In this document: positions 1 through 64,000 of the stretch, one piece after another | Layout of the letters: every line of letters starts with the position of its first letter | Numbering within the stretch: position 1 is the stretch's first letter | DNA from: an uncultured virus (IMG/VR IMGVR_UViG_2517287023_000001) | Taxonomy: Duplodnaviria > Heunggongvirae > Uroviricota > Caudoviricetes | IMG/VR virus record: IMGVR_UViG_2517287023_000001 | Length of the DNA stretch: 64,000 bases | Reading direction: 5' to 3' (one strand) | Program-made: the position numbers and the translations under genes | Notes under the pieces: generated by a model | The model's database searches: none | What the model was told of the DNA's origin: nothing | The model's input: the letters and a program-made list of their open reading frames with translations, nothing else

Positions 1-128
1 CTCCTTGGGGTCATCAGGAACACGCACGGGGGCCGCTTGGCCCCTTTTTGCGTGACAGGGAAGATGCCCGCGCGTGCCTTGAACGTGCGGGCGACCTGCC
101 GCCCGGACTGGACGGCGGGAGTGTCAGT

Positions 129-1352
129 TCACCTCGCGGTACCGATGCGCTCGCGGTGCCGTTGGCGAAGCAGGCCGGTGGCCGTGATGTGGGCGCGTAC
201 CGCGGCATGGGCGCGGCGAACTTTCGCGTCGGCGGCGGCGCGCGCACCAGGGTCGATAACGGCCGCCGCTTGCCGCTTGGCCCGACGGACCGCGCGTTCC
301 AGCTCTCGGAGCCGCACCCGGTCGGCGTAGCCCTGCGGGTTCGCCACCTGCTGGGGGGCCCGGTCGGGGGTCACACCAGGCAAGTACGCCGCCAAGCTGT
401 GCGTGCAGTTCGGGTGGAACAGGCCGGCGGCGATGGCCTGAGGCAGCGTCCCGGCGACGTGCACCCGCACGCGTTCGCCGTCACGGGTCGCGTGTTCGGC
501 CTCGATCCATCCCGTGCCCGCCCCGGCGATGCGCAGCACGGCGTGTTCCCAGGGAAGGCACCGGTGGCACTCCTGCGGGGAATCGCTGATGCGGATCAGC
601 TCGTAGCCGTGGGCGAGGAGCTGATCGAGACGGCCGGATCGTAGCGCCTGATGCACGACGGTGCGGGTGGCCATCTCGACGTAGGAGGCCAGTTCCCAGC
701 GCCGGCCGCGCCGGTCCACGAATCCAGTCACCCCGCTGGCGAGGAGCTGTTCCCACGCGATCTGCGCGGCGCGGCGTCGGCTCGACAGGCCCAACACGGG
801 CATGACCGAGGCGCGGGTAACCACTGTGCGGTAGCTGTCCAGCGCCCATCTCAGCAGGGGCATATGCGTGCCTGACAGGGTCGATTCCAGGGACCACATC
901 ATCGCGAGGAGGCCGTGTACCCCGGGCAGGGCGTCTTTGACCTGCTGTAACTCGGCGTCGATCGCGGTTTTCACCGCCCGTGTGGGCGGTCCGTGCGCCG
1001 CGCGGCGTAGCCGGGCCAGCAGGGTGCGGTGCCGGTTCAGGTCGGCGCGTTGCTCGGGGGGCAGTTGCAGTCTGGCGATGGCGTCCAGTGACTCGGTGGA
1101 GCCCCGCACGAACGCCAGCACGAGCGTCTGCGCGGCCATGCCGGAGGAGTCGGTCTCAAGCTGGCTGATGAGGTTCTGCGTCCACGCCCGCAGGGTGTGC
1201 AGGGCCTGCAATTTCTCGTCGGCCCATGCGGGGGAGTCTTCACCGGCGGCGACCCGGCGGGCGATGTCGGCGGCGAGGCGGGTCGACGCGTCGGCGTACA
1301 GGGTGGTCAGTGACCGGGCGAGGTCGGCGGCGACGTCGCGGTCGGAGGCCAC
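129..1352 (-). CDS. Phage minor capsid / head morphogenesis protein (Phage_min_cap2-like)
   Basis: GFVDRRGRRWELASYVEMATRT, C-x-x-C-x-PW and GLFHPNCTH motifs; directly downstream of portal. Confidence 0.85.
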   Translation of the reverse strand: MASDRDVAADLARSLTTLYADASTRLAADIARRVAAGEDSPAWADEKLQALHTLRAWTQNLISQLETDSSGMAAQTLVLAFVRGSTESLDAIARLQLPPEQRADLNRHRTLLARLRRAAHGPPTRAVKTAIDAELQQVKDALPGVHGLLAMMWSLESTLSGTHMPLLRWALDSYRTVVTRASVMPVLGLSSRRRAAQIAWEQLLASGVTGFVDRRGRRWELASYVEMATRTVVHQALRSGRLDQLLAHGYELIRISDSPQECHRCLPWEHAVLRIAGAGTGWIEAEHATRDGERVRVHVAGTLPQAIAAGLFHPNCTHSLAAYLPGVTPDRAPQQVANPQGYADRVRLRELERAVRRAKRQAAAVIDPGARAAADAKVRRAHAAVRAHITATGLLRQRHRERIGTAR

Positions 1353-1355
1353 CGG

Positions 1356-3113
1356 CTACCTCCGCCCGCGTCGGCCCCTGGAGGCGCTGCCCACGGGCCT
1401 ACGGGCCCTGTCCGGCGGCGGGGGCGTGTCGGGCTGTCGGGCGCTGTCAGCCCCGGCACCCTCCGCGTCAGCCCCGGCGTCGGATGGGGGGCCGGTGACA
1501 GAGCCGTCCGCGCCGGCACCGGTCACCTGGTCCGGGTTGGCCAGTGGCTGCATCGCGGCCATCTTGCCCGACTCCATCAGGATTCGCCGCGCCTCGCCGT
1601 GGACCCGCCGTTCATCCCAGTCCGGGTTGCGTAGACGTACCTTTTCCTCCGTGGAGATCGCCGAAGCGGCCTCCAACAGGCTCAACGTGCGGGCCAGGGC
1701 CTCCGGGGTCTCCGCCACCCCATCACCGAAGGTGATCTTCGGTCGTGCCGGTGTGATCCCATCCGCCGGGAACTTCGCCACCCACAGCATGAGCAGCGTC
1801 TCGGCCAGGGTCGCCAGCTCCGCCCGCCAGTAGCGCACCTTCTTCTTCCGGGTGATGAACGAGCGCCGTTCGCGGGCCTCGACCTCCGTGGCCGTGGTCG
1901 CCACCTCACCCTGCTCACCGATGGACTGCGCGCTGTAGCCGCACCGTCCGACGATTTGGTTGACCAGGGCGTCGGCCGTGGCCTGATGCTCGCTGGCCCG
2001 GATTCCGAACGTGGTGGCCGACAGCTCCAACCCGCCGTCGGATTTCGGCATCGAGTCCACGGCCTCGAAGATCTCCCGTTCGGCGTCGAACCGCGCCCCG
2101 CCCCCCGGGCCCTGCTGCTGCATGTATGCCCGGGGCACGACGAGGCGGGGCTTGGCCAGGCGTAGGTCACGCATCCACGATGAGTAGGTCTCGTCCAGGG
2201 CGTCCATAAGGGTCAGGACTCCGGGGGAGAGATCAGAGCGACCGAGCGGGGAGTTGCGGTCGAGGCGGTTGGGGCGCATGTTCGGCACGTAGCCGGCTGT
2301 CAGCCGGCCGGTGATGGTGTCCACGGTGGGCGTGAAGCGAGCTGTGGCCGGGTGCTGGTCCAGCGGGATCGCGGGCCCGAGCACGTCGGAGGCACCGAGG
2401 TACAGGCCGTGCAGGACCCGGCCCCGTTCGTGGCGCTCGAGGTGGCGGTAGATCTGGCCGTGTCGGTCCTCCACCACACGCCAGAACGTCACCGCGGAGA
2501 GTCTGCCCCACTCCCATTCAGGCACGGCGCAGTCAGGGTGCACGATCCGGAAGAACGGATGCGGGTACAGGTTTTCGTCCCACGAGACGACCACGAACAC
2601 CCCGCCGAGGGGTGACTGCACCTCCGCGCCTTCCAGCAGCGTCGCGTCGAGCATCGTGGCCTCGGCCATCTCGTCCCATGCCTGCTGCGTCGTGTCGTCG
2701 GTGAACTCGATCGCGGGTGGTTCAGCGAACAGCAGGTCCGATGACAGGGTGGCGATGTCCCCGGCGATCGGCACGTGCAGCTTGGCGCGTTTCTCCCCGG
2801 CCGGGGTGGGCTGGCCCCAGAACCAGCGTGCGACGGAGCCGACGACGCCTCCTCGGTACTGGCTGGGCCGGTCGGTGGGGCCGTTGCGGAAGAACGGGTG
2901 ATCGGAGCCGTAGAGGCCGCCGTGAATCATGGCGAGGTCTTCGGGGTCACCGCCGTACCAGGCCGACAGGACCCGCATGTGCTCGAAGGTCTGTTGCATG
3001 GCTCGTGGGGGCCATGTGGCCTTCGGGTCGGTGGGCAGGCCCTGGGTGGTGGGGGTGGCGGTCGGTTCGGCTTTCGAGGCTCCGCCCGTGCGGTGGACCG
3101 AGCGGGCGGGCAT
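1356..3113 (-). CDS. Phage portal protein (SPP1/A118-like)
   Basis: ~585 aa; LHVPIAGDIA..SSDLLFAEPP, YVPN, LGRSD, LDETYSSWMRD, TATEV motifs; start codon uncertain. Confidence 0.85.
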   Translation of the reverse strand: MPARSVHRTGGASKAEPTATPTTQGLPTDPKATWPPRAMQQTFEHMRVLSAWYGGDPEDLAMIHGGLYGSDHPFFRNGPTDRPSQYRGGVVGSVARWFWGQPTPAGEKRAKLHVPIAGDIATLSSDLLFAEPPAIEFTDDTTQQAWDEMAEATMLDATLLEGAEVQSPLGGVFVVVSWDENLYPHPFFRIVHPDCAVPEWEWGRLSAVTFWRVVEDRHGQIYRHLERHERGRVLHGLYLGASDVLGPAIPLDQHPATARFTPTVDTITGRLTAGYVPNMRPNRLDRNSPLGRSDLSPGVLTLMDALDETYSSWMRDLRLAKPRLVVPRAYMQQQGPGGGARFDAEREIFEAVDSMPKSDGGLELSATTFGIRASEHQATADALVNQIVGRCGYSAQSIGEQGEVATTATEVEARERRSFITRKKKVRYWRAELATLAETLLMLWVAKFPADGITPARPKITFGDGVAETPEALARTLSLLEAASAISTEEKVRLRNPDWDERRVHGEARRILMESGKMAAMQPLANPDQVTGAGADGSVTGPPSDAGADAEGAGADSARQPDTPPPPDRARRPVGSASRGRRGRR

Positions 3114-3140
3114 GTAGCCGGCCACGACACCACCTCCCAA

Positions 3141-3189
3141 TAGAATCTATGAAAGAATGCTTGTGAACTTCTAAATGGCTTGCTAATGT
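3141..3189 (+). promoter_or_regulatory. Operator/promoter cassette (TAGAATCTATGAA-N7-TTGTGAACTTCTA; -35 TTGTGA, -10 TAATGT)
   Basis: Member of the recurrent 33-bp inverted repeat overlapping -35; 17-bp spacer. Confidence 0.7.
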
Positions 3190-3250
3190 TCGGTGCGGAC
3201 ACAGGGCCGGTCACTCACCGGCCGAACCACACGAAGGGGAGTAAACGACC

Positions 3251-3634
3251 ATGAGCGCCGACTTTGAGTTCGACTACGACAAGGCAGACGACAACGGAAT
3301 CTCGGTAGCCCATATAGGGTCGGCGGCCCTGATCGTCGGCACCTGGGGACCCGACGCGGTCGCCGGGACCGTCCGCGACCTGGCGACCCGCATGTCAGAC
3401 CTGGTGGCCTGCGGCAACGACGATTGGCGGCCGCTCAAGGTCTACGTCCAGTACGAGGCCGGCACGCTCAAGCAGGCCGACCTCATCGTGTACCGCGACG
3501 ACGACTGGCTCATCGTCGTCGTGTACGACGCCGAGAGTTCCCGCCACGTCGCGAGCGCACGATTCATCCCGCACCGCCGCCCCCTGGTGACCGTGAAGAA
3601 GTACTTCGTCATGGCGCACATGCGTCGGGACTGA
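3251..3634 (+). CDS. Hypothetical protein
   Basis: 127-aa ORF, RBS AAGGGGAG, own promoter. Confidence 0.7.
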   Translation: MSADFEFDYDKADDNGISVAHIGSAALIVGTWGPDAVAGTVRDLATRMSDLVACGNDDWRPLKVYVQYEAGTLKQADLIVYRDDDWLIVVVYDAESSRHVASARFIPHRRPLVTVKKYFVMAHMRRD

Positions 3635-3654
3635 ACCCAAGCAACAGCGACACC

Positions 3655-3752
3655 AAGAAGTCAACAAATAATGCTTGACCACTTCTATGTGTCTCTGTAG
3701 TGTGAGGTGAGCACGGGGAGCTGGAACCCCACGCACCGGATTCCCAGAGAGG
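3655..3752 (+). promoter_or_regulatory. Operator + promoter (TTGACC-17-TAGTGT) + AGCTGGAA leader hairpin + RBS
   Basis: GGGG-AGCTGGAA-CCCC at 3715-3730, then CAGAGAGGA. Confidence 0.8.
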
Positions 3753-3762
3753 ACGACAGTCG

Positions 3763-4008
3763 ATGGGCTGGACTTGCCCCAACCCCCTCCCGCCGTGGCA
3801 CACCCACGGCAACGGCGACCCCGACGAACCATGCGAGTGCCCCCGAGAGCCATGCGGGGCGGTAGACGCCCGCAACGTGCTCCCCAGTTGCGCAATCCAC
3901 CTGGACTCGATAAACGGCAACAACGTCCAGTGGGGGCAGTCCCACTGGGCAGGGTCCCCGGCCTGCACCAAGTGGCAGGCCCGTCTGACCGCCCGCGACG
4001 GAGCCTGA
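3763..4008 (+). CDS. Small Cys/His-rich hypothetical protein
   Basis: 81 aa directly after the cassette RBS. Confidence 0.6.
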   Translation: MGWTCPNPLPPWHTHGNGDPDEPCECPREPCGAVDARNVLPSCAIHLDSINGNNVQWGQSHWAGSPACTKWQARLTARDGA

Positions 4009-4077
4009 CACCTCCGGCCCCCGCCCCCTTCCCGGGCGGCCCGAACCCATCGGCCACCCGCCAAGCGAGAGGACACC

Positions 4078-4335
4078 ATGAGGCCCTCCCCGTACACCCA
4101 CGACGAAATTTGCGACCACGTCCTTGAGGCGTTGATACGTCACCGGGCCGAACAGCAAGCCACGCTCACCGCCCTTGAGAAGGACATAAGGCAGCTCGAC
4201 AACATGATCGACCGGACTCAAGCGTGGTTAACAGGGGACTGCCCGCTGTGCGGACAGAACCTAGCGGGGTGGGACTACCCGGCCCATCACGACGACGACG
4301 GCGTCGAGTGCGATTTCCGGTGGCTGGCACGCTGA
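4078..4335 (+). CDS. Hypothetical CPLC zinc-finger-like protein, paralog 1
   Basis: RBS GAGAGGA; near-identical ends to 4454-4819. Confidence 0.7.
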   Translation: MRPSPYTHDEICDHVLEALIRHRAEQQATLTALEKDIRQLDNMIDRTQAWLTGDCPLCGQNLAGWDYPAHHDDDGVECDFRWLAR

Positions 4336-4453
4336 CCCCGGCCGCCGGCCGGGCCACCCGGGACCCCGCTTCCCGTGTGGCCCGGCCGGCTCCTCCCCAA
4401 CATCCCCGGCCCCCGCCCCATTCCCGGGCGGGGGCCCCAACCGAGAGGACACC

Positions 4454-4819
4454 ATGACCGAGCCCCCCTACCCGTACACGCACGACGAAATTTCCGACCA
4501 CGTCCTGGAGGCGTTGATACGTCACCGCGCCGCCGTGGACCTTGCCCTGCATCAACAGGGAGCAACGCTCGCCGCCCTCGAAGCCGGCAAGACGGTAGAG
4601 GGATGGCCACGAGGCCAGCACGGCATCACAGTCCTACGGCAAACAGTCACGGCTTCCAGGCGCCGATCCGACCTACTCGACAACATGATCAACCGGACTA
4701 GGGCGTGGCTGACAGGATGCTGTCCGCTCTGCGACCAAGACCTAGCGCGGCTGGGCTACCCGCCCGATCACCAGGACCACACCGGCGTCGAGTGCGATTT
4801 CCGATGGCTGGCACGCTGA
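4454..4819 (+). CDS. Hypothetical CPLC zinc-finger-like protein, paralog 2
   Basis: YTHDEI..HVLEALIRHRA and GVECDFRWLAR shared with paralog 1. Confidence 0.7.
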   Translation: MTEPPYPYTHDEISDHVLEALIRHRAAVDLALHQQGATLAALEAGKTVEGWPRGQHGITVLRQTVTASRRRSDLLDNMINRTRAWLTGCCPLCDQDLARLGYPPDHQDHTGVECDFRWLAR

Positions 4820-4916
4820 CGCCCCGGCCGCCGGCCGGGCCACCCGGGACCCCGCTTCCCGTGTGGCCCGGCCGGCTCCGGTCGGCCCCTTCCCCCCCAA
4901 CCCGAAAGAAGGAACC

Positions 4917-5180
4917 GTGAATAAAGCCAATGACTGGAACCGTCCGTACTGGCAGGCGCTCGATGTCGACCTGCGTGCGGCGGCGGGCCGGATCGCCGCG
5001 TTTGACATCACGGCCGCTGAAGTGAAGGACGGGCCATCCTGGGCTCGCCGGGCGTGCGGCCGGGTAGGCGAGCTGCGCGTCACCGTCTCGACTCGAATCA
5101 CCGCGCCGGAGAATGCAGAGCTGGTTGCGCTGCGTGCCCGGGCCGAACTGGAGGCCGAGCGCACCGGGGGCACCCGATGA
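4917..5180 (+). CDS. Hypothetical protein
   Basis: GTG start after AGAAGGA RBS. Confidence 0.55.
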   Translation: MNKANDWNRPYWQALDVDLRAAAGRIAAFDITAAEVKDGPSWARRACGRVGELRVTVSTRITAPENAELVALRARAELEAERTGGTR

Positions 5181-5404
5181 GCATTCCAGACCCGTCAAAC
5201 GCCGGCACTGGCGCGGAATTGGTGTTTGCGTTGAGCCGCATCCAAAAGATCGCACTGCGCAAGCACCACGACGAGGACGTCGCCGACGGCATCTGCAGGT
5301 GGTGTGCCCCTGTTGCAGAAGACGGAACTACTTCCGGGCAGGGGTAGCCCTACGCAGCCCGCGTGTGAACACCGTACCGCACGCGAGCCCGAGGCCGCGC
5401 GTCG

Positions 5405-5755
5405 TTGCTATTCCGGGTCAACCGCGATCTTTTTCGAGTGATGGGGCACGGGGCCCGTCTCGGGACCCAGGCCCAGGAGAGGCAGGTCGACGTCGCAGAG
5501 GAGGCGGCGGTAGCCGGTCTGCTCGCGTCCGGCGTCAGCGTCATCGTGGACGACACGAACCTGCCACCGGAGACGCTGGACACGTGGCGGCAGATCGCCG
5601 ATGCGGCCGATGCACCCCTGGAGGTCGTTGACCTGCGCGACGTGGACGTGGAGGTGTGCATCGCGCGGGATGCCGACCGCCGTGCCAAGGGTGAGCCCGA
5701 TGTGGGTGCTGAGGTGATACGTGCCATGCACCAGTCACAGCGGCGCGTCCTGTGA
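5405..5755 (+). pseudogene. Truncated polynucleotide-kinase/AAA_33-like kinase domain
   Basis: RVNRD, VIVDDTNL, CIARDA.R and VI..M motifs of phage Pnk kinase domains; no upstream in-frame P-loop. Confidence 0.6.
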
Positions 5756-6469
5756 TCACCTCGGAGTCGATGGCGCGTGCGGTCAGTGAAGGCGCTGGTG
5801 TCCAACGCCGTTGCCGCCGGGATGAAGGAGACGGCGCACACACGCACGGGGGATGGGCCCTTGACATCACCCGGTCATGTGCTGCAAGGTTAGGCGTCTC
5901 CACGAGACGGCACGAGGAGCGCCACCGGCGCCCGAAGTGCTAGCTCATCACCCCTATCAGGGATCGAAACACTCGCGGAGACAGAGGCACGAAAACGCGT
6001 TCGCCGAGCTTGGTCTCAGCGGACGCGTTTTTGCTGTTCGGCGTGCGGCTTCGGGTGCCACAGGATGGTAAAATTTCGCTCGCCGCCTACTCTCCGGTGC
6101 TGCCGCCGTGGCATGGCACCGGCTCCATTGCGGCGATGCGGGTCGTGCGACCTGTGCCGATTTCGGATGTTCCTTCCCTGGCCCTTTTGGGCCAGGGCTC
6201 CGAACTTTGCCCCTTGTGACCATGATGCATGGGGCCTGCCGGTGCGTGGGGCTCCCATCTCGAACCGAGCGGATGGGCCACCCGCTACGGGTGGGCCCCT
6301 CTCGCGCTGTCTCTTTTGTTTGCCTGTGGTGTGTGGCGCGGCCCGGGTGACCTCGACTGGGTAGTCGACCCCGCAGAGCGCGAGCCGGATGACGACTGGA
6401 CCCCTTGAGTGACAGCCAGCGACAGCAGAAACCAGTCAAGCGTGACCGTGGAGCCGGAGGGAGGACACC

Positions 6470-6859
6470 ATGCCGCGCAGTACGTTGGACGCCGTGAACG
6501 CCACCTGGGTTAGCCGACTCGTCGGGGAGTTGAAGGGCTCCGTGCCCGGAATGGTGCTGCTGGCACTAAACCAGGCTGATGATGGCGCGCTGGCAATCGG
6601 GGTCTTACGTATCCCGGTCGACTCGCGCGCTGGCTGGCACGGACCCCGGATGCTGCTGTCCATCCTGGCTGCGGCAGATGCCCGGGGCCTGGACGTGGTG
6701 TGCACGCCGACGGGCTCGTACGGCTCGGACAGGCAGGCTCTGGTCCGCGCGCTGGGCCGGGTCGGATTCGTCTCTGTGCCTGAAGATCCGTCCGGCCACA
6801 CCATGCGGCGCCCCTCACCGGCCCCCACGGTCTTTGATCAGCGCCGGGACACCGCATGA
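6470..6859 (+). CDS. Hypothetical protein (possible GNAT-like fold)
   Basis: RBS GGAGGA; 129 aa; overlaps next gene. Confidence 0.5.
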   Translation: MPRSTLDAVNATWVSRLVGELKGSVPGMVLLALNQADDGALAIGVLRIPVDSRAGWHGPRMLLSILAAADARGLDVVCTPTGSYGSDRQALVRALGRVGFVSVPEDPSGHTMRRPSPAPTVFDQRRDTA

Positions 6860-7695
6860 GCGTAGAGGCGTGGTCGTTGGTCGGCGGTATGGCCGGCGCG
6901 GTAACAGGGGTCGTGGCGCTGGCCGTCAGCGTCTACTTCACGCGACGGGCCACGCGGGCGGCCGAGTCCGCGGCGGCGTCGGCCCAGCGGACCAGCCACA
7001 TCGAGGTCCAGCGGCGGCACGCCGAACTCACGCCACAGATCGCGCTGTCGGCAACGGCTGACGTGCACGGGCGGGTTTCCCTCACGCTCACGCTCGAGGG
7101 ACCGCCCGGCGTGCATCTGGATGAGGTCGCCGTCAGCATCAGTGATGATCAGCCAGAACCGCCACGCACGGGACACCACGCCGACAACACGGTTTGGGGG
7201 CCCTACCGGTTCGTCCCCGGTGCCAACCAGCGCCTTGGGGCGAGCGCCGAGGCGTTCGCGCTGCGTCGAGGCGAGCAGCGCACCCTCGAACTGGAACCGA
7301 GCGTGCCCCCCGCGTGGATCGACCCCAGCGCGTGGGCGGACCGGTATGGCGATACCCCGATCCGGCTCGACATCCGGTGCACACGCGATGACCACGAGCC
7401 GTGGGTCACCCTCATGCAGGTGGATCAGCCGCAGGCGGTATTCGACGTGGCCGGACGGCGGACACCACACGGGACGTTGCTGCTGACGCTCACCAACCGG
7501 GGTAACGCCCCGGCCCGTGACATCACCATCGAGGATGAGCAAGGCGGCGAACCGCCGCTTGACGGCGACATGCCTGAGGTCATCCAACCAGGAGACGTCC
7601 TGCCGCAAGTCGCGATCATGAGCGGCTATCAGTGGGTGAAGTTGACCTGGACCGACCCGCGCAGCAGCCGTCAGTCCCTGACCGTGCGCGGTTGA
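6856..7695 (+). CDS. Membrane-anchored hypothetical protein
   Basis: N-terminal TM helix; ATGA coupling. Confidence 0.7.
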   Translation: MSVEAWSLVGGMAGAVTGVVALAVSVYFTRRATRAAESAAASAQRTSHIEVQRRHAELTPQIALSATADVHGRVSLTLTLEGPPGVHLDEVAVSISDDQPEPPRTGHHADNTVWGPYRFVPGANQRLGASAEAFALRRGEQRTLELEPSVPPAWIDPSAWADRYGDTPIRLDIRCTRDDHEPWVTLMQVDQPQAVFDVAGRRTPHGTLLLTLTNRGNAPARDITIEDEQGGEPPLDGDMPEVIQPGDVLPQVAIMSGYQWVKLTWTDPRSSRQSLTVRG

Positions 7696-7937
7696 TTCCG
7701 CCCTGCTACTTGCCCGTTCCGGGGTGTCTGCGTCTCCCACCGGCGGCCGTGGTTCGCGCGCCACGCCTGGGCGGGGGTGAGCCAACCGACGCGGCCGGGT
7801 TGGGGGTAAGCGAGGGTGGGTTGAGTCATCCATGCCGGCGGGTTCGCCGGCGGCGGCGGCACCGGGCCCGGCACGGCCGGCGTCGGCGGGCCGGGGTCGA
7901 TCTTCCGGCGGAGCCTGAACCAGGGAATACGACGCAC
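7671..7937 (-). CDS. Small Pro-rich hypothetical protein
   Basis: GTG after GAGGAGG RBS. Confidence 0.5.
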   Translation of the reverse strand: MRRIPWFRLRRKIDPGPPTPAVPGPVPPPPANPPAWMTQPTLAYPQPGRVGWLTPAQAWRANHGRRWETQTPRNGQVAGRNQPRTVRD

Positions 7938-7989
7938 CGTGAACCTCCTCTAAACGGCCGGGGCGGCGCTGGCACGCGCCCCGGCCGTG

Positions 7990-8184
7990 CTATCGCCTCA
8001 GGCCGCCGATCACCACGGCGCCAACAACAATCACGAACACGAGGGCTGCTACCAGCTTCTGCTTAGTCGTCAGCTCGGCGGGAGGCCGCGGTACCACGGG
8101 GAACCCCTCGCCATCTGGCAAAGGAGGCGTGCCATGCGGGTCACGGTTGCGGTGCATACGGGGCCTGTTGTCGTCGGCCATCAC
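7990..8184 (-). CDS. Small membrane protein
   Basis: C-terminal TM segment; AAGGAGG RBS. Confidence 0.55.
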   Translation of the reverse strand: MMADDNRPRMHRNRDPHGTPPLPDGEGFPVVPRPPAELTTKQKLVAALVFVIVVGAVVIGGLRR

Positions 8185-8415
8185 AGCCTCCTTCAGTCCG
8201 TCTAGCCCAGCCTCAAGCCAGTGGGCCTTGCGGGGGCCAAGTAAACCGCCTCAGGCGGTGTGAGGAACCGGTGCCGATGGTGCCGATGGTGCAGCACGTC
8301 GAGAGACGTTCCGCCGGGGGTAGGCAAGCAAAAGGGGCCGATGCTGTCGGCGAATTCGGGAGTGCTTCGCGTTGGGCCGAGGTTCGTCACCGGGGGGGCC
8401 GGGACATGCGCGATG

Positions 8416-9795
8416 TCACGTCGCGGAATTCTGCCCATGGAGGAATTCGCGGGCGTCGGCGCAGAACCGCGCCACGTTGGCGTAGGCGCGGTGCGGGTAC
8501 AGCGCTTCGGCGAGGGTTCGCACGTGTTTGACGCAGCGCGCGGACGCCACCTGGTCAGACAGGGTGACCACGGCCTGGTCCCCCAAGGCGACGGCCTTGT
8601 CGAGGTCTGGCACCTCTTGGAGGGCGTAGGTCTGGCCGAGCAGCGCGTTGCGTAGCGCGCCCTCCCTGGTGTAGTCGCCGCCTTGCAGGCGTCGCGCCAT
8701 CCGCAGATGAGTGCGGGCGCCGGCCCAGTGCGACAGCTTGAGGTGGCTGTAGCCGGCCATAGCGTGCGCCTGGGCCTCGTCTACCCAGTAGGTCCAGTCC
8801 GGGTCGCCGTGGTCGGGGGCCGCGTTGTCGAGGGTGTCGAACGCCGCGTCGATCGCGCGGCGGGTGTCGGTGACGGACTCGGCGTTGGCGTGGGCCTCGG
8901 CCGCGCGCAGGTGCAGGATGGCCGTGACTTTGGGGCTAGCGGCGGGGTAGCCGGCGCGGGCGGTTTCGGCGAGCGTGACGGCCTGGCGTGTCTGGCCGAG
9001 GTCCTTGGCCTGGCAGGACATGCACCCCAGAATGATTGCGCCGAGGGCGCGGTCACCGGCGGCGTGTGCCGCGTGCATAGCCGCGGTCCAGTAGCGCTGC
9101 GCGTTCGGGTGGTGGCCCGAATCGAAGGCCAGCCATCCGGCTAGCCGCAGGATCTCTGCGGCGCTGGAGTGCAGCCGCCGGCCGACAGTATCGGTGTAGC
9201 TGCGCTGCGTCATCAAGTTGGTGACGGTGCTCAAGTGTTGGCGGACGAGTCCGAGGGTTTGCCCGCCCCCGAGGTGGTCGTCCATGCGGCGGAGGTCTGC
9301 GGTGATCGCGTCGATATGGTCCACCACGTCGGTGGTGAGCTGGTAACCGCGCGTGGCTATCGGTGAGCCGGCGGGGCCTGCGATCAGCCACTCGTGCCCG
9401 GAGGCGGTCATGGCAGAGCCCAGGAGCGTCACGAACGTCCGCCGTCGCATGATCCCACCCTCGTTGACGGTCTGGACCGCGTGCAATGCCCCGGCCACGG
9501 TCCAGGGCAGGACGAGTCCCGTGGAGGCCGGAACCGCCTCACCGCTGTCGTCAGGCCAGCCCAGGTCAGACGGGGTGATCGTGCGGCCCAGCAGATCTGA
9601 CAGCAGGTGCGCAGCCAGGGCCGACCAGGGACGGCCGGGCACCTGGCCACAACGCCACTTGTAGGGCGTTTTGAGGTGCAGCCGTTTGTGGAAGCCGTGA
9701 TGTTCGGCGGAATCGTTGAGGCGGCGGGCATACGCCTCGGGCGTTAGCCCGGCCTCGGTCAGCAGCCGGTCAAACTCCGCGCCGTTGCCACTCAT
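8416..9795 (-). CDS. NsdA-like transcriptional regulator (N-terminal HTH, helical/TPR-like C-terminus)
   Basis: MRRRTFV, LRRMDDHLGGG and LAGWLAFDSG..AQRYW..A motifs typical of this actinomycete family. Confidence 0.8.
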   Translation of the reverse strand: MSGNGAEFDRLLTEAGLTPEAYARRLNDSAEHHGFHKRLHLKTPYKWRCGQVPGRPWSALAAHLLSDLLGRTITPSDLGWPDDSGEAVPASTGLVLPWTVAGALHAVQTVNEGGIMRRRTFVTLLGSAMTASGHEWLIAGPAGSPIATRGYQLTTDVVDHIDAITADLRRMDDHLGGGQTLGLVRQHLSTVTNLMTQRSYTDTVGRRLHSSAAEILRLAGWLAFDSGHHPNAQRYWTAAMHAAHAAGDRALGAIILGCMSCQAKDLGQTRQAVTLAETARAGYPAASPKVTAILHLRAAEAHANAESVTDTRRAIDAAFDTLDNAAPDHGDPDWTYWVDEAQAHAMAGYSHLKLSHWAGARTHLRMARRLQGGDYTREGALRNALLGQTYALQEVPDLDKAVALGDQAVVTLSDQVASARCVKHVRTLAEALYPHRAYANVARFCADAREFLHGQNSAT

Positions 9796-9881
9796 CGCGA
9801 CCCCTCCGAGGTGTCCTGAGTGGCACAGTAGCGGTGACAGGTAACTCCGTCACTACGCCCTACCGCAGATCGAGTGTGGCG

Positions 9882-10163
9882 CTACTCCGGTGGACCTTGA
9901 AGGTACGCGCGTAGCGCACGGCGGGTCAGTTCACTGGGAGAGATGCCGGCGTCGCTGGCCGCCGTCACAAGCGCCTCTTGGAAGTCGGGGTCGAGCCAGA
10001 CATAGAAGACATCCGCTGGCACCGACCCGACCGCGGGGCGACCCCGCCGACGAGGCCGCAACTGTGTCGTGTCGTACCCCTGCTCGGCCTCCGACGCAAG
10101 GCGTTCGATGAGCTCATCGGTGAGTTCATCGCCACCGGAGGTGCCCCTGCATGACTTGCTCAT
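9882..10163 (-). CDS. CopG/ribbon-helix-helix protein (orphan antitoxin-like)
   Basis: EAEQGYD..RRGRP..V.LDP....AL...A...G.S.SELTRRALRAYL. Confidence 0.75.
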   Translation of the reverse strand: MSKSCRGTSGGDELTDELIERLASEAEQGYDTTQLRPRRRGRPAVGSVPADVFYVWLDPDFQEALVTAASDAGISPSELTRRALRAYLQGPPE

Positions 10164-10716
10164 GATCGTCCCTCCGGCTCGTCGCCGTCAATCTCGCTCT
10201 CGTGAAGGCGGTGGTTTGCAGCGTGGGTGACGTCGGCACCATCCACGCCATGCTTCCGCGCTGATCTATGCACCTTTACACCACGACATTAACGTACTAC
10301 GAGAATGAGCCGACACTTCGCCGCCCTGCGGATGGAGCAGCAGCAGCGCGGCTTGCGTATGGCCCGAAAAAACCGCGTGACCTGAGGCGTGATCGGGGGT
10401 GTTCGCCGCCCCGGGCACCATCGGCACCATCGACACCGGTGGCAGGCAACGCCCGGCGAGATGTACTGGACTCACTGTCCAGGGGCCGCGCACGTCACGA
10501 TCCCTGGACCGGACGGCAGCAGTGAGCAGGACGAGCACATCTACGCCAACCGTGCGGGGTCGTGGGCGCGAGCGGGTCACCCAGGTCGGGCCCGTCGTCC
10601 TGACGTCGACCGCCTCGGAATCACCGTGAGTGTCGATGGTCAACACATGCTGTGGGTGGACACGTAGTTCTGCCTGTAGCGACCGTCCGCGTCCGCGGCG
10701 GGAAGGAGTGGACGTG

Positions 10717-11577
10717 ATGACGAGTGGGCCAGGGCCGATCACGAGCCGTAGGCGTTTGCGTATGGCGCTACGGCAACTGAGGCTCGCCGCCGGCCGCTCC
10801 TTGGAGGACATCCGGGACGAGATGGACTGGTCACTGTCTAAGGTGAGGCGGATCGAGAGTGGTGTCGTTAGCGTCTCCGTCAACGACCTCCGCGCGCTGC
10901 TGGCGTACTACGGAGTCGCTGATCCCGCCCAGGTGGACCGTCTGGTGGACATGGCGCGCTCGGCGCGTCGGCGGCACTGGGCCGGACAGGACCGTGCGTA
11001 CCTGTCGACTTCCTATGCGGAGGTGCTGGGCGTCGAGGACGATGCCTCACGGATCAGCCAGTACCACCCCTTCCTGATTCCCGGACTTCTTCGGACCCAG
11101 GACTACGCGCGGCTGGTGGCCACGGCCAGCCCGCATACCCGTGACAGCCAGGCCGTCGAGGCTTGGGTACGGCTGTGTATGGCGCGACAAGACCGTGCGT
11201 TCAGCAACGACCGACACCACTCCGTGCGGTTCGTGTTGGATGAACGCGCACTCAAGGCAGTTCGCGAGCCCGACGTGATGCGGCACCAAATCGGCAAGAT
11301 CCTCGGTCTTTTGCCGCGACTCAATTTGGTCATCCTCCAGTGGGACAGCGCGGCTGAACCCGGATTCGTCGGCCCGTTTTCCTGCCATGAGTTCTGCTCT
11401 GACCTTGATCCCGACGTCGTCTGCCTTGAAAACCAACCCAACGACGTGACCCTCATCGAACATCCTGACACGGTTGCTCGGTACAAGGCAGCGTTTCGTG
11501 AGCTGTTCGACCAAGCCGTTCCCGGGGCCGGTGACCCCGGGCGTGAGATCCTCAACCGCCACGGCGGTCACTGCTAG
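10717..11577 (+). CDS. XRE-family HTH regulator with DUF5753 domain (WhiJ-like)
   Basis: LRQLRLAAG..WSLSKVRRIESG and IPGLLRTQDYAR motifs. Confidence 0.85.
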   Translation: MTSGPGPITSRRRLRMALRQLRLAAGRSLEDIRDEMDWSLSKVRRIESGVVSVSVNDLRALLAYYGVADPAQVDRLVDMARSARRRHWAGQDRAYLSTSYAEVLGVEDDASRISQYHPFLIPGLLRTQDYARLVATASPHTRDSQAVEAWVRLCMARQDRAFSNDRHHSVRFVLDERALKAVREPDVMRHQIGKILGLLPRLNLVILQWDSAAEPGFVGPFSCHEFCSDLDPDVVCLENQPNDVTLIEHPDTVARYKAAFRELFDQAVPGAGDPGREILNRHGGHC

Positions 11578-11947
11578 GGAGTCACGGCGATGCCGCCTCT
11601 GGCCTGTGGTCGGGGGCGGTATCGCCGTGTTGCGGTGGTGGTTGCTCCGTGGGCGCGGCGTGTGGGTGTCCGCCTCGAACTTGGTAACACAGAAAGCATA
11701 AAATCGACGCGCTGGAGAAGGTGCTCCGGGAAGCGCCGTGGCGCTGCCTGTGCATCTGCACCTGCCACCTGGGACGGCAATGCACCTGCGTCTGCACCTG
11801 CTCATAGCCCAAACGACGCCGCCCCCGACCTTGTGGTCGGGGGCGGCGTCGTGTCTGCGGGCACCATCGGCACCATCGGCACCGTGGCCAGGCAACCCCT
11901 GGTGGGGTGTACTGGGCTCAACATTGGCTTTCGTCGTTGGGAGCGCT

Positions 11948-13219
11948 ATGAGTATGAGACGTCGAGGCGTCGTCGCCGCCGGGCTGGCCGCCCTTCTGGT
12001 CGCCTCAGCCCTCACCACGCCGTCCCTGACATCAGCGGCGGTGGGTGTCGAAACCCAGGGCACAGACAACCTGGACCCCGCTATCAGGGCGGAAATGGAA
12101 CGGCAGAGCGAGCTAGCGCCGGCCGGCAACGTGCTCTGGGAGGAGCAGGTGAGAGCGCCCGAGTCCGGGTGGGCTAGCCTCGCGTACGAGGGCAAGGGCC
12201 TCACGCTCTACTGGAAGGGCGACCTGACACCGGGCATGGCTGCGGCTCTCGAGCGTGCACGCCAGTGGGGGCCAGTTGTTGTGAAGCCGGCGGCGTACTC
12301 CCGTGCCGAGCTGCAAGCCGCCGCAGAAAAGATCATTTCTGCTAGCGAGCAGCACCCCGAGCACGACATTCAGTCGATCGGGCTAGAGAGCGACGGTAGC
12401 GGCCTGGAAATTGCCCGTGGCCCTAAAGTCCTGCACCCGGGGACGGTGCCCAAGAGGACCGGGCCGGTCACGTCGGCGGTGCAGATCCTCCAGGAAGCTG
12501 GGGTCGACGTCCCGGTGGCGGTGGTTGACCGACCCGAGCAGATGCAACTGACGGTCAACCGCTCCGACGATTCGCCCCCGTGGAACGGCGGCGGGAAATG
12601 GGAGGCGTGGCGGGGCAACAACGACAGGCGGTCCACGTGCACGACGGGGTTCGGCGTCTATTCCGGCGGCCGGACCTGGGTCCTCAGCGCCGGGCACTGC
12701 GGGTCGCCACCCGACGACGCGTACCAGGGCGTGTGGGGTCAACCAGGTTTTGACGAGATGGGGCCGGTCCACGACGACGATTGGCGTTCAGACCTGCTGC
12801 TCATCGACGCTCCCGGATGGTACAAAATTTTCGACGGGTCAGCGAACACGTCTACTACGAAGGTCGTCAAAGGCTGGGGCGGTTGGACGAAGGGCGAACT
12901 GGTCTGCCAGTCCGGCCGGACAAGCGGGACGGTGTGCGCCATCAGGCAGTCCCATGAACGAAACTATTTCCTGGATTGCAACTTCGGGGCGGACTCCGAT
13001 GGTGACTGCGACTACACCATCCGTGGCATCATTGAGGGCTATCAAACCGAGGGCCGCGAAGCGACCCGGATTGGCGACAGCGGCGGCCCCGTCTTCGTGC
13101 TCGACGGCGCCGGCGTGCGGGCCAAGGGCATCACGGTCGGCGGCGGCGGCACGACATTCTGGTTCCAGGACTGGGCGACCGTGATTGACGTGTTCGGGGC
13201 CTACCCACGCACGGGCTGA
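11948..13219 (+). CDS. Secreted S1-family (chymotrypsin/streptogrisin-like) serine protease
   Basis: Signal peptide, pro-region, CTTGF, SAGHC and GDSGGP catalytic motifs. Confidence 0.88.
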   Translation: MSMRRRGVVAAGLAALLVASALTTPSLTSAAVGVETQGTDNLDPAIRAEMERQSELAPAGNVLWEEQVRAPESGWASLAYEGKGLTLYWKGDLTPGMAAALERARQWGPVVVKPAAYSRAELQAAAEKIISASEQHPEHDIQSIGLESDGSGLEIARGPKVLHPGTVPKRTGPVTSAVQILQEAGVDVPVAVVDRPEQMQLTVNRSDDSPPWNGGGKWEAWRGNNDRRSTCTTGFGVYSGGRTWVLSAGHCGSPPDDAYQGVWGQPGFDEMGPVHDDDWRSDLLLIDAPGWYKIFDGSANTSTTKVVKGWGGWTKGELVCQSGRTSGTVCAIRQSHERNYFLDCNFGADSDGDCDYTIRGIIEGYQTEGREATRIGDSGGPVFVLDGAGVRAKGITVGGGGTTFWFQDWATVIDVFGAYPRTG

Positions 13220-13323
13220 ACCAAGGTGGTGGGTCGCGTGACTTGACGCGGCCCACCACACCGAATTCGCCGACGTGCAGGGGCAACGCGGCGTACCATG
13301 CCGCCAAAGGGGCAAAGGGAGAC

Positions 13324-13905
13324 ATGTCGATGACGACTCAGCAGACGCAAGGCCCCACGCCCGGCCGCGCGCGCCGGCACGTGGTAGTTGGCCTCCTAGC
13401 CGCCGCGGTCGCCGTCGGCACCGCAGCGACCATCGGCATCGTCACGGGCGACCCAGAGCCCGAGCCAGTGCAGGCCGCATCCGTGGCGAACACGGACGCG
13501 GGCCCGGTCCGCTGTCCCGAACAGCGGCACGAGCCGGACTGGCCAGCCACCCCGTTCGCACCGGAGGTCATGGTCCCCACCGGGGCGACCGAGGTTCTGA
13601 TGTGCACCTACCCCACGCTCGGGCCAGAACCATGGAGCCTCGGCAGCACCAGGCGCAACACCAGCGACGTCACCGAGCTGACCGACTACATCAACGGGTT
13701 GGCGATCTCCGAAGACGACGCCGGCTGTCTGATGCACATCCCACCTCTGCGGCGCAGCATCGTGTTCGGCTACGCCGGGCAGCGTGCGGTGACGATCCAT
13801 CTGGGCTGCGCCTTCTGGCAGCGCGAGGGCGGCGGCGCGTCCCGCTACGGTGGCGATCAGCGTAAGGTCCTCGCCTACTGGGGCCTAACCTGGAACGAGC
13901 ACTGA
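13324..13905 (+). CDS. Membrane-anchored/secreted hypothetical protein
   Basis: N-terminal TM helix, paired Cys; AAGGGAG RBS. Confidence 0.65.
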   Translation: MSMTTQQTQGPTPGRARRHVVVGLLAAAVAVGTAATIGIVTGDPEPEPVQAASVANTDAGPVRCPEQRHEPDWPATPFAPEVMVPTGATEVLMCTYPTLGPEPWSLGSTRRNTSDVTELTDYINGLAISEDDAGCLMHIPPLRRSIVFGYAGQRAVTIHLGCAFWQREGGGASRYGGDQRKVLAYWGLTWNEH

Positions 13906-13966
13906 ACACCTCCCGCGCCGCAACCGGTCAGCCCCCGCGCGTCGGCACACGCGCGACGCGCTCGGC

Positions 13967-14173
13967 TTACCGGACCTGGAGTTCGGCGATCGTGGCCCGG
14001 GCCAGGGACAGATCCACAGCAAGCTGATCTACAAGATCAGCGGCGCTGTCCGAGCCTGTGATACCGGCTCGGTTGAGTGCGTCCCACACGTCATGGAGCG
14101 CGCCGAACGCCTCGGCGCAGTTGAGGCGACAACGCCCGTGGATTGGTAGGTAGCAAGTCGATTCCTCCTCCAT
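13967..14173 (-). CDS. Small hypothetical protein
   Basis: AAGGGGGAG RBS before ATG. Confidence 0.55.
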   Translation of the reverse strand: MEEESTCYLPIHGRCRLNCAEAFGALHDVWDALNRAGITGSDSAADLVDQLAVDLSLARATIAELQVR

Positions 14174-14446
14174 GCGGTGACTCCCCCTTTTTGTATTCGT
14201 GGCGCGCGCCGACCCGGTATACGGCGGGTGGTGTCGCTGTCCTACTGTCAAGCTTTTCCTTGTTCAGTTTAGGGAAGGCGCTTGATGTCCCCGCACCACA
14301 CCACCACCTCACCATTGATAGCCGAGCCGATCCCGTCGCCTGTAGACGCGCTGGTGGCTCGAGAACTGCCGAAGCTGGTTGCGCTGGGCGTTAGCCTGCT
14401 GCTGTGGGTCGGCCTGGGCGCGTTGGGTCGACTGCTGTGGGGCCTG

Positions 14447-14662
14447 CTAGCGGCGTGAGCGTCGGCCTGGCCACCGGCCGGTGACACGTTTGATCAAGTT
14501 AGCGACCATGCCGCGTACCACGTGCGGTGGGAGCCGGCCGCCGGTGGCCTCGGTGATCGCCGCGACGCCGCGGTCGAAGGCACCGGGTGTGCCGTAGCCG
14601 ATTTTGATCGCGCCTTTGCCGCGCGTCCAGTATTTCAAGATCCCCGATGGGATGTCCGACAT
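14447..14662 (-). CDS. Small actinophage-type protein (YWTRGKGAIKI..GTPG motif)
   Basis: Motif recalled from actinobacteriophage proteins; AAGGAG RBS. Confidence 0.6.
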   Translation of the reverse strand: MSDIPSGILKYWTRGKGAIKIGYGTPGAFDRGVAAITEATGGRLPPHVVRGMVANLIKRVTGRWPGRRSRR

Positions 14663-14803
14663 GTGCTATCTCCTTTTCTCTCGTATGCCGGGGGATTGCG
14701 CCATAAGGGCCCGGCCGTAGTAATCGGCCGAAAATCAATAGCAACGCGCGGCGGGTGCTGGCCCGCGGCGAAGAGGTCACCGTGACGTGGCACCAACCGG
14801 CAC

Positions 14804-15422
14804 CAGTCGGCTGTTCTCGGGGCGCTCCTGCGCGGGGCGTTGGCGCCCGGGGGCGATGCCCCGGGGGTGGCGCTCGTGCTGCGGCGTGATGCGCTGGCTG
14901 ATCGCTGCGTCATCAGGTAGGCCATGATCTTGCGACGGGACGTAGCGCCGTGAGATAGCCGAGGGGCCTGCACCTTGCGGTGTAGGCCCCTCGTTGAGGT
15001 CTGGCCAGCAGCGCAGCTCCTCGCTCCACTCCTACGGCTTGCTTCCCTTTCGCACCATCGAGACAGTACGCCGAAGGCGGACAGCAGGCCGTAAGAGGGA
15101 GGCTACAGCATCCCGGATGTGGCGGTGAGTGGGTGTGGGGCTGTCACCGCATCGTGGTGTGGGTGGTCTGGTGGGCAGTCGGCTGTTCTCGGGGCGCTCC
15201 TGCGCGGGGCGTTGGCGCCCGGGGGCGATGCCCCGGGGGTGGCGCTCGTGCTGCGGCGTGATGCGCTGGCTGATCGCTGCGTCATCAGGTAGGCCATGAT
15301 CTTGCGACGGGACGTAGCGCCGTGGGACGGCCGAAGGGCCTGCACCTTGCGGTGTAGGCCCTTCGTTGCGGGCTGGCCAGCGGCGCAGCTCCTCACTCCG
15401 ATCCTACGGCTTGCTGCTTCCC
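14804..15422. repeat. ~245-bp direct duplication (14804-15046 / 15176-15422)
   Basis: Near-identical sequence; the same peptide appears in two ORFs of the track. Confidence 0.9.
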
Positions 15423-15465
15423 ACAAGTAGTTAGCAAGGGTACAGCATCCCCGGGTGTGGGGCTG

Positions 15466-16092
15466 TCACCGCATCGTGGTGTGGCTGGTCTGGTGGTGGG
15501 GGCGCGGTTTTGGGGTCTCCGGGCCGGGGCGGCGTGCGGCGGTGGGGGTGGGCCGGTGTCGGCGGCCGTGGTCGGTGGCTAGTGCGGCGAGGTCTTGGAC
15601 GGCGCGGTGGAGGCGGGCGTACGCGTCGCGGTCGTGGGTGGCCTGCACTTCGGCGGCTCGGTCCGCGAGGTCTTGGACGGCGTGGTTCAGGTTGGTGATG
15701 TGCTGTTCCAGTGCGGCGATGTGGTGGCGGTACTCGCCTTCGGTTCGCTGGTGGAATGTGGTCACGGCGTCGCGTTGGTCTTTGGTGTCGGCTATGAGGT
15801 GGTGGACGGCGCGGGCGAATGCGGTGGGGTGCTGGCGGGCGGCGTCGATCAGTGTCTCTGGGGTGGCTGTTTGGAGGGTTGAGGTGGTGAAGGGTTGGTC
15901 GGGGGCACGGTCGGCGACGGCGTGGGCGAGGGCCATCCAGGCGTGGGCGGCGTCGGCGTGGTAGCTGGTGCGTAGGGCGTCGGCTGCTGCGCGCCAGCAG
16001 GTGTCGGGGGTGGGGATGTCGTGGGGTGGCGGGGTGGGTGTTGGTTCGGTGGTGGGGGTGGTGGTGCCTCGGATGATGGGCATGGCGAGCAC
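15466..16092 (-). CDS. Hypothetical coiled-coil protein
   Basis: ~208-aa ORF. Confidence 0.5.
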   Translation of the reverse strand: MLAMPIIRGTTTPTTEPTPTPPPHDIPTPDTCWRAAADALRTSYHADAAHAWMALAHAVADRAPDQPFTTSTLQTATPETLIDAARQHPTAFARAVHHLIADTKDQRDAVTTFHQRTEGEYRHHIAALEQHITNLNHAVQDLADRAAEVQATHDRDAYARLHRAVQDLAALATDHGRRHRPTPTAARRPGPETPKPRPHHQTSHTTMR

Positions 16093-16308
16093 GACCCTTC
16101 TTGTGAGGTTTCAACGGTTTTGTGGTTTCTGCGTATTTCTCGAACACCATAATGGTCATTATGATGTAAAGCGGTTCCTGTGAATTCGCTGGGCAAAGTT
16201 GACCTTTGTTCTGGCTTGGCGCAACCTGATGCGGCGCAGTGACGTTGACGCCCTGGATCGGTGGATCAGATACCGTCTCAGTGCACGTGATGCCGTAGCG
16301 TCGACCCG

Positions 16309-16887
16309 ATGACCGCCGTTCCGAACCCGTATCCGGACCCGCCACAGCATCCGACGACATTCGCCGACGCGCAAAAGGTCAGCCCGCTGGACTTGGCACG
16401 CCGCGTCGGTGACGTGCTCCGCTGGCTCGGGGACACGATCTCCCTGCCCACCGACGTCCCGCCCGGCGACCCGCGGCGCGTGCAGCGGCTGGGCCTAGAG
16501 TTGGAACACCTCGCGACCGTTCGCGCCCTGCACCACTACCTCGGCCGCAGCACAGCGCACCGGGTCCACGCCGCCGTGATCAGCGGTGCCACGGCCGAGC
16601 AGGTCACGCTCGCTACTGGACTCAGCCTCACCGAGGTCACGGCGATCTGGACCACGTGGTCGGATGGCCAACGCAAGCTCGAACGCGATCTGCCGCACTT
16701 GCCGCAGCACACTGCGGCCTACGACTATGTAGCCGACGTCCTCGCCGCCGGTTGCACGACCAAGGCCGCGTCTGACGCCCCTGAGGACGGCGGGGCGCAA
16801 CGTGAGCACGACGATCTAAATCGGACTGTTGACACGCCCTCTCAGCAGAAATCGACGGCCAGCCACCGCCGCCCTTCCAGGTCGTAG
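16309..16887 (+). CDS. Hypothetical protein
   Basis: 192-aa ORF with plausible composition. Confidence 0.55.
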   Translation: MTAVPNPYPDPPQHPTTFADAQKVSPLDLARRVGDVLRWLGDTISLPTDVPPGDPRRVQRLGLELEHLATVRALHHYLGRSTAHRVHAAVISGATAEQVTLATGLSLTEVTAIWTTWSDGQRKLERDLPHLPQHTAAYDYVADVLAAGCTTKAASDAPEDGGAQREHDDLNRTVDTPSQQKSTASHRRPSRS

Positions 16888-17162
16888 TAGCCGTCACCAC
16901 CGGAATGAGTGGCCCCGCACTCGGCCCACGGGGTCCGTGGCGTCTTTGCGGCGATGGCCACCATCTCGTCACGGGTGACCGTGTATCCGGACTCGGCCAC
17001 GATCTCGCCCTGGTCGAGCTGATTCAACCACGCTTCGTAGTCGGTGACATTCCGATCGGGGTGTGCGCGGAAAGTGAACGTTCCGGCGGCGTGCTGGCCG
17101 AGATGGATGCCCTCACCGTCGTCCGGGGTGTTGGCGATGCGAACGTAGTAGTTGGTCGACAT
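16842..17162 (-). CDS. Hypothetical protein
   Basis: AGGAG RBS; last gene of a 3-gene minus-strand operon. Confidence 0.65.
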   Translation of the reverse strand: MSTNYYVRIANTPDDGEGIHLGQHAAGTFTFRAHPDRNVTDYEAWLNQLDQGEIVAESGYTVTRDEMVAIAAKTPRTPWAECGATHSGGDGYYDLEGRRWLAVDFC

Positions 17163-17171
17163 CGCGGTCTC

Positions 17172-17762
17172 CTAGCTCGGGCCGGTGGTCAGTGTCGCGA
17201 GATGCTGACGGTCGTCCTCGGTGAACGTCGTCTCGATGGCGGCCAGTAGGCCGCCGTAGGTGCGTCGGGCGACACCGGCTTCTTCCACCAGGTCAACGGC
17301 GTTGCGGATCTGTCGGCCGAGGTCCCGCCGATCGAGCCACCACTTGGGGTCTGTCACCCGTAGTGCCGCCGCGACGTAGATACCAGCGATGTCCTCGGCG
17401 CGCGGGTGCCCGGCGTGCCGGTAGTCTTCCTCGCCTAGGATTCCAGCGAATCCCAGCTCTCTGGGCGGGTCGCAGACCCTCGCGACGATCTCAGCGACCA
17501 TCGTGGCGCGGGCCTCGATGGCGGCCGAGACTTGCCGGGGGGTGCCGTCAGTGATGTCGGGCCAGCCGGCGGCCTTGGCGAGGGTCAGCGCGCGTGCGGT
17601 CAGCGCGGCCCGCTGCTGCTGGCGTTCGGCGCGGACGCAGTCATGGCATGGGTGCTCTGCCAGCCACCGGGCCTTGTCCTCACGTTGACCTTTTGTGTTC
17701 GGGCCCCGGATGTTGATGGTTTCGGTGTGGCCGCAGGACCGGCGTATGTCGTATTGAGACAT
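17172..17762 (-). CDS. Hypothetical protein with N-terminal CGH..C-x-x-C zinc ribbon
   Basis: SCGH and PCHDC motifs; TGATG coupling. Confidence 0.7.
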   Translation of the reverse strand: MSQYDIRRSCGHTETINIRGPNTKGQREDKARWLAEHPCHDCVRAERQQQRAALTARALTLAKAAGWPDITDGTPRQVSAAIEARATMVAEIVARVCDPPRELGFAGILGEEDYRHAGHPRAEDIAGIYVAAALRVTDPKWWLDRRDLGRQIRNAVDLVEEAGVARRTYGGLLAAIETTFTEDDRQHLATLTTGPS

Positions 17763-18364
17763 CAGGTGTTGGACTGGTCAGGGGCGGCGAGGGCCACGCG
17801 GATTTCCTCTTTGGCATCGCGGTCCCCCTTCACCCAGTGCCGCCAGTATTTGACCATGTCGCGGGCGTCCTCCGTGGCCTCGTGTACGAGGGCGTAGTCG
17901 CCGTCGTACCCTTCTCCGGCTCCGCCGAACTGGCGTTGCGTCGCTGCGACGTAGGCCCTGGCTAGGCCGTGGGCGTAGGCGAAATCCTGCTCTGGCAGGG
18001 CGGTAAGTCGCTGCCCCTTATGCTGGTCGGCTAGGTACACCAGGGCATAGGCGATACGCAGCCCGGCGCGGTGATCGACGTACGCGTGGATCGGTTCAGC
18101 CTCCCCCGCGCGGAACTCCGCTACGTCGGTTAGGGAGACGACGATGGTTTGGATGTTGAGCTGCCCCGTCTGCATTACTAGCCACCCGCCGCGCGGATCG
18201 TCGCCGTCTCGGGGCTCGGCTACCTTGACGAGTAGACCGCCGATCTGCTTGCCGTCGGTGCGGGTCACGAGTACGTGGGCGTGTACGTACTGCTCGGCGT
18301 TGGAGTGGCGAGCAGTGACAGATCCCATGTGGGTCGGGTCCCGATCGAGGTCGATGATCTTCAC
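17762..18364 (-). CDS. Hypothetical protein
   Basis: GAGGAGG RBS, GTG start. Confidence 0.65.
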   Translation of the reverse strand: MKIIDLDRDPTHMGSVTARHSNAEQYVHAHVLVTRTDGKQIGGLLVKVAEPRDGDDPRGGWLVMQTGQLNIQTIVVSLTDVAEFRAGEAEPIHAYVDHRAGLRIAYALVYLADQHKGQRLTALPEQDFAYAHGLARAYVAATQRQFGGAGEGYDGDYALVHEATEDARDMVKYWRHWVKGDRDAKEEIRVALAAPDQSNT

Positions 18365-18589
18365 TGTATCCTCCTCTTGTCGATTGCTCGATCAAAGCAT
18401 AGGACAGCAGTAACCGACAAGCAACCCTTCACAGATTCTGTGGGTCCCTGTTTTCGCGGTGGGCCGCCCGCATGGGGGAGGGCGGCACCCCTTGGCTTCG
18501 TGGGCCTCCACGGGTGCCGCCCTCAAACCTGCATCAATACCAACCAACAGGAGCAACGAATGTGAGACGGACAAGGTTTCGGGAGCATC

Positions 18590-18740
18590 GAGAACAAGAT
18601 TCACCGGCACCGGCCCCCAAGTGATGGCCGCCCTGCGCAACGCCGCCATCGGTGCCCTACGAACCGCCGGCATCACGCTCGCGACAGCACCCGCCCACTG
18701 GCCCTTCTCGGCATCACGTGACGACTTTGCCGGGGCACTG
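18590..18740 (+). mobile_element. ISAs1-family IS remnant (3' end)
   Basis: TGTGPQVMAALRNAAIGALR peptide resembles the ISAs1 transposase C-terminus; ends in GACTTTGCCGGGGCACTG, similar to the family terminal repeat. Confidence 0.6.
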
Positions 18741-18869
18741 AGAGGGAGCCGGGGCTCGCGACATCACGTTCCGTGTTCAGCTCGGGTGTCTGCGGGGTGT
18801 GAGTAGCAACCGTGCGTAAATTTCCGACAAGGATGGCACTTTGGGCTTCCCGCCAGGGATTTCCGCGCT

Positions 18870-18953
18870 ACCGTAGGGGTCTGCGCGACCCCGTTTGACG
18901 AAAGAGCCCCGGGGCTCTGGCCATGAAGCCTAGTTGGACGGGGGTTCGTGCTT
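18870..18953 (-). ncRNA. Candidate DUF3800-associated structured RNA
   Basis: Directly after the DUF3800 stop; ACCCCCGT/ACGGGGT closing stem and AGAGCCCCGGGGCTCT palindrome. Confidence 0.5.
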
Positions 18954-18954
18954 T

Positions 18955-19623
18955 CTAGTAGTAGTGCGTTGTCCCAGACGCCCACAGGTCGTACACGTGG
19001 CGGATCTTGGGCTGGATGATCTCGTAGTACTGGCCGTCGTCGCGCTCCCTCAAGCGTGTGACCGCCCATGTGCAGTAGTCGGCGGCCTGTAAAGCGAAGT
19101 CCGAGCTGCACGGCCAGAACGCGAGCGTGCGCTTGACCCTGTAGGGCAGGCACTGAGTCAGCACCGCCTCGATGCCTCCCCGGAAGGCTTTCCGTGTTCG
19201 TTTGGTGCCCAGCTCGGCCGCAACGATGAGGGCCTCGTCGTCGGCGCCGAACGTCCGCGGTGCGACGTACTTGAGGTGGTAGTACCAGGCGTAGCGGAAG
19301 AACGTCGCGTGGTCCTGGCGAACGTGAGGCTGCGCCTTCGACTTCTCGAGCAGGGTGATGTCGAACTGGAAGTCGAGGGTCGACAACAGCTTGAAGACGT
19401 TCAGGCGTACCTCAGGCGTGTCGTTCGTGGCGTGGAAGCAGGAGTCCAGGCCGTGATTGCGGAAGGCCAGTTCATCACGCAGATGCCCGAACGCCGCTCG
19501 CAGCCCCGATAGTTCGGATTCGTCAATGGCGAGGGTGCCGACGGCGAAGAAACGCGAAAGGTTTGGTCCTTTTTTGAAGTTGAGATCACCGCTCTCGTCT
19601 GAGAACAAGAATCGTCGTGCCAC
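18955..19623 (-). CDS. DUF3800 family protein (RNase H-like fold)
   Basis: FSDESG at N-terminus, FHA, and LQAADY at C-terminus. Confidence 0.85.
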   Translation of the reverse strand: MARRFLFSDESGDLNFKKGPNLSRFFAVGTLAIDESELSGLRAAFGHLRDELAFRNHGLDSCFHATNDTPEVRLNVFKLLSTLDFQFDITLLEKSKAQPHVRQDHATFFRYAWYYHLKYVAPRTFGADDEALIVAAELGTKRTRKAFRGGIEAVLTQCLPYRVKRTLAFWPCSSDFALQAADYCTWAVTRLRERDDGQYYEIIQPKIRHVYDLWASGTTHYY

Positions 19624-19871
19624 AGTGTTACTCCGCGAGGAAGGAGAAAAGGGGCGCTTCATCTTAGTAGTGCCTGGCTGGTTACGGTGCGCTGAACACG
19701 CGGTGTGGCGTGTGCTCCGGGCGTCATGCCGTTACCTGCCATGCTGGAGCCTACCCCTTGCTGCAACACCCCTTGCTGTAGGTCAATGTGTGGGGCTTGC
19801 TCGACCGTTCCCTTTAGGCAGTTCAGCGCCCTCGTTGTTGGCGAGCACGCGACCGCCCGGTGCTGCGGTCG

Positions 19872-20306
19872 TCACGCTGCCCAGACAACCTCGTCGGGTG
19901 CCCCATACCCCTCGGACACCGTCACCCGACCCGGAATGATCCACATGTTGGTTTTCATCGGCAGGTCGAACATGCTCACCGACAGCCCGGCGCGCGTCGC
20001 GGCTTCGGCCAGCACCGGATCTATCCCGTAGTCGCAGTGAATCGCCAGCCGCGCGAAGTCCTGCTGCGGTGCCTCCCCCCTGAGATGTTGATCGATCAGC
20101 GTGGCCAAAGCGTCGGCGAAGCGGTCGGCCTGGGCGGGGGTGAAGCGTTGCCGCAGCATCACGGACGCCACGTTGAAGGTCGCGGTCGCAGCCTGTTCCG
20201 CGGCGTCCCGGCCGCCCAGGTCGTGGCGTGTGTCGCTGGTGAGCTTGTCAGCCCACCACGTGGCGGCGGCGCGGGCCTCAGGTTTCGGGTCGATGGGAGT
20301 CTCCAT
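19872..20306 (-). CDS. Hypothetical protein
   Basis: AATWWA..., DYGIDPVL.EAA, LPMKT motifs seen in phage hypotheticals. Confidence 0.65.
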   Translation of the reverse strand: METPIDPKPEARAAATWWADKLTSDTRHDLGGRDAAEQAATATFNVASVMLRQRFTPAQADRFADALATLIDQHLRGEAPQQDFARLAIHCDYGIDPVLAEAATRAGLSVSMFDLPMKTNMWIIPGRVTVSEGYGAPDEVVWAA

Positions 20307-20322
20307 GAGCGTGAGTTTGGCA

Positions 20323-21633
20323 CTACGAGCCAACCGTGCTGGGCAGCGGTACCGGGTCGGTGATGCGGTAGCGCCACATGGCCTCAGTCGTCACGGCGGC
20401 GTACCGGCCGGCGTCGAGGGCGTGGTCAGCGGCTTTGATGGGGGCGTCGAAACCGGCCTCGGCGGCGGTGGGGTCCCAACTGTAGCCGGGGATCTCGTTG
20501 ATCCAGCCCGTGCAGGAGGCATGGACGCGCAGACGGCCGGTGGCCAGCAGCGACGAGACGGTGCGGATGCCGCGCATGACCTCGTTGTTGGCGAGCACGG
20601 CGTTGATGCCGTCCTTGTAGAGCTGGATACGAAACGACGCGGCGCTTGGGTCCACGATCGTCCATTGCGGTGATACTCCGCGTTGCCGGGTGTGGGGCTG
20701 CTCGATGCCGGCCAGGAAGTCGCGTAGCTGCTCGCTGTACTCGTGGTCGGACAGCTCCCGGCGGCGGGCCTTGGAGTCGTAGTAGAGCTCGTTGGTCAGG
20801 TACAGGATGCCGTCACGGCCGAGCCCGAGCACTTCGGCGGCGAAGGGGTTGACCGTGCCGTAGTCGATACCGAGTCCGAGGTAGGCATCGATCGGTGGCA
20901 GCTCGGTGACGACGTGGTACGACGGGGTCCACGAGGAGTAGACCGCGCCCTCGGCCAGGCACCACCGGCCGAGGATGAACCGGTCGTAGAACAAGCCCGT
21001 GTACTCCGTCTTCACGGCGGCCTTGTAGTCCTCGGTGAGAGACGGGTTGTCGTCCAGGACGAAGTGCCATTGGCGCATGTCCAGGCTGTCTACGCGGAGC
21101 ATGAAGTTCTTGCGGACCCAGTGGGAGGGGCCGTCGGGGTTGGTGGTGGCCAGCAGTTTAGCGCCGGGGACCCGTAGCCGGCTGAGGCACATCGTGAAGA
21201 ACGCCTCGGGGATCAGGGTCAGCTCGTCCACGTAGATCAGGGCCGCGGTCGCGCCGCGGATACGGCCCTCTGCCCGTACGTCGGATGCGCCGATGAGGTG
21301 CACGGTGCGGCCGAAGATTGAGGCGGTGGTCGCGCCTCGGGTGTGGGAGATGTAGCGGGCGAACGGGCCGAACGGTCCGGCGGGCTGCATCAACACCTCG
21401 ATGATGTTGCGTTCCACGGTTTGTAGGGAGCGGCCGACGATGAAGATGAGGCCGTTGTTGGGGGCCCGGACGACAGCGAAGAGCAGCGCGAGTAGCGAGG
21501 CGATCGTTTTGCCGGAGGAGACAGCTCCGGACCACAGGTTGATGCGTGCGGTGCACTCCATGATCGAGCGGATCTGTTTGCGGGACATGATCTGGCAGAT
21601 GCCGGTGAGGTCGATTCCGTGGCGGGACGGCAT
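20323..21633 (-). CDS. terL: Terminase large subunit
   Basis: Walker A GAVSSGKT, Walker B IYVDE, TTNP, RNase H GIDYG, DHALDA.RY. Confidence 0.93.
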   Translation of the reverse strand: MPSRHGIDLTGICQIMSRKQIRSIMECTARINLWSGAVSSGKTIASLLALLFAVVRAPNNGLIFIVGRSLQTVERNIIEVLMQPAGPFGPFARYISHTRGATTASIFGRTVHLIGASDVRAEGRIRGATAALIYVDELTLIPEAFFTMCLSRLRVPGAKLLATTNPDGPSHWVRKNFMLRVDSLDMRQWHFVLDDNPSLTEDYKAAVKTEYTGLFYDRFILGRWCLAEGAVYSSWTPSYHVVTELPPIDAYLGLGIDYGTVNPFAAEVLGLGRDGILYLTNELYYDSKARRRELSDHEYSEQLRDFLAGIEQPHTRQRGVSPQWTIVDPSAASFRIQLYKDGINAVLANNEVMRGIRTVSSLLATGRLRVHASCTGWINEIPGYSWDPTAAEAGFDAPIKAADHALDAGRYAAVTTEAMWRYRITDPVPLPSTVGS

Positions 21634-22181
21634 CAGGGCTCCATGGTGTCGGGACCGCTGTCGGGGCTGGTCGGTGCTTCGTCCTCGGCGACGATGCGGT
21701 GGTAGGCCAGCCCGAGCGCGCCGAACAGGTCGTTGACCATGCTCTTGCCCACCACTGCGCCCTCGTCGCTGTCGTGCTTTTCGAGGGTGAGGGCCTTGTC
21801 GACCGTGATGGCCAGGGAGGTGTAGGCGGCCTGCTGGTCGCGTAGCGGGGGCAGCTTGGTCGTGACCAGTTCGGGGCCGGTAGGTCCGGAGACGACCTGC
21901 GTGTAGGGGTCCCAGGCGCGGGCGCGGAAGCGCTGCGCGTCGTCGTAGAGCTGGGCGATCAGTGTGGCGCGTGCGGCCTTGGCGTCGAACGCGCGCGCAC
22001 GCGCGCCTTTTTCGGCGTGCGACCGGTCGAAGGCGGTGTCGCCGACGGCTTCGCGGGCGATCTTGGTCACGGTGGAGGTGGCCACGCCGTGTTTCGCGGC
22101 GATCTTGTTGCGGGACAGGGTGTTGGTGTGGATGTCGGCGAGGATCGCGGCGCGTACCTCGTCGGGTAGTGGTGCTGGCAC
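21633..22181 (-). CDS. HTH protein, probable terminase small subunit
   Basis: N-terminal HTH (SRNKIAAKHGVATSTVTKIA); TGATG-coupled to TerL. Confidence 0.7.
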   Translation of the reverse strand: MPAPLPDEVRAAILADIHTNTLSRNKIAAKHGVATSTVTKIAREAVGDTAFDRSHAEKGARARAFDAKAARATLIAQLYDDAQRFRARAWDPYTQVVSGPTGPELVTTKLPPLRDQQAAYTSLAITVDKALTLEKHDSDEGAVVGKSMVNDLFGALGLAYHRIVAEDEAPTSPDSGPDTMEP

Positions 22182-22184
22182 GGG

Positions 22185-22616
22185 CTACGGCTCGATCAGG
22201 TGGGGGATCGTGGAGCGGTTGTTCTTGCCGCCGGTGGGGTTGGTGTTGCGGGGGCGGTCTGCGGGGGTGAGGCCGAACTTTTGGGACCAGACTCTGATTT
22301 GGGCGTCGGCGCGGTCGCGGATTTTGAGGACGGGGTTTTCTACGAGGTTGCCGTGGGCGTCGGAGACGACGATGCCGGAGTCGGCGATGAGTTCGTCGGC
22401 GTCGTTGTAGGTGGTGATGGCGGTGCACAGCAGCCGGAAGGCGTGGGTGTCGACGGGGGCTAGTGCGACGGTGATGGTGGGGGCGAGGGCTTCCCAGACG
22501 GCGCGTACGGGGTCGGGAAGGTTTTCTGGGCAGGCCAAGGCGGCCCCCGCATCCGATCCCCCCGTGTGGTCGGTGCTGGGGCCGCCGTTGGCGGTACTGG
22601 TGGTGGTGTCGGCCAT
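22185..22616 (-). CDS. P27-family phage terminase small subunit-like protein
   Basis: LC......DA..LI...G.VV....NP.L.I....FGLTPADR signature. Confidence 0.75.
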   Translation of the reverse strand: MADTTTSTANGGPSTDHTGGSDAGAALACPENLPDPVRAVWEALAPTITVALAPVDTHAFRLLCTAITTYNDADELIADSGIVVSDAHGNLVENPVLKIRDRADAQIRVWSQKFGLTPADRPRNTNPTGGKNNRSTIPHLIEP

Positions 22617-22624
22617 CGGTGGTT

Positions 22625-22745
22625 AGTTCACCGGGCTCCCGGACAGGCCGCTCTGTGCGGTGCTCGCGGCCCGGCGGTTACGGCCGAACAGTCCTCGGGC
22701 GCGTTCGCCGACGCGCCCCATCGCGTTGCGGATGCGTTCGCGCAT
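22625..22745 (-). CDS. Short Arg-rich peptide (MRERIRNAMGRV...)
   Basis: AAGGAGG RBS; ~40 aa between coupled genes. Confidence 0.45.
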
Positions 22746-22748
22746 GGG

Positions 22749-23165
22749 TTATCCCTCCTTCGTCATGTCGATGCCGATACGGGCGGCCACCTCGTACCCG
22801 TCGAGGTATTTGTCTCCGATCTCGATGAGTGGGTGGCCGGTTTCCGCGCCCGCGAGGCGTAGGAACTTTTCTTTGTCTTCGCGGGTGCGGAAGCAGAGGG
22901 CCACCCAGTGCTCGGAGTCGGTGGCCGTGCGGACGCGGTTGTTTTCGGCGCGCATCCGGGCGCGGAAGCCCTCATCCAGGGCCGCGGTTTCGCGGGTGAT
23001 GTCGGCTTCCACGTCGTCGCTGGGTTCGATGCCGGCGAGGGGGTCGGGTTCGGGTTCGGCCTTGAACCGTTGGGTTAGGTCGTGGACTTTGCGGAGTTTG
23101 CCGTTGGCGTTGGCGGCGCTGCCCTTGAGGCGGGCGGCGATCTCCTCGCGGGTGGGTTTGGCCAT
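22749..23165 (-). CDS. Hypothetical partner of the PAPS-reductase-like gene
   Basis: TDSEHWVALCFRTREDKEKFL...DKYLDG; coupled to upstream gene. Confidence 0.65.
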   Translation of the reverse strand: MAKPTREEIAARLKGSAANANGKLRKVHDLTQRFKAEPEPDPLAGIEPSDDVEADITRETAALDEGFRARMRAENNRVRTATDSEHWVALCFRTREDKEKFLRLAGAETGHPLIEIGDKYLDGYEVAARIGIDMTKEG

Positions 23166-24013
23166 CAGCGGGTCACCTTCGGGTACGGGGGTTTGGGTTG
23201 CGATAGGTCCATCAGGGCCAGGTCCACGAGGGGGAACCACGCCTGGATGCGGGCGTAGTCGTCGGGGAAGCGGTCGCGGATCGGTCGGGTGAAGCGGGCG
23301 TCGAGGCCGTCGAAGGAGCGGCCGAACATGTCGTAGTCGACGCTGAGGTGGATGCCTTCCTGCTCGATGGCGGTCATGACGTGGTACTTGCGCCAGTCCC
23401 AGATGGGATGGAGCTTGCGGTGGTTGTGGTTGCGGGGGCCGTGGGAGGCCATTGCGATGCGTCGCATGGGGGAGTCCGCGGCGCGGACGCCGTCGCAGAC
23501 CCAGGCGTCGGCGGGTAGGCCGCAGTGTTCGCGGGCGATCTGCACGACGTGGTGGTAGTCGGGGACGGGGAGGTTCGCGGCGTCGATGACGGCGCATCGT
23601 TCGGGGGGTTGGTAGGTGTAGTGGTGCAGCCAGCGGTAGAAGCTGGGGTTGAGCAGTCGCAGGATGCGGGTGCCGAATTCGCGTTGGAACCATTCCTCGC
23701 AGTAGTCGAGGTATTCGTCTACGAAGGCCAGGCCGCGGAGGCGGCCGTAGACGCGGTGTGACAGTGGGTGTGCGCCGGGGGCTGGTTGGGCTGCGGCGAG
23801 CGTGTAGGGCTGGTTCGGGTCGGGGATGAGGTGCATGTAGTAGGGGTAGACGCGGGCGCCGGCGTCGCGGAGGGCTATGGCGGTGGCCCATGCGTCTTTG
23901 CCGCCGGAGTGGGCGTGGACGACGTCTTTGTCTTTGAGGGAGGCGCGGATTTCTGCGCTGGTTTCTACTCCGTCGATGGCGGATACGGGTTTGCGGGGGT
24001 CGAACACGGTCAT
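23165..24013 (-). CDS. PAPS-reductase-like / PP-loop adenine nucleotide alpha hydrolase
   Basis: SGGKDA PP-loop, DGVRAADS, PIWDW, FGRSFDG. Confidence 0.8.
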   Translation of the reverse strand: MTVFDPRKPVSAIDGVETSAEIRASLKDKDVVHAHSGGKDAWATAIALRDAGARVYPYYMHLIPDPNQPYTLAAAQPAPGAHPLSHRVYGRLRGLAFVDEYLDYCEEWFQREFGTRILRLLNPSFYRWLHHYTYQPPERCAVIDAANLPVPDYHHVVQIAREHCGLPADAWVCDGVRAADSPMRRIAMASHGPRNHNHRKLHPIWDWRKYHVMTAIEQEGIHLSVDYDMFGRSFDGLDARFTRPIRDRFPDDYARIQAWFPLVDLALMDLSQPKPPYPKVTR

Positions 24014-24226
24014 GCGTCAACCTCTCCGAGTCCTGTAAAAGGTGGTAAATGTTCCTTGTTGGTTTCTGATGGCTGGGTTAGATTGTAGGGGATGGATTTT
24101 GAGGGGAGCTGGAACCCCTTAGCCAGTCCGAGAGGAAAAGCCGCTAGGGCATCTCGGCCCGGCGTGGGCCCCCTTCATGGGGCTCGGTGGCGGGCCGGAC
24201 GCCCTGCGAACGGAGAGGAGGTTGGT

Positions 24227-24406
24227 GTGGACACTGAGTGGACGGGTGTAACCGCTCGGGGGGTGGCATGGTCGGTGCGGGTCGAGGATGGCCGAACGGT
24301 TGTTCTGGTCTGTGGCGACAAGACGGTCCGGGGGACGGTTGATCCTGGCGGGAACGCGCGGGGTGCCGCTATGGCGCTGATTGGTGTGCTTGAGGGCCGG
24401 CACTAG
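24227..24406 (+). CDS. Small hypothetical protein
   Basis: GAGGAGG RBS; downstream of cassette promoter at 24036. Confidence 0.45.
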   Translation: MDTEWTGVTARGVAWSVRVEDGRTVVLVCGDKTVRGTVDPGGNARGAAMALIGVLEGRH

Positions 24407-24624
24407 TAGGGCCCGGTCACGGCCGGTGGGTCACCCCCCGCTCCCACGCGAGGAGCGGGGGGTGACTGCTGCCTACCGAGCTTCTGAAGTCGAGTAGGAC
24501 GGACCCCACAAACACGGCCACCCACAAACCGCAAAAGAAGCCTTGACAACTTCTGCTGTCCCGGTTAGTGTAGTGGGTGTTCGGGGCGGGGAGCTGGACC
24601 CCGCCCCCCACCTGAGGGGGAACA

Positions 24625-24840
24625 ATGAGCAGCATCAATCCCGGAGACATGATCGAGTTTCAGGTGGAGAAAGGTTCCCTTCCCATGGTCATGCAGGTAG
24701 TGACCATCACCCTCGCCACGGACTACATGATGATCCAGGGGGTAGTGGAGGACTGCCGGGAAGGGGTAGTGAAGGACCACCAGGAAGTCGTGGTGATCGC
24801 GGGTCCGGATGCGGCAGTCAAGCTTGTTTCCGTCTCCTGA
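24625..24840 (+). CDS. Small beta-rich hypothetical protein
   Basis: Cassette promoter + hairpin + RBS upstream; terminator hairpin downstream. Confidence 0.7.
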   Translation: MSSINPGDMIEFQVEKGSLPMVMQVVTITLATDYMMIQGVVEDCREGVVKDHQEVVVIAGPDAAVKLVSVS

Positions 24841-25053
24841 TCTACACGGTTGCGCCCCCGCTCTGCGCACGCAGGGTGGGGGCGCAACCGTGTGCGCGGC
24901 GTTTCCCCCGGGCCGCTGGATCGCCACCTAAAGAACCCAAGTAAAAGGATCGAAATCCTACTTGCCAACTTCTGTTGTCCCGATTATGGTGGTTGGTGTG
25001 AGGCCGGGGGAGCTGGAACCCCCGACCCGCCCCCCCCCGAAACGAGGTCGAAC

Positions 25054-25410
25054 ATGTCAATGTCGATGCCAGTCCTCAATGATCTTGACCGTGCCCCGGC
25101 CGACCATCAGGTCACACTCAGCCAGATCGGCCGACGCCGACTGCTCCTGTTGGGTGCCCACAAGTTCCGCCACGATGACCCGAAGGGGGAACTTCGATTC
25201 ACCATAGGAGAGGGTTCACGTACCGCGCTGGTGATCGTGGTTCTGAGAGCCGACGACACGTACGGCGTCGAGATCGGGCGGATGCGTCGGCGGCGAGGGG
25301 AAGGACTCCCCTCGTGGAAGACCCTCAAGGTCAAGGAGAGCGGCATCTACTGCGACACCCTCGGGGAAGTCCTGGAGGGGATGTGGAACGAGGCGTACTA
25401 CGGCTCTTGA
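25054..25410 (+). CDS. Hypothetical protein
   Basis: Cassette-driven; DDTY.VE...IYCDTL motif seen in phage hypotheticals. Confidence 0.7.
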   Translation: MSMSMPVLNDLDRAPADHQVTLSQIGRRRLLLLGAHKFRHDDPKGELRFTIGEGSRTALVIVVLRADDTYGVEIGRMRRRRGEGLPSWKTLKVKESGIYCDTLGEVLEGMWNEAYYGS

Positions 25411-25720
25411 GCCTCACCGCATGAGAGGGGCGCTCTGCCGCCCCTCTCATGCGAAGACCCCGCTGGGCCACGCCGGCGCTGGCACGGGCACCCGGAATGG
25501 AATATCGGCTAAGCCCCCGGTCACGGCCGGTCAGTCACCCCCGCTCCTCGCGAGGAGCGGGGGTGACTGCTGTCTACGGAGCTTGCGGGGCCGGGACACC
25601 CCCAAACCCGACCACTTAAAAACATCTAAGGAAGCCTTGATAACTTCTGCTGTCCCGGTTAGTGTAGTGGGTGTCAAGGCGAGGTAGCTGGAACCTCGCC
25701 CCTCAGAGAGGGCCGCGCCC

Positions 25721-26095
25721 ATGCCAATCCCGATCATCGACCTAGAGGAAGTTAAGGCTGACCCGTACGACCGTGACCGCCGCTGGATCAAGTACCAGGG
25801 GGTTTTTGTCCACAGAGTGGATGGCCCGGTCCATAGCCCGGGGTATCCCCACCGGGTGCTGTCGGGGAGGCCGGGCGCACTGCTTTGTGCGGAGCCAATC
25901 ATCGAGTCCTGGCGTGGATCGGAGTGGACGGGCACCGGAACCTGGGAGAGCGGCCAACCGTTCGGCCCGGTGTTGAGCATCGGGGCGATAGTCCAGTTGA
26001 GGTTCCCATTCTGCGGGAACGGCCGCGTTCCCTTCTTCATGTTCCGGATCGTACGGCGTCGCGGGGCTGACCCGATGCTGAGGCCCATTGACTGA
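25721..26095 (+). CDS. Hypothetical protein
   Basis: Cassette-driven, 124 aa. Confidence 0.6.
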   Translation: MPIPIIDLEEVKADPYDRDRRWIKYQGVFVHRVDGPVHSPGYPHRVLSGRPGALLCAEPIIESWRGSEWTGTGTWESGQPFGPVLSIGAIVQLRFPFCGNGRVPFFMFRIVRRRGADPMLRPID

Positions 26096-26313
26096 CTCGC
26101 GGGCAGCCTGCGTCCAAGGCACCCTGCGTGTGAACACCGTACCGCACATGCTCGCCCCGCCCCGGCTTGTCCGGCGGGGCGAGCATGTGCGGTACCCGTC
26201 ACTTTCCCCGCCGGGCGTGCGTTTCTGCCGGGTGCGGTCGTCGGGTCAGCTCCGGCGTTAAGTCTGTGGCTTCCGAGGGCAGATCGGGGCCGCCCTCGGA
26301 AGCCACAGGGCTG

Positions 26314-26820
26314 TCAGGCGTGGGGGATGGGCAACCGCAATTGCCGGCACACGCGGTCGGCCGCATTGTGCGGCATGTATGCGATGCCGACGCCGTGGCC
26401 GTATGGGGTGGCACTCCATGCGCCCGGCCCGGCCATATCGGGAAATACCCGCTGGGCAACGCGGATAGCCGCCGCTTGCTCTTCCTCGTAGGAGCACAGC
26501 GCCTTCTGCCTGACCCCATCCTGATGAGCGGTTATGGTGTTCCCGATCTTGTGCAGGGGGACGGGAACCTCCGCACCAGTTCGGCTACTCCGAATGCGAG
26601 CGAAGGTCAACGTGTAGCCGCGGTTAGTTGCGGTTGCGTACACCCGCACCAATCGGATTCGCTCGATAGTGAGTCCTCTCTGGTTGTTTGTGGTGATGTC
26701 TACCGGGGCTCCCTCAAGGGCCCCGATGAGGTGGCGCATCATCCCCGCCGTCCACATGTTCGGCTCGGTTGGGGGGGTCAGCCCCACATGGGGGAAGTTC
26801 CGAGGTTCGATGTTTTCCAT
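26314..26820 (-). CDS. Hypothetical protein
   Basis: Driven by the minus arm of the divergent cassette at 26891. Confidence 0.7.
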   Translation of the reverse strand: MENIEPRNFPHVGLTPPTEPNMWTAGMMRHLIGALEGAPVDITTNNQRGLTIERIRLVRVYATATNRGYTLTFARIRSSRTGAEVPVPLHKIGNTITAHQDGVRQKALCSYEEEQAAAIRVAQRVFPDMAGPGAWSATPYGHGVGIAYMPHNAADRVCRQLRLPIPHA

Positions 26821-26988
26821 GCGCTCTCCTCTCGGGGTGAAGCGGGATTCCAGCTCTCCCGCCTTACATCCATCACACTAACCGGACCATTAAAAGTTAT
26901 CAAGGCTCCTTGTAAACTTTCTAATGGTCTGGTTAAGTGGTGGGTGTGGGCGGAGTTGGAACCGCTCGCACACCGAGAGGAGGGCCCC

Positions 26989-27336
26989 ATGGCCACGGCA
27001 CACACCTCCCTACCGCTGGTTCCGGCGGCGCTCGCGCAGTACCTGCGCGAGCGGGAGGCCGCGCGCGCGGCAACGCGCGCGGCGGTGAACGAAGCGATCC
27101 GATACGGGGGAGACACACTGCGGGCAGAAGGGCAGGTCCCCTACCCGCGCCTCACCCCCGAGCTGAATGGGCTACAGGTCGAATACGACCGGGCCTATCA
27201 GAGCGCCGCTCGAGCGGCGGCCCGCCAGGGACGCCTTCTCGGTGCGAACCCGACGAAGGTGGCGGCCCTCTGGTCTGATCATCGGCCGAATGGGATGTGT
27301 CCCGTGTGTGCGGCCACCCACGCGGGGTGGTGCTGA
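26989..27336 (+). CDS. Hypothetical protein
   Basis: Driven by the plus arm of the divergent cassette; CCGAGAGGAG RBS. Confidence 0.65.
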   Translation: MATAHTSLPLVPAALAQYLREREAARAATRAAVNEAIRYGGDTLRAEGQVPYPRLTPELNGLQVEYDRAYQSAARAAARQGRLLGANPTKVAALWSDHRPNGMCPVCAATHAGWC

Positions 27337-27585
27337 TCTGCTGCGCCTCGGGCCCACGCCGGGGCGCTCAACCCCACTCACCGATACCGCCGACATCACA
27401 AGGAGGACGGAAGAAGTTGAACAACTATGAGCGCGCCTACAACGAGGAACACGCGGCCGAGCGCATCGAACGGGCTCGTAAGCGCCTGAGCTTCAGGGTG
27501 TGAACCTGACATCCGAGTACGGATCGATGGAGTAGCAACTGGGGTCCTGATCGGAATCCCCCGTCGTAAGCGCGACCTCCCGGCG

Positions 27586-27909
27586 GTGGTCGCCCTGCTC
27601 GACCAAGCCGTCGAGCTGGGGGCCATTCACGGCCGTTGTGACGACGAGGCGGAGATGACTGCCTATCTGCTTGGCAGGCCCATCCCCGATCACGTCGAGT
27701 ATGACATTTCCCCGACTAACGTCCTCACCATGCGTCGCAACGGGATCGTGACCGAATTGCCCCTCCCCAGCGGACTGAAGCCGCTCCAGGTGATAGGTCA
27801 ACTCGCACGGTATCTGCCCGTCGTGTTCGCGATCGCTGGACGCCTCGCCGACGAGGTCGACACCGGCACGAAGCACGCCAGCGACGGCACCGGTTCGGCG
27901 ACCAGTTAG
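27586..27909 (+). CDS. Hypothetical protein
   Basis: 107-aa ORF; start uncertain. Confidence 0.4.
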   Translation: MVALLDQAVELGAIHGRCDDEAEMTAYLLGRPIPDHVEYDISPTNVLTMRRNGIVTELPLPSGLKPLQVIGQLARYLPVVFAIAGRLADEVDTGTKHASDGTGSATS

Positions 27910-28004
27910 GCGGACCCCACCCCCAAGGCCCTGGGGGTGGGGGTTTCCGTCGACGCCCGTCTGTCGCTGTCACGTTGGCCGGCGGGCGGGCCGTTCGTGT
28001 GGCG

Positions 28005-28313
28005 TCAGTCGGCCTCGTGGGGCTGGCTTGTGGCGTTGAGGGCCGCGCGGACCTGCGCCACGGTGGGGACCTGCCAGGCGTGGGGGGCGGCGTGTCGGCG
28101 CCACGCCTCGAAGGCGGCGACGAGGGCCGGGAACTCTCTGCGGATTTTCTCCTGGACGTCGTAGCCGCCGGCCTCGCACGCGGCGAGTAGGTGGGCTGAG
28201 GCGGAGCCGGGCGTTTCGCCGAGTACCCGGGCCAGGATGCGGGTGTCGGCCACCTGGTCGGTGGGGTGCAGGGGTGGCAGGTCGTCGGTCCAGCGGTCAC
28301 AAAGGCCAGGCAT
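28005..28313 (-). CDS. Hypothetical protein
   Basis: GAGGGGA RBS. Confidence 0.55.
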   Translation of the reverse strand: MPGLCDRWTDDLPPLHPTDQVADTRILARVLGETPGSASAHLLAACEAGGYDVQEKIRREFPALVAAFEAWRRHAAPHAWQVPTVAQVRAALNATSQPHEAD

Positions 28314-28475
28314 GGTGGTCCCCTCGTGGGTTGGTTCCTCTCGGTACATCCATCGTGGCTCTTTTCATGATCACAGTAGAAACTGTGTCGCCTTGGCGAC
28401 ACAGTGTGGCGATCGGGTGGCGGGAATCGTTGGCACCGAGAGGAATTCCCCCGATCCCGCTACAAGGAGCATGTC

Positions 28476-28685
28476 ATGACAGCTCGCCCCAATATGTGGT
28501 TTAAGTCCTCCAAGAGTGGGCCCAACTGCGACAACTGCGTCGAAGTGAACTTCGGTGGCGTCGTCGCGGGGATGGCCGCCGTGCGCGACACGAAGGACCG
28601 GCAGGGTTCCGTGCTCGTGGTCGATGTGGCGTCGGTGGCCACGGTCGGCCGTGCTGCCGCGGCCGGGAGGCTGGTAGCCGTCTGA
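28476..28685 (+). CDS. DUF397 family protein
   Basis: WFKSSKS....NCVEV....VRDTKD signature. Confidence 0.9.
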   Translation: MTARPNMWFKSSKSGPNCDNCVEVNFGGVVAGMAAVRDTKDRQGSVLVVDVASVATVGRAAAAGRLVAV

Positions 28686-28872
28686 CCTGGGGATGCCGTG
28701 CGGCCCGCGCCCATGTACGGGGGCGCGGGCCGCATTTTGCCTGTTTTACGGGACACGAAAAGCTATACAGTAAACCTTGTGTCTTTCTATTGGATTCGAT
28801 AGTGTGGTGTCTATCGAAGGGGGCGGTGGAGCTGGAACCACCACTCCCGCAATCCGAGAGGGAGGCGACGCA

Positions 28873-29043
28873 ATGGCACGCAAGGAACCCCAGGGTGGGG
28901 CCACCTCAAAGCCCATCTGCGGCCAGTGCAGTGGTCGTGGCGGCAAGTGGGTGGACAAGAAGGTATCGACCGGCAAGGGCAAGGTGGAGTCCCAGAAACT
29001 TTGGGACACGTGCCCCCGTTGCAAGGGTTCAGGCTGGCTCTGA
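28873..29043 (+). CDS. Small DnaJ-type CxxCxGxG zinc-finger protein
   Basis: CGQCSGRG and CPRCKGSG; cassette-driven. Confidence 0.75.
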   Translation: MARKEPQGGATSKPICGQCSGRGGKWVDKKVSTGKGKVESQKLWDTCPRCKGSGWL

Positions 29044-29062
29044 CCTGACGTACGCTGCGCAC

Positions 29063-29314
29063 ATGGTTGTGTGCCCTCTGTGCAGGGGGGATGGTTGGAT
29101 CTCCCGGGACGTTGCCGCCCTGGGGCCGATCCGGCCGTCCCCCCGTAGCCTGTTCATCATCAACGGCCGCGGATTTGCGAACGTGCCCCCCGGCATGATG
29201 GCTACCGCCCATGTGGCCCACCCGTGCCGCGCATGTCGGGGCCAGGGACGGTGGGGAGCTGACGGGGGAGAGCCCCCAGTCGAGGAACCGCCCCCGGCGG
29301 TCACTCCAACATGA
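29063..29314 (+). CDS. Small CxxCxGxG zinc-finger protein
   Basis: CPLCRGDG and CRACRGQG. Confidence 0.5.
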   Translation: MVVCPLCRGDGWISRDVAALGPIRPSPRSLFIINGRGFANVPPGMMATAHVAHPCRACRGQGRWGADGGEPPVEEPPPAVTPT

Positions 29315-29606
29315 CGCGCTTGCGTCCTACCGGGCTCGCCCCGGTGTCGGCCTCCACCACGGCCACGCCGCCGGGGCCGCTCCACCGGCAGACCGACTCC
29401 CACCGCCCCGAGGACCGGTGGAGAAGGCGTGCCGGGGTGTCCGGGCTCGGCGGAACCGGCCAGCCTTTCGCGGCGGCCAACTCCCCCTTGGTGACCACCG
29501 CGAGCAGCCCACGCCGCCGCCAGTCGCGTAACCGCGCTGGTGTGACCTCCGGAAACCGCGCGCGGATGTCAGATGCCGTGACGTACTCCACGCCGTTGAT
29601 CATCAT
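29301..29606 (-). CDS. MerR/excisionase-like HTH protein
   Basis: YVTASDI......VTPARLRDWRRRGLL. Confidence 0.55.
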   Translation of the reverse strand: MMINGVEYVTASDIRARFPEVTPARLRDWRRRGLLAVVTKGELAAAKGWPVPPSPDTPARLLHRSSGRWESVCRWSGPGGVAVVEADTGASPVGRKRVMLE

Positions 29607-29609
29607 GGC

Positions 29610-29915
29610 TCACACCAGCCCAATCATGCCGCCGGGGTCAGGCCGGCGGCCGTCCGGCAGACAGTGCCCCACGAATGGGCGCAGCCAGCCGGGGACCTGC
29701 GCGAACGTGTCGGCCTGGTGCGCCTGGTAGACCTGGCGGGCGTGCTCACGGCACACGTCGAGGTAGTCGCCGGGTCTCCACCACCGGCCCGCGAGGTGGG
29801 CCAACCGGTGGAACACGAACGCGCGCGTAGCGGTACGGGGACACCCCGGAGCCACGCAGTAGTGCCCCTCCGTGGCACGTGTCCGCAGTGCGTCGGCGAT
29901 CGCTTCCGTGCTCAC
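29610..29915 (-). CDS. Hypothetical Cys-containing protein
   Basis: CVAPGC...VCREH; operonic spacing. Confidence 0.55.
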   Translation of the reverse strand: MSTEAIADALRTRATEGHYCVAPGCPRTATRAFVFHRLAHLAGRWWRPGDYLDVCREHARQVYQAHQADTFAQVPGWLRPFVGHCLPDGRRPDPGGMIGLV

Positions 29916-29925
29916 GAGCGGCCAA

Positions 29926-30423
29926 TCATCGGCCTGGCTGCCAGGCCGGGTCGTAGCCGACCGCCCACGAGGCGTACGGCACGGCAGCGCGGCGCAGTGT
30001 CAGGCACGGCCACACCTGTCCGCAGCTCGGGCACGCCGGACCGCCGGCCAAGACGTACTCGGCGCGGCCGGCGTGGGTGCGCAGCACGTCGCGGGTCACC
30101 AACACCAGACCCGGCACCAGATTCCGGGCGGTAGTGATGATTCGGGTGGTGGCCTGGTTTTCCCGGCGGGTGCCGTGGGTGATGCGCGCGAACAGTTCAG
30201 CGACCTTGCGGGGCGTGGAAGGCCCTACCCACCAGGTGCCGCGTAACAGCTCCATCTGCCACGGCGCGGGCGGGGCCTGCCGGTCGTAGCGCTCCAGGTC
30301 ATCGCAGGCACGGGTGAGCCAGTCATGCAGGGGATGCGTCAGGACCGGCGGTGTCGCGGGGGTACGCGGCCCGACGAGGGGATTGCCGCGCGGCCGGTCA
30401 GCGTAGTCCAGATCGTGGCCCAT
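29926..30423 (-). CDS. Hypothetical protein (DUF6221-like C-terminus)
   Basis: CPSCGQVWPCLTLR..A.PY....GYDPAW. Confidence 0.6.
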   Translation of the reverse strand: MGHDLDYADRPRGNPLVGPRTPATPPVLTHPLHDWLTRACDDLERYDRQAPPAPWQMELLRGTWWVGPSTPRKVAELFARITHGTRRENQATTRIITTARNLVPGLVLVTRDVLRTHAGRAEYVLAGGPACPSCGQVWPCLTLRRAAVPYASWAVGYDPAWQPGR

Positions 30424-30691
30424 GATGTCCTCCGCTGTTGGGGGCGGGTGGCAGCTACCCAGATCGATTGCGAGTCGGTGGTACGGCAGATGTGCGCCGT
30501 GGCGGGCAGCAGATGCAGCCGGTGGCGGGCGGCGGCACGTCGCACGATGCCCATCAGTCGATGCCAGTCGTCGCCGTCAACGGTGCGGCGGGCGTTGGTT
30601 GACCACACGACAAGCCGGGCGTCACGGGGCCAGCGCACGTGCCCGCACCCTCGGGCGGTGCTGGGCCGTGCGGTGACCCGGTGGCGGGCGC

Positions 30692-30991
30692 TCACCGGTG
30701 CCACCGGATGACCAGTAGGGGCAGCAGCATCGACACCGCGTCGGAGCTGACACGGACACCGGCGCACAGGTTCCCGACCTCGACGCGGACCGTGAGCCGG
30801 CCGTCGACCAGGTGCAGCCCCCGCCGGTTGGCCGCGGGCGGCAGCTCGGCATTGATCGCGGCGAGGATCATGTAGGCGGCCTCCGAACGCTCGGCCAGCG
30901 GCACATACCGTCGCGGGCACAACGCGCGGGTGATGGCGTTGAAGACCACGGAGAACACGCGTTGGTCCCGGCCAGACAGCGATTCCGTCAT
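30692..30991 (-). CDS. Hypothetical protein
   Basis: ATGA coupling with upstream gene. Confidence 0.45.
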   Translation of the reverse strand: MTESLSGRDQRVFSVVFNAITRALCPRRYVPLAERSEAAYMILAAINAELPPAANRRGLHLVDGRLTVRVEVGNLCAGVRVSSDAVSMLLPLLVIRWHR

Positions 30992-32076
30992 GATCGGCCT
31001 CCGTGGCCCTGGCGGGTGGTGGTCAGGGGAGCCGACCGGGTGCGCGTCGCGCCACCGTGGCGGCCGTGCGCGAGCGCGGTCATGTCGACACCGAGGCGGG
31101 TGGCCAACCCGTCGGGTCCGCTCCACTCGGTCACGCCCCACCGGTGGCGGCGGCCGGGCCAGCGCACGGCACGTCCACATCCGCAGTCAGGGCCGACGCA
31201 GCGACAGTCGCCGTTGAGGCAGTGCACCGACCACTGCATCTCATCCAGCGACGACACCTCGGCGTGCAGCTCCCGCAGTCCGCAGGCCGGGCATCTGGCC
31301 GGTAGCCGGCGCAAGTCCTCGGTGTCCACGCCGACCGTCGCGCGCGCCATGCGGTTGGCGCGTTCGAGGACGTGCCTGGCGCGGTCGGCCAGCTCGGCGT
31401 CGGTGACCCGGGGCAGTAGGTCGGCCAGGAGTCCGACCGCCGTGGTCATGATGGCGTCAGGCAGGTCGTAGGCGACGACCGCGACGGCCTCGCCGGCGTG
31501 GCAGTGCCGGCACGGCACCGGGTCCGGCACCCACGGCTGTTCGTCGGGGGAGCCGGCCGGGCGGGCTGGCCATGGCTGTCCGGCTGGCCACCAGCGCGGC
31601 GGCAGTGTGCGTCCGGTGCCCCGGCAGGGTTGGCAGGCACCAACGAGTACGTGCGTGCCCTGCCGGATCACCGGCCGGACCGTGGGCAGCTCGCAGGCGG
31701 TGAGGACGGCGGCGGTGAGCGCGGCGACGTCGGCGGCGATGCGGGCGCGGGCGTGCACCGCGGCGAGGTTCGTAGCGGCAGCGTGGGGGGCTGAGGGCAC
31801 CCGTCCGCAGCGGATTGCCTCGGCGGCGGCCACGCGGTCTTTGTGCCACTGCTCGGCGCGGGCGTGTTCAGCGGCGGCGGCGATGGAGCGTTCGTGGCGG
31901 TAGGAGGGGGTGCCGGGGGTGCGGAACGCCGACAGCCACGGCCACGCGTCGCGCAGCTCCACTAGCCGGGCGACGGCCTCGGCGATGTGGTAGCCGGCAT
32001 CATTGTTGGTGGGAATCGGCGCGTAGTTGGGTGCGCCGTGGCGGTGACGCGGGGCCCGGCGGCGGTGAACGCTCAC
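30988..32076 (-). CDS. Hypothetical multi-zinc-finger phage protein (possible late regulator)
   Basis: Several CxxC pairs; 362 aa. Confidence 0.55.
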   Translation of the reverse strand: MSVHRRRAPRHRHGAPNYAPIPTNNDAGYHIAEAVARLVELRDAWPWLSAFRTPGTPSYRHERSIAAAAEHARAEQWHKDRVAAAEAIRCGRVPSAPHAAATNLAAVHARARIAADVAALTAAVLTACELPTVRPVIRQGTHVLVGACQPCRGTGRTLPPRWWPAGQPWPARPAGSPDEQPWVPDPVPCRHCHAGEAVAVVAYDLPDAIMTTAVGLLADLLPRVTDAELADRARHVLERANRMARATVGVDTEDLRRLPARCPACGLRELHAEVSSLDEMQWSVHCLNGDCRCVGPDCGCGRAVRWPGRRHRWGVTEWSGPDGLATRLGVDMTALAHGRHGGATRTRSAPLTTTRQGHGGRS

Positions 32077-32245
32077 AGGCGCTCACCGTCCGCGCGGTGC
32101 AGGTCGCGGCGGGCACCGTGCTGAGTTCCCGCTCCCACGGCGCGCATCGCCGCGACCTGCCCCCACGTACGCCGTTGGCCCCGTTCTGGTCCCATGGCGT
32201 CTCTCCGTAATGTCATTGCCAAAGAGGTACGCAGGGCAGCGTTTT

Positions 32246-32659
32246 ATGCGCGACGTGCTCGTGGGTTCCCGTCCACGGTTCGTCGCTGCCACAAGGGTCC
32301 CGTTTGCCCCGCATCCACTGTGGTTCACACACACAGTAGCCCGTGGATCGCAACGTGCAAAGGATCTCGCGTGTGCGACGATCAAATCTATGGCCGATCG
32401 GATGAGTGCCGAAGAGCGTGATAGAGCGTTCTGGGAGACACTTCTGGACAGCAAACGGTCCGGAGTCAAGCGGTCCATCGCGCAGATTGCCAGGGCGTCC
32501 GGCGTGAGCAAGTCCTTTGTGACGGGCCGGTTGGGGGAGCTGCTACGCGCGGGACTGGTTAATCATGCGCGGCATCCGGGAGGGGACCGTCAGCCCCCGG
32601 CGAACGTGTGGTGGCTGACCAGTGCGGGCCGCCGGTACGCCGAGCAGTCCCACCGGTAG
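32246..32659 (+). CDS. Winged-helix DNA-binding protein
   Basis: SIAQIARASGVSKSFVTGRLGELLRAGLV. Confidence 0.7.
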   Translation: MRDVLVGSRPRFVAATRVPFAPHPLWFTHTVARGSQRAKDLACATIKSMADRMSAEERDRAFWETLLDSKRSGVKRSIAQIARASGVSKSFVTGRLGELLRAGLVNHARHPGGDRQPPANVWWLTSAGRRYAEQSHR

Positions 32660-32874
32660 AACACAGCGGAAGGGCCGGCACCCGCCGGCCCTTCCTTCCG
32701 AACCCACCCCGTTCCTTGCGGTGCAAGGCTGCGGATTGTCCTGCCAACCGAAGCGCCCGTTCACAGGCACGCGCTAGCACCCCCCAGCGCGGCGCGTAGC
32801 CAGAATGGTCTCTAGTTGTGTTTGGACGCCTCCCAGCCTAGCGCGTCACGCCGCCCGCCGCCCGCCGCCCGCCG

Positions 32875-33123
32875 TCAAGCGTTGTCGCGACGCCGGATCT
32901 CAGCATGAACTTTTGAGATTATTCGGTCGTATTCGACCACACGCTGATGCATCAGCTTTGCGTGGTTCCGTGCATCGTCTGCCCTGGCATCGGCGCGGGA
33001 CGAGAGGGTTTCGGCGATGGATTCAAGGCCGGCGGCGTGCTCTTGGATCGACTGGCGTTTATCAGAAAGCGCCAGCTTGATTTCCTCAAGATCGCTGGTA
33101 GCGAACATCATATCGATCCCCAT
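32875..33123 (-). CDS. Small coiled-coil hypothetical protein
   Basis: Cassette-driven (operator 33202). Confidence 0.6.
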   Translation of the reverse strand: MGIDMMFATSDLEEIKLALSDKRQSIQEHAAGLESIAETLSSRADARADDARNHAKLMHQRVVEYDRIISKVHAEIRRRDNA

Positions 33124-33282
33124 TCCTGGCGGCCGTGCCTCGGTTACGGGGTTGGTTTTGGCGAGGGTTCCAGCCTTCACCACTTGACCACACCAACCCA
33201 ACAGAAGGTGTCAAGCAATACTTGGGACTTTTTGATGGCCTGGTTTGTGTCTGTCCGGGCCTGCCCGAGACGGGCCCCGGTT

Positions 33283-33507
33283 CTACGGCCAGAGACCCAA
33301 GCTCATTTCGTACTCTTCCTGGGCTGTCGCCGCCCAGTAGCCCCGGTCCTCAAGGTACCGCTCGCACGCGGCCTCAGCCCTGGCCACACTTTCGGTCCAC
33401 TGGTCGTCTTCGCTGAGGTACCGGAGTTCGGCGTCGCACTCGCGTACTTGCGCCACGCTCTCGTGGCGGCCATCGCAGTGACCGCACCGAATCGACGGCA
33501 TCGCCAT
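33283..33507 (-). CDS. Small hypothetical protein (CGHC...H..V..VREC)
   Basis: Cassette-driven (operator 33571). Confidence 0.7.
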   Translation of the reverse strand: MAMPSIRCGHCDGRHESVAQVRECDAELRYLSEDDQWTESVARAEAACERYLEDRGYWAATAQEEYEMSLGLWP

Positions 33508-33637
33508 GACGGCTCCTCTCGGTTGGTGTGTGAGGTTCCAGCCCCTCACCACTTGACCATACCGACCCAATAGAAACTGTCAAGCAATGTTTGATGACTT
33601 TTGTTGGTCGGGCTTGTCCAACCCCAACCTTGATGGA

Positions 33638-33937
33638 TTAGCCGCGATCGCCTCGGCTCCTCGTCTCAGACGATGGTGGGCGTCCCCGGCGTGGGCGAGT
33701 TTTCCACCAGGGGTCGAACACCGATGGCAACCACACCTGGTGAGGGCTGTCGGGATTCAGCGATGGCGGTGGAGCGGGCTGGGTCGCGTCCCGGGCGTGC
33801 GCCTGTTCGGCTGCCTGTAGCGCGCGGGTGATAGCTGAGGGGTGTACCCCGTGGCGGCGGGCCAACTCCGCGCGGGTTTCGGGGGCTTCATCCACAAACG
33901 GATTCTCTCTGTCCGGCCCCGGCGGGTGGACGTGCAC
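33638..33937 (-). CDS. Small HTH protein
   Basis: RAELARRHGVHPSAITRAL; C-terminal RGRP. Confidence 0.6.
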   Translation of the reverse strand: MHVHPPGPDRENPFVDEAPETRAELARRHGVHPSAITRALQAAEQAHARDATQPAPPPSLNPDSPHQVWLPSVFDPWWKTRPRRGRPPSSETRSRGDRG

Positions 33938-33953
33938 CCGCCGGGGCTCGTGA

Positions 33954-35213
33954 TCACGCGAACGACAGTTCGTATCGAGCGTAAAGGTTACATTTCGCGC
34001 ACACTAGGCCGGGGATACCGGAGTTGTCTTGCCGGGGGAAGCGGGCCCCGACCCACCGGAGGCACTCGGCGCACGTACCCGCGTTGCGGGTGTTGCGTTC
34101 GCGCTCGCGGCGGGGTGGGGAGAACTCCCAGCGCCGGTAGGCGAACTGCGCTTCCTGCTTGTTGGTGTGTTCGGTGCTCTGTCCCTCGTCCGGGTCGCCG
34201 TCCTCCCCGGTCCATCCGCTGCCTTTGCTGTAGACGCGCACCTCCCAGCGTGTGGTGGTGGTGCCGTCAGACAGCGAGATGGTGATCTCGTCCAGGGCCG
34301 CGCGGCGATTCCCGCCGAGGCCCTTGTCGTGCAGGTTCACCGAGCTGCGGGAGGTCTCGGTCAGGGTGGCCACGCGGGCTATCTCCTCCTCCTCGGCCTT
34401 TCGGGCGGCGGCCTCTCGGGCGGCCTTCCGCTTTGCCCGCTGCTGCCGGCGCCGCTCGTCGGCTTCACCCGCGACGCGCAACTGTTCGGCGGCGGCCCGG
34501 CTCTGCGCGTCACAGCGGGCGGTGTAGTCCTCGTGACTCTCCGGCGGGTTGGTGGTGCAATCCACGGATGAGGCATGCCGGGTTTCCCACCGGCCGCCGC
34601 CGCTCTCGCGGATCATCATCGTGGCGGCTGGCGCGTCGAGCCGGCCGGCGCTGACGGTGACCCCGCACAACGCACACGGGGTGCCGGCGGCGACGTTGCG
34701 GGTGGGGCACTGCCCGAAGTGCTCGACCTCGATGTTCTCGCCATGACCGACGAGATGGCCGGTTTCGGCGTAGACGGTGGTCTGGCACCAGCGGCACCGT
34801 GCCTCGCGGCGGTTGGGGCGCTGCGCCTCGGTGACGACGCTGACCTCTCCGTCTGGCACGGGATGCTCTTTGAGCAGGGCCGCGATCTTTCTCTGCGTCG
34901 TCGCCCCGAAGGCCGACTTGGCCGACTTGTAGTGCCGGCTCCACAACTTCCGCAGCCCCTCTGCCGCCACGATGGACACCGTCACGGTGGCATCCTGCAC
35001 GGCGTAGGGTTCACCGCCGCGATAGGTGTAGGCGTGCCCGGTCGTGACCTTGTCGACCGCCACCACGAGCGTGCCGACCGGCACGTCCACCACGTCACCG
35101 GGCTGAAGCCAAACCCCCTCGACGGCACCACCGCCTTTCCCGGCACCCAACGCGGTGATGGTTTTCCGCCACGCGGAGGTCTTCGGTTCCGCTGGCGGGA
35201 CGGTGATCTGCAT
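33954..35213 (-). CDS. Hypothetical protein with several CxxC motifs
   Basis: ~420-aa ORF; AGGAGG RBS. Confidence 0.7.
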   Translation of the reverse strand: MQITVPPAEPKTSAWRKTITALGAGKGGGAVEGVWLQPGDVVDVPVGTLVVAVDKVTTGHAYTYRGGEPYAVQDATVTVSIVAAEGLRKLWSRHYKSAKSAFGATTQRKIAALLKEHPVPDGEVSVVTEAQRPNRREARCRWCQTTVYAETGHLVGHGENIEVEHFGQCPTRNVAAGTPCALCGVTVSAGRLDAPAATMMIRESGGGRWETRHASSVDCTTNPPESHEDYTARCDAQSRAAAEQLRVAGEADERRRQQRAKRKAAREAAARKAEEEEIARVATLTETSRSSVNLHDKGLGGNRRAALDEITISLSDGTTTTRWEVRVYSKGSGWTGEDGDPDEGQSTEHTNKQEAQFAYRRWEFSPPRRERERNTRNAGTCAECLRWVGARFPRQDNSGIPGLVCAKCNLYARYELSFA

Positions 35214-36112
35214 AGTTCCTGCCCTCCTGGATGGTGGCCCGTTTACGGGACTGCCCTCGACCAATCCAGTCTGGAGCACCGAACCATAATTCGCAAGCCA
35301 AGTTGCGAATTATGGTTTGCAGAGTGGCCGACCCGGAGAGCTTGTCGAGGGCATCCACCAGAGCCGGCCACCATCAGCGTGGCCACCACCAACACGCGCG
35401 ATGATGTTGGGTCAGCCTCCCCAGGAGCATCGAGCCGGGTCCTACCTAGGCTGACTAGGCCACCGCGGCGTTGAAAAGGCCGGGGCCCACCTCCAGCGGG
35501 CCCCGGCCCTTTTCCGCGCACTTCGGCTCGGGCTAGCGGCCCGTGCCGGCCGGTCCATCGGAGGAACTGGAGATCGTTCTCCCCAGGTATCAGGAGGGAT
35601 GCCACCCGAGCCCAACAGAAGGCAATCAAGTACGATCCCTTGCGAGCCCGAAGGGTTTAGATGGGGACGCCGCTGCCAACTAGCAACGACGCCCCCGTGC
35701 TGTTACTGCTTACGTGAGTTGTGGCTCACGTTGAGCAACAGGATCAGCACAAGGGGCCCAACCCCAAGATTGGGCCCCTTGTTGCTGGTCAGTGCCTCAA
35801 AGGCAGAGGCCAGCTCACAGGCCACGCCAAGCTCTACAGCTAGGGCGATCTTGCGCTTTTCCTGTTCCTCGGGTGATTCCACCATCGGTCCCTTCCGTCG
35901 GATGCCCCGCTACGGGAGCCCGAAAAGGCCCCCGCGATCCTGCGGGCCCGCCGTGGCACCGGGGGCGATCACGCCAGTGCCACGCGTCATCCTCGATCGC
36001 CGCGTGCAGGCACGGCCTAGTCCCGTCCTTGACAGGCGTACCGCACCGTGCCTGGAAAGGCCGGGGCCCGCTGGAGGTGGGCCCCGGCCTTTTCCGTGTA
36101 CTTCGGCTCGGG

Positions 36113-36466
36113 CTAGCGGCCCGTGCCGGCCGGCGGCACATACACCGGCGTACCGGTGTGGATGCCGATCGACAGCACCCACCGGCCCAGCCACCGCGCC
36201 GACCGCGCTACCCCACTGGTGCCGGTGCGCTGCTCCAGCCACCGGCCGGCGGCGTAGATGGCCGCGCCCGCAGCAAGGGCCATCACCTCAATGAGCCAGG
36301 TTTCGTCCATCCGGATTCCCGAGCGGGCCGCCAGGTAGGCGGCGACCAGCGCGGCGACGTGTCCGAGCGCCATCGGCCACACCGTGCGGATGTAGGCTGC
36401 GGCCCGGTCCGATACCCGCTTAAGCGCCTCGGACGGCGGTGATGGGTTAGCCGTCTGCTCGTTCAT
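36113..36466 (-). CDS. Holin-like membrane protein
   Basis: Two TM helices; YIRT.WP and RWLE motifs resemble actinophage holins. Confidence 0.6.
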   Translation of the reverse strand: MNEQTANPSPPSEALKRVSDRAAAYIRTVWPMALGHVAALVAAYLAARSGIRMDETWLIEVMALAAGAAIYAAGRWLEQRTGTSGVARSARWLGRWVLSIGIHTGTPVYVPPAGTGR

Positions 36467-36513
36467 CGCTGTTCCCCCGTTTCTCGTGGTTGTCAGTTCA
36501 ATGCGACCGGTAG

Positions 36514-36891
36514 TCAGGACCGAGGTCCGTGATTGCCGGTCGCGCCGATCACCGCGTCTGGGTCGTGTCCGAGGTGCATCACCGCCAGCCGTAGCCGCTG
36601 GTGCTGCTCCCACAGGGCCCAAAACTGTGCCGTGCGCTGGTCCAGTTCCGCGGTGACCTCCGTCAGCCGAGCCCACGTCTGCTCGAGCTGCCTGTCTGTG
36701 CGGGCGTCCACGTGGGCGTCCCGGTCGTGATCCAGGCGTGCCCGCGCCGTGTCGTTGGACGCCTCGGCGGCCCGCCAACTGCTGCGGGTGCCATAGAGTC
36801 CCGTGGCCACCCCGATGAGGGCGGCGATGATCGGTCCGACAATCTGCCACCATGCCGGCCACCCGGCCGCCTGTACCTCGACGGCCCCCAC
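36514..36891 (-). CDS. Membrane protein with coiled coil (lysis-cassette-like)
   Basis: One N-terminal TM + coiled coil. Confidence 0.6.
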   Translation of the reverse strand: MGAVEVQAAGWPAWWQIVGPIIAALIGVATGLYGTRSSWRAAEASNDTARARLDHDRDAHVDARTDRQLEQTWARLTEVTAELDQRTAQFWALWEQHQRLRLAVMHLGHDPDAVIGATGNHGPRS

Positions 36892-36894
36892 CGG

Positions 36895-37401
36895 CTACCT
36901 CCGGTCCGGTGGCGTGGCGCGGGCAACCAGCAGCGCCACCGCCGTGACGAACGCGCCGACTCCTACCGCCCGCCAGGACGGCACTTGCCAGGTCAGGACG
37001 TAGGTGGCGGTCAGGACGGCGAGCCATCCGAGGTGCCAGCCGGCCAGCAGCGCCAGGCCGAGTCGTAGCCGCCGGCCCCGGCCAGCGCGGTACTGCCCGT
37101 AGCCGTAGACGATGTAGAGCAGCAACGCGGCCAGGGCTACGCCGTAGGTTCGCATCCCGCCCGGGATCTGCCGGGCCAGATCGTAGGCCGGTGAGGAGTA
37201 CACACGGTCACCGATCAGGGCCAGGCCGATCACGTCCCAACCTGTCGCGGTGATCAACATCAGCCCGACAGCACGCCAGGACAGCACGGCCACCCGTGCC
37301 CGGGTGGGGGACAGTCGCTGCCAGGTACCCGCCGGTGTCGTGGATGGTGCGTGTAGTCCGGTGCCGACGCGAGGCGTGGACGTGGAAAGAGTGCCTATCA
37401 C
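36895..37401 (-). CDS. 4-TM membrane protein (lysis-cassette-like)
   Basis: Four hydrophobic segments. Confidence 0.6.
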   Translation of the reverse strand: MIGTLSTSTPRVGTGLHAPSTTPAGTWQRLSPTRARVAVLSWRAVGLMLITATGWDVIGLALIGDRVYSSPAYDLARQIPGGMRTYGVALAALLLYIVYGYGQYRAGRGRRLRLGLALLAGWHLGWLAVLTATYVLTWQVPSWRAVGVGAFVTAVALLVARATPPDRR

Positions 37402-37612
37402 CTAAACCCCCGTGCAGGTGACAAAACCGATCATATGAACATGCGCCGATGTGTTGCTGTGGTCCATAGTGTCAGCTCCATCGGAGGAACCGGGGACCGA
37501 CCCGCCGTACACCTGTACGACAAGTGCGTGGCGGGGCCTGAGGGAGCATCCCGAATAGCGGCAGCGACACTGGACAGGTTCGCCTACCAGTTCCCATGAT
37601 CCGGAGAGGCCG

Positions 37613-37861
37613 ATGACCGAAACCCTGACAGCCGAAACCGTCTGGCAACTGATGGACCTGGACATCGCTCGTGATCCGGTGATCGCCGTGTCGGGCTCCC
37701 TTGGTGCGTGCGCGGTCACGGCCGAGTTCGCCACGGCGGCCGGGATGGCTGTCATCGCGTCCCGGGTCGACATCGTGGCCCGATGGGGTGACGGGCCGAT
37801 CACCGAGCGGTGGTGTCAGACCGTGGCGGACGAACTGGCTGCGCGGATCACCGGCGTATGA
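37613..37861 (+). CDS. Hypothetical protein
   Basis: GGAGAGG RBS. Confidence 0.5.
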   Translation: MTETLTAETVWQLMDLDIARDPVIAVSGSLGACAVTAEFATAAGMAVIASRVDIVARWGDGPITERWCQTVADELAARITGV

Positions 37862-38108
37862 GCCTCACCCTCACCCCTGACTGCATGGAACACCATTGAG
37901 GGTCACATAAAATCCGCACAATGACGCTTGACTGATTCTATGTGACCGATTAGTGTGGGTGTTGGCAGGCAGCGAGCTTCCGAAGCAGTGCCCGCCACCG
38001 AGAGGACACTCAACCCCCGAACGGAGAAGCTGTGTACGTGACCCTCTCGGGGTCATGGCGGTGCTGATGATCCGCCACTTTGAGTTGCCGACCAAGGAGG
38101 TACCCGCG

Positions 38109-38390
38109 ATGACCGCACAGGACGACCAACAGGCGGCGGAACAGCGGATCGCCCTCAGCATCGCCGCGCACGGAGTCCGTTTGGATTCCGCGCGGCGGCG
38201 GACGGACTTGCGGCGATCGCTGGTCGAAATCGAGAGGGCGGCGGCGGAACTCTGCAAGGAGCTCGACACTGGTAGAAAGCTGTCTGGATCGGAACTTGTC
38301 AAGCTGGTGTCGCACGCCGCCACCGCGCAGTCACACGCGACCGCACTCTCTGTGCTGGAGTCCCTCGCGTGGGCTTTGCCCGATCAGTAA
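38109..38390 (+). CDS. Small helical hypothetical protein
   Basis: AAGGAGG RBS; downstream of operator 37908, directly upstream of the mini-array. Confidence 0.65.
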   Translation: MTAQDDQQAAEQRIALSIAAHGVRLDSARRRTDLRRSLVEIERAAAELCKELDTGRKLSGSELVKLVSHAATAQSHATALSVLESLAWALPDQ

Positions 38391-38474
38391 GTGGCCCCCG
38401 AACGGAGAAGCCGGGTACACACCGTGACTCTATGTCGCTCCTTCCCATCGGGTTAGGCGACTGCTAGCATGACT

Positions 38475-38643
38475 GAATTCCCCGCCAAGGCGGGGGTCAT
38501 CCGTCGCTTAGCACACGATGCGGGCATCACGGATTATTGTCCCCGCCAACGCGGGGGTCCCCACACCTGTGGGGGTGTATCGGTCGTTGGCCGTACCAGC
38601 CTCTTGGTTAGGGGCACTTCCCCACGCATGTGGGGGTGGAATC
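38475..38643 (+). CRISPR. Orphan fused double mini-array with degenerate type I-E-like 29-nt repeats and two 32-nt spacers
   Basis: Repeats 38475-38503, 38536-38558 (truncated), 38554-38582 and 38615-38643 have CCCCGC-N4-GCGGGG or CCCCAC-N4-GTGGGG cores; spacers 38504-38535 and 38583-38614. Confidence 0.8.
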
Positions 38644-38652
38644 ACAGCAGTC

Positions 38653-38677
38653 AGGACCCCCGGATACCGGGGGTCCT
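38653..38677 (+). terminator. Hairpin terminator closing the mini-array transcript
   Basis: AGGACCCCCGG-ATA-CCGGGGGTCCT. Confidence 0.7.
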
Positions 38678-38976
38678 AGCTTCTGTTGTGGTCAGTCGTC
38701 CGCGCGCACGCTCTAGGGCCCGGTCACTGCCCGGTATCAGCGATGTCCGTCCTCACTGTTCGCTCGCCTTCCGGGCCACCCACTCAGCCTTCAGCTACCA
38801 CCGCACGCACGGCGGTAGCGACCCCACGGGGGGATCGGATTCGCGCGGAACGGCGGGAAGCCGCCACCGTCGAGGCGGAGGTGACCACTACCGCCGACGG
38901 AAGAATCGCGGTAGTGGAGTCCACCTCTCGACTCGCACTCGCGGTCGCCTACAAGGCAGCGCGACGACCTCGGCGG

Positions 38977-39426
38977 TCACGCCGGTCGTTCCGGAGAGCC
39001 GGGCGGACGCCGGTAGGTGTCGATGACCGCGGCTTGGGCCGCCCAGGAGACGTCGATCTGGTCGCTCATGGCGCGCAGGGTGCCGAGCCTCGCGCGTATC
39101 AACTGGTGCATCTCGTCCAGTGCCGCCGCGGCCACACGTCCCGCGTCGGCGTCGGCAGCCCGTACAGCCGCGTGCGCTGCGGCGATCTTCTGCGCGCTGC
39201 CGTCCCGGCGCGCTCGAGTCAGCCGGCCCCGCGCGGCGCTCAACCGGCGCCGGGCCGCTTTGCTCTCCGCGTCGAGCTCGGCGAACCGGGCTCCGCCGAC
39301 GACGCTCTCGGCCTCGGCCACCACGATCAAGTCGTTGAGCTTGGTCTCCTCGGCCGCCTCGATCGCGCGGAGCTGCTCGCGTTGACGAGACAGCGGGTTC
39401 CGCGGCATCGGCAGATCGCCGCTCAC
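38977..39426 (-). CDS. Hypothetical coiled-coil protein
   Basis: Ala/Arg-rich helical ORF. Confidence 0.5.
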   Translation of the reverse strand: MSGDLPMPRNPLSRQREQLRAIEAAEETKLNDLIVVAEAESVVGGARFAELDAESKAARRRLSAARGRLTRARRDGSAQKIAAAHAAVRAADADAGRVAAAALDEMHQLIRARLGTLRAMSDQIDVSWAAQAAVIDTYRRPPGSPERPA

Positions 39427-39484
39427 TCGTCGCCGTCCGGGGTGGCAGCCGAGTCGAGGTCAACTACCAAAGGGATGTCCGTCT

Positions 39485-39829
39485 TCACTGTTCGCTCGCC
39501 TTCCGGGCCACCTGCTCGGCCTCAGCTACCACCGCACGCGCGGCGGTAGCGACCCCACGGCACGAATCGCACTCGCCGCACCGATCAGCCAACCGCATGT
39601 CGGCCAATCCCGCCAACACCTCGAACCGTTGCTGCAACTCCGCCTCGGATGAGGCGGACACCAACACGACCTTGAGGCCGGCGAACGACGTGGGATGGTC
39701 ACCCACATTGACCATCTCAGACACCGAAAACGCCGCCTCGTCGGCCAACTCCCGCATCTCTCCCACGGTGACGCCGAGCATCACGACCACCTGACCCGTC
39801 AGCGGGTCCGAACCCAATCTCCTGAACAT
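39485..39829 (-). CDS. Hypothetical protein
   Basis: AAGGAG RBS; its 3' end is duplicated near 38742. Confidence 0.55.
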   Translation of the reverse strand: MFRRLGSDPLTGQVVVMLGVTVGEMRELADEAAFSVSEMVNVGDHPTSFAGLKVVLVSASSEAELQQRFEVLAGLADMRLADRCGECDSCRGVATAARAVVAEAEQVARKASEQ

Positions 39830-41040
39830 CTATCGTCCAGCTCCTTCCCTGCCAAGCACAGCCGCCAAATACTCGGTCACCGCGTACGCGCCGACCTTCT
39901 GCATCGGATGATCAATCCACCGCTCCGCCGCCCTCAGATAGTCCATGACGATTGTCGAGTGCCGCGACCACCGTCCGGCATCCGCGATGCCCTCGATCGT
40001 CGCCCCTCGGCGTCGCAGCTCGGAGGCTCCACCGACACGCAGCGAGTGAAACGTGTAGGTGCTGGCGTGCGGGATACCAGCGGCCAGCACCACCGACTGG
40101 AACGCCATGTTAAGGCCCCGTGTCGACATCCGGCCGCTACTGTGCACCCGACCCCGCCCGCGTAGATGCTCCACGTCCCACCCCGGACACCCGGTTGTGC
40201 TGGTCGACAGCCCGCAGCAGGGGAGAGGTCCGGGGGCGCCACGCCCGATCAGATACGCCGCCCGCGCCAACGTCGCCTCCACCGGGGCACAGCGCCGGGT
40301 GGTGGTCACCCGACTCGGACTGCCAGTGCGGGATCAACGGATGCTCCGCGCTCCGAGCGTCCCAGTCGTGCCAGTCCCGACGTGGCCGTCGTGGGTTGGC
40401 ACACTCGCTCTGAGGCGTCCTAGGACGCGCTACCCGATGTGCCCCACAACTTCCAACGCGTGCAGCGGCGCACGTACCGCTGGCCCGGCGCACCATGCTG
40501 AGGCATCAGTGAACGAGGGGATCGCGATTGCCGAGTCCGATGTGCCGGACATGCTCGCGAAGGGCCTTGAGTCGTACCTGACGCGGCCGGCGCTGGCCCG
40601 GTCAACGGCGGCGGGTTGGTTCATTCCGTGCGCTCCTGACGTCCTCACCGAGTGCCTGCAACACCTGGCGGAACGTAGACGGGCACCGTCCACGATCAAC
40701 AAGCACAAAGCCGCGATCATGGCGTGGCATCGTTGCACGGACAACCGGTTCCCGACGGCGTGCCCGCGCTAGGTGTGTGCAGCGCGAGCATGAGCGTACC
40801 TTGGCGCGGCAGGGTTGGGTCAAGAAGCGTTCTTCCGCGTTGCGGATCGAAGACGCGGTGCGGTGTCTCAGTGTGTGTGACCGTGCTACTCCTCGGGGGA
40901 ATGCGTGACGCCGCGATGGTTTTGTTGGGTTTCGCGGGTTTGCTACGGGTGTCTGAGGCGCGGTCAGTTGATATCGGGTGGGGCCGGTGAGGAGGCCGAA
41001 GGGCTGGCGTTGCTGCTACCGGGCACGAAGACCAGTCGAT
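39830..41040. pseudogene. Scrambled Cre-like tyrosine recombinase relic
   Basis: C-terminus HSLRVGG..GRW..DY on minus strand (39830-40309); APSTINKHKAAI and RDAAMVLLGFAGLLRVSE fragments on plus strand (40630-40990). Confidence 0.75.
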
Positions 41041-41266
41041 CCCCAGCCGGAGTGTCGTATCTGTCGCGATCAATCCGGACAGTGGCTTTCCGGCGTTCCC
41101 TCGCCGAAAGAGGGGGTCTGTGCGTCGCCTAGCTGACAGCCCATCGCGGAGGATTGCCTACGCACCGCGTGTGCCGGCAAGATAGCCCGCTGCGGCCCGG
41201 GGCGAAATCGGGGGCCAGGACCGGCCGCCCACAGTGGTCCGACGATCTGGCCCCTCATGGAGAGTC

Positions 41267-41686
41267 ATGCGTACGAAACTGTTCGTGGCCAGCCTCGCCG
41301 GCTTGACCGCGCTTGCCCTTGCGTGCTCCAGCGGCGGCACCGACGACACCGACAGTCAGGGGTCGCCGGAGCAGACCGACGCTCCCGCCACGGCCGAGAC
41401 CACCGACAGCACGGCGGAAAAGACGATCGTGTTGGAGGTCACCGGCCCCGACAACGCGCGTGTGAGCTGGGTTATCGGGGGCGACCAGTCGCAGGAGGCG
41501 AACGCGACCCTGCCGTGGAAGGAAGAACTCACGCAGGAAGAACCCATCTTGACCTCGGTCAGTGCGCAGATCAAGAGTGGTTCCGGTGAGATCACCTGCA
41601 AGATAACCATCGATGGTGAGGTGGTGGAGGAGAAGACGTCTCAGGGCGACTACGCGGTGGTGACCTGTACCGGCAACAGCTTCTGA
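41267..41686 (+). CDS. MmpS-like lipoprotein
   Basis: Lipobox ALAC; LPW and ITCKITIDGEVV...VTC. Confidence 0.75.
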   Translation: MRTKLFVASLAGLTALALACSSGGTDDTDSQGSPEQTDAPATAETTDSTAEKTIVLEVTGPDNARVSWVIGGDQSQEANATLPWKEELTQEEPILTSVSAQIKSGSGEITCKITIDGEVVEEKTSQGDYAVVTCTGNSF

Positions 41687-41751
41687 CCTGTCACACACAG
41701 GCAGCACCGGGGCGTAGATCGGTAGCTGCCGTGTGACGTACGGTACGGCTC

Positions 41752-42216
41752 ATGGCTCACGACGACAACGCCGCACCACGAGACCCGTCGGGATGCAGCC
41801 CGGATGAGCTAATCGACCTGCTCACCGTCGGCGCGAGATTCGGTGGCCGCCCGACGATGCAGGCCGCGGTGCACCTCCTGACGTTCACCGCGTTCCCACA
41901 CCAGCATGACGCGGTGAGCATGCTCGAATTCGACAACGACGACGACACGGACGCGCCGGTCACAGCCGCGTTCGTCCGCGACTGGCCCACGGTGGAGTCG
42001 ATCGCGGTCGCACGTCGGTGGGGCACCGGCGCGCAACGGCTGGTCGCCCTGGCCGTGAGCCTGGCCAGCGGTGAGCCCGTCGACCTACGCGACGCCGTCG
42101 TGGCAGGCGGCCACGCCCACGCCCGCCGCGTCATCGAGGCAATGGCGATCGCCACCGGCCACGACGAGATGCACGCGCTCACGCCGACAGCGACGCTCGA
42201 CCAGCTCATCGGGTGA
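41752..42216 (+). CDS. Hypothetical protein
   Basis: 154-aa ORF. Confidence 0.6.
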   Translation: MAHDDNAAPRDPSGCSPDELIDLLTVGARFGGRPTMQAAVHLLTFTAFPHQHDAVSMLEFDNDDDTDAPVTAAFVRDWPTVESIAVARRWGTGAQRLVALAVSLASGEPVDLRDAVVAGGHAHARRVIEAMAIATGHDEMHALTPTATLDQLIG

Positions 42217-42270
42217 CGGTGAGCACCTAGCGTACGGCTCGTTGACGTTGCCGTGACTAGGCGCACCTGG

Positions 42271-42789
42271 TCACGGCGTCACCACCACGCGGGAATCGGT
42301 CAGCTTCGCGGCCAGCCAGGGCGGTAGCGCCGCGATGGGCCGGTTCCGGCTGATCGTGTACGGGCGGCCGTCGACAACGGAGCCGGGGCCCACGAGGTAG
42401 CCGCCGAGACGGCGGCCGGGAGCGCGGACATCGATGCCGGGCCACCGGCCGATCGAGCTGGGCACCACGCCGGTTGGGGCGCGGAAGTACAGGTGCAGCC
42501 CGTGTGCGGTGGCCACGGTGAGGGTGTCCGGCCACGGCCAGCGTGCCGCGGCGCACAGCGCCCGCAGGGTGTCGACACCATCGACGCCGTGCTTGCGGTC
42601 CAGGTCCAGCCCGACCACGTTCGAGGCGCGGCAGGCAACACCGATGTTGACGCCATCGGGCCAGCCGGCGACTGTCGCGGGGTCGGTCGTGATCTGGCGT
42701 GACCAGCCCGGGGCGGCGCCCTTGGCGCCGGCCGGCAGCGGAAACACTGCCAGGCCGGCAGCCAGCGTGGGTCTGGGGTCAGTCCTCAT
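42271..42789 (-). CDS. Bifunctional DNA primase/polymerase N-terminal (Prim-Pol) domain protein
   Basis: VFPL, NIGVAC, LDLD, GLHLYF, GIDVR and GGYLVGPGS motifs. Confidence 0.85.
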   Translation of the reverse strand: MRTDPRPTLAAGLAVFPLPAGAKGAAPGWSRQITTDPATVAGWPDGVNIGVACRASNVVGLDLDRKHGVDGVDTLRALCAAARWPWPDTLTVATAHGLHLYFRAPTGVVPSSIGRWPGIDVRAPGRRLGGYLVGPGSVVDGRPYTISRNRPIAALPPWLAAKLTDSRVVVTP

Positions 42790-43279
42790 CGTCAACGTCG
42801 TCGTAGCAGGTGCAGTCGTAGTGGTTGCGCATGTCGCCGCCGCACTCCGGGCACTCGTGGAGTTCGCGGCGTTCGTCGTCGTCCATGAACTCCTCGTGCC
42901 GCCAGCCCGAGCATCCGCTGTTGTAGCAGCCGCAGCCGGGGCACTCGGGGCACACCATGCCGTTGGTCCACCCACACTCCTGGCACATGACCTGGTTAGC
43001 GGGGTCGTCGTAGGCGGCCTGAGCGACGGGGAAGGTCCAGTCGTTGCGTTGCGCAATGTCCTGTATCGCCTCCACCGCGGTGACGGCCGTGGTCTTGTCC
43101 TCGCCGGCGTGGACCATGCGCAGTGCGACGGCCGCGCGGAAGGCGTGGGCCTGACGCTCGGGCTCTGGCAGGGTCAGGGTGGCGATCACGCCCTGCCGGG
43201 CCTGGGTGTAAGTTTCGCCGGTGCTGTCGCGGCGCTGAGTCGCGGCGCGGGTGAGCTTGCGACTATTTTTCGGCATCAT
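42779..43279 (-). CDS. Hypothetical protein with Cys-rich C-terminus
   Basis: CQECGW..CPECPGCGC..C. Confidence 0.65.
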   Translation of the reverse strand: MMPKNSRKLTRAATQRRDSTGETYTQARQGVIATLTLPEPERQAHAFRAAVALRMVHAGEDKTTAVTAVEAIQDIAQRNDWTFPVAQAAYDDPANQVMCQECGWTNGMVCPECPGCGCYNSGCSGWRHEEFMDDDERRELHECPECGGDMRNHYDCTCYDDVDDED

Positions 43280-43669
43280 CGCTCGTTTCGCGGCCGGGGT
43301 ACGCCCACGCCCGACCCCAACCGACACGAGATCCAATGCCTGACAGCAGTGCGAGTGGGTGGGCGCTGAGTCTGCGACGTCTTCTCCGTTCGCGGCCCGC
43401 CCCCGGCGTGGCAGGGATGGGCTCCCGGATCGGCTGGCGCGGCAGCCGTGCGGGCAGTGTAGCGCAGCCGAGTCGATCAGGGCTCGGTCCGTTGCGGGCG
43501 GCGCGGTTTGAGGCGGACCGGTGGGCGTGCCGCTGAAGGCCCTTGCCGGACGGTGTGGGAGGGGAGGACCCCGCCCCTGTGCGGGCACGTCACCTACGTC
43601 GGGCCGCCCGTAGTGTGACGTGCCGGGGTCGCGTGCTTACTTCCACGACCCCGGACCGGGCCGGTCCGG

Positions 43670-43847
43670 GGTCAGTGAAGGGCGGGCAATGCCCGCTACA
43701 GATGATCGACCGGCGACAGCCTCAATTAAGGGCTGCAACCTGCCTCAATGAAGGGCAGGTATAACACACCCGCTACAGATAATCGGCGACAGCCCAGATT
43801 AAGGGCTGCAACTTGCCTCAATGAAGGGCGGGATCGAGTCCCGCTAC
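43670..43847 (-). CRISPR. Orphan CRISPR-like array: three degenerate type I-G (I-U)-like repeats with two near-identical structured spacers
   Basis: Minus-strand repeats GTAGCGGG-stem-CCCTTCATTGAGGC at 43815-43847, 43742-43776 and (divergent) 43670-43699; inter-repeat 38 and 42 nt. Confidence 0.65.
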
Positions 43848-44260
43848 GGCCAGAAGAGTATCACGTTGGGCCCTGGTGTGTGCTCTGTCTACCTGCCGCG
43901 TCAGGTCCGACCCGGCGCGCGCCAGCAGAAACGGGCAGGCCAGAAAGGCTGCGGTGGCGGCGTGGGAGGACCCCACCCCTGTGCGGGCATGTCACGGACG
44001 TTCGATTGAGGGAGTTCTGGGAGCGCTCGTGATTCCGGGTGGGTAGCGCCGGCCCCACCGGCCACGATGAGGCGTTTTTCCTGCTCACCACGCCCGACGA
44101 GCGTGCGTGCGGGCAGCATGACTGACCGTGGGGGGAGAACGGGGTGACGTACCCGCACAGGGGTGGGGTGGGTCGAGCGGTGTTGAGGCCGTCCCCACGC
44201 GCGTCGGTGTCGAGTCGCCCCCGGGCAAGGGGGCGACTCGAGCGACCCGACACCGGGGGG

Positions 44261-44581
44261 CTACTCGCCGTGGCGCGCTAGGAGTTGTTGCGCGGCTAGA
44301 AGGTCCGGGGTCCATCCAGTGTGTGTGCAGGCCAGGACGAAGCGGTCGCCCTCACGGCGTAGGGCGGGCTGGTAGTGCCAGCCCGCCGCGATGATGAGCA
44401 TCGTCGGGTCGGGCGCGAACTCTGCGGGCAGGGGCATGGTCTCGCCCGTGCGGGCGAGCAGGTCGAGTACCGCGCGCCATGCCCGGTACTCCGCTCCTAG
44501 CTCGTTGAGGTCCACGGGGTCGGTGCCGTCGAAGGCAGTCGGTGGGTGTGTGCCGGGCGAGGAGGGCACTGCGCTACTCAC
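44261..44581 (-). CDS. Hypothetical protein
   Basis: GTGA overlap with upstream gene. Confidence 0.55.
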   Translation of the reverse strand: MSSAVPSSPGTHPPTAFDGTDPVDLNELGAEYRAWRAVLDLLARTGETMPLPAEFAPDPTMLIIAAGWHYQPALRREGDRFVLACTHTGWTPDLLAAQQLLARHGE

Positions 44582-45123
44582 TGGGTCCCTCCTCCTGGTC
44601 GTGGCCGCCCGTATCGGTTTAGGTATGCCTGGTCCAGAAGGGCTGACGGTAGTAGCTGCTTCAACGCGAGGTCTACGATCTCCTGTCGGTTGAGTGCCTT
44701 ACCCGTGACCGGTGGGGTTACCAGGCGTAGTCGGACGGTGGCATCGAGCGCATCGATGACGTATTGAGGTAAGTTGAAGCCGGCGAGCTTGCGGTCAGTT
44801 TCTGGGTCCACCATGTGGGGGCCCACCATCGCGGCGAGCGACAGGGCCTGCGTCACATCCCCTGTTTGGGGGAGGTTAGTTAACTGGTTAACCACGCCGC
44901 CGGATTGTGCGGTGGTGGCTGGAGTCTGCGCCGGGGGTACTTCCTGAGGCTGCACGTTCGCCGGTTCCTGAGGCTGCGTGTACACGGGTTCCTGAGGGGC
45001 CGGCGGAGGCGAGGGTTGGGGTGGGGCTTGCCGCTGTACCGGCGAGGGCGGCGGGAGCGGCGGCGGCGGGGGCGGGACCATAGGTGAGGTTGCACCGGGA
45101 ACCGGCTTCTTTGTGGTCGCCAT
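44578..45123 (-). CDS. Probable RHH-type partition adaptor (ParG-like) with disordered Pro-rich N-terminus
   Basis: Directly downstream of parA; C-terminal KLAGFNLP..VIDAL...NRQEIVDLALKQLL fits a ribbon-helix-helix. Confidence 0.65.
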   Translation of the reverse strand: MATTKKPVPGATSPMVPPPPPPLPPPSPVQRQAPPQPSPPPAPQEPVYTQPQEPANVQPQEVPPAQTPATTAQSGGVVNQLTNLPQTGDVTQALSLAAMVGPHMVDPETDRKLAGFNLPQYVIDALDATVRLRLVTPPVTGKALNRQEIVDLALKQLLPSALLDQAYLNRYGRPRPGGGTQ

Positions 45124-45155
45124 GGGGATCTCCTCTCGTGGCTAGACAGTAACTT

Positions 45156-45986
45156 TCAGTAGCCGATGGCCTTGACGAGTTGTGCCGCGTGCGCGGCGAA
45201 CACGTCCTCGAGGCGACGTGCGGACGGGTGGTTGTACGCCTCCAACGGCTGGGCGTCGGACAGTGCGGCGGCGAGGGTGTCGTACAGCGGCACGGACGGC
45301 GTCCAGATGAGTTCTGGGCCCCCGGCGGCGGCGAAAGCCTGCGGAAGGTTTTCCTCCTGCACCCTGGCCGTGGCGGACAGTTCCCGGCGGGCTTTGGTCA
45401 CGACGACCCCGACGACTCTCACGTCTTCCAGGCCCATAAGAACCTTGTTGGCGTTGAGGTAGGACACCACGTTTACCCCACCTTCGACCGCGTCGTAGTC
45501 CAGCTCGACGGTGATCAAAAGTCCGTCCGCCGCGGCGAGGGCGACGGCCATGAGGTGGTCCATGCCGGGGTCGGTGTCGATGAGGACCACGTGCCGGTCC
45601 TCGGTCTGGCCGCGTAGAGCAGCGAACAGACGCCGTTCCGCGCCGGGCCTGCCCGCTTCCAAATTGCGGTTTTGCATGTTGATGGCGTTCAGGGAGGGCG
45701 CTACACGGATGTTGCCTGTCCAGGGGACATCCCACTCCACCGGGACCAGCGTCTGGTGGTAGGTGATGTTCTTGGTGGGGTCGATCAAGTCGGCGGTGCC
45801 CGGGTGACCGGCAGCCGCCAACGCAGCACGGTCGATGCCGAACCGTCTCGTGGTGTTGCCCTGGGGGGCCATGTCGGCCACGTCGACCTGCCAGCCGGCA
45901 CGCGCCAGCGCGCACGCCAGCTCCCGGCATTGCGCGCTCTTACCCACGCCGCCCTTGTTGGAGTTGATCAGGATGGTTGTTGCCAT
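45156..45986 (-). CDS. parA: ParA-family partition ATPase
   Basis: KGGVGKS, DMAPQGN and VLIDT motifs. Confidence 0.92.
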   Translation of the reverse strand: MATTILINSNKGGVGKSAQCRELACALARAGWQVDVADMAPQGNTTRRFGIDRAALAAAGHPGTADLIDPTKNITYHQTLVPVEWDVPWTGNIRVAPSLNAINMQNRNLEAGRPGAERRLFAALRGQTEDRHVVLIDTDPGMDHLMAVALAAADGLLITVELDYDAVEGGVNVVSYLNANKVLMGLEDVRVVGVVVTKARRELSATARVQEENLPQAFAAAGGPELIWTPSVPLYDTLAAALSDAQPLEAYNHPSARRLEDVFAAHAAQLVKAIGY

Positions 45987-46310
45987 GGGGGGTCCTAACT
46001 AGGGGTTGGTTCGGATGGATGCGGCGGCGCGTCAGCGCCGCCAAGGTGAAGGGGCCCCTTCGTGGCTGGCTGCGTCCCGTCGCAGCCTGCCCCGAGGCTC
46101 CCCACCGTAGAGGCGTTGTCGGTGGGGAGCGGAAGCACCCCATCATGCGCTCTGAGCAGGTGGTGAGTGCCGGAGGACACGCGGCCGGTGGTGACGTCCC
46201 CGCACAGGGGTGGGGTGATGTACCCGCACAGGGGTGGGGTGATGTCACTACCGGCCACGTGTCCTCCTCGCCTGGTCAACAGGGCTACGCCTCAGTTGGT
46301 AGATGGTGCC

Positions 46311-46934
46311 CTAGCTGTTGCTGCGGGTGATGTCATGGAAGAGCACATCTACCTGCCCCAGGTACTCCTTCGTGCTGCCGGTGTGCCCGCAACGGGTTGC
46401 GGCTATCCCCGCAGCGTGCACCAGCTCGGCGAGCTTGGCGGCTATGCCGCCATAGTTTTCGCGGGAGGGCCCGTCGATCTCTCCACTGGCCATCGCAAAG
46501 ACCCCGGTTGCGAGCTGTTGCGCTAGCGCCAGCAGCTTCCGTAGGTCCGTGCCCTCGAGAGATCCGAGGTTGGCTTTCCCGCAGCCAACCTCGGTCAGCA
46601 GAAACCAGTAGTTGTGCCCGTTGGGCTCCACCGAGAACCAGCCACCCCACACGCCGCGGCGCAGAGCCCATTGCAGACGGGTGGGGTTGCCCTCCACCTC
46701 GTCGTCGGGGCGCAGGAGTCCCGGAGGGACCGCACTGGCGATGGTCTGGTAGTCGGCTTGCCCGCCGAGCTGCCACAGCAGCTCGGCAATGAAGTTGAGT
46801 TCCCGGTCATCTGCCGTCCCCTCATCCTGAGGGGACGGTTGCGGAAGGTCTTCCTCAGTGACGGGGGTGTGCCTTGAGGCACGATCGGGTCTGAATCTGA
46901 AGATTGCCGCTAGGCGGTCATTAGTGCGAACCAT
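46311..46934 (-). CDS. Hypothetical protein (possible winged helix)
   Basis: Cassette-driven (operator 47007). Confidence 0.6.
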   Translation of the reverse strand: MVRTNDRLAAIFRFRPDRASRHTPVTEEDLPQPSPQDEGTADDRELNFIAELLWQLGGQADYQTIASAVPPGLLRPDDEVEGNPTRLQWALRRGVWGGWFSVEPNGHNYWFLLTEVGCGKANLGSLEGTDLRKLLALAQQLATGVFAMASGEIDGPSRENYGGIAAKLAELVHAAGIAATRCGHTGSTKEYLGQVDVLFHDITRSNS

Positions 46935-47284
46935 GGGTCGCCCTCTCGGATTGAGGATTGCGGTGGAGTTCCAGCACCCCACGCGCCACCCACATTAGCG
47001 GCCCAGTAGAAGTTATGCAACTAGCTTTGTTGGTTTTTCGCTGATACCGGTACTGGCCTCGGTTGCATCCTCCTTTCAGGGGAGGTTAGTTAACTGATTA
47101 ACTAACCTCCTCTGTGTGGACGCTTCATCCCGTCGAGTGCCCTACCAGTCACCCTCAGTAGAGGGTCTGGTAGCGGAGCAAGCGCCATGACAACCTGAAT
47201 ACGGGGGCACAACGCCCCTCCCTCTGACATCAGAGGGAGGGGCGTTAGCTCTGACCCTTACAGCCCCAGAGTGAGGAGCCTGCA

Positions 47285-47932
47285 ATGGGGGACGACATCA
47301 TCAATCCCTACTGGGATGCGGTGAGTGGCTACGTGGACCCAACCGGATCAATCCCTGGGGGCACACCGACCGTCGGTGGATTCGGGCTGACCCAGCACGG
47401 AGGGCAGGGCACCGTTACCGACTGGCTGTCTGTGCGTCAGACCTACGTCGCACGCTACTCCTGGACGATCACCGCCCCGGACACGCTCCGCTTCGTCGCC
47501 GCGCACTCCCAAGGTCACCTTCTGGACCCAATGGCAGGAACCGGCTACTGGGCGTGGCTGCTGGCGCAGGCCGGGGTCAACGTCGTCGCGTACGACCGAC
47601 ACCCGCCCACGCTGGGCTCTGACAGCAACCGGTGGCACCGAAACGTCGCCGCGCACTTCCCGGTCACGGAGGCAGACGCCGAGGACGCCGTTTCCTGGCA
47701 CCCTAGCCACACGCTGCTGGTGTCATGGCCGCCACTTGGCTACAACGCGAACGCGATCCTGGACGCCTACCAAGGCAACCGAGTCATCTATATCGGAGAG
47801 AAATATGGTTCGTGCGGTGATGATGACCTCTTCACCACGCTGGAGCAGCAGGGCTGGAAGCTCGTGGCTAGCTGTGTACCGGTGCGGTGGCACGGACTTC
47901 GAGACGTCGTGCAGGTCTACGACCGGAGCTAG
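47285..47932 (+). CDS. Class I SAM-dependent methyltransferase-like protein
   Basis: LLDPMAGTGYWA, VVAYD, LLVSWPP, YIGE. Confidence 0.8.
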   Translation: MGDDIINPYWDAVSGYVDPTGSIPGGTPTVGGFGLTQHGGQGTVTDWLSVRQTYVARYSWTITAPDTLRFVAAHSQGHLLDPMAGTGYWAWLLAQAGVNVVAYDRHPPTLGSDSNRWHRNVAAHFPVTEADAEDAVSWHPSHTLLVSWPPLGYNANAILDAYQGNRVIYIGEKYGSCGDDDLFTTLEQQGWKLVASCVPVRWHGLRDVVQVYDRS

Positions 47933-48000
47933 CCGTAGCCGCAGTGAGGTCATCAGCGACGCTGCAAGGTACAGACACTCAAGGTCTCCAAAACGTACAG

Positions 48001-48058
48001 CTAGTACTTACGGGTGAGGCTAGTTAACTGATTAACTAGCCTCACCCGTAAGTACTAG
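48001..48058. repeat. Perfect 27-bp-arm inverted repeat (58 bp)
   Basis: CTAGTACTTACGGGTGAGGCTAGTTAA-CTGA-exact reverse complement. Confidence 0.95.
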
Positions 48059-48150
48059 GCCCTCGACTTGGTGCGCCAGCTCTGAACGCACGCTGATACC
48101 TGTGGCGTAAGCGTGCGTTCAGAGCTGGCGCGTACTTCCTCGACTTGGGG

Positions 48151-49302
48151 CTACCCTGCGTCGGCTAGCGAGCGTTCTCGTTGCTGGGGGTCGTCCCACC
48201 ACACCCCGGACTTGCCGATAGCGCGAGACGGCTGGCGGTTGGCGCGTTCGCGTTGCCGGCGAGCGGTGATGTCGGACAGGACCGCTCGTGCAAGCGTCGC
48301 CCCTGTTGCCTCTGGCCAGACCTCGGCGTAGTCGGCGGACACGGGATCGCCCGGCGTCGCCGCCCCGGAGGGGCCGGCGGCGCGCACGCGGGCGGGGTCT
48401 TCATAGTGCGGGTCTTCATAGTGCGGGTCTTTAGTGGATGTACCCGTATCGGGGCGGGGTGTTGTGCCTGGGGAGGGCTGGGGTGAGGTGTACATGGGGG
48501 GGGCGGGTCCGGCGGGTTGTCCACACGTCGGCGGTTCGTCTGACCGTGCCGAGGTGAGATCTTCGACCGGAGGCGGGGGCATCGTGCCCGCGGCCTCGGC
48601 CGCTTCGGTGGCCTCGGCGCAGCGTTGTGCGTCGCTGACCGGCGTGTCCTGCTCTTCGGGGGTCAGGACGGCTTCCCACAGTCGAGCGGCCTGGGCCGGC
48701 GTGACCCGACGGGCGAGTGGCAGGATCAGTGTTTCCCTGCCGGGGCGGGCGTGGGTGAGGATGAGGCCGGCGTCGGTGAGTTCGCGGACGAGTCGCGGCA
48801 GGCTGTCGGGTCGGACCCGGATCAACTGGGCGAGTTCGCGGCGGGCTAGGGCGAGGGTGCCGCGTTGGGGGCACCGCTTCCACATGCACAGGGCGTAGAG
48901 ACGCCAGGCCAGGGCAGAGACTAGTGGGCCGGTGCTATCGTCGCCGATGCTCCATTCGGGGAGCTCGACGTAGGGCACGCCCGGGATTACCTGCCGTTCG
49001 GCGGTGAGTTTGCAGCCCCGCCGGCGGGAGATCATGAAGACGGGGGCGTCGGGCACCAGGGCACTGGTGGAGGCGTGTGGGCGGGCGAGTCGTCCTAGGC
49101 ACTTGGCGACGCCGGATTCGGAGAGGCCCAGCCGGCCCGCGTACCAGGCGCGGGAGGCGACGGCGGGGCCCCGGTGCCGGCCGGTCATCACGTCGACCAA
49201 GCCGAACAAATATAGATCGCTTGGGGAGTGGTGGGCAGACAGCACGAGCAGGACAGGTAGGCGGACACGCCGCCCCCTAACGGTCATCTCATCGGGGAGC
49301 AT
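48151..49302 (-). CDS. Putative replication initiator with tandem winged-helix domains
   Basis: Two HTH-like segments (SRAWYAGRLGLSESGVAKCL; RRELAQLIRVRPDSLPRLVRELTDAGLI); lies beside the par module. Confidence 0.55.
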   Translation of the reverse strand: MLPDEMTVRGRRVRLPVLLVLSAHHSPSDLYLFGLVDVMTGRHRGPAVASRAWYAGRLGLSESGVAKCLGRLARPHASTSALVPDAPVFMISRRRGCKLTAERQVIPGVPYVELPEWSIGDDSTGPLVSALAWRLYALCMWKRCPQRGTLALARRELAQLIRVRPDSLPRLVRELTDAGLILTHARPGRETLILPLARRVTPAQAARLWEAVLTPEEQDTPVSDAQRCAEATEAAEAAGTMPPPPVEDLTSARSDEPPTCGQPAGPAPPMYTSPQPSPGTTPRPDTGTSTKDPHYEDPHYEDPARVRAAGPSGAATPGDPVSADYAEVWPEATGATLARAVLSDITARRQRERANRQPSRAIGKSGVWWDDPQQRERSLADAG

Positions 49303-49713
49303 CGGGGGGTTTCCTTCCGGCCCCCTGTGCGGTAGGACGTGGCCCGTGGCGCATGGTGCTACCGGGTGCACTTTCCCGTGTGCATCCGCTATGCTCGTCC
49401 ATGCCCCGCGCAGGAGGGCTGAAAAATCGGTGTTGAGTGTGCGATTGGAGATCGGGAAGCTCGATAGAGGTGTCGAACACGAGGTGTGTCAAGCGCGACC
49501 AATCCTCGGGGTCCGGTTGAGTTCCCGCTTAGTCCTGGACCTTATCCCTCCTCCACAGTCCGAACATCCTGTGCGTTCGCCGGCCCCCTACACCCCCGGG
49601 TGAGGGGGCCGGAATACTTCTCAGCATCGACACACGCTGTTCATGTTGCGACGTGTCGCCGCCGATGATCCTAGACCCATTGACCGTGCGATGGGGAACA
49701 CCCTTGCCGGGAT

Positions 49714-49995
49714 TTATCCGGCGCGTCGGCGCGCATCGAAAACGGCCTTGGCGTCCTTGCAGGCCCCGCACTGGCACAGGTGGTTGACGTAGCCGGAGTA
49801 GCCGTGCTTGATGCCCTCCACAATGTAGGGGCGGCCGGCGGCGTTCGCGGCGTCACGGGCGTCACGGGCCGCGGCCCGCTTCGCGGCCATGTAGTCGGCC
49901 TTGGCCCGTAGCCCTCGACGGGTGCGGTCCCGGCCCTTCGAATAGGCGCTGTACGCCGTCGGCGTACGCGAACCCTCGATGGTCGCGGTGTTCAT
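49714..49995 (-). CDS. Small zinc-binding phage protein
   Basis: HGYSGYVNHLCQCGAC motif. Confidence 0.6.
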   Translation of the reverse strand: MNTATIEGSRTPTAYSAYSKGRDRTRRGLRAKADYMAAKRAAARDARDAANAAGRPYIVEGIKHGYSGYVNHLCQCGACKDAKAVFDARRRAG

Positions 49996-51062
49996 GGCCC
50001 TACCTCCCTCGTGGTCTTCGCGCCGTTAGCCTCGATCAGTGTGACCCGCAGCGCGCCCCGTTTACGGCGTGTCGGGGGCTCGCAACTGTGTCGGCGAGCA
50101 TCGTACTCCCGCCGAACCCGCTCCTGATCCATCGTGTCTGCATCGCGGTCGCGGGTCAGCTTCCACGCGCCGTACACGCCGTAATCAAGGCCCGCGATGA
50201 CCGAGCCCCAGAACTTTTGGTCACGTTCGGCCTCCCCCTTGCGGACCGAGGCGTCCTTGTAGGAAGACAGCGCCTGCACCGCCCGGGGGTCGGGCGGATG
50301 TACCTGGGGGATCGCGCCGGCTACGAGCGACGTTTGGGCGCCGATCTGCCCGGGGACCGCGTCGGGGCCCCAGCAACGGCGAAGCCACGGACAGGCGTCG
50401 CAGGTGAATGACAGGCCCGGCCCGCGATCCTCAGCCGGGGCCAGGTCAGGATCATGCTCGGCGTATCGGCGGATCTCGGCTATCCGGTCGATGACCTCAA
50501 GCGCGGCGCGGGCGGTGAACTCCTCCACGATGACTTCCACCTCGCCGGTGGATCGGTCCATGTAGATCCAGATCGCCCATCGGGTCGGCCGCCCGCCCTG
50601 CTGGACGGCGAGGACGTAGCCGAGGACCTGCAACCGGTGCCGACGGTACGGCGACACGTGGTAGCGGATGGTTTGCAGCTTGTGCGCGCCGACCGTCTTG
50701 AGGTCGACTACCGCGCCGGGCGGCACCAGGTCAGCGGTGCCCGTGATCGCGACCCCGGCCGCGTGCAGGACCACGGGTAGCTCGACCTCGCCGCCCATCT
50801 GCTCCGACAGGCGGGGTAGCAGACCTTCGTGGTACCAGACACCAAGGTTGGCTTGCCGGCCCTCCTCCACGGGCGGGGTGTCCGACGGGTCGACGCGGGC
50901 CAGGGCGTACGCGGCGGCGCGGGTGCACCCGCCGATCGAGGACAGGCCCAGGTGGTGTGGGTCCCGGGCGCGTTGCGTGGTTTCGGCGATGAACGCCTGG
51001 GACACCCCCTTGGCGACGAGGGCGCGCACCTGGTCGGCGTCGGCGGTCAGGAGGTCGATCAC
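49992..51062 (-). CDS. Cas4-like / RecB-family PD-(D/E)XK exonuclease
   Basis: SSIGGC.R, GTAD, DLKT, Q...Y and CDACPW...C (four Cys). Confidence 0.85.
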   Translation of the reverse strand: MIDLLTADADQVRALVAKGVSQAFIAETTQRARDPHHLGLSSIGGCTRAAAYALARVDPSDTPPVEEGRQANLGVWYHEGLLPRLSEQMGGEVELPVVLHAAGVAITGTADLVPPGAVVDLKTVGAHKLQTIRYHVSPYRRHRLQVLGYVLAVQQGGRPTRWAIWIYMDRSTGEVEVIVEEFTARAALEVIDRIAEIRRYAEHDPDLAPAEDRGPGLSFTCDACPWLRRCWGPDAVPGQIGAQTSLVAGAIPQVHPPDPRAVQALSSYKDASVRKGEAERDQKFWGSVIAGLDYGVYGAWKLTRDRDADTMDQERVRREYDARRHSCEPPTRRKRGALRVTLIEANGAKTTREVGP

Positions 51063-52171
51063 CGCTGCTCGCCGCCCTTGGGAGCGAACGGGGGCCGGTA
51101 CTGGCCGCATGCGGGCAGATGGTTACCGGTGCTCACGATGTGCTCGAGCGGGCACTTGCAGGCCATACCCGTCGTCGTGCGTCCAAGGTCGACTACGGGT
51201 GTGTTGGGCACCCCGACGGTGGGTGGTAGCCCGTCACCGGGTGGGGTGTCGGCCTCCCGCTGGGCTTCCTCGGCCGCGACCGCGCGGTTGCCGGCGTTGA
51301 TTAGCGTGTCCTGCACGGTGAGCGGTACCGAGTCGACGGTCCCGGCGTACAGGCCATGAAGACCCAGATCCACCGCTTTCTTCATCTTCCGGCGGAGGTC
51401 GGCCCAGGACAGGGTGTCGACACCGGCGAGGAATTCCATCACGTCCGCGCGGGGCACGGCGTTCCCGTCGGCGTCAACGGCCTCAGTGGCCTCGGTGGCC
51501 TCGGTGGCCTCGGTGGGATCGTCACCGACCGCGCCGGTTTCCAGCTCCTCGGGGAGGTAGCCGAGACCTAGCACCACGTCCGGGGCGAATCGGCGGGCGA
51601 GTCGTGCCAGGCACCGCCACCACAGCATGTCGCCGGGGTAGCGTCGCCACCTGGTGGTTAGCAGCAGGTCGGCGCGCATCGCCTCCCGGATGCTCCAGCG
51701 TGCCTGCCCGCCGGGCAGGCCGTCACCGCGGACGAGCTGGGCGCACACCTCGTGGTCATCGGCGCGCAGGATGTTCACGCGGTGACCCGCGCGGACCAGC
51801 AGCCCATACATCAGGATGCCGCTCATGCCGCCCTTGCCGTCGGCGCTGAAGTGTAGGTGTGTCCACGCCACCGGTAAGGGGATGTCCAGCGCGATGGCGT
51901 GGCCCATCAACGCGACGAGATCACCGGGGTTGGCCCGGTAGTCGGTGGGGATGACGGTGCGTCCCCGCGCGAGAGCCTGCGCGTACCGCCATTGCTCGGC
52001 GGGCTCGAGTGGGCCCGCGTACCGGCCACGTAGTTGCACCATAAGGACCGGGTTCGGGGTGGTGGCCGGCAGATGAAGCCGACGGCCGGCAGATTTGCGG
52101 GCGCGAAGCTTCCCGGGGGTAGGTAGTAGCAGGGCCCGTTTGGGATGCCGGGCCCGAGGGGTTTGCGTCAC
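51059..52171 (-). CDS. RecT-like single-strand annealing protein
   Basis: IP..YRANPGD, W..YP.DML, ARRFAPDV.LGL.Y.PEEL. Confidence 0.75.
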   Translation of the reverse strand: MTQTPRARHPKRALLLPTPGKLRARKSAGRRLHLPATTPNPVLMVQLRGRYAGPLEPAEQWRYAQALARGRTVIPTDYRANPGDLVALMGHAIALDIPLPVAWTHLHFSADGKGGMSGILMYGLLVRAGHRVNILRADDHEVCAQLVRGDGLPGGQARWSIREAMRADLLLTTRWRRYPGDMLWWRCLARLARRFAPDVVLGLGYLPEELETGAVGDDPTEATEATEATEAVDADGNAVPRADVMEFLAGVDTLSWADLRRKMKKAVDLGLHGLYAGTVDSVPLTVQDTLINAGNRAVAAEEAQREADTPPGDGLPPTVGVPNTPVVDLGRTTTGMACKCPLEHIVSTGNHLPACGQYRPPFAPKGGEQR

Positions 52172-52413
52172 AAAATCCCTTTCAGTCTGGGTCTTGTGGG
52201 ACGCGCAGCACACGGGGCGCGTTAGACAGTCCGCTCGCAGCGTTGCTACCGTGGGCGTGCGACATCCCGCGAGGGGTGTTGCGAGGCGAGGCAGTTACCG
52301 ACCTCCACCTACGTGGCAGTTGGGGCGTGCTCGTCCTCTCGGAAGATCCGCCCTCCGTGCACCGTTCTCGGTTTTCCAGCCTTTGTCCGGGTGCGTCGGG
52401 GGGCGGGTTTCGT

Positions 52414-53184
52414 TTACTCGATGGCCTTCCCCTTCCCCTTTTGCGACGTGCGGGGCGTGACCGCGGTGGGCACGCTGCCCGGAGCGCGGCGTGGGCCACG
52501 CTTGGAGGAGCCCTGCGGGATGTCGCCGTACTCGTCGGGGAGCTGCCGGGCGGCGGCGAGGTGCCGCGACACCTGTTTGCGGTTGAGGCCGAGCCGTTCG
52601 GCGACGGCACCGCGCGCCGCCGTGTCGGTGAACTCTTGGGACACGAGCTTCCGGTAGGTGGTGACTACCGCTTTCCGGACCTTGTCCCGGTTGTCGTTGT
52701 GGGCCCTCGGTTTAGTTTCGAGGGTTCCCCGCGGCCGTCCTGTTGGGGGGAGCTGGCGTGCCTGCCCGGTGGCATCCAGGCGGGTCCGACCGGTGTCGTC
52801 CCACGAGGTCAGGCCCCACTTGAGGATCGTGTCGGGTTCCCATCCATCGCTGCCGCCCAGTTTCGCGGTGGCCTCGGGCAGCATCTGATGGTTAACGCCT
52901 ACCCCGTCGAGGTCTACGTGGGCGGCCTTGTCGCGCCAGGTTTGCCCGTCGCTTTCCTTGCGCCAGCGCCGCACGGTGTCGAGAGTGACGTCGTAGTGGT
53001 GGGCGATCTTCTCGTCGCGGGTCCTGCGGCCCCCGTGCACCCAAATCCACACGGTCTGTACGCCCACGCCGAAAACTCTTGAGATCGTGCTGCAGTCCCA
53101 CGGGCCCGGGATAGCCCGTAGCTCGTCCATCCGGGTTTTGCCTTTGCCGGCGGCCCTGGCCGCTGCGGGTTCGCTGGTGGCCAT
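52414..53184 (-). CDS. Multi-HTH DNA-binding protein (candidate regulon repressor)
   Basis: Several HTH-like segments; its promoter (TTGATG-17-TATCGT) overlaps an operator-like site at 53274. Confidence 0.6.
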   Translation of the reverse strand: MATSEPAAARAAGKGKTRMDELRAIPGPWDCSTISRVFGVGVQTVWIWVHGGRRTRDEKIAHHYDVTLDTVRRWRKESDGQTWRDKAAHVDLDGVGVNHQMLPEATAKLGGSDGWEPDTILKWGLTSWDDTGRTRLDATGQARQLPPTGRPRGTLETKPRAHNDNRDKVRKAVVTTYRKLVSQEFTDTAARGAVAERLGLNRKQVSRHLAAARQLPDEYGDIPQGSSKRGPRRAPGSVPTAVTPRTSQKGKGKAIE

Positions 53185-53376
53185 GCGGTCACCTCCTCGG
53201 TTTGCGGTACGCGGGCGTTCACCCGCGTCCACCTGGTCAACACACTTCTTGACCTTGACGATACGTGGGCGCGTAGAAAGCATCAATGTGAGTTACCCAC
53301 TTTCCGTCGGCCGTGTCGGGTAGTGCAGGTGCGGGGCGCCCCCGGCCTCGCACCGGGGGCGCCCCGCACCTGCACG

Positions 53377-53670
53377 TCAGCCGGCGGCGGTGAAGGCCAT
53401 CTGCAACAGCGCCCGCACGGGTGCCTGCGGGGTGAACAATGACGCCCACTCCGTGTCACCGCTGGGGGTAAGGCGCTGGACCACGGGGGCGTACCTGCCC
53501 CCCTCGCCGCGCGGGATTTCCATCCGCGCAAGTCCTTTACGGGCCTCGAAATTCCACCGGCCCGTGTAATCGGCGCGGGCCGGAACGAACCGTGTCGTCC
53601 AGCCCGCCAACCTCAGGGCCTGCTCCACGTAGGCAAGGTTCGGTCCTCTGGACTCCTGCTGCTCGGCCAT
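53377..53670 (-). CDS. Hypothetical protein
   Basis: GAGGA RBS; cassette-driven. Confidence 0.6.
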   Translation of the reverse strand: MAEQQESRGPNLAYVEQALRLAGWTTRFVPARADYTGRWNFEARKGLARMEIPRGEGGRYAPVVQRLTPSGDTEWASLFTPQAPVRALLQMAFTAAG

Positions 53671-54227
53671 GAAATGTCCTCGCTCTCTCGGGTGGTGAGA
53701 GGGGCGCAGCAGCCCGCCCAACGTTGCAGGGTGACTGATAGTCCCCGGCTTCACGTGCGGGGTGCGTCCTCTCGGGGCATCTCGAGCCGGCGAACCCTCC
53801 GGACTTCCAGCTCCCCGGGGCCCTGCCCGACTCAAGTCCCTCAAGGATAACGCGGACACTAAAAATAGTCAAACTATGCTTGATGACTTACCGTGGGGTT
53901 CAGGTGGAGGAGGCACCACCTGCGGCGTGCCTGCAACACGAAACAGCGCCCCCGGGTCACCGGGGGCGCTGTTTCGTGTGTGCTGTCTCCAGGGTGAGGC
54001 GCATTCCGATGCAGAGGCGGGATAGACCCCCCTCGCCTCCGCGTGGCCGCCCACCCCCGGTGCCTGACCGGAAAGGATGGGGCAGCGCATCGCCGCGAAT
54101 GCGCCAAGGAGTCCTCAAACGATCAAGAGCCCAGCCTGACGGCTGGGCTCTTGATGTGTCCCTGACGGCTGGGCTCTTGATGCGTCCCCCTGTTGCCCTC
54201 ATGAGCACCGCTAGAGCGGGGAATCTT

Positions 54228-54542
54228 CTACGCGGAACCGGTATCGGGCTCCGCCTCCATGTGACTGCCCTCCCGAGCGTGGTGGGCGTTGAACTCGTCA
54301 ACCAACCAACACACCCACTCCTGCCGAGTGGGTCCCCATTGGACCGGGAAGCGGCCTGCCCCCCTTGCCTGGTACGCCGAGCAGAACGGCTCGAGATACG
54401 TTGCCGCAAAAGCGGCGACGTCATCGACCACGAGCACCGCCCGCCATGGGGCGCGTGCGTCGTCCACGGGCGTGTTCCGGGGGGCCGGGTGCCGCTTGAC
54501 CCACTCAGCGGCCGAACGACTCGAAGACTTGTCCTTACTCAT
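54228..54542 (-). CDS. Hypothetical protein
   Basis: Hairpin + CCGAGAGG RBS upstream. Confidence 0.6.
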   Translation of the reverse strand: MSKDKSSSRSAAEWVKRHPAPRNTPVDDARAPWRAVLVVDDVAAFAATYLEPFCSAYQARGAGRFPVQWGPTRQEWVCWLVDEFNAHHAREGSHMEAEPDTGSA

Positions 54543-54739
54543 GCGCGCCTACCTCTCGGTTGAGACCCGGGGTTCCAGCTCCCCGGGCCGGGCTCATGGC
54601 CCCGCCCTCACGCCTTTCCGGTGTTTCCAACGGGGCCTGGGTCAGTGGCAGTCATCCCGCGATGACGCCTCTGCACCCACACGGTAACGAGCCCCAAAGT
54701 AAGCGGCAAGGGCTACTTCATGATTTTTGTATGGCCTAG

Positions 54740-55495
54740 TTAAGTGTCGGTCTCCGGTTCCGCAGGATGGGCGTCGTTCCATAGCGACTCGAAATGCTCC
54801 AGGAGCCGATCAAACGGCCCGCCCTCCTCGCGTCGCCTGAAATGCTGGGTCAGCGAGTCGTGACCCAGCCCCGCGCCGATGTGCGTGGCCAGCACCGCCT
54901 CATCATCGAAAATCCACACTGACGTGGCGATGTGCCGATCGGACAACCGTACGGGCATCAGATCGGCGGCCCCCGACTTGGCGATCTCCATCCGCGTCAT
55001 CTGGATGCGGGTCGCCAGCTTGAGCGGGTGGGCCTCGATGTCATCACGTGCCCGGGTGACCGCCGAGTCGGGGTCGCCCAACAGCCACCGGACGTCCACC
55101 CCCTGACCAGCCTTAGCCGCTAGCTGCGCGCGGGCCTGAGGCGCGTCAACAAAGATGAAGTACGACGTGTACCCGCCGAACAAGATCCGCCGACGCGCAG
55201 AGGTGATCATGTCTCGCCAGAAGTGGCGGGGCACGTCGGCCCGCCGTGCGTACATCTCGACTAACTCGCGGTCAGCGCCGGTTTTGAACCGGCGACGTAC
55301 CGCCTCGGACCAGAGCATTTCCGGGTCCTCCCCGAGCAGCTTCGCGACGGCCAGACGCGTGGGCTGATGAGGCACCCGGCCCTCGGTCACCCACCGGCAC
55401 ACGGTTTTCTCGTCCACTCCCGTCCGATCAGCGACCTGCGTGTAGGTCAACTGTGCCGCAATCAGAGCATCCCTGAGCACGTCATTACCAGGCAT
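54740..55495 (-). CDS. XRE-family regulator with DUF5919/PLD-like domain
   Basis: VADRTGVDEKTVCRWV.EGRVPH; VRWLLGDPDS; HFESLW. Confidence 0.85.
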   Translation of the reverse strand: MPGNDVLRDALIAAQLTYTQVADRTGVDEKTVCRWVTEGRVPHQPTRLAVAKLLGEDPEMLWSEAVRRRFKTGADRELVEMYARRADVPRHFWRDMITSARRRILFGGYTSYFIFVDAPQARAQLAAKAGQGVDVRWLLGDPDSAVTRARDDIEAHPLKLATRIQMTRMEIAKSGAADLMPVRLSDRHIATSVWIFDDEAVLATHIGAGLGHDSLTQHFRRREEGGPFDRLLEHFESLWNDAHPAEPETDT

Positions 55496-56123
55496 CGTCG
55501 GTGACCTTTCCGAGGTGTCCACACAGTGTCGCGCAAAGTGCGGTTCGCGTGCCGGCCAGCCCCTGGCAGGCTCGAAGGTGCCCATCCGAGAGGGCGAGTC
55601 AGCAGTTGATCGATCCGAGAGGACGAGCACGCCATGCACCACAGTGGAGATGTCGAACTGCCCCCGTGGGGGCCCCGCCCGAAGCCCGCCGACGACAAGC
55701 CGGGTAAGGAGTGAGCGGGGAGCCCTCATGGCATCAGCCGAGGCCACGCCCGAGGGTGTGGTCGTGGCTCCCCAAGCGGTGCGTGTGTGGTGTGCCCTGG
55801 CCCTGCCCGGAGCGTAACCGGACACCCAACACGCCCTTGTGAATGACCTTCCACCACCACGGTGTTGACCCCGGGCACCGTGGACTCCCGGGGGGGGTGC
55901 CGTCCGGGTGGTCGTGTGGGCAGCGACCACCCGGACGACATGGGCACGGGGCCTACCACCAAGGCCAGCCCCACCCGAATGACACTCACGGCAGTAGCCG
56001 GCCACCCCTCGCGGCGATCCTCACGGTTGGTCAGTGCCTCCAGGGCAGAGGCCAGCTCACAGGCCTCGCTCTACAGCTAAGGCGATCGTGCGCTCTTCCT
56101 GGGCCCATCACGGCATAGCGCGA

Positions 56124-56780
56124 TCATGGCCGTCCCGCCTCGTCCCGGCGGCAGCAGCCACAGCAGAACCCTTCCTCGGCGTGGTCGCATTGCCCGCCCG
56201 GGTCGGCGGGTTCGGCGCATCGGCCGTGGGCGCAGGGCTGCACCCACAGATCAGCGCAGTAGGTGTGCCGTTCGGGTGTGAGGCACGGCTGCACTGGCAG
56301 CCCGTCGGCGGGAGCCCAGCACCCGGGGCGGCAGACCGCAGCGTGCCGCCACCCGTCGGGCGTCTCGGTGAGCAGCCCGCGACACTGCCCGCAGCGCCGT
56401 AGGGGCTCGGCCATCACGAGGTGGCCGGACAGCAGCCCGTCGAGGACCCCCATCAGCGCCCGTGCCTCAGTGCGGTGTTCGGATGCGCCGTCGGCGGCCA
56501 CGGCCGCGGTCCCGTCGCGAACCTTGGCGAGCGCGTCACCGCTGCCGGTCCAGGTGCGTGCGTCTCGCAGTGTGCTCCACATCAGCGGGACCGGTTGGCC
56601 GGTGGGGATCACCATCACCTCCCACAGCGTGTTCACATCCTCGACGCGGTGATAAGCCCACACCCCGTCAGTGGAGACCGCGCCGATTCGGACGCGTCGG
56701 CCGCGCATGTCCCGCGCGTAGACGACATCCCGTAGCGGGGTGAGGCGCGGCGGAGCCGGCCGGACGGCAGTGGGCCTCAT
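56124..56780 (-). CDS. Hypothetical protein with Cys-rich tail
   Basis: ATGA-coupled to upstream gene. Confidence 0.55.
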   Translation of the reverse strand: MRPTAVRPAPPRLTPLRDVVYARDMRGRRVRIGAVSTDGVWAYHRVEDVNTLWEVMVIPTGQPVPLMWSTLRDARTWTGSGDALAKVRDGTAAVAADGASEHRTEARALMGVLDGLLSGHLVMAEPLRRCGQCRGLLTETPDGWRHAAVCRPGCWAPADGLPVQPCLTPERHTYCADLWVQPCAHGRCAEPADPGGQCDHAEEGFCCGCCRRDEAGRP

Positions 56781-57082
56781 GCGGCCCACCGCGTGGGCTT
56801 GGCAGTGGTGGTCCGCCGGAGGGCGTCAGCGATGACACCGCCGAGCCGCAGCCCCAGATACGTGCAACCAAACCCGGCGAACCGCTGGGACTGCCCCGAC
56901 GTGTAGACCGCGATGACCACGACATCACCGCAGGGCGGTACCTCGACCAGCCACCTCCGCCGGAGCGCGTAGACCGTGCTCGTGGCGGTGACATGGATAA
57001 GGGTGGCCCGGGAACCGGGTAGATCCTCGGCGAACGCCACGCGCCACGCGGCGGCGTCCTCATAGCAGGCGAGAAAGATCAT
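56777..57082 (-). CDS. Hypothetical protein
   Basis: Hairpin + CCGAGAGGA RBS upstream. Confidence 0.55.
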   Translation of the reverse strand: MIFLACYEDAAAWRVAFAEDLPGSRATLIHVTATSTVYALRRRWLVEVPPCGDVVVIAVYTSGQSQRFAGFGCTYLGLRLGGVIADALRRTTTAKPTRWAA

Positions 57083-57797
57083 CGTGTGCTGTCCTCTCGG
57101 TTTGCCCGGGTGAGGGGTTCCAGCTCCCCGCCCCGGGAGGGCGTGTACGGGGGAGGTCGCCGAGGGCGCGGGGGATTGCCCCTCTACCGCGCCCCCGGCC
57201 TCTCCCCTCGGGTTTGGCGGGCGGATCGACAGCCCGCGCTGTATCCACACGGGCTGTCGATCCCCCCGGCAGCAGTCCTGCTGGGCCGCTACCGGGGGCC
57301 CTCGACCCGCCACCACCCACACTAGGGGGCCAGCTAGAAGGTGTCAATGAGTCTTTCAAAGTTTATGTGTGGCTTGCTATCGTGGGGTCTCCGTCGTGCG
57401 TGGAGTCTCACGCGCCGCTTTTAAGGGGTGGGCGCTAAGCGGTCGGGGCGCTCCGGGGGGCGCGCGGGAGGCTTTCCGTTTACGGTTCGTCGTCAACGCG
57501 AAGCGGCTCCCGCAAACGCAGCTTAGAGCCCAACAGAAATTGCCAAACAGTGCTGGACAACTTCTATGCGGTCTAGATAGTCTCGGAGTTGCGGAGAGGA
57601 GCTGGAACCTCGCCGCAAACCACCGCGTTAAGTCGGCGCGGTTTCGTCGTACGTCCGTGGAGGAATGGAGCCATGCTCGCCCCTAGTGCGTCCCCTGTCC
57701 ATTCATCGCTCACGCGCATCAAACCGCGCGGGTGCACCCGTCGTCCGGGCGTGAGCCAAGGGAGGCCGCGTCGGCGGCCGTCCACGAAAGGACGATC

Positions 57798-58751
57798 GTG
57801 ACACTGACAACCATCTCGAAGTCGAAGAAGCTCGAACTGTTGGGGCTGCAATTCGACAAAGACAAGCTTCGGATCGGCCCATACGCGGTGCGTGACCTTC
57901 AGGACGCGCACACGAGCCGCCCCGGCGACAAGCGCATCGTCGCCGCCAACTTCATCGCAGTGACTATCGACGTATCGGCTGGCCAAGACGGGTCACGAAC
58001 CGTGACCTGGCTGTCCTGCAACCGATGCAACAGGGTGTTTCCGTCGACCAGTGCGGTCGAGGATCACCTGTCCCGGGAGCACGCCAACGGCGAGCGCATC
58101 GCCAGCGCCGGGGATATCGTGGCGTCCACCCCCCACCCCCCAGAGGAGCCACCCACCGTGGGCGACAAACAGACCTCGTTTGAGGCACGAGCGCTAAAGA
58201 CCCGCGAGGCGTATGACGCGTTGGTCGAAGACGAACGGAAGCAGGGGCGGCAGCTCGGCATTGTTAAGGCGGCCGAGCTGTTGCAGATTCAGACGTCGAC
58301 GCTGTCCCGTCGGCTCGAAGCGACCGGCCGGACACGGCAGTCGCGCAACCGCGACAGCCCGCAGAAGACCCGCGCGGCATACCTCAAACTGCGTGACCAG
58401 GAGCCGGGCATCAGTCAGGTCGCGGCGGCTAGGCGTCTGGGCCTGAACCCGGCGACCTTGCGACGGCGGCTACAGGAAACCGACGTGGAGCCGCAGCTTC
58501 CTGCACAGGTGTCGGTGGCACGTGCCGTTGATCCGCAGCCTCACGCACATTCGGTAGCGAGCGCCGTGGACCCGGAGCAGGAACGGAGGATCGACACCTA
58601 TTTGGAGTTGGTGGAGGAGTTGTCCTCGTCCCGTGACCGGTGGAAGGAGCGTGCCGAAAGAGCCGAGCGTGAGCGCGATGCGGCTAGGAAAAAGCTGGAC
58701 GCCGTGCGCGCGGCCGTTCAGGCAACGCTGCCGGTCATTGAGCAGGACTGA
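57798..58751 (+). CDS. C2H2-like zinc finger + tandem HTH + coiled-coil protein
   Basis: CNRCNRVF.....VEDHLSREH; two HTH repeats; C-terminal coiled coil. Confidence 0.7.
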   Translation: MTLTTISKSKKLELLGLQFDKDKLRIGPYAVRDLQDAHTSRPGDKRIVAANFIAVTIDVSAGQDGSRTVTWLSCNRCNRVFPSTSAVEDHLSREHANGERIASAGDIVASTPHPPEEPPTVGDKQTSFEARALKTREAYDALVEDERKQGRQLGIVKAAELLQIQTSTLSRRLEATGRTRQSRNRDSPQKTRAAYLKLRDQEPGISQVAAARRLGLNPATLRRRLQETDVEPQLPAQVSVARAVDPQPHAHSVASAVDPEQERRIDTYLELVEELSSSRDRWKERAERAERERDAARKKLDAVRAAVQATLPVIEQD

Positions 58752-58992
58752 CCTGCCAACGCCACAACTCATGGGAGCGTAGAAGGGTGACGGGATTTGA
58801 TCCGTTGGGCTGGCTCGCGCCCCCAGGGCCCCCGTCACCCCCGGCCATGCTCCGGCTCGACAGCGCTGCACGACCAACTTGCAGGCCACCAGAAACCCGA
58901 GAAACACCCCTTGTGTGATTCTAGCTGTCCCGCTAGTGTTTGGGTTGTGGTTGGGGAGCTGGACCCCGACCCGAACGAGAGGGGAGTAGCGA

Positions 58993-59703
58993 ATGGACTT
59001 CGCCGAGCTGCAAGCGGAACACAATGCGGCTATAGACGCTGGCAAGCCCATGGCTGTTATCGCTGAGATCTCGCGGAAGATCCGGGACTACATCATGTCG
59101 GGAAAGCCGGTTTCGGCTGAGAAGCCGAGAACCGGGAAGCAGCACCCCCCGGAGGGGAAGGCCGAGCGGCCGACCGACCAAATAGCCGGTCTCCCTCCGG
59201 CCACGGATGACCAGCGCGCCTATGTGCACGACCTCATCCATGGATTGGCGCCGCGCCTCTCGGTCGACCAGGAGGAGATCGACGGCACTATCGCCGACAC
59301 CCATTCGCCCGCGCGCCGGGCGATGGAACTACATCTGGCCATCGAGGAATTTCTGACCATTGCGGACGAGTGTCGGCAGGCTCGCCCATTGGGCGACGAG
59401 TCCCCCCGCCTCCCCGACGGGTGGTATGTGCTGGAGGGTGGCGTGTATCGCATCGAGCGGCGCACGGTTGCAGGTAATACCGGTATTGCCGTTCGGTCCG
59501 CGGGGCCAGACGGTACACCGGGGCCAGCAGTCGCCTACCGGGCGAAGAAGAAGGAAATCGTGGAAGCCCTGTCGAAGGACCCGGTCACCGCTATGCGGGC
59601 GTACGGGCTGCGTACCGGGCGGTGCGGGCTGGACAACACCCTGTTGGAGGGGGAAACCGCTCGCCACTATGGGATTCACGCCGCTTGCCTGTGTAGTGCC
59701 TGA
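58993..59703 (+). CDS. DUF6011-like domain protein
   Basis: YG.RTGRC....LL......YGI...C C-terminus; cassette-driven. Confidence 0.65.
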   Translation: MDFAELQAEHNAAIDAGKPMAVIAEISRKIRDYIMSGKPVSAEKPRTGKQHPPEGKAERPTDQIAGLPPATDDQRAYVHDLIHGLAPRLSVDQEEIDGTIADTHSPARRAMELHLAIEEFLTIADECRQARPLGDESPRLPDGWYVLEGGVYRIERRTVAGNTGIAVRSAGPDGTPGPAVAYRAKKKEIVEALSKDPVTAMRAYGLRTGRCGLDNTLLEGETARHYGIHAACLCSA

Positions 59704-59749
59704 CACCGGGTGAGGGCCCGCCGCTACGGCGGGCCCTCACCCGCCGGCC

Positions 59750-60360
59750 CCGCAGCAACCGAATGCATCCAAAGAGGAAGTCTCGGGCGGGGAGTGTCCG
59801 CGCGACTACTCTTAGCGTATGGTCACGCGGTAGATCGCATCGGACTTCATCGTTGGGCAATCCGGGGGATGGTTGGTGTGTTCTACGGTTGGGTATTGTC
59901 TTCGCGAGCGGCCTTAACCTACCCTCACCGGCCGCGCGTCGTTACTGGCCGGCATCGTCGGCGTTTTACGCACACAACAGGTCTAGCTTGTGCCCGCAGG
60001 GTCTTACCCTCTGTCGACGTAGTGGTTCGCCCCATCCACGGTGTGTCGTTGGCGCTTCCCCCCGTGGCGCTACGGCGGCCGAGGTGTTAGGGCTGTTCCC
60101 CGTCGGCAGACCGGAGGACGGGGGCCGGGCCGCCTCAGGCGACACGGCCCCCGTCGGGCCCTCTCCCACGCGACCGCGCGACTGGTCCCGCGTGGGGTGG
60201 AGGGAACGGCGACGGTGCGAGAGTGCCTGGAGGGCGTGGCAAGCCCCGCGCAGCCCTCAACAGCTCTCGCGCCGTCGCCGCCCGGTTGCCCTCAGTGTGA
60301 AGTCATTCGGTGTGCGCGATGTGGTGAGTCGGGTCCGCCCCGCAAGTGGTTTCCGGGGTG
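59750..60360. ncRNA. Candidate large structured ncRNA (~600 nt; minus strand slightly favoured)
   Basis: No convincing ORF; many nested hairpins; end-to-end pairing 59758-59765 / 60304-60311. Confidence 0.5.
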
Positions 60361-60734
60361 GGGCGTAGGGATCAATAAATCTACGAACGCAAGTTTACAA
60401 GTCGGGTGCCAGACGTTACCCCGGGCCGCCCCCCGGATGCCACCGGTAAGGGTCCGGTAAGGAGTGCGCTCTACGGCCGAACCCGCGTGAGCGAATCGTT
60501 GTATACCTCTGCGCAAGAGCGCACCTTATGTGGGTTTTTGGGCCTAGCCGGATGGTCGGTCAACGAGGTTCGGGTGAGCGGGCCCCATCGCTAAGGGTGA
60601 CCCTCCCCAAAACCAGCCCACCAGAAACGCCTAAATATCCCTTGAATCTTTCTATCTGGCTCGGTAATGTGGGTCCTGTTGCAGCGAGGGGAGCTGACCC
60701 CCCCGCCCTAACCCCCAAGGAGGGCGAGCAGGCC

Positions 60735-61472
60735 ATGAAGTTGAGTCGCGAAGACTACCTGCGCAAGGTCCGCGCTCTTTTAGCCCAGGCACAGGACCCG
60801 GCGACCCCGCCGGAAGCGGCGGAAAACATGACCACGAAGGCAATGGAACTGATGGCACGACACGGCATCGAAGTGGCTCTGGCCGCAGATGCCGGGGGGT
60901 CGGAAGCAGACCCCATCATCGACCACAAGATGCCGCTAAAGGGCCAGTACCTGACGGACATGATAGTGATTCTGGTGAGTGTCGCGGAACCGCTGGGAAT
61001 CAAGCACGTCCAGATCCGAGGCCGAGTGCGGACCGAATGCGTAATGCACCTGTTCGGACCGGCCAGCAGCATCGAACGGGCTGACATGCTCTTCACCTCC
61101 CTCATGGTCCAGTGTGTAGGGGCGATGGCAGGAAGCCAGCCCGAGGGCTTGAAAGGGCCCGACTTGAGAAAGTGGAAAAGCGACTTCATCTTCTACTTCG
61201 CGGCGGCCGTGTATGGGCGGCTGGAGGCGATCGAGAAGCAGGCAACTGACTCGGTTGCGGGCACCGGAACGGATCTTGTTCCGGTGCTAAGTCGACGTTC
61301 CGCCGCAGTGGACGAGCGGGTGAAGGCGATGTACCCGCGATTGAAGCGCTCCCGCACTTTGGTGCGTGGGCGCTCCGCCCACGGCAAGGAGGCGGGCCGA
61401 AGGGCCGGGCAGCGCGCGGACATTGGCCAGCGCACAACCTCGGACGGGAGTCGCAACGCGCTCGGTCACTAG
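60735..61472 (+). CDS. DUF2786 domain protein
   Basis: KVRALLAQA......EA....KA.ELMARHGI. Confidence 0.85.
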   Translation: MKLSREDYLRKVRALLAQAQDPATPPEAAENMTTKAMELMARHGIEVALAADAGGSEADPIIDHKMPLKGQYLTDMIVILVSVAEPLGIKHVQIRGRVRTECVMHLFGPASSIERADMLFTSLMVQCVGAMAGSQPEGLKGPDLRKWKSDFIFYFAAAVYGRLEAIEKQATDSVAGTGTDLVPVLSRRSAAVDERVKAMYPRLKRSRTLVRGRSAHGKEAGRRAGQRADIGQRTTSDGSRNALGH

Positions 61473-61623
61473 CACAGTGCCCCCGGGGCGGTAGCCGCCC
61501 CGGGGGGCACTGTGAGGCGACACCAGCAATATCGGAAACTGTCAGTAGCGGTACGGCCACCATCCGGGCGGGAGCTGGAACCCACCGGACACGGGCCCCA
61601 CCACTTGCCGAGAGGACCCGAAG

Positions 61624-61827
61624 ATGAAATTCGTTGTCACCACCGTAGCCAGTAACAGCAGCGGCCCCATCGACCAGGTAACCAGGATCGTCGGGGGAAC
61701 CCAGCTTGCCGGGCGCTCCGACGCACAGCAGGCCGCAGTGCACGTGGCCATCCGGAAACACCGGGAAATCCTCAGCTCGCGGGGACCCGTGGAGATCGCG
61801 GTGAGCAAACTACGCCGCATCCTCTGA
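61624..61827 (+). CDS. Small hypothetical protein
   Basis: Hairpin + CCGAGAGGA RBS upstream. Confidence 0.6.
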   Translation: MKFVVTTVASNSSGPIDQVTRIVGGTQLAGRSDAQQAAVHVAIRKHREILSSRGPVEIAVSKLRRIL

Positions 61828-61881
61828 CCCCCCAGTCATCCGGTGCGCGGCGGGGGAAGCAGTCCCCGCCGCGCCCCACCG

Positions 61882-62706
61882 CTACGTGATGGGGTTGCGG
61901 TAGGCGGCGTCCCAGGTCTGCACGCCCAACAGCCCGTCCACGCGCAGACCCTGATCCTTCTGAAACGCCTTGATCAACTCCTGGTACTCCGGGCCATAGA
62001 TGCCGTCGCGGCCGGACCGGCGCAGATAACGCTGTCCCTTGCCTGCCGGCCAGCCTCGACGGACGAGCTGCCCGGCCCACTGGGCGAGCCACGTGCGGTC
62101 CGCCTTGCCCTTGAAGGTGCGCCGGTAGTAGCCCGACACCGACCGGTCACCGCCCGCCTTCGGGCCGAAGTAGTAGCCGCTGGGCAATGGGAACGGCACG
62201 GCCGGGCCCGGTGCCGGCCGAGACGGCGACGGCGACGGCGGGGGCCCGTCGACGGGCATTCCCGCGCGTAGCCACACGTGCAACTCGTCGCCGGGGCAGG
62301 CAGTCGCGGCGAGGTCGCGGTGCCCGGTGCGCGTCAGCGTGCGCCCGGTGCGCCGGCACGCCTCGTCATACAGCCATCGCACCGCGGCCAGGACTTTCGG
62401 TCCGGCGTCGCGGTCCCGGCCGATGAAACACACGCCGATTGACTCGGTGTTGTACCCGGAGGCGTGCGCGCCCAGAACGTCCCACCCGCGCCCCTCGAAG
62501 ATCTCACCATCGGCATTGACCAGAAAGTTGTATCCAACGTCGGCCCAGCCACGCGTGTGCATGTGGTACGCCTGAATGGCCTTGGGGGTTTGGTCCGGGC
62601 TCGCGGCAGAGTAGTGGACCACGAACCGGCGTCGGTCCGAAACGGCCACCTTTTGAACGCTGTGGGCTGGACGTGCGCCCCACTGAGAACGGCTGATGAT
62701 CTTCAT
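61882..62706 (-). CDS. Endolysin: N-acetylmuramoyl-L-alanine amidase (PGRP/Amidase_2) + peptidoglycan-binding domain
   Basis: VVHY, GWADVGYNF, EGRGW..GAH, GHRD..TACPG; FQ..QGL.VDG..G..TW. Confidence 0.93.
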   Translation of the reverse strand: MKIISRSQWGARPAHSVQKVAVSDRRRFVVHYSAASPDQTPKAIQAYHMHTRGWADVGYNFLVNADGEIFEGRGWDVLGAHASGYNTESIGVCFIGRDRDAGPKVLAAVRWLYDEACRRTGRTLTRTGHRDLAATACPGDELHVWLRAGMPVDGPPPSPSPSRPAPGPAVPFPLPSGYYFGPKAGGDRSVSGYYRRTFKGKADRTWLAQWAGQLVRRGWPAGKGQRYLRRSGRDGIYGPEYQELIKAFQKDQGLRVDGLLGVQTWDAAYRNPIT

Positions 62707-62796
62707 GCGTGCTCCTTCTGTGTCGGGTGCAGACGGAAATCAGGCCGCTCACCCCAGCAATGTCGGGTGGCGGCCTTGACGTTGGTGTCAAGGACG

Positions 62797-64000
62797 TTAG
62801 AGGGGATAGCCCCAGATAGCCTCGAGCGGCGGAGCGGCCGTAAACGGTGTGCTCATGGACACGCGGACCTGGCCGTCGGACGCCGAGATACCGGAGTACG
62901 AGATGGTGATCGACGCGCCGCTGTCGTGGATGTCCAACCAGCCGAACGCCATCAGGTTGGTGTTCGGCGTACCCGCCCAGTAGCCGTGACTCCACAGCTC
63001 GAATTGCTGCGTAGAGCCCTGGTCTAAGGGGGCGCCTCCGGCCTGCGGCAGGTAACAACCGGGTGAGGAACCGTCGTCGGCGGCCAGGGCGTGCCGGTCA
63101 CCGAAGATCACGAACGCTTGCACCTGAGGACGGTCGGCGATCCATTGCCGGATCTCCTGGAATTCGGTGGCGTAGCTGCCCCACCGGTCGCCGCCTGCGG
63201 AGTCGTGCCGCCAGTAGATCCCCGACACGATGATCTTGACGGGTTCCGGTTGGAGGAGCTGGTCGTAGAGCCACCCCTTCTGCTCGGCCCCGAGAAGCGT
63301 CTTGCTGGCGCTCTCCGGATCGGTGCGGGGTGTGCGCTGCGAACGCGTGTCCAGCACGATGAACCGGATGCGTCCGATGACCATCGACTGATAGATGGCC
63401 GTGGACCCCGCCGTGGCAAGCGGGTAGTGGGGAACAACCTGCCGGTAGGCCGCCGCGTTCACCGGGCCGGCGGGAGAGGTGCTGTCGCTGTCGGTGCCGC
63501 CCCAATCGTGGTTGTCCCAGACGTAGAGCATGGGCACCGCGGCCGTCATGGTCTGCATGGTCGGTTGGGACATCGACGTGCGGTACTGCGCCAATGCCTC
63601 AGCGGTCGACCACCCCGCGCCAGGATCGCGGTAGTGCAGGTCCCCCTCATGCAAAATCCGCCGTGCGAGCCCGTAGGGTCCCTGCCGGGCGGCGATCTGC
63701 GCGAACGTGGCCGCGTTGGAGTTGGTCTGGTTGCAGCTACCGAACGCGACCGAAAAACTTGCGACGGTGCCGGGCGTCGGGTCGGTGGTGAACAGTCCCC
63801 GCCCGGTGTCCAGGAGCATCCCGTTGGCCTCGAGGCCGTACCAGTGCGTGGTGTCCGGGTCGAGCCCAGAAACGGTGATCTTGACGAACCCGTCTGCGTC
63901 CACGGCCGTGTCCGCTGAGTGCACGGGGGAGATGAGAGTGGGGCTCTGCGACACCGCCAGTCTCACCGACGAAACATTCTGCAACGCGTACGTGACGGTT
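62797..64000 (-). CDS. PhoD-like metallophosphatase-domain protein (5' end probably beyond window)
   Basis: FGSC, GDLHY.D, WDNHD, LDTR, LG..QK.WL and GDRH motifs. Confidence 0.8.
   Translation of the reverse strand, partial: TVTYALQNVSSVRLAVSQSPTLISPVHSADTAVDADGFVKITVSGLDPDTTHWYGLEANGMLLDTGRGLFTTDPTPGTVASFSVAFGSCNQTNSNAATFAQIAARQGPYGLARRILHEGDLHYRDPGAGWSTAEALAQYRTSMSQPTMQTMTAAVPMLYVWDNHDWGGTDSDSTSPAGPVNAAAYRQVVPHYPLATAGSTAIYQSMVIGRIRFIVLDTRSQRTPRTDPESASKTLLGAEQKGWLYDQLLQPEPVKIIVSGIYWRHDSAGGDRWGSYATEFQEIRQWIADRPQVQAFVIFGDRHALAADDGSSPGCYLPQAGGAPLDQGSTQQFELWSHGYWAGTPNTNLMAFGWLDIHDSGASITISYSGISASDGQVRVSMSTPFTAAPPLEAIWGYPL

What the first reader, a model, noticed from the sequence alone, without database searches (positions are those of the whole stretch)
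3715..61590. Recurrent 5' leader hairpin with conserved (A)GCTGGAA loop and covarying stem (18 copies)
Seen: loops start at 3719, 24107, 24592, 25011, 25685, 26954, 28830, 57600, 58957, 60692 and 61573 (+), and at 26848, 33168, 33536, 46969, 53805, 54573 and 57118 (-). Stems differ but stay paired, including G-U pairs: GGCGAGG/CCTCGCC, GGTGG/CCACC, GCGGGA/TCCCGC, GTGAGG/CCTCAC, CCCGGGG/CCCCGGG, GGGCGG/CCGCTC. The hairpin is oriented with transcription, lies after the promoter and usually precedes a CCGAGAGG RBS. Inference: a cis-acting RNA element read by a phage RNA-binding protein, an antiterminator or an antisense RNA, coordinating many early or accessory genes.
Basis: partly seen in the sequence, partly recalled or inferred. 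Interest (0 to 1): 0.82.

Follow-up and report, generated by a model that had tools for sequence, protein, structure and literature searches.

The report
Loop-tagged leader hairpins of an actinophage
A 78-kb phage carried beside an actinomycete chromosome puts the same small hairpin, with a free stem and a fixed AGCUGGAA loop, in front of 18 of its small accessory genes, most likely as a shared RNA control tag whose reader is still unknown.

Summary
All 18 listed sites exist. Fourteen carry exact GCTGGAA and four carry one- or two-base variants. All 18 fold into a hairpin that shows the motif in its terminal loop, and the stems covary (79.7% of cells paired vs 63.2% in shuffles, 0 of 500 reach it).

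The window is the first 64 kb of a 78.3-kb extrachromosomal siphovirus-type phage (C2). The motif is private to this phage. It is not enriched in the host chromosome or in 400 genomes of the host family, and has no Rfam match. The only relative found that carries it is one IMG/VR provirus fragment with 6 orthologous copies.

The hairpin is one part of a cassette:
- a host-type promoter;
- the hairpin;
- a phage-specific extended Shine-Dalgarno, CCGAGAGG(A);
- a small gene of unknown function;
- often a large terminator-like hairpin.

Most likely it is an RNA operator read at its loop by a phage factor that acts on translation or mRNA fate (about 45%). No result here shows that the RNA form is the active one, and no reader was found.

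It is a new variant of known phage regulatory cassettes (PeSL, SAS/ESAS). Earlier notes of this scan describe similar loop-tagged leader hairpins, with other loops, on other phage DNA.

The parts
3711..3734 (+). tag hairpin, loop AGCTGGAA; promoter TTGACC-17-TAGTGT from 3675; AGAGAGG at 3746; ATG 3763 (81 aa)
   Evidence: z +0.30
24099..24122 (+). tag hairpin, loop AGCTGGAA; CGAGAGG at 24129 with no start codon nearby; likely start GTG 24227
24583..24607 (+). tag hairpin, 9 bp, loop AGCTGGA(C); promoter from 24543; ATG 24625 (71 aa)
   Evidence: z -2.54
25002..25027 (+). tag hairpin, loop AGCTGGAA; promoter from 24962; ATG 25054 (118 aa)
25678..25700 (+). tag hairpin GGCGAGGT/ACCTCGCC; promoter from 25637; AGAGAGG at 25705; ATG 25721 (124 aa)
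   Evidence: z -2.70
26837..26867 (-). tag hairpin, loop GAGCTGGAA; promoter from 26903 (divergent partner of 26910+); CGAGAGG at 26834; ATG 26820 (168 aa)
26942..26974 (+). tag hairpin, 12 bp, variant loop AGTTGGAA; CGAGAGG at 26974; ATG 26989 (115 aa)
   Evidence: z -4.31
28819..28848 (+). tag hairpin GGTGG/CCACC with an outer helix; promoter from 28777; CGAGAGG at 28855; ATG 28873 (56 aa, CxxC pairs)
33159..33182 (-). weakest copy: GGCTGGAA, imperfect stem; ATG 33123 (82 aa)
   Evidence: CM 23.6 bits
33526..33552 (-). tag hairpin GTGAGG/CCTCAC, loop GGCTGGAA; promoter TTGACA-16-TATGGT from 33583; CGAGAGG at 33521; ATG 33507 (74 aa)
46960..46986 (-). tag hairpin, loop (T)GCTGGA(A); promoter from 47020; CGAGAGG at 46948; ATG 46934 (207 aa)
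   Evidence: z -3.11
53792..53823 (-). tag hairpin (poor stem); promoter TTGACT-17-TATCCT upstream; CGAGAGG at 53774; start GTG 53754 or ATG about 53670
   Evidence: z +0.30
54564..54589 (-). tag hairpin CCCGGGG/CCCCGGG; lies 91 nt after a promoter-like TTGCCG-17-TACCGT (54709-54681) but 15 nt before CGAGAGG (54558); ATG 54542 (104 aa)
57105..57137 (-). tag hairpin; about 200 nt after the promoter at 57347-, 19 nt before CGAGAGG (57099); ATG 57082 (101 aa)
   Evidence: orthologue in L016 at 338-
57589..57618 (+). tag hairpin, 10 bp with an A.G mismatch; degenerate promoter; no CGAGAGG; next good SD/ATG at 57673, HTH gene from about 57732-57798
   Evidence: z -3.30
58945..58974 (+). tag hairpin, loop AGCTGGA(C); promoter from 58911; CGAGAGG at 58976; ATG 58993 (236 aa, phrog_636)
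60684..60706 (+). degenerate copy, loop AGCTGACC (orthologue in the relative keeps GCTGGA); promoter from 60642; ATG 60735 (245 aa, DUF2786)
61563..61589 (+). tag hairpin with no clear promoter, after the terminator-like hairpin of the upstream gene; CGAGAGG at 61609; ATG 61624 (67 aa)
52335..52380 (-). stemless relic: GCTGGAA (52374-52380) plus CCGAGAGGA 26 nt downstream, with no stem and no nearby start
24543..24580 (+). example of the promoter family cTTGAcAaCTTCT-N-GgTTAGTGT followed by a G/T-rich GTGGGTGT segment. About 20 members; some have other leader hairpins instead (3161+, 33222+, 37928+, 57347-)

Best explanation
The hairpin is a cis-acting tag in the mRNA leader of about 18 small accessory or early gene cassettes of this phage.

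Each cassette is built from:
- a host-type (TTGACA-17-TAGTGT) promoter;
- a hairpin whose stem is free to vary but whose loop is fixed at (A)GCUGGA(A);
- 12-29 nt further on, a phage-specific extended Shine-Dalgarno, CCGAGAGG(A);
- the start codon and a small ORF of unknown function;
- often a large terminator-like hairpin.

Proposed mechanism (inferred). A trans-acting factor, most likely encoded by the phage, recognises the exposed loop on the stem scaffold. With or without the neighbouring CCGAGAGGA, it then sets translation initiation or the lifetime of all tagged messages together. This could be shut-off or boosting of the early/accessory class, by a translational repressor or activator, or by a site-specific endonuclease.

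Shown here: the structure, the conservation pattern, the placement and the phage specificity.

Inferred: that the RNA is the active form, that a protein reads it, and the direction of the effect.
For: (1) A fixed loop on a variable, compensated stem is the signature of a structure read at its loop. G17, T19 and G20 are invariant, and C18, G21 and A22 are >= 90% conserved in 24 copies. The helix covaries (0 of 500 shuffles reach the paired fraction or the covariation score, and all slid registers are lower).

(2) All 18 of 18 copies fold with the motif in the terminal loop. In whole leaders, 13 of 15 keep that hairpin in the minimum-energy fold.

(3) All 18 of 18 are co-oriented with the downstream ORF, on both strands of the phage.

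(4) The constant partner of the hairpin is the extended SD:
- [C/A]GAGAGG follows in 13 of 18.
- In three long leaders (54573, 57118, 61574) the hairpin sits 15-29 nt from that element and 90-200 nt from the promoter, or has none.
- In two copies (24108, 53805) hairpin and CGAGAGG stay together near the promoter although no start codon follows closely.

(5) CCGAGAGG is 8 times denser in C2 (25.5 per 100 kb) than in the chromosome (3.05). Its first two C's cannot pair with the host 16S 3' end ...CCUCCUUUCU. So it is more than a ribosome site.

(6) The motif is private to the phage:
- no excess in the chromosome;
- none in 400 genomes of the host family;
- none in two Micromonospora prophages that share a tail-region protein at 50-53%.
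This points to a phage-encoded reader.

(7) Six orthologous leaders in a relative at 65-80% nucleotide identity keep promoter boxes, loop and CGAGAGG, while stems and spacers change.

(8) DNA sites of classical type are built the opposite way: conserved palindromic arms, as in GGAGGTTAGTTAACTGATTAACTAACCTCC, present 3 times in the same phage.
Against: There is no direct evidence for the RNA form.
- Pairing gives no strand signal: 15 G-U vs 12 A-C cells, and the sense strand is more stable in only 11 of 24 copies.
- RNAalifold found no consensus helix on the ungapped alignment.
- Two of 18 hairpins are no more stable than shuffles.

No known RNA-binding domain turned up in the ORFs scanned. Pfam was run on 60 + 17 + 39 ORFs and PHROGs on 39 + 38. 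Six-frame searches of the whole genome found no CsrA or ProQ.

Only two genomes carry the element, so the covariation is mostly among paralogues. The shuffle control does not correct for their relatedness.

The distance from hairpin to SD varies (12-29 nt), which does not fit simple steric occlusion. One copy (57601) has no CGAGAGG at all.
Confidence: 0.45

Rival explanations
1. The hairpin is a structure-only 5' stabiliser or processing boundary. A stem-loop at or near the 5' end protects the message from 5'-end-dependent RNases. The loop looks conserved only because the cassettes are recent copies or undergo gene conversion.
For: In 12 of 18 copies the stem starts about 8-14 nt after the -10 box, that is, at or within a few bases of the expected transcript start. 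Untagged promoters of the same family carry other leader hairpins (3161+, 33222+, 37928+, 57347-). The cassettes at 24543 and 25637 share a near-identical 40-nt promoter, which shows recent copying.
Against: The stems of those two near-identical cassettes differ completely while the loop is kept. Across 24 copies the loop is the most conserved part and the stem the least. That is the reverse of neutral decay after duplication. In three leaders the hairpin lies 90-200 nt from the promoter, next to the SD.
Confidence: 0.15
2. The element works at the DNA level. It would be an asymmetric operator of the stoperator type (GAGCTGGAAC) bound by the prophage repressor to silence about 18 strong promoters, or a hairpin or cruciform recognised by a recombination or replication protein.
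For: The distribution matches what is described for L5/Bxb1 stoperators: 24-34 asymmetric 13-bp sites, in intergenic regions, in one orientation relative to transcription (PMC3029335, passages read). C2 is maintained beside the chromosome, has ParA and must keep many host-type promoters quiet. The structure can form equally well on either strand.
Against: A duplex-DNA site needs no flanking complementarity, yet the arms covary. The L5 consensus itself is not the repeated element here. With up to 3 mismatches it gives 62 matches vs 35 expected, and only two of them sit at cassettes (25666, 26862). The clear DNA-type repeats of this phage have conserved arms.
Confidence: 0.12
3. The hairpin is a boxB-like signal on the nascent RNA that loads a phage antiterminator onto RNA polymerase.
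For: It lies just after promoters in 15 of 18 copies. It is a small hairpin with a fixed loop. Terminator-like hairpins are common in these regions.
Against: Most tagged genes have their own promoter, and 10 of 17 gene ends examined are followed by a large terminator-like hairpin, so there is little left to read through. In the promoter-distal copies the hairpin keeps close to the SD. The loop is 8 nt, not a GNRA-like pentaloop. No arginine-rich N-like protein was found: the one Arg-rich 42-aa ORF (57673-57801) is poorly conserved in the relative.
Confidence: 0.08
4. The cassette is mainly a recombination linker of the PeSL type. Conserved promoter/stem-loop/SD segments give short homologies that shuffle accessory genes, and the hairpin rides along or marks the crossover.
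For: The architecture matches PeSL cassettes: a sigma70-like promoter, a Gn-loop-Cn stem-loop, an SD, and ORFans in variable regions (PMC2839356 and PMC4122927, passages read). All 18 copies lie outside the structural module, and the CM found none in C2 64-78 kb. The regions that differ between C2 and the relative are the cassette-rich ones.
Against: Homology-driven shuffling does not explain compensated stems under a fixed loop. This role is also compatible with, and would add to, a regulatory one.
Confidence: 0.1

Closest known systems
PeSL (promoter-early stem-loop) cassettes of T4-type phages (Arbiol et al. 2010, PMC2839356; Comeau et al. 2014, PMC4122927; passages read)
   Same: Repeated intergenic cassettes with a strong host-type promoter, a G-run/C-run stem-loop and an SD in front of small ORFans, concentrated in the variable, non-structural parts of the genome.
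   Different: In PeSLs the stem-loop mostly overlaps or precedes the promoter boxes, is described as a terminator for upstream transcription, and is defined by its stem (Gn-loop-Cn). Here it lies downstream of the -10 in the leader and also occurs far from any promoter. It is defined by its loop with a free, compensated stem, and separate large hairpins follow the genes. The host and phage type also differ: an actinomycete siphovirus, not a T4-type myovirus.
Start-Associated Sequences and Extended SAS of Cluster K mycobacteriophages (Pope et al. 2011, PMC3203893; abstract and passages read)
   Same: A phage-specific asymmetric motif containing the SD a few bases before the start codons of 11-19 non-structural genes. 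About half are preceded by an inverted repeat. It is absent from the host genome and its function is unknown. CCGAGAGG(A) plus the hairpin repeats this layout.
   Different: The sequence is unrelated: GGGATAGGAGCCC with up to 2 mismatches gives 1 match vs 2.15 expected. In ESAS the 17-bp arms are conserved, the spacer varies and departures are not compensated, so those authors saw little support for an mRNA hairpin. Here the arms vary with compensation and the loop is fixed.
Stoperators of Cluster A mycobacteriophages (L5 gp71, Bxb1 gp69; as summarised in PMC3029335, passages read)
   Same: Tens of asymmetric sites in intergenic regions, all in one orientation relative to transcription.
   Different: Stoperators are 13-bp duplex-DNA sites without flanking complementarity. 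Here the conserved core is embedded in a covarying inverted repeat.
Protein-read leader hairpins of phages: lambda nut boxB/N, T4 gene 43 operator (5-bp stem, 8-nt loop beside the SD), RNA-phage coat-protein operators; T4 RegA/RegB control of early messages (all recalled, not looked up here)
   Same: A small hairpin read at its loop, next to a ribosome site or just after a promoter. RegA and RegB act on many early messages at once.
   Different: Those hairpins occur once or twice per genome. RegA and RegB sites are not hairpin-defined. No homologue of any of these proteins was recognised here.
CsrA/Rsm-regulated leaders (recalled)
   Same: One GGA in a hairpin loop and a second GGA in the SD, 10-60 nt apart.
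   Different: No CsrA gene in the genome or the phage. The loop does not fit A-N-GGA.

Membership tests
PeSL cassettes | Strong sigma70-like early promoter in the repeated intergenic motif | tested here: met
   TTGACA-like / 16-19 nt / TAGTGT-like upstream of 15 of 18 hairpins. By sequence only; promoter activity was not tested.
PeSL cassettes | Stem-loop that overlaps or adjoins the promoter and terminates upstream transcription | tested here: not met
   The tag hairpin lies 8-14 nt downstream of the -10, inside its own transcript, and has no U tract. Separate 12-24-bp hairpins follow 10 of 17 gene ends examined.
PeSL cassettes | Association with ORFans in variable regions | tested here: met
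   All 18 copies are outside the structural module. Of the 18 downstream ORFs, only 2 have a Pfam domain above cut-off and 3 a PHROG of unknown function.
PeSL cassettes | Recombination between cassettes (indels, mini-circles) | not testable with these tools
   Only one partial relative is available.
SAS/ESAS of Cluster K phages | 13-bp GGGATAGGAGCCC a few bases before start codons | tested here: not met
   1 match at up to 2 mismatches vs 2.15 expected, and not at a gene start. The analogous local motif is CCGAGAGG(A).
SAS/ESAS of Cluster K phages | 17-bp inverted repeats conserved in sequence, variable spacer, departures not compensated | tested here: not met
   Arms vary and are compensated; the loop is conserved.
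lambda-type nut (boxA + boxB) sites | 5-bp stem with a GNRA-like pentaloop, a linear boxA nearby, one site per operon before terminators, and an N-like arginine-rich protein | tested here: not met
   The loop is 6-9 nt, mostly 8. There are 18 sites, mostly one per gene. No conserved Arg-rich small protein was found. boxA was not searched for.
CsrA/Rsm target leaders | A CsrA-family protein in the host or the element | tested here: not met
   PF02599 six-frame search of the whole genome: 0 matches; controls ring in 3 of 14 genomes.
Stoperator-type DNA operators | Asymmetric duplex site, oriented with transcription, intergenic, bound by the repressor | tested here: inconclusive
   Orientation and placement fit. 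The covarying arms are not expected for such a site. Binding is not testable here.
Any Rfam family | Match to a curated covariance model | tested here: not met
   0 matches at gathering score. Of 5 matches at E <= 1, none lies on a hairpin.

The most novel reading that the evidence does not exclude
Together, the hairpin and the CCGAGAGGA box are a phage-private 'address label' on mRNA. One still unrecognised phage protein family reads the loop to tell the phage's own early or accessory messages from host messages, and switches the whole class on or off after transcription.

Earlier notes of this scan describe the same design on unrelated phage DNA, with other loop words (AACGGA, AGCGGU, A-UGG, AAAGAC). 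This would then be one instance of a widespread, undescribed layer of phage gene control in which each lineage has its own loop code and reader.

A bolder sub-reading, with low odds, concerns the host ribosome. The loop plus 3' arm (GCUGGAACC(U/C)C) resembles the host 16S 3' end (GCUGGAUCACCUCC), and the G-rich 5' arm pairs with that arm like an SD. The hairpin might therefore mimic the SD:anti-SD helix for a ribosome-associated factor.
Probability: 0.3. Interest if true: 0.8.

Novelty: new variant of a known kind. Interest (0 to 1): 0.6.

Why it matters
If the loop is read by a phage factor, this phage has a post-transcriptional regulon of about 18 genes defined by a 6-8-nt loop word. That would be directly testable with reporters and an RNA pull-down.

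It would also give a mechanism to a class of conserved phage leader and start-site motifs (SAS/ESAS, PeSL) whose function has stayed open since 2010-2011.

Practically, the cassette marks promoters, leaders and true start codons in an unannotated actinophage. It also offers compact expression parts for high-GC actinomycetes: promoter, leader, SD and terminator.

Tried and rejected
Searches for relatives.
- Phage collection, nucleotide, near and distant, with 24000-29000: no match.
- Plasmid collection, distant, with 56700-62000: no match.
- Viral contigs with GAGCTGGAACC-N4-30-CCGAGAGG: 5 loci, of which only the 2 in one provirus fragment were real.
- Viral contigs with GGAGCTGGAACC-N3-32-GAGAGG: 17 loci, of which only 3 were real, all in that same fragment. 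Two look-alikes (L155, L159) have no stem and no CGAGAGG excess in their records.
None of the 80 fetched loci had a second hairpin or a promoter plus SD.
- Protein-based locus searches. The DUF2786 protein found two viral contigs without the motif and nothing in genomes. The 635-aa tail-region protein found two Micromonospora prophages without the motif.

The covariance model R1 found no further copy. The best non-training hit scored 21.4 bits, in an orthologous coding site.

RNA evidence: no RNA holder was listed for this DNA.

Strand tests by G-U vs A-C cells and by sense vs antisense energy gave no signal.

RNAalifold gave no consensus pairs.

Similarity of the post-promoter G/T-rich segment to the L5 stoperator is limited to two cassettes.

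CsrA and ProQ/FinO are absent.

rRNA mimicry. GCUGGA is shared with the 16S 3' end, and GCUGGAA occurs once in 23S without a hairpin context. This is too little to build on.

The Arg-rich 42-aa ORF at 57673 is probably not a gene.

Literature. Searches for Micromonospora phage leader motifs and for the phiC31 repressor sites (conserved inverted repeats) found nothing usable in the held library. What I say about phiC31-type sites, boxB, gp43, RegA/RegB and CsrA is recalled.

Not used: structure prediction, complex prediction and the protein atlas, because no candidate reader stood out.

Full report
WHAT THE DNA IS

The window is the first 64 kb of contig C2. C2 is 78,320 bp at 67.3% GC and lies beside a 5.02-Mb chromosome at 70.0% GC.

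C2 is a siphovirus-type phage genome kept outside the chromosome. It encodes:
- a portal and minor capsid protein 2 (129-3125, minus strand);
- large and small terminase (20323-22616, minus);
- a capsid protein, tail terminator and Gp37-like tail protein in 64-78 kb;
- an amidase lysin (61882-62706, minus);
- ParA, Prim-Pol, a Cas4-like exonuclease with a RecT-like protein, and several HTH regulators.

The closest phages in the public phage collection are Streptomyces phages at 43-45% portal identity.

A 27.4-kb IMG/VR provirus fragment (G401; loci L016 and L017) matches C2 at 65-90% nucleotide identity from 56.8 kb, across the contig ends, to 6.8 kb. The ends of C2 as assembled are therefore arbitrary: the molecule is circular or permuted.

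Two Micromonospora prophages share a 635-aa tail-region protein at 50-53% identity. By inference, the host belongs to the same family as Micromonospora.

THE OBSERVATION

GCTGGAA occurs 20 times in the window against 6.35 +/- 2.31 expected. Fourteen carry exact GCTGGAA. The other four carry AGCTGGAC (twice), AGTTGGAA and AGCTGACC.

In 33-nt windows, 18 of 18 fold so that the motif fills the terminal loop. The loop is 8 nt in 11 copies and 6, 7 or 9 nt in the rest. Stems have 6-12 pairs. Against dinucleotide shuffles, 16 of 18 have negative z, 10 of 18 have z <= -2, and two (3720, 53805) have z = +0.30.

An ungapped alignment of the 18 copies plus 6 copies from G401 shows:
- G17, T19 and G20 invariant;
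- C18, G21 and A22 at least 90% conserved;
- the two closing G-C pairs largely kept, and everything else free.

For the 8-bp helix:
- 79.7% of cells pair, against 63.2% when the 3' letters are shuffled (0 of 500 shuffles reach this);
- 30 cells are changed on both sides, against 13.0;
- the covariation score is 0.460 against 0.187 (0 of 500);
- every slid register is worse.

The shuffle control does not correct for the relatedness of paralogues. Even so, cassettes with near-identical promoters (24543 and 25637) have entirely different stems under the same loop. This argues against simple inheritance.

Results that go against, or do not help, an RNA reading:
- RNAalifold predicts no consensus pair on this alignment.
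- G-U cells (15) are hardly more frequent than A-C cells (12).
- The sense strand is the more stable one in only 11 of 24 copies.

The strand assignment rests on orientation alone.

SPECIFICITY

With a strict rule (loop NGCTGGAA closed by at least 4 pairs), C2 has 9 hairpins against 0.12 expected from 60 permuted cores. The chromosome has 20 against a mean of 14.3 (maximum 69).

GGAGCTGGAACC occurs 9 times in this genome, and its backwards-read control occurs 0 times. In 400 other genomes of the same family it occurs 0-8 times, scattered. The one exception is an unrelated tandem repeat in one genome. That tally includes four unpublished genomes, G106, G138, G213 and G217, with 0-2 matches each.

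Rfam has no match at gathering scores, and none on a hairpin at E <= 1.

A covariance model built from the 24 copies recovers them and nothing else above 21.4 bits. It was run over the window, the rest of C2, G401 and the two Micromonospora prophage loci. No copy lies in the structural module.

Pattern scans of viral and metagenome collections found the element only in G401.

ANATOMY

The hairpin is one part of a cassette.

Upstream, 15 of 18 copies have a promoter of one family: cTTGAcAaCTTCT, then GgTTAGTGT after a 16-19-nt spacer. A G/T-rich GTGGGTGT segment follows. The stem begins about 8-14 nt after the -10 box.

Downstream, 13 of 18 have [C/A]GAGAGG 12-29 nt after the loop, and a start codon 5-10 nt further on.

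CCGAGAGG is 8 times denser in C2 than in the chromosome (25.5 vs 3.05 per 100 kb). GAGAGGA can pair with the host 16S 3' end UCCUUUC with one wobble. The conserved CC in front of it cannot (16S end read). So this box is more than a ribosome site.

Behind the genes, 10 of 17 gene ends examined carry a 12-24-bp GC-rich hairpin. Many units therefore look self-contained.

How the parts travel together is the informative point:
- Twelve cassettes are compact (promoter, hairpin, box and start within about 75 nt).
- In three (54573, 57118, 61574) the hairpin lies 15-29 nt before the box but 90-200 nt from the nearest promoter-like site, or has none.
- In three (24108, 53805, 57601) the hairpin stays near the promoter while the likely start is far away. 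In two of these the CGAGAGG box stays with the hairpin although no start codon follows closely.
- A stemless relic (GCTGGAA plus CCGAGAGGA, 52335-52380 minus) also exists.

The steady partner of the hairpin is thus the box, not the transcript start.

The downstream genes encode 42-245-aa proteins. Two have a Pfam domain above cut-off (DUF2786; HTH in the gene after 57601) and three match a PHROG of unknown function. The rest match nothing.

In the six orthologous leaders of G401, promoter boxes, loop and box are kept while stems and spacers change. The degenerate window copy 60692 (AGCTGACC) has GCTGGA in the relative.

MECHANISM

A fixed loop on a free, compensated stem is what a reader of an exposed loop would select for. 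Absence from the host genome points to a phage-encoded reader. Coupling to an SD-containing box points to translation initiation or mRNA fate.

I therefore favour an RNA operator shared by about 18 accessory or early messages (confidence 0.45). Whether it represses, activates or directs cleavage is open.

The rivals are:
- A structure-only 5' stabiliser (0.15). Twelve hairpins sit at the expected 5' end, but the conserved loop and the SD-proximal copies speak against it.
- A DNA-level operator of the stoperator kind, or a recombination site (0.12). Placement and orientation fit the description of L5/Bxb1 stoperators in PMC3029335, but covarying arms are not expected. The L5 consensus itself is not the repeated element. 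This phage's clear DNA-type repeats have conserved arms.
- boxB-like antitermination (0.08). The units are largely one gene each with their own promoter, and no N-like protein was found.
- A PeSL-type recombination linker (0.10, not exclusive).

No RNA-binding domain was recognised in the ORFs scanned, and CsrA and ProQ are absent from the genome.

COMPARISON WITH WHAT IS KNOWN

The cassette resembles PeSL cassettes of T4-type phages (PMC2839356, PMC4122927). It also resembles the SAS/ESAS motifs of Cluster K mycobacteriophages (PMC3203893). I read passages of these papers, not their whole texts or supplements.

It differs from PeSL in where the stem-loop lies and in being defined by its loop. 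It differs from ESAS in having variable, compensated arms and a fixed loop; the ESAS authors found conserved arms without compensation. It is not a sequence member of either family.

My statements on boxB/N, the T4 gene 43 operator, RegA/RegB, CsrA targets and phiC31 repressor sites are recalled. The literature searches did not bring up papers on them or on Micromonospora phage leader motifs. That covers only the held open-access library.

EARLIER NOTES OF THIS SCAN

Unchecked notes describe leader hairpins with free stems and fixed loops in other, unrelated phage DNA (e1-5807805, e1-5665043, e1-5971643, e1-5587123), each with a different loop word. I did not test them. They suggest the design is recurrent and do not bear on the evidence for this case.

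VERDICT

This is a real, statistically solid, phage-private structured element. It forms a new variant of known phage regulatory cassettes. Its RNA-level function and its reader are inferred, not shown. Interest 0.6.

Noticed in passing
window 44863-44899, 47073-47109, 48007-48043: AT-rich perfect palindrome GGAGGTTAGTTAACTGATTAACTAACCTCC in three copies around the ParA gene (45156-45986, minus). It looks like operator or partition sites with conserved arms (family D12).
   Followed up: no
window 44141, 46188, 46212, 48456: Four copies of a 30-nt G-rich repeat, GGGGTGAYGTACCCGCACAGGGGTGGGGTG, iteron-like, near ParA and Prim-Pol (family D5).
   Followed up: no
window 24425-24465, 24846-24895, 25420-25455, 26135-26190, 53330-53375, 59710-59745, 61475-61515 and others: Very strong GC-rich hairpins (12-24 bp) without U tracts directly after 10 of 17 gene ends examined in the cassette regions. 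They are probably terminators of these one-gene units.
   Followed up: partly
whole C2; window examples 4066, 4442, 37999, 45138: CCGAGAGG(A) is 8 times denser in the phage than in the chromosome, and it also precedes start codons of genes that have no tag hairpin.
   Followed up: partly
chromosome C1 501222 (16S 3' end) versus the hairpin loops: The loop hexamer GCUGGA is identical to the 16S rRNA bases just 5' of the anti-SD (GCGGCUGGAUCACCUCCUUUCU). The hairpin's 3' arm is C-rich (127 of 192 bases) and its 5' arm G-rich (134 of 192). This may be chance.
   Followed up: partly
window 3200-20300: About 17 kb of accessory genes separates the portal (1356-3125) from the terminase genes (20323-22616). 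This is unusual for a packaging module. The block includes HTH_31+DUF5753, a 459-aa regulator (phrog_10886, E 9e-173), DUF3800 and a BTG-family hit.
   Followed up: no
window 4084-4400 versus 4466-4880; 14804-15043 versus 15176-15415: Tandem duplications of about 480 nt (two paralogous small genes, one 58-nt stretch 100% identical) and of 240 nt (95%).
   Followed up: no
window 23165-24013 (minus): A 282-aa protein matching the PHROG 'phosphoadenosine phosphosulfate reductase' (E 1e-51), next to the terminase block.
   Followed up: no
C2 ends; L016/L017: The relative G401 is contiguous across the ends of C2 (77420-78320 joins 1-3603), so C2 is circular or circularly permuted.
   Followed up: partly
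window 26903-/26910+, 47020-/47027+, 3667-/3675+: Back-to-back divergent promoter pairs of the same family whose -35 regions abut.
   Followed up: no

Follow-up and report, generated by a model that had tools for sequence, protein, structure and literature searches.

The 64,000-nt window analysed here, which makes up most of contig C2, a 78,320-bp phage-plasmid of an actinomycete host, on balance probably carries two separate RNA counter-CRISPR cassettes: a Cracr-type array imitating type I-E repeats and a decoy or Cracr imitating type I-G (Table 1). Judging from sequence, the most likely effect of their RNAs would be to disable or re-program CRISPR systems in related host strains. The case is drawn from repeat mimicry, cassette architecture, homology to a host cas locus and the CRISPR inventories of the host and its lineage. 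Its portal, capsid, terminase, amidase, ParA and Prim-Pol genes mark C2 as a phage that also has plasmid functions. As an earlier note on this DNA had stated, the window lacks a cas operon, none being found with Pfam and PHROGs among its 83 ORFs or the 23 ORFs of the 33.9–53.3 kb stretch. The scan of C2 comprised the window ORFs (positions 1–64,000 of 78,320), and its sole cas-related match was a Cas4-like PD-(D/E)XK nuclease adjoining a RecT-like gene. No related element with either cassette was found.

Table 1. Positions of cassette units and neighbouring features in the window
Feature	Position	Strand	Description
Putative promoter, 93-aa ORF/I-E cassette	37928..37956	+	TTGACT, 17-nt spacer, TAGTGT; assigned by eye
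P0001, 93-aa ORF	38109..38390	+	Directly upstream of the I-E cassette
R1	38475..38503	+	CCCCGC-class full-length I-E repeat mimic; hairpin and 3' tail GTCATCCG
S1	38504..38535	+	Spacer-like segment, 32 nt; homologous to spacer-like part of the G333 cas3-cas8e element
R2	38536..38564	+	CCCCGC-class I-E-like hairpin; tail replaced by start of R3 (11-nt overlap)
R3	38554..38582	+	CCCCAC-class full-length I-E repeat mimic; tail GTGTATCG
S2	38583..38614	+	Spacer-like segment, 32 nt
R4	38615..38643	+	CCCCAC-class I-E-like hairpin; tail not repeat-like
Terminator-like hairpin	38653..38677	+	11 bp, 9 G-C, then T-rich tail; closes the I-E cassette
P0002, 149-aa ORF	38977..39426	-	3 homologues, 66–70% identity
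P0003, 114-aa ORF	39485..39829	-	1 homologue, 73% identity
Replication module	42271..43273	-	163-aa Cys-rich protein (43273-42779), then 172-aa Prim-Pol (42789-42271)
38-nt motif, copy 1	43562..43599	+	Core CCCGCACAGGGG[C/T]GGGG on the - strand
Strong hairpin	43640..43680	-	13-bp stem; 3' end of the I-G cassette (- strand reading)
A0	43670..43701	-	I-G-like; GCGGGC/GCCCGC hairpin; degenerate handle CCCTTCACTGACC
B1	43702..43741	-	I-G-repeat-like start GTTGCAGCC...; hairpin with GGCTG; variant handle CCCTTAATTGAGGC
A1	43742..43778	-	I-G-like; 8-bp hairpin; exact handle CCCTTCATTGAGGC
B2	43779..43814	-	GTTGCAGCCC-TTAATCT-GGGCTG hairpin; mimics I-G repeat 5' end and stem; no handle
A2	43815..43850	-	36 nt, the real I-G repeat length; 25/36 identical to G390 repeat
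38-nt motif, further copies	43964-44001; 44143-44169 (inverted)
ParA-like partition ATPase	45156..45986	-	PF13614 E 1.4e-19; PF01656; PHROG 164
24-nt tandem, 2.4 copies	46190-46246		Upstream of parA

The I-E cassette comprises four I-E-like repeats (38475–38643, plus strand) forming two overlapping repeat-spacer-repeat units and followed by a terminator. Both R1/R2 and R3/R4 are spaced at 61 nt, giving the 32-nt spacers S1 and S2, and there is one unit for each of the two I-E repeat classes found in the genus. A covariance model of 29 real repeats from arrays of the family, run with filters off against 80,321 nt of C2 on both strands, recovered R1 (31.7 bits, E 1.4e-9), R3 (23.0 bits, E 3.9e-6) and R4 (23.9 bits), all with E values of 1e-9 to 4e-6, the next best match having an E of 0.076. 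The model is matched over its full length (positions 1–29), including the handle-giving tail, by the two upstream repeats, R1 and R3, whereas R4 matches at positions 5–24 only, that is, as a hairpin; R2 is absent from the plus-strand matches, its hairpin being matched on the minus strand at 12.2 bits. Hairpin-only downstream repeats are the pattern expected of RNAs with crRNA-like processing, in which the tail of R1 would be the source of the 5' handle for S1. R1 is similar to the repeat of an array in G081, and the core of R4 is identical at 22/22 positions to a real I-E array repeat in G056 and also matches I-E arrays on plasmids at 100%. The hairpin core TCCCC[GA]C-N4-G[CT]GGGG occurs four times in C2, always in the cassette stretch, and twice in the 5.02-Mb chromosome. 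The cassette region also folds better than 200/200 shuffles (z -5.4). The cassette probably shares a transcript with the 93-aa ORF; a consensus promoter scan returned 0 promoter-like sites, the putative promoter in Table 1 not being flagged.

The decisive result is the homology of unit 1 to a mini-array in a host cas locus, which matches what is known of viral Cracr arrays. R1-S1-R2 aligns without gaps to L138:7835-7924, between cas3 and cas8e of the same-genus genome G333, with 63/90 identities (R1 19/29, S1 23/32 and R2 21/29). S1 lies in register with the spacer-like part of this element with a seed run of 14, and the match is the single best in 398,693 nt on both strands, 15/15 shuffles scoring lower; the homology is to this one locus. 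An AAG-flanked partial match to S1, in which 15 of its first 19 bases agree, is situated 108 nt upstream of the G333 spacer-like segment, and would represent a partial target, with two effective mismatches, near a presumptive promoter. Mini-arrays resembling crRNAs are common in the I-E loci of the family (at least a dozen, counted by eye). For S2, no cognate or target scored above shuffles in 46 + 24 (70) cas loci, and outside the cassette itself S2 matched nothing in the host genome or the fetched loci; S1 likewise matched nothing else in the host genome. The homology of one I-E unit to a host Cas-regulating mini-array points to counter-defence.

In an I-E-bearing host, it is proposed that Cas6e would cut the cassette transcript (38475–38677) at the four hairpins to release two crRNA-like RNAs. 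In each, a 32-nt spacer-like segment would stand between a 5' handle supplied by R1 or R3 and a 3' hairpin supplied by R2 or R4. Both RNAs would be taken up by Cascade in competition with genuine crRNAs, and would also steer the complex to the sequence of partial complementarity near the cas promoter, so that copying a Cas-regulating mini-array of the host would tighten cas repression. Since the two units are built on two repeat classes of the genus, each is likely to be aimed at a different I-E variant.

Such a mechanism has precedents in the Cracr arrays of viruses, recently described as hijackers of Cas autoregulation (Liu et al., 10.1101/2024.10.29.618823), and in the CreR/CreA elements of hosts, degenerate mini-CRISPRs that autoregulate cas genes and of which CreR mini-arrays repress cas promoters (10.1101/2023.03.10.532045). 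Two-spacer I-E arrays are the commonest Cracr class reported by Liu et al. (16 arrays), their hosts include Actinomycetota, and homology to a CreR-like element of a host cas locus served as the criterion for finding Cracrs. Like the arrays described there, the C2 cassettes are carried by a phage or plasmid, away from cas loci, have repeat-like units flanking spacer-like segments with several stacked per transcription unit, seem directed against different variants of a single subtype and include one unit homologous to a CreR-like element of a host cas locus. They differ in that S1 and S2 have the canonical spacer length of 32 nt, whereas the spacer-like segments of the tested Salmonella Cracr are 21–24 nt; the I-E units use two distinct repeat classes with an 11-nt overlap; a further cassette, which imitates a different subtype (I-G), is found 5 kb away; and the target promoter of the C2 array is a putative one. 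With CreR/CreA, a C2 I-E unit shares the order repeat-like, spacer-like, repeat-like and the partial complementarity near a cas promoter, but those elements are part of cas loci and work for the host, while the C2 cassettes are on a phage-plasmid without cas genes. CreR/CreA-like elements are present in both the I-E and the I-G loci of the family, the homologue of phage unit 1 being among them.

Viruses without cas genes are known to carry mini-CRISPR arrays of one or two spacers, which are used in inter-virus conflicts and whose spacers match related viruses. The I-E cassette might accordingly be an offensive array that borrows host Cascade and Cas3 against competing phages or plasmids (superinfection exclusion). 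It resembles such arrays in its few spacers with no cas operon found, its repeat-spacer-repeat order, canonical 32-nt spacers and 61-nt phasing, and the handle-giving tails of the upstream repeats and the terminator that follows would also suit this function. However, when the cassette was queried against 50,697 phage records and 72,556 plasmids, neither spacer was matched, no protospacer was found in these or the host genome, and 20-base PAM-proximal patterns of S1 and S2 (sixth positions left free) were not matched exactly in IMG/VR. Moreover, unlike the spacers of virus-borne mini-arrays, S1 resembles a regulatory spacer-like segment of a host cas locus, which would be unexpected of adaptive spacers. 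An offensive role is thus unlikely.

The I-G cassette consists of five back-to-back I-G-like units (43670–43850, minus strand) with a 73-nt period, situated in 990 bp of non-coding DNA that separate the rep operon from the par operon. The three A units have the 3' handle of real I-G arrays, exact in A1 and A2, which share the 14-mer given for A1 in Table 1, and degenerate in A0. With a covariance model of 7 real I-G repeats, A1 (26.5 bits, E 8.8e-6, spanning 43742-43790), A2 (24.6 bits, E 3.7e-5) and B1 (17.0 bits, E 0.0087, at 43719-43739) were matched, and the next best match had an E of 0.65. A2 keeps the 5' GCCG.AGC and the last 15 nt of the repeat with its stem-loop replaced, and B2 is ∼90% identical to B1. 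The cassette folds better than 199/200 shuffles (z -4.3), and the strong hairpin at its 3' end is possibly a terminator or processing structure. Real arrays of the matching repeat adjoin cas7g, csb2, cas3g and cas4-cas1 genes, and solitary handle-bearing units in host I-G cas loci score similarly (23.8 and 24 bits). The spacer-like parts of the cassette have no match in the I-G cas loci examined.

Repeats acting at the level of DNA are to be expected between rep and par operons, and the tandem could serve as iterons, an origin or a partition site for Rep/Par, its likeness to I-G being incidental. Its short sub-repeats at 23-nt spacing, the two copies of a 38-nt par-associated motif that bracket it, and the homology of the G344 rep module, which ends just before it (42230-43469 of the window being 84% identical to G344:C21), are consistent with a DNA site. 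Yet this would leave to chance a 14–15-nt identity to the I-G handle occurring twice with one variant copy, three significant model matches with none elsewhere in 80 kb, a unit of exactly real-repeat length, a period equal to that of I-G repeat plus spacer, and loops that vary while stems are kept, and we regard it as improbable.

The favoured reading of the I-G cassette is that of a spacer-poor tandem, in which the A units keep the handle and the B units the 5' end and stem, whose RNA would titrate away I-G Cas proteins or make them assemble wrongly or, alternatively, act as an I-G Cracr. Having no independent spacers, it fits a decoy like the Racrs, RNA anti-CRISPRs consisting of solitary repeat units, of which those of type I-E are experimentally validated and which often adjoin acr genes (Camara-Wilpert et al., Nature 2023, PMC10651486). 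The C2 cassettes share with Racrs the repeat mimicry, in both sequence and hairpin, of a host repeat but, unlike those solitary units, both are clustered, and SRUFinder as described in that paper excludes matches clustering within 100 bp as arrays or mini-arrays. The term 'I-G' is absent from the main text of the Racr paper (PMC10651486), and the targets listed for Cracrs (V-A, I-F, I-E, I-C and I-B) do not include it (10.1101/2024.10.29.618823); the I-G cassette would extend repeat mimicry to a subtype outside the latter list.

The earlier note had proposed an RNA toolkit against several CRISPR systems coexisting in the host. Mimics for more than one subtype (I-E in two classes, and I-G) are indeed present, but the systems do not coexist here: the inventory of the host genome (99.99% complete) gave type I-C and a variant I-G with I-E absent, and no Cas7e or Cas6e match was found in the whole genome. 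The I-E cassette is consequently targetless in the resident host, and the toolkit fits the CRISPR repertoire of the genus rather than that of this host. I-E is present in 17/120 other genomes of the genus and I-G arrays with an exactly matching handle in 3/120, G390 and G391 having both. The host's own I-G repeat agrees with the mimic at 7/8 positions of the 8-nt handle and has an unrelated hairpin. Two of the 51 extracted host spacers, mutually identical and from the I-C array, match C2 at 34/35 bases. Least probable is that both cassettes are inert, decaying fragments of CRISPR arrays or cas-locus mini-arrays acquired by recombination, for although I-E is missing from the present host, the surroundings resemble a junkyard (integrase pseudogene remnants at 39830-41130, and 91-nt direct repeats at 38739-38829 and 39471-39560 flanking P0002) and both cassettes are missing from the 40 kb examined around the rep module's nearest relative, the hairpins are intact in 9/9 units, tail conservation in the I-E repeats is functional in pattern, two repeat classes stand head to tail before one common terminator, and the I-G stems have changed with the handle kept unaltered in two units and almost so in a third, which looks like selection and not drift.

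Up to three families of mimic repeats had been suggested, of which I-E and I-G hold; the third, the 38-nt motif, was rejected as a CRISPR mimic (I-E model 9.2 bits, E 1.2) and gave no array-like matches in 301 genomes of the family. Its sequence CCCGCACAGGGGTGGGG has 8 matches at ≤3 mismatches against 1.45 expected, five of them with ≤1 mismatch (at 43569, 43971, 44152, 46199 and 46223), and it is probably a parS, iteron or operator site of the par/rep region. The Prim-Pol of the replication module (PF09250, E 1.3e-31; PHROG 5852) is similar to prim-pol regions of Streptomyces plasmids. The three small ORFs named previously, which the earlier note had put forward as candidate protein Acrs, exist (Table 1) and are near-orphans, with no family, sequence or fold matches beyond the few homologues listed. 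P0001 has no Pfam or PHROG family, no homologue in a word-indexed search of a 5.8-billion-protein collection and no PDB match by sequence or fold. It is an Acr candidate by position only, and is predicted by AlphaFold (pLDDT 88.5) to be a two-helix hairpin protein with two long helices.

The repeat-like units on the 78,320-bp phage-plasmid contig (C2) are real and far beyond chance. They probably form an RNA counter-CRISPR pair, namely a two-unit type I-E array of the Cracr type (the viral counterparts of CreR/CreA, host mini-CRISPRs that regulate cas genes) and a novel-looking tandem of type I-G repeat mimics, the function of each being deduced from sequence. Both cassettes are best read as part of the accessory or plasmid-maintenance region of a phage-plasmid, tuned to the CRISPR systems found across the host genus and not to those of the present host.

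Features of the phage-plasmid contig and of the CRISPR loci of its resident host
Feature	Location	Strand	Description
R1 (I-E unit)		+	31.7 bits, E 1.4e-9; model positions 1-29, full length
R3 (I-E unit)		+	23.0 bits, E 3.9e-6; model positions 1-29, full length
R4 (I-E unit)		+	23.9 bits, E 1.8e-6; model positions 5-24, hairpin only
S1 (spacer-like)	38504-38535	+	between R1 and R2
S2 (spacer-like)	38583-38614	+	between R3 and R4
Terminator-like hairpin	38653-38677	+	after R4
P0001	38109-38390	+	93-aa ORF
P0002	38977-39426	-	149-aa ORF
P0003	39485-39829	-	114-aa ORF
Recombinase C-terminal fragment	39830-40309	-	matches PF00589
Frameshifted integrase-like reading	40509-41130	+	by eye
Prim-Pol replication module	42271-43273	-	Pfam/PHROGs
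Strong hairpin	43640-43680	-	beyond A0
A0 (I-G unit)	43670-43701	-	hairpin and degenerate handle
B1 (I-G unit)	43702-43741	-	like B2; variant handle CCCTTAATTGAGGC
A1 (I-G unit)	43742-43778	-	hairpin and exact handle
B2 (I-G unit)	43779-43814	-	begins GTTGCAGCCC; repeat-like stem; without handle
A2 (I-G unit)	43815-43850	-	36 nt; 25/36 identical to the repeat of a relative (G390), sharing 5' GCCG.AGC and the last 15 nt; stem-loop differs
ParA ATPase	45156-45986	-	Pfam/PHROGs
Cas4-like PD-(D/E)XK nuclease	49992-52213		beside RecT-like annealing protein; PHROG 1706, labelled 'CRISPR/Cas system associated'
Phage genes	C2		portal, minor capsid protein, large terminase, amidase endolysin (Pfam/PHROGs on ORFs)
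Host type I-C	chromosome		34 repeats beside cas3, cas8c, cas7, cas4, cas1
Host type I-G	C1:1545000-1578000 (L002-L004)		two arrays flanking cas3g, cas8g (csx17), csb2

The I-E cassette contains four hairpin units (38475-38643, + strand), with the stem CCCCGC/GCGGGG in R1 and R2 and the stem CCCCAC/GTGGGG in R3 and R4. R1 and R2 lie exactly 61 nt apart, as do R3 and R4, and each pair therefore encloses a 32-nt segment (S1 and S2, respectively); R2 and R3 overlap by 11 nt. I-E loci were taken from the 35 genomes with Cas7e among 151 family genomes searched (a number that includes the element's own genome, which is without Cas7e), and 29 distinct real array repeats of these relatives were used to build a covariance model. 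An unfiltered search with it of both strands of C2 (80,321 nt) gave 83 matches at E ≤ 10, of which only three are strong, to R1, R3 and R4 (the next best has an E-value of 0.076), in agreement with the earlier note, which had seen CRISPR-mimic units in this region. R2 has no match on the + strand; its hairpin is matched on the - strand (12.2 bits), overlapping the R3 match. The hairpin core occurs four times in C2, all within this stretch, and twice in the 5.02-Mb host chromosome (C1). The R4 core is identical at 22 of 22 positions to a real I-E array repeat of a relative (G056) and has 100% matches in plasmid-borne I-E arrays of the plasmid collection, and R1 is similar to an array repeat of another relative (G081). 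The cassette region folds better than each of 200 shuffles (z = -5.4). A repeat-like tail is kept in both upstream units, R1 and R3, and the R2 tail is replaced by the start of R3; the kept tails, together with the bare hairpin of R4, suggest that the RNA would be cut like a CRISPR transcript. As upstream repeats, R1 and R3 would supply the 5' handle, and the downstream R2 and R4 would need the hairpin alone.

Two published classes of RNA offer a comparison. Racrs are described as solitary repeat units on phages and plasmids that mimic repeats, validated for types I-C, I-E, I-F and V-A and frequently adjoining acr genes (PMC10651486). Both cassettes have in common with Racrs the location on a mobile element and the likeness to subtype repeats in sequence and secondary structure; assignment to this class was rejected, since a Racr has no other full match within 100 bp and here the I-E cassette packs its four units into 170 nt and the I-G cassette its five into 180 nt. 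CreR/CreA are described as degenerate mini-CRISPRs inside cas loci that guide the effector to cas promoters, and elements of this type are mentioned for I-E and I-U (10.1101/2023.03.10.532045). Cracrs are presented as viral copies of CreR/CreA, found by likeness to them with a search criterion of at least nine PAM-proximal matches to the host CreR/CreA spacer-like segment; 64 of 219 fall into 30 multi-spacer 'Cracr arrays', most commonly I-E two-spacer arrays (16), whose units aim at different variants of one type and whose host phyla include Actinomycetota (10.1101/2024.10.29.618823). A Cracr array would also be expected to be partly complementary to a cas (or creT) promoter, to mature in a Cas-dependent way and to repress cas transcription. 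The I-E cassette closely fits this description of a viral Cracr array, being virus-borne and outside any CRISPR-Cas locus (C2 carries phage genes, and no cas genes were found in the scans), with I-E repeat-like units that flank spacer-like segments at 61-nt phasing.

Slid along 46 family I-E loci (692,108 nt), S1 and S2 gave nothing above shuffles. Against 24 same-genus cas loci (398,693 nt), S1 gave one outstanding match, in strain G333, with 23 of 32 identities and a seed run of 14, the best values among 15 shuffles being 22 identities and a seed run of 13. The match, at this one locus only, is identical at 10 of the first 11 positions (mismatch at position 6) and falls in an element (L138:7835-7924) between cas3 (L138:7918-10752, -) and cas8e (5696-7351, -), in exact register with a degenerate repeat to its left and a repeat-like hairpin to its right. 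Phage unit 1 (R1-S1-R2) aligns with this 90-nt element without a gap at 63 of 90 positions (19/29 + 23/32 + 21/29), and the two make a directly testable pair of a phage unit and a host-type regulatory mini-array from a strain of the same genus. Between cas3 and cas8e, 108 nt upstream of the spacer-like segment in the host, an AAG-flanked site (L138:7753-7787) is a candidate target near a putative cas promoter; over its first 19 bases it agrees with the host segment at 16 and with S1 at 15 (S1 overall, 16/32). The core GCGGGCA is common to S1 and the mini-arrays of two further relatives (G390 and G311). For S2, no cognate was found in 70 cas loci, and its alignment to an element of another relative (G382) is unconvincing.

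Repeat/spacer-like/repeat elements were also seen by eye between the cas genes of many I-E loci in the family (at least 12), those between cas3 and cas8e including L057, L063, L067, L127, L129, L135, L136, L140 and L142; these mini-arrays look like host CreR-type regulators.

Alternatively, the I-E cassette may be an offensive mini-array directed against other viruses or plasmids. We regard this as improbable, as neither S1 nor S2 has a match among the cassette-query matches in the phage and plasmid collections, and their seed patterns have no exact match in IMG/VR; however, the databases may simply lack the targets of such an array. No target of either segment was found in the host genome beyond its own place, nor in the initial set of loci collected.

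The second cassette (43670-43850) was first seen as a 73-nt tandem on the + strand. A DNA search with 43274-44260 over 301 family genomes matched stretches of 22-29 nt in five genomes, which proved to be long CRISPR arrays with a 36-nt repeat, GTCGCAGCTC..GAGCTGCCCTTCATTGAGGC. In two of them (G133 and G163) the arrays adjoin cas7g, csb2, cas3g, cas4-cas1 and cas2, and the repeat is therefore of type I-G, for which I-U is the older name. Read on the - strand, the cassette consists of five units back to back, in which A and B forms alternate. A covariance model of seven real I-G repeats gave 19 matches over C2 at E ≤ 5, of which the three significant ones (26.5, 24.6 and 17.0 bits) are all in this cassette. 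The 'spacers' that separate the handle-bearing units resemble one another at about 90% and are repeat-like themselves, and the cassette is therefore no ordinary array. A bona fide CRISPR array, with near-identical repeats, unique spacers, a leader and usually cas genes nearby, was also rejected in view of repeats that differ within a cassette (two classes, changed stems) and of the absence of cas genes from the C2 ORFs scanned.

The I-G cassette has no clean fit to the Racr or the Cracr class. The term 'I-G' is absent from the main text of the Racr paper (PMC10651486) and I-G is absent from the target list of the Cracr paper (10.1101/2024.10.29.618823), and the supplementary tables of both may bear on novelty. 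It is possible, if rather doubtful, that the cassette represents a new RNA anti-CRISPR architecture, a spacer-less tandem in which repeat features are split between alternating units. In such an arrangement the B units would contribute the repeat 5' end and a Cas6-type stem, and the A units an unrelated hairpin followed by the exact sequence of the 5' handle. Csb2 is the Cas5-Cas6 fusion of type I-G, and RNA handling differs in this type. Processing by Csb2 would give 'crRNAs' with a repeat-like guide, and these might either lock I-G Cas proteins into unproductive complexes or direct the I-G effector against the repeats in the array of the host itself. On this reading, and with the two-class I-E Cracr array added, a single phage-plasmid would hold RNA-only countermeasures to the pan-immune CRISPR repertoire of its host genus as a whole. 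That the I-G-like tandem acts at the level of DNA instead of RNA seems unlikely to us, and inert debris is a slightly less credible account of both cassettes.

Solitary handle-bearing I-G units occur within cas clusters of three relatives (L144:12167-12194 in G390, L046:7022-7051 in G133 and L050:9591-9641 in G163). They score 23.8, 24 and 15 bits, respectively, comparable with the phage A units, have spacer-like parts unlike those of the phage, and are possible I-G Cas-regulating RNAs. The spacer-like parts of the phage cassette, compared with 24 same-genus cas loci, of which three are I-G loci, matched nothing beyond the repeats themselves. One same-genus locus (L096, G311:C100:2027-2040) has a single exact I-G handle, CCCTTCATTGAGGC, and no array in the surrounding 3 kb.

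Up to three repeat families had been proposed as targets of mimicry; this holds for I-E and I-G, but not for the third. Its motif, CCCGCACAGGGG[T/C]GGGG, has eight matches in the window at ≤3 mismatches against 1.45 expected, with five copies at ≤1 mismatch (43569, 43971, 44152, 46199 and 46223) and two weaker matches within R3 and R4. With the I-E model it reaches 9.2 bits (E 1.2), and it forms no array in 301 family genomes. Two of the five close copies fall in a tandem (2.4 copies of a 24-nt unit) just upstream of parA, a third follows the par operon at its downstream side, and the remaining two separate the par operon from the rep operon; copies also flank the I-G cassette. We read this motif as part of the plasmid backbone, with a putative role as partition site, iteron or operator.

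The genome consists of two contigs, C2 (67% G+C), whose ends do not overlap each other, and C1 (70% G+C); the window corresponds to positions 1-64000 of C2. On C2, virion and lysis genes occur together with ParA and Prim-Pol, which suggests a temperate phage maintained outside the chromosome, i.e. a phage-plasmid. The earlier observation that the window has no cas operon was borne out, no cas families being found among its ORFs scanned by Pfam (83) and by PHROGs (23), a scan that covered C2 up to the start of its tail (64,001-78,320). The Cas4-like nuclease and the RecT-like protein are a phage recombination pair and no CRISPR component.

Searches for known families and related elements gave little. 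Rfam has no family at gathering score in the whole window, and none of its 11 matches at E ≤ 10 in 37500-47000 is to a CRISPR family. In the phage collection four records were found, each with a match of 83-87 nt only; in the plasmid collection only the Prim-Pol region was matched. No related element was found in IMG/VR, by protein or by junction pattern, or in metagenomes. The I-E junction pattern had no match in GTDB genomes and the I-G pattern 26, of which the one inspected is a real I-G array of Actinoplanes regularis; we judge the other 25 to be chance because of the unrelated taxa and the expected count.

The Prim-Pol replication module with its leader of about 200 nt (42230-43469) is 84% identical to G344:C21:12712-13966, on a 71-kb contig from another genome of the genus that otherwise has nothing in common with C2, and no I-E-like or I-G-like unit was found in the 40 kb of that contig examined. 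The module is also similar to small Streptomyces plasmids and appears to be a portable replication cassette. Direct repeats of 91 nt (38739-38829 and 39471-39560, 90-97% identical) lie on either side of P0002, one copy being the 3' end of P0003, which suggests cassette insertion or duplication. Decayed tyrosine recombinase genes, present as fragments on each strand (39830-41130), mark a former mobile-element junction.

The earlier note envisaged I-E and I-G systems coexisting in the host. This was not the case for the resident host, which has I-C and I-G; Cas7e and Cas6e had no match in its whole genome (completeness 99.99%). Its I-G locus has no cas1, cas2 or cas4 among the flanking ORFs scanned and has IS transposases at its borders. 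The host I-G repeat differs from the mimic in its 8-nt handle (ATTGCGGC versus ATTGAGGC), and the hairpins are unrelated. Aligned locally to C2, the host I-G and I-C repeats gave nothing in the cassette region among the top matches, and no I-C repeat mimic above a Markov null was found on C2. Among 120 other genomes of the genus, Cas7e is present in 17 and arrays with the exact handle in three (G364, G390 and G391), so the objection that the lineage lacks I-E and I-G systems fails. Both I-E repeat classes are present in the genus, and G390 and G391 have both I-E and exact-handle I-G.

RNA anti-CRISPRs (Racrs, Cracrs) are recent descriptions, mostly from Proteobacteria. If our reading is true, C2 provides a clear actinobacterial case, extends repeat mimicry to type I-G, and shows that a single mobile element can stack RNA mimics directed at two subtypes and at two repeat classes. 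Toolkits that follow the repertoire of the host genus, not the current host, would bear on the ways in which counter-defence is shaped by host range and pan-immunity. Such compact cassettes could also serve as multiplexed guide scaffolds.

The host has 51 extracted spacers (33 I-C and 18 I-G), of which two identical I-C spacers (C1:1457977-1458011 and C1:1458126-1458160) match C2:75595-75629 (L001:13596-13630) at 34 of 35 positions. In the direction of array transcription, which was assigned because an AT-rich leader adjoins cas2 and the repeats degenerate towards the opposite end, this protospacer is flanked by GGC (5') and GAA (3'). The canonical I-C PAM is TTC, which is present here only with the spacer read in the opposite direction. 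The match may be a self-target that is tolerated (e.g. through the PAM), or it may hint at an inhibitor of type I-C on C2.

The small ORFs P0001, P0002 and P0003 are Acr candidates by position only. P0001 is preceded by a plausible promoter recognised by eye (37928-37956) and followed by the I-E cassette; a large protein collection yielded no homologue of it, it has no Pfam or PHROG family, and its predicted fold is a two-helix hairpin (pLDDT 88.5) that matches generic coiled-coil folds only. P0002 has three homologues and P0003 one, both without a family match, and none of the three, nor the 181-aa ORF adjoining parA, has a PDB sequence match. A motif of 16 nt, CCCCGAACGGAGAAGC, precedes P0001 (38015-38030, +), the I-E cassette (38396-38411, +) and the rep operon (43380-43395, -) by about 80-110 nt, the first two copies being exact and the third having two mismatches. 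At ≤3 mismatches its count is no higher than expected by chance (the same count is reached in 4 of 100 shuffles); the motif may serve the three features as a common leader or regulatory site.

Follow-up and report, generated by a model that had tools for sequence, protein, structure and literature searches.

A hairpin locus resembling two crRNA units of distinct type I-E repeat lineages on a phage-plasmid-like actinobacterial replicon

Structure of the hairpin locus

The window analyzed here is a stretch of 64,000 nucleotides, the first 64 kb of a second replicon, C2, that has 78,320 bp and 67% G+C. The chromosome of the same genome has 5.02 Mb and 70% G+C, and the completeness of the genome is 99.99%. 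Between two converging genes, a small plus-strand gene of 93 amino acids (ATG at 38109, end at 38390) upstream and a minus-strand gene (38977-39426) downstream, there is a gap of 586 bp that contains four perfect hairpins, each with a 6-bp stem and a 4-nt loop (38475-38635, plus strand). Successive hairpins start 61, 18, and 61 nt apart, that is, at 38480 and 38541 in the first pair and at 38559 and 38620 in the second, with 61 nt within each pair. All 24 of the 24 stem pairs are intact over the four hairpins, and the flanks differ. An earlier note on this DNA had listed here a 29-nt repeat (R1), two 32-nt spacers, and four hairpins, and every one of these elements is present in the sequence.

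The hairpins form two units on the plus strand. Unit 1 begins with R1 (38475-38503), GAATT CCCCGC CAAG GCGGGG GTCATCCG, a 29-nt look-alike of the lineage-A repeat described below, the last 8 nt of which would serve as the 5' handle of this unit. It is followed by a 32-nt spacer-like segment, S1 (38504-38535), and by R2 (38536-38556), which consists of ATTGT and the hairpin CCCCGC-CAAC-GCGGGG, has no handle after it, and would be the 3' hairpin of the unit. R2 lies 61 nt downstream of R1 and is 95% identical to it over a 20-nt core. After a 2-nt linker, GT (38557-38558), unit 2 begins with R3 (38559-38582), composed of the lineage-B hairpin CCCCAC-ACCT-GTGGGG (38559-38574) and GTGTATCG, the would-be 5' handle of unit 2. 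The 32-nt segment S2 (38583-38614) and R4 (38615-38643) complete the unit; R4 is of lineage B and comprises CACTT, the hairpin CCCCAC-GCAT-GTGGGG (to 38635) as the putative 3' hairpin of the unit, and then GTGGAATC. The earlier note had described R2 as overlapping R3, which holds for the 5-nt flank of R3 only; the hairpins themselves abut, with the 2 nt of the linker between them.

Signals that could delimit a transcript are found on both sides. A candidate promoter, TTCCCA (38442-38447) and TAGCAT (38465-38470) separated by 17 nt, is present on the plus strand as the earlier note had it; it agrees with the sigma-70 consensus at 8 of 12 positions and is absent from the list of the consensus scan because this score is below the scan threshold. 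From its position, it would start transcription at about 38476-38478, shortly ahead of hairpin 1. TANNNT-like hexamers also occur 8-15 nt ahead of the first hairpin in two similar modules, those of genome G065 and of Actinoallomurus, considered below. Directly upstream of the candidate promoter lies a direct-repeat motif of about 40 nt (CCCCCGAACGGAGAAGC.G.GTAC..CGTGAC; 38395-38434, plus strand), whose second copy (38014-38049) is in the leader of the neighboring small gene; there are no further copies on the whole replicon. Downstream, 17 nt past the R4 hairpin, begins a terminator-like hairpin, AGGACCCCCGG-ATA-CCGGGGGTCCT (38653-38677; 11 pairs, 9 of them G-C), followed by AGCTTCTGTT (to 38687). 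It appears in the predicted folds of both strands, and the T-rich tail is found on the plus strand only. The hairpin terminator that the earlier note had placed after R4 is listed by the scan as well.

In the type I-E repeat of E. coli, the hairpin is followed by the handle. With the cleavage position of Cas6e taken as in the E. coli system, cleavage by a lineage-A Cas6e at the 3' foot of each of the first two hairpins would yield a product of 61 nt (38496-38556, plus strand), and cuts at hairpins 3 and 4 by a lineage-B Cas6e would yield another (38575-38635, plus strand). Each predicted product consists of an 8-nt handle, 32 nt of spacer-like segment, and 21 nt of hairpin end. This layout is realized twice in the locus, with nothing to spare.

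The carrier replicon

C2 encodes a minor capsid protein, a portal protein, the large and small subunits of terminase, and an amidase endolysin, and also a ParA partition ATPase. The large terminase of C2 shares 48-57% identity with its counterparts in Streptomyces phages within the ten top records listed; for terminases on plasmids of Streptomyces, Rhodococcus, and Prescottella with sizes of about 85-92 kb, identity is 42-53%. Because genes for phage structure, packaging, and lysis are combined with ParA, and because the relatives of the terminase reside on both phages and plasmids, C2 is, by its gene content, a phage-plasmid-like element of a soil-type actinobacterium. The locus is carried by a replicon with phage genes, and the earlier note had referred to mini-arrays carried by phages.

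Pfam and PHROGs assigned no function to the neighboring genes, and no known anti-CRISPR or other function-bearing gene adjoins the hairpins. A protein atlas returned no usable match for the 93-aa neighbor, and the flanking proteins have no relatives in IMG/VR. At the DNA level, the locus with its surroundings had no match in phage records, plasmid records, or 60 relatives. The nearby stretch is rearranged: the end of a gene is duplicated over 90 nt (38739-38829 and 39471-39560), and an integrase-like fragment is present (39830-40309). Among sequencing runs, the hairpin locus was found only in DNA runs of the probable source sample. Contigs of other, small-share runs from soil, roots, and other sources, the one RNA run among them, contain parts of 38764-39500, mostly the gene at 38977-39426, and leave 38440-38700 uncovered.

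Two type I-E repeat lineages in the host genus

Arrays with repeats of two type I-E lineages, both with a 61-nt period, occur in the genus of the host. The lineage-A consensus is CTGCT CCCCGC GCAC GCGGGG GTGATCC. The corresponding pattern YCCCCGC-N4-GCGGGGRTNATCC was observed in 38 of 150 other genomes of the genus, with at least six copies in 24 of them. The lineage-B consensus is GTCCT CCCCAC GCAC GTGGGG followed by GTGCTCCG or GTGTTCCG; the pattern CCCCAC-N4-GTGGGGGTG is found in 22 of the 150 genomes, and in four of these (G099, G114, G118, and G123) it has 9 to 85 copies. Annotation of cas genes covered one array locus per lineage. The lineage-A locus of G122 encodes all eight type I-E families (cas3, cse1, cse2, cas7e, cas5e, cas6e, cas1e, and cas2e). 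In the lineage-B locus of G114, we identified cas3, cse1, cas7e, cas5e, and cas1e, as well as cas6e, the latter detected by tblastn only. Divergence between lineages A and B is deep at the protein level, as seen in identities of 31-33% for Cas6e, 34% for Cas7e, 42-44% for Cas5e, and 27-30% for Cse1.

Ten genomes with a single lineage-A match were examined. Two of them, G062 and G134, contain full arrays of a third repeat variant, and G113 contains a five-repeat array; in the remaining seven, there are orphan repeats or arrays of three repeats. A hybrid module of lineages A and B is absent from all ten. Orphan or solitary type I-E repeats are common in the genus, as well as in the chromosome of the present host.

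The repeats of the locus correspond to both lineages. The stem of R1 is the lineage-A stem of the genus, and its handle agrees with GTGATCC[C/G] at 7 of 8 positions, with a C in place of the G that all listed natural lineage-A repeats share. R3 has the lineage-B stem, and its handle agrees with GTGTTCCG of G118 at 6 of 8 positions. Thus, the comparison with arrays of the genus, proposed in the earlier note, bears out its proposal of two single-spacer units on two repeat variants that each fit a different type I-E Cascade: the variants are lineages A and B, each with its own cas operon. When the locus is set against a type I-E array, the hairpin with an 8-nt handle (in R1 and R3), the 32-nt spacers, and the 61-nt period agree, and the near identity of repeats is lacking: R1 and R2 share only the 20-nt core, R3 and R4 are identical at 19 of 29 positions, and the lineages are mixed.

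A covariance model built from nine natural type I-E repeats of the genus was run over the 64-kb window. Its top three matches in the window are R4 (22.4 bits, E 3.7e-4, 38620-38638), R3 (20.1 bits, E 0.0019, over 38554-38582), and R1 (15.7 bits, E 0.039), all on the plus strand; R2 is represented in the list by a weak minus-strand match alone (8.9 bits, 38541-38556). The repeats of the locus score 16-22 bits, compared with 26-35 bits for decayed array ends and 36-46 bits for natural repeats, and therefore they are clearly degenerate outside the stems.

The arrangement of the hairpins exceeds chance. The 78-kb replicon has just these four hairpins of this type, and the strict form occurs eight times in the 5.02-Mb chromosome (1.6 per Mb). 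Folding of the region is far stronger than that of shuffled sequences on both strands (z -6.2 and -6.1). The possibility that the hairpins are ordinary G+C-rich terminators or structural elements with no relation to CRISPR derives from their position between the end of a plus-strand gene (38390) and the end of a convergent minus-strand gene (38977), and the strong folding of both strands is compatible with it. It also agrees with the absence of matches in Rfam, where searches of the window at the gathering threshold and of the locus at a cutoff of E 10 gave none, the best score being 18 bits against a threshold of 106 bits; a scan for tRNA and tmRNA genes likewise gave none. However, stems, loop size, handle bases, and the 61-nt spacing fit the type I-E repeats of the genus in one orientation only, hairpins 1-4 are devoid of T tails, and such hairpins are as sparse in the chromosome as the density above indicates. 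We regard this explanation as highly improbable.

CRISPR systems of the present host and a spacer against C2

Systems of types I-C and I-G are encoded by the host chromosome, the former with an array of 34 repeats and the latter with two arrays. The I-C array contains a duplicated spacer aimed at the resident phage-plasmid. Neither I-C nor I-G repeats of the host are copied on C2 over more than 14 nt. A tblastn search of the whole host genome with 13 type I-E proteins of G122 and G114 found no type I-E cas genes, the only matches being weak ones of Cas3 to the I-C and I-G Cas3 proteins. Cas7e is absent from the host, and the controls G122 and G114 were positive. Near 552.4 kb of C1, the chromosome retains an orphan lineage-A array in which two repeats enclose a single spacer. 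The description of the locus as having no cas genes thus extends, for type I-E, to the entire genome. Since the present host has no type I-E cas genes, the unit cannot act where it is found, and the "host" whose Cascades the earlier note had invoked must mean the host genus.

A relative of the present host provides evidence for an encounter between this element and type I-E immunity. We compared 427 distinct inter-hairpin segments from 32 fetched type I-E array loci with C2. One of the 427, a spacer from a lineage-B array (G123), agrees with C2 at 31 of 32 positions (71418-71449), with AAG, which we take to be the type I-E PAM, directly 5' of the match. Therefore, type I-E hosts of the genus have met C2 or a close relative of it. 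A testable picture of an arms race emerges, in which the lineage-B array of a relative remembers the element, and the present host has lost type I-E yet aims an I-C spacer at it.

Spacer-like segments and possible targets

Targets of S1 and S2 were sought in several collections. In the genome itself, the longest match is 14-15 nt. No target was found in 274 other genomes of the genus, even when every sixth base was left free and as many as three mismatches were allowed, in phage records (best E 3, unrelated hosts), or in plasmid records (best E 3-9), and IMG/VR and the JGI metagenomes contain no exact match on 22 specified bases; the collections are poor in phages of this genus, so this negative is a weak one. 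The comparison of both spacers with hosts and phages, which the earlier note had suggested as a check, therefore yielded no target. A genus-wide pattern combining the hairpin end, eight free bases, and the start of S1 with one mismatch was as frequent as its reversed control and was discarded as uninformative.

Repression of host genes through partial pairing with cas promoters had also been proposed. In ten stretches around the type I-E arrays of five genomes, PAM-proximal runs of 8-10 bases were at chance level and lay outside promoter regions. An unbiased scan with the spacers over 12 stretches from nine genomes (195 kb around type I-E arrays) gave nothing above shuffles, and the proposal finds no support in these stretches. 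Cracr arrays are defined by spacers that share at least nine PAM-proximal bases with host CreR or CreA or match a cas or toxin promoter; in the array neighborhoods of these nine genomes, the spacers showed no such match better than shuffles.

Some similarity was observed to a putative regulatory unit of the genus. In G122 and G012, the region ahead of cas3 in the lineage-A locus contains a host unit composed of a promoter, a degenerate repeat, a 33-nt spacer part, a second degenerate repeat, and a terminator. At a distance of 210 nt lies a partial target of this unit, flanked by AAG and matched at 20 of 28 paired positions. Such a CreR-like unit was found only in these two of the 275 genomes of the genus (E up to 1e-6). 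Positions 6-24 of S1 agree with the first 20 nt of its spacer part at 16 of 20 positions with one gap, albeit with the register shifted by 5 nt. The resemblance was equaled by 4 of 2000 shuffles for G122 and 7 of 2000 for G012, and it was noticed after inspection of four intergenic regions. By sequence, the likeness of S1 to the CreR-like spacer part is suggestive only.

These data bear on the possibility that the locus is an offensive mini-array whose true guides borrow the type I-E Cascade and Cas3 of a host of either lineage to destroy competing phages or plasmids. Such a role would suit the full length of both spacers (32 nt) and the exact 61-nt geometry, which are those of interference-competent crRNAs, and virus-borne mini-arrays directed against related viruses have a description in the cited text (PMC6858448). 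Against it, no protospacer appeared in any of the genome, phage, plasmid, IMG/VR, and metagenome collections listed above, and the handles depart from the natural consensus, which may hinder the formation of Cas3-competent complexes. We consider an offensive function rather unlikely, though worth keeping in mind.

Similar modules in other mobile elements

The combination of lineages in a single module is not confined to C2. All species genomes were scanned for an A hairpin followed by a B hairpin within 8 nt, the flanking hairpins being outside the search patterns, and ten loci were returned. An integrated element of Actinoallomurus purpureus contains two A hairpins spaced by 49 nt, a 2-nt linker, two B hairpins spaced by 60 nt, and, after 9 nt, a terminator. 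The offset from A to B is 18 nt, as in the C2 locus, the upstream A hairpin is that of a canonical lineage-A repeat, and the neighboring genes encode an integrase, a Prim-Pol protein, and a lysozyme. The second example is provided by a prophage of G065, a member of the genus, in which hairpins follow in the order A-50-B-60-A with a terminator, and a siphovirus tail gene is nearby. This genome has no other hairpins of the type I-E kind except for one mixed-stem match. Thus, the A/B design recurs in two other mobile elements. Cas7e is absent from all three module carriers (G000, G065, and G299). The spacings of 49-50 nt equal 61 minus 11-12 and recall the shortened spacer parts of published regulatory RNAs; we report this as an observation only.

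The earlier note had looked to related elements for conservation of the repeat and spacer geometry. The Actinoallomurus and G065 modules are similarly built, and no sister phage-plasmid was found. This evidence bears on an explanation of the locus as a relic, a functionless and decaying leftover of type I-E repeats and spacers gained by recombination with host arrays. In favor of a relic are a host without type I-E, repeats that score far below natural ones, and the location within the rearranged stretch with the 90-nt duplication and the integrase-like fragment. Orphan and solitary repeats are also frequent, both across the genus and on the host chromosome, and no copy in a related phage-plasmid that could demonstrate conservation was found in phage records, plasmid records, 60 relatives, or, for the flanking proteins, IMG/VR. 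On the other hand, the A-A/B-B composition is not expected from one natural array. Decay is also hard to reconcile with 24 of 24 stem pairs kept intact between differing flanks, two spacings of exactly 61 nt, and a terminator behind them, and the same design is seen in two other mobile elements. A relic is, in our judgment, an improbable explanation.

Proposed function

The reading we prefer, to which we assign about an even chance of being correct, is that the locus is a dual-lineage, crRNA-like counter-defense unit of the phage-plasmid. It would be a small RNA gene with two back-to-back crRNA look-alikes, one for each type I-E repeat lineage of the host genus. The weak candidate promoter of the unit, or read-through out of the small gene ahead of it, would drive transcription, which would stop at the terminator hairpin. 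In hosts without type I-E, including the present one, the unit would be inert. In a type I-E host, the cuts would follow hairpins 1 and 2 if the Cas6e is of lineage A and hairpins 3 and 4 if it is of lineage B. Each pair of cuts would free a 61-nt RNA, with its 8-nt handle, 32 nt, and 21-nt hairpin end, which would then be loaded into Cascade. There, the look-alike RNAs would occupy Cas6e and Cascade and displace the anti-phage guides of the host, and they might also direct Cascade to some other site. We infer all four of these activities, transcription, processing, loading, and the anti-defense effect, from the build of the locus. In favor of the counter-defense reading are the exact geometry, the correspondence to both repeat lineages, the phage-type carrier, the G123 spacer against C2, the recurrence of the design, and the precedent of RacrIE1 and RacrIE2. 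The degenerate repeats, the host without type I-E, the absence of Cas7e from all three module carriers, the presence of the locus in DNA runs only, the weak promoter, the absence of a spacer match of the Cracr type, the spacer length of 32 nt, and surroundings in which no known anti-CRISPR gene was recognized speak against it.

A broader and more tentative scenario follows from the recurrence of the design, and we think it doubtful. The module may be a conserved "two-key" cassette of actinobacterial phages and integrated elements, which would supply one crRNA look-alike per lineage on a single transcript of about 200 nt and thereby disarm or re-aim whichever type I-E system is met. The loss of type I-E in the carriers would then reflect the action of the cassette, for example, selection for loss of the type I-E locus, rather than chance. 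All three carriers of the cassette (3/3) have no type I-E system, and one of them retains an orphan type I-E array.

If the RNAs are processed by their respective Cas6e proteins, the locus would represent natural lineage-specific multiplexing and would offer a compact scaffold for tests of cross-talk between type I-E variants.

Comparison with known systems

RNA mimics of CRISPR repeats are a recently recognized means of phage counter-defense that has been tested mainly in Proteobacteria, and the locus extends such mimics to an actinobacterial phage-plasmid. In the literature covered, which for Cracr arrays is the main text of the preprint, we found no mixed-lineage type I-E modules and no such RNAs in actinobacterial phages. 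New with respect to this literature are the fusion of repeats from two diverged lineages of one CRISPR type in one presumed minimal transcript and a layout shared with a distant genus.

Two known kinds of element share the general build of the locus and differ from it in their setting or their targets. Virus-borne mini-CRISPR arrays are described as targeting related viruses (Medvedeva et al. 2019, PMC6858448). As in that description, the locus has two spacers, repeats of the host-range type, and a virus-type carrier without cas genes; unlike the arrays described there, it has spacers for which no target was found and degenerate repeats that come from two lineages. The host crRNA-like regulators CreR and CreA (Shmakov et al. 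2023, 10.1101/2023.03.03.530964), as presented in that text, consist of a promoter, a degenerate repeat, a spacer-like part, a second degenerate repeat, and a terminator, and the locus is built in the same way. These regulators are located within cas loci and have a match in the promoter of a cas or toxin gene, whereas the locus is on a phage-plasmid in a genome without type I-E genes.

By sequence features, the closest known kinds are Racrs and, above all, Cracr arrays. Racrs are RNA anti-CRISPRs, solitary repeat units that have a promoter of their own and inhibit the cognate CRISPR-Cas system through aberrant Cas subcomplexes. Two of them, RacrIE1 and RacrIE2, are type I-E repeat decoys described as inhibiting the Pseudomonas type I-E system (Camara-Wilpert et al. 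2023, PMC10651486). The locus resembles the Racrs of that account in being a set of repeat mimics on a mobile element without cas genes and in its proposed action, which would tie up Cas6 and Cas7-type proteins; no acr gene was recognized near it. Racrs as described are single repeats with no set spacer geometry, whereas the locus has four hairpins at exact crRNA spacing and of two lineages.

Cracr arrays, according to the main text of the preprint, are carried by phages and plasmids and produce crRNA-like RNAs. These RNAs are loaded into Cas proteins, compete there with the guides used in immunity, and act as repressors at cas or toxin promoters (Liu et al., 10.1101/2024.10.29.618823). Of the 30 arrays reported there, 20 are of type I-E, the units of an array are directed at distinct variants of a single CRISPR type, and the spacers of CracrIE are 21-24 nt long (10.1101/2024.10.29.618823). 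The locus differs from the arrays so described in the length of its spacers (32 nt compared with 21-24 nt), for which neither host regulatory RNAs nor cas promoters in the stretches examined gave a match, and in its actinobacterial carrier, that main text naming no genus of this phylum. Its units, moreover, use different repeat lineages, with Cas6e proteins only 31-33% identical, and are fused hairpin to hairpin, an arrangement distinct from that of the Cracr arrays presented. What the locus shares with these arrays is a carrier of the phage type, several repeat- and spacer-like units in one presumed transcription unit, and no cas genes; its units, too, lie between one candidate promoter and one terminator and, as judged from their repeats, would be aimed at two variants of type I-E.

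Duplications around the RNA unit

A roughly 40-nt direct repeat (CCCCCGAACGGAGAAGC.G.GTAC..CGTGAC) occurs at window positions 38014-38049 and 38395-38434, the only two copies on the whole replicon, and these flank a small gene (38109-38390) on both sides. One copy lies within a long leader, 3' of a promoter-like site TTGACT-17-TAGTGT (37928-37956), and the other is located immediately upstream of the candidate promoter of the crRNA-like RNA unit. Beyond the repeat, weaker collinear similarity continues as far as 38100 and 38493, respectively. This repeat may serve as an operator, or it may be the scar of a duplication.

A duplication of 90 nt with 92% identity (38739-38829 and 39471-39560) comprises the 3' end of gene 39485-39829 (minus strand), a copy of which lies right of the RNA unit. 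The two copies bracket gene 38977-39426, and the duplication is adjoined by an integrase-like C-terminal fragment on the minus strand (39830-40309). The duplication and the integrase-like fragment point to local recombination.

Similar hairpin arrangements are found in other actinobacteria. In Micromonospora, Streptosporangium, and Planobispora (loci L055, L058, and L063), a lineage-A (CCCCGC-stem) hairpin is directly followed by a full repeat of the lineage-B (CCCCAC-stem) type; for the Micromonospora module, the one checked for a terminator, a terminator-like hairpin lies about 50 nt further on. The 385-kb Nocardia sp. plasmid NZ_CP192095.1 (L057) carries three tandem hairpins of types A, A, and B without spacers, which resemble pure decoys.

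CRISPR spacers and arrays in the host and its relatives

The type I-C array of the host contains one 35-nt spacer present twice (chromosome C1, 1457977 and 1458126) that matches the resident phage-plasmid with 34/35 identity at G000:C2:75595-75629, on the same replicon past the end of the window. The sole mismatch falls at spacer position 6, and the protospacer is immediately preceded on its 5' side by TTC, which we take to be the PAM. The host seems to be targeting an element that it tolerates, and such apparent self-targeting suggests that either the host I-C system is inactive or C2 encodes an I-C inhibitor.

The same replicon is matched by a spacer of a relative. A 32-nt spacer from the lineage-B I-E array of genome G123 (L047) agrees in 31/32 positions with G000:C2:71418-71449, also past the window end, and AAG is present at the 5' flank of this site. 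Further spacers of the G123 array match C1 at 166-174 kb and 4008-4011 kb, regions that may be additional mobile elements. The host, whose genome lacks I-E cas genes, retains an orphan lineage-A array on the minus strand of its chromosome (C1, about 552,300-552,460) with two repeats, one 33-nt spacer, and a leader-like flank richer in A+T; it is probably the remnant of a lost I-E locus.

Diversity of I-E loci in the genus

The lineage-A locus of G122 (L046) has a second pair of cas5e-like and cas6e-like genes (4286-4954 and 5011-5571), 34-37% identical to the first; with it, a single host might be able to process repeats of both lineages. Two genomes of the genus (G062:C60 and G134:C381) contain large arrays of a third I-E repeat variant, whose loop is ACGC and whose handle departs from RTNATCC. 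Because the lineage-A pattern search returned G062 and G134 as single matches despite these arrays, the share of I-E-bearing genomes is above the pattern counts.

Finally, two lineage-A I-E loci, from 2 of the 275 genus genomes, contain a candidate host crRNA-like regulator upstream of cas3 and divergent from it (G122: L046 13495-13620 and 13740-13772, plus strand; G012: L071 about 6040-6260, minus strand). Its partial target, AAG-flanked and with 20/28 paired positions, lies about 210 nt away, and we compare this element with the published CreR/CreA as a candidate CreR-like regulator.
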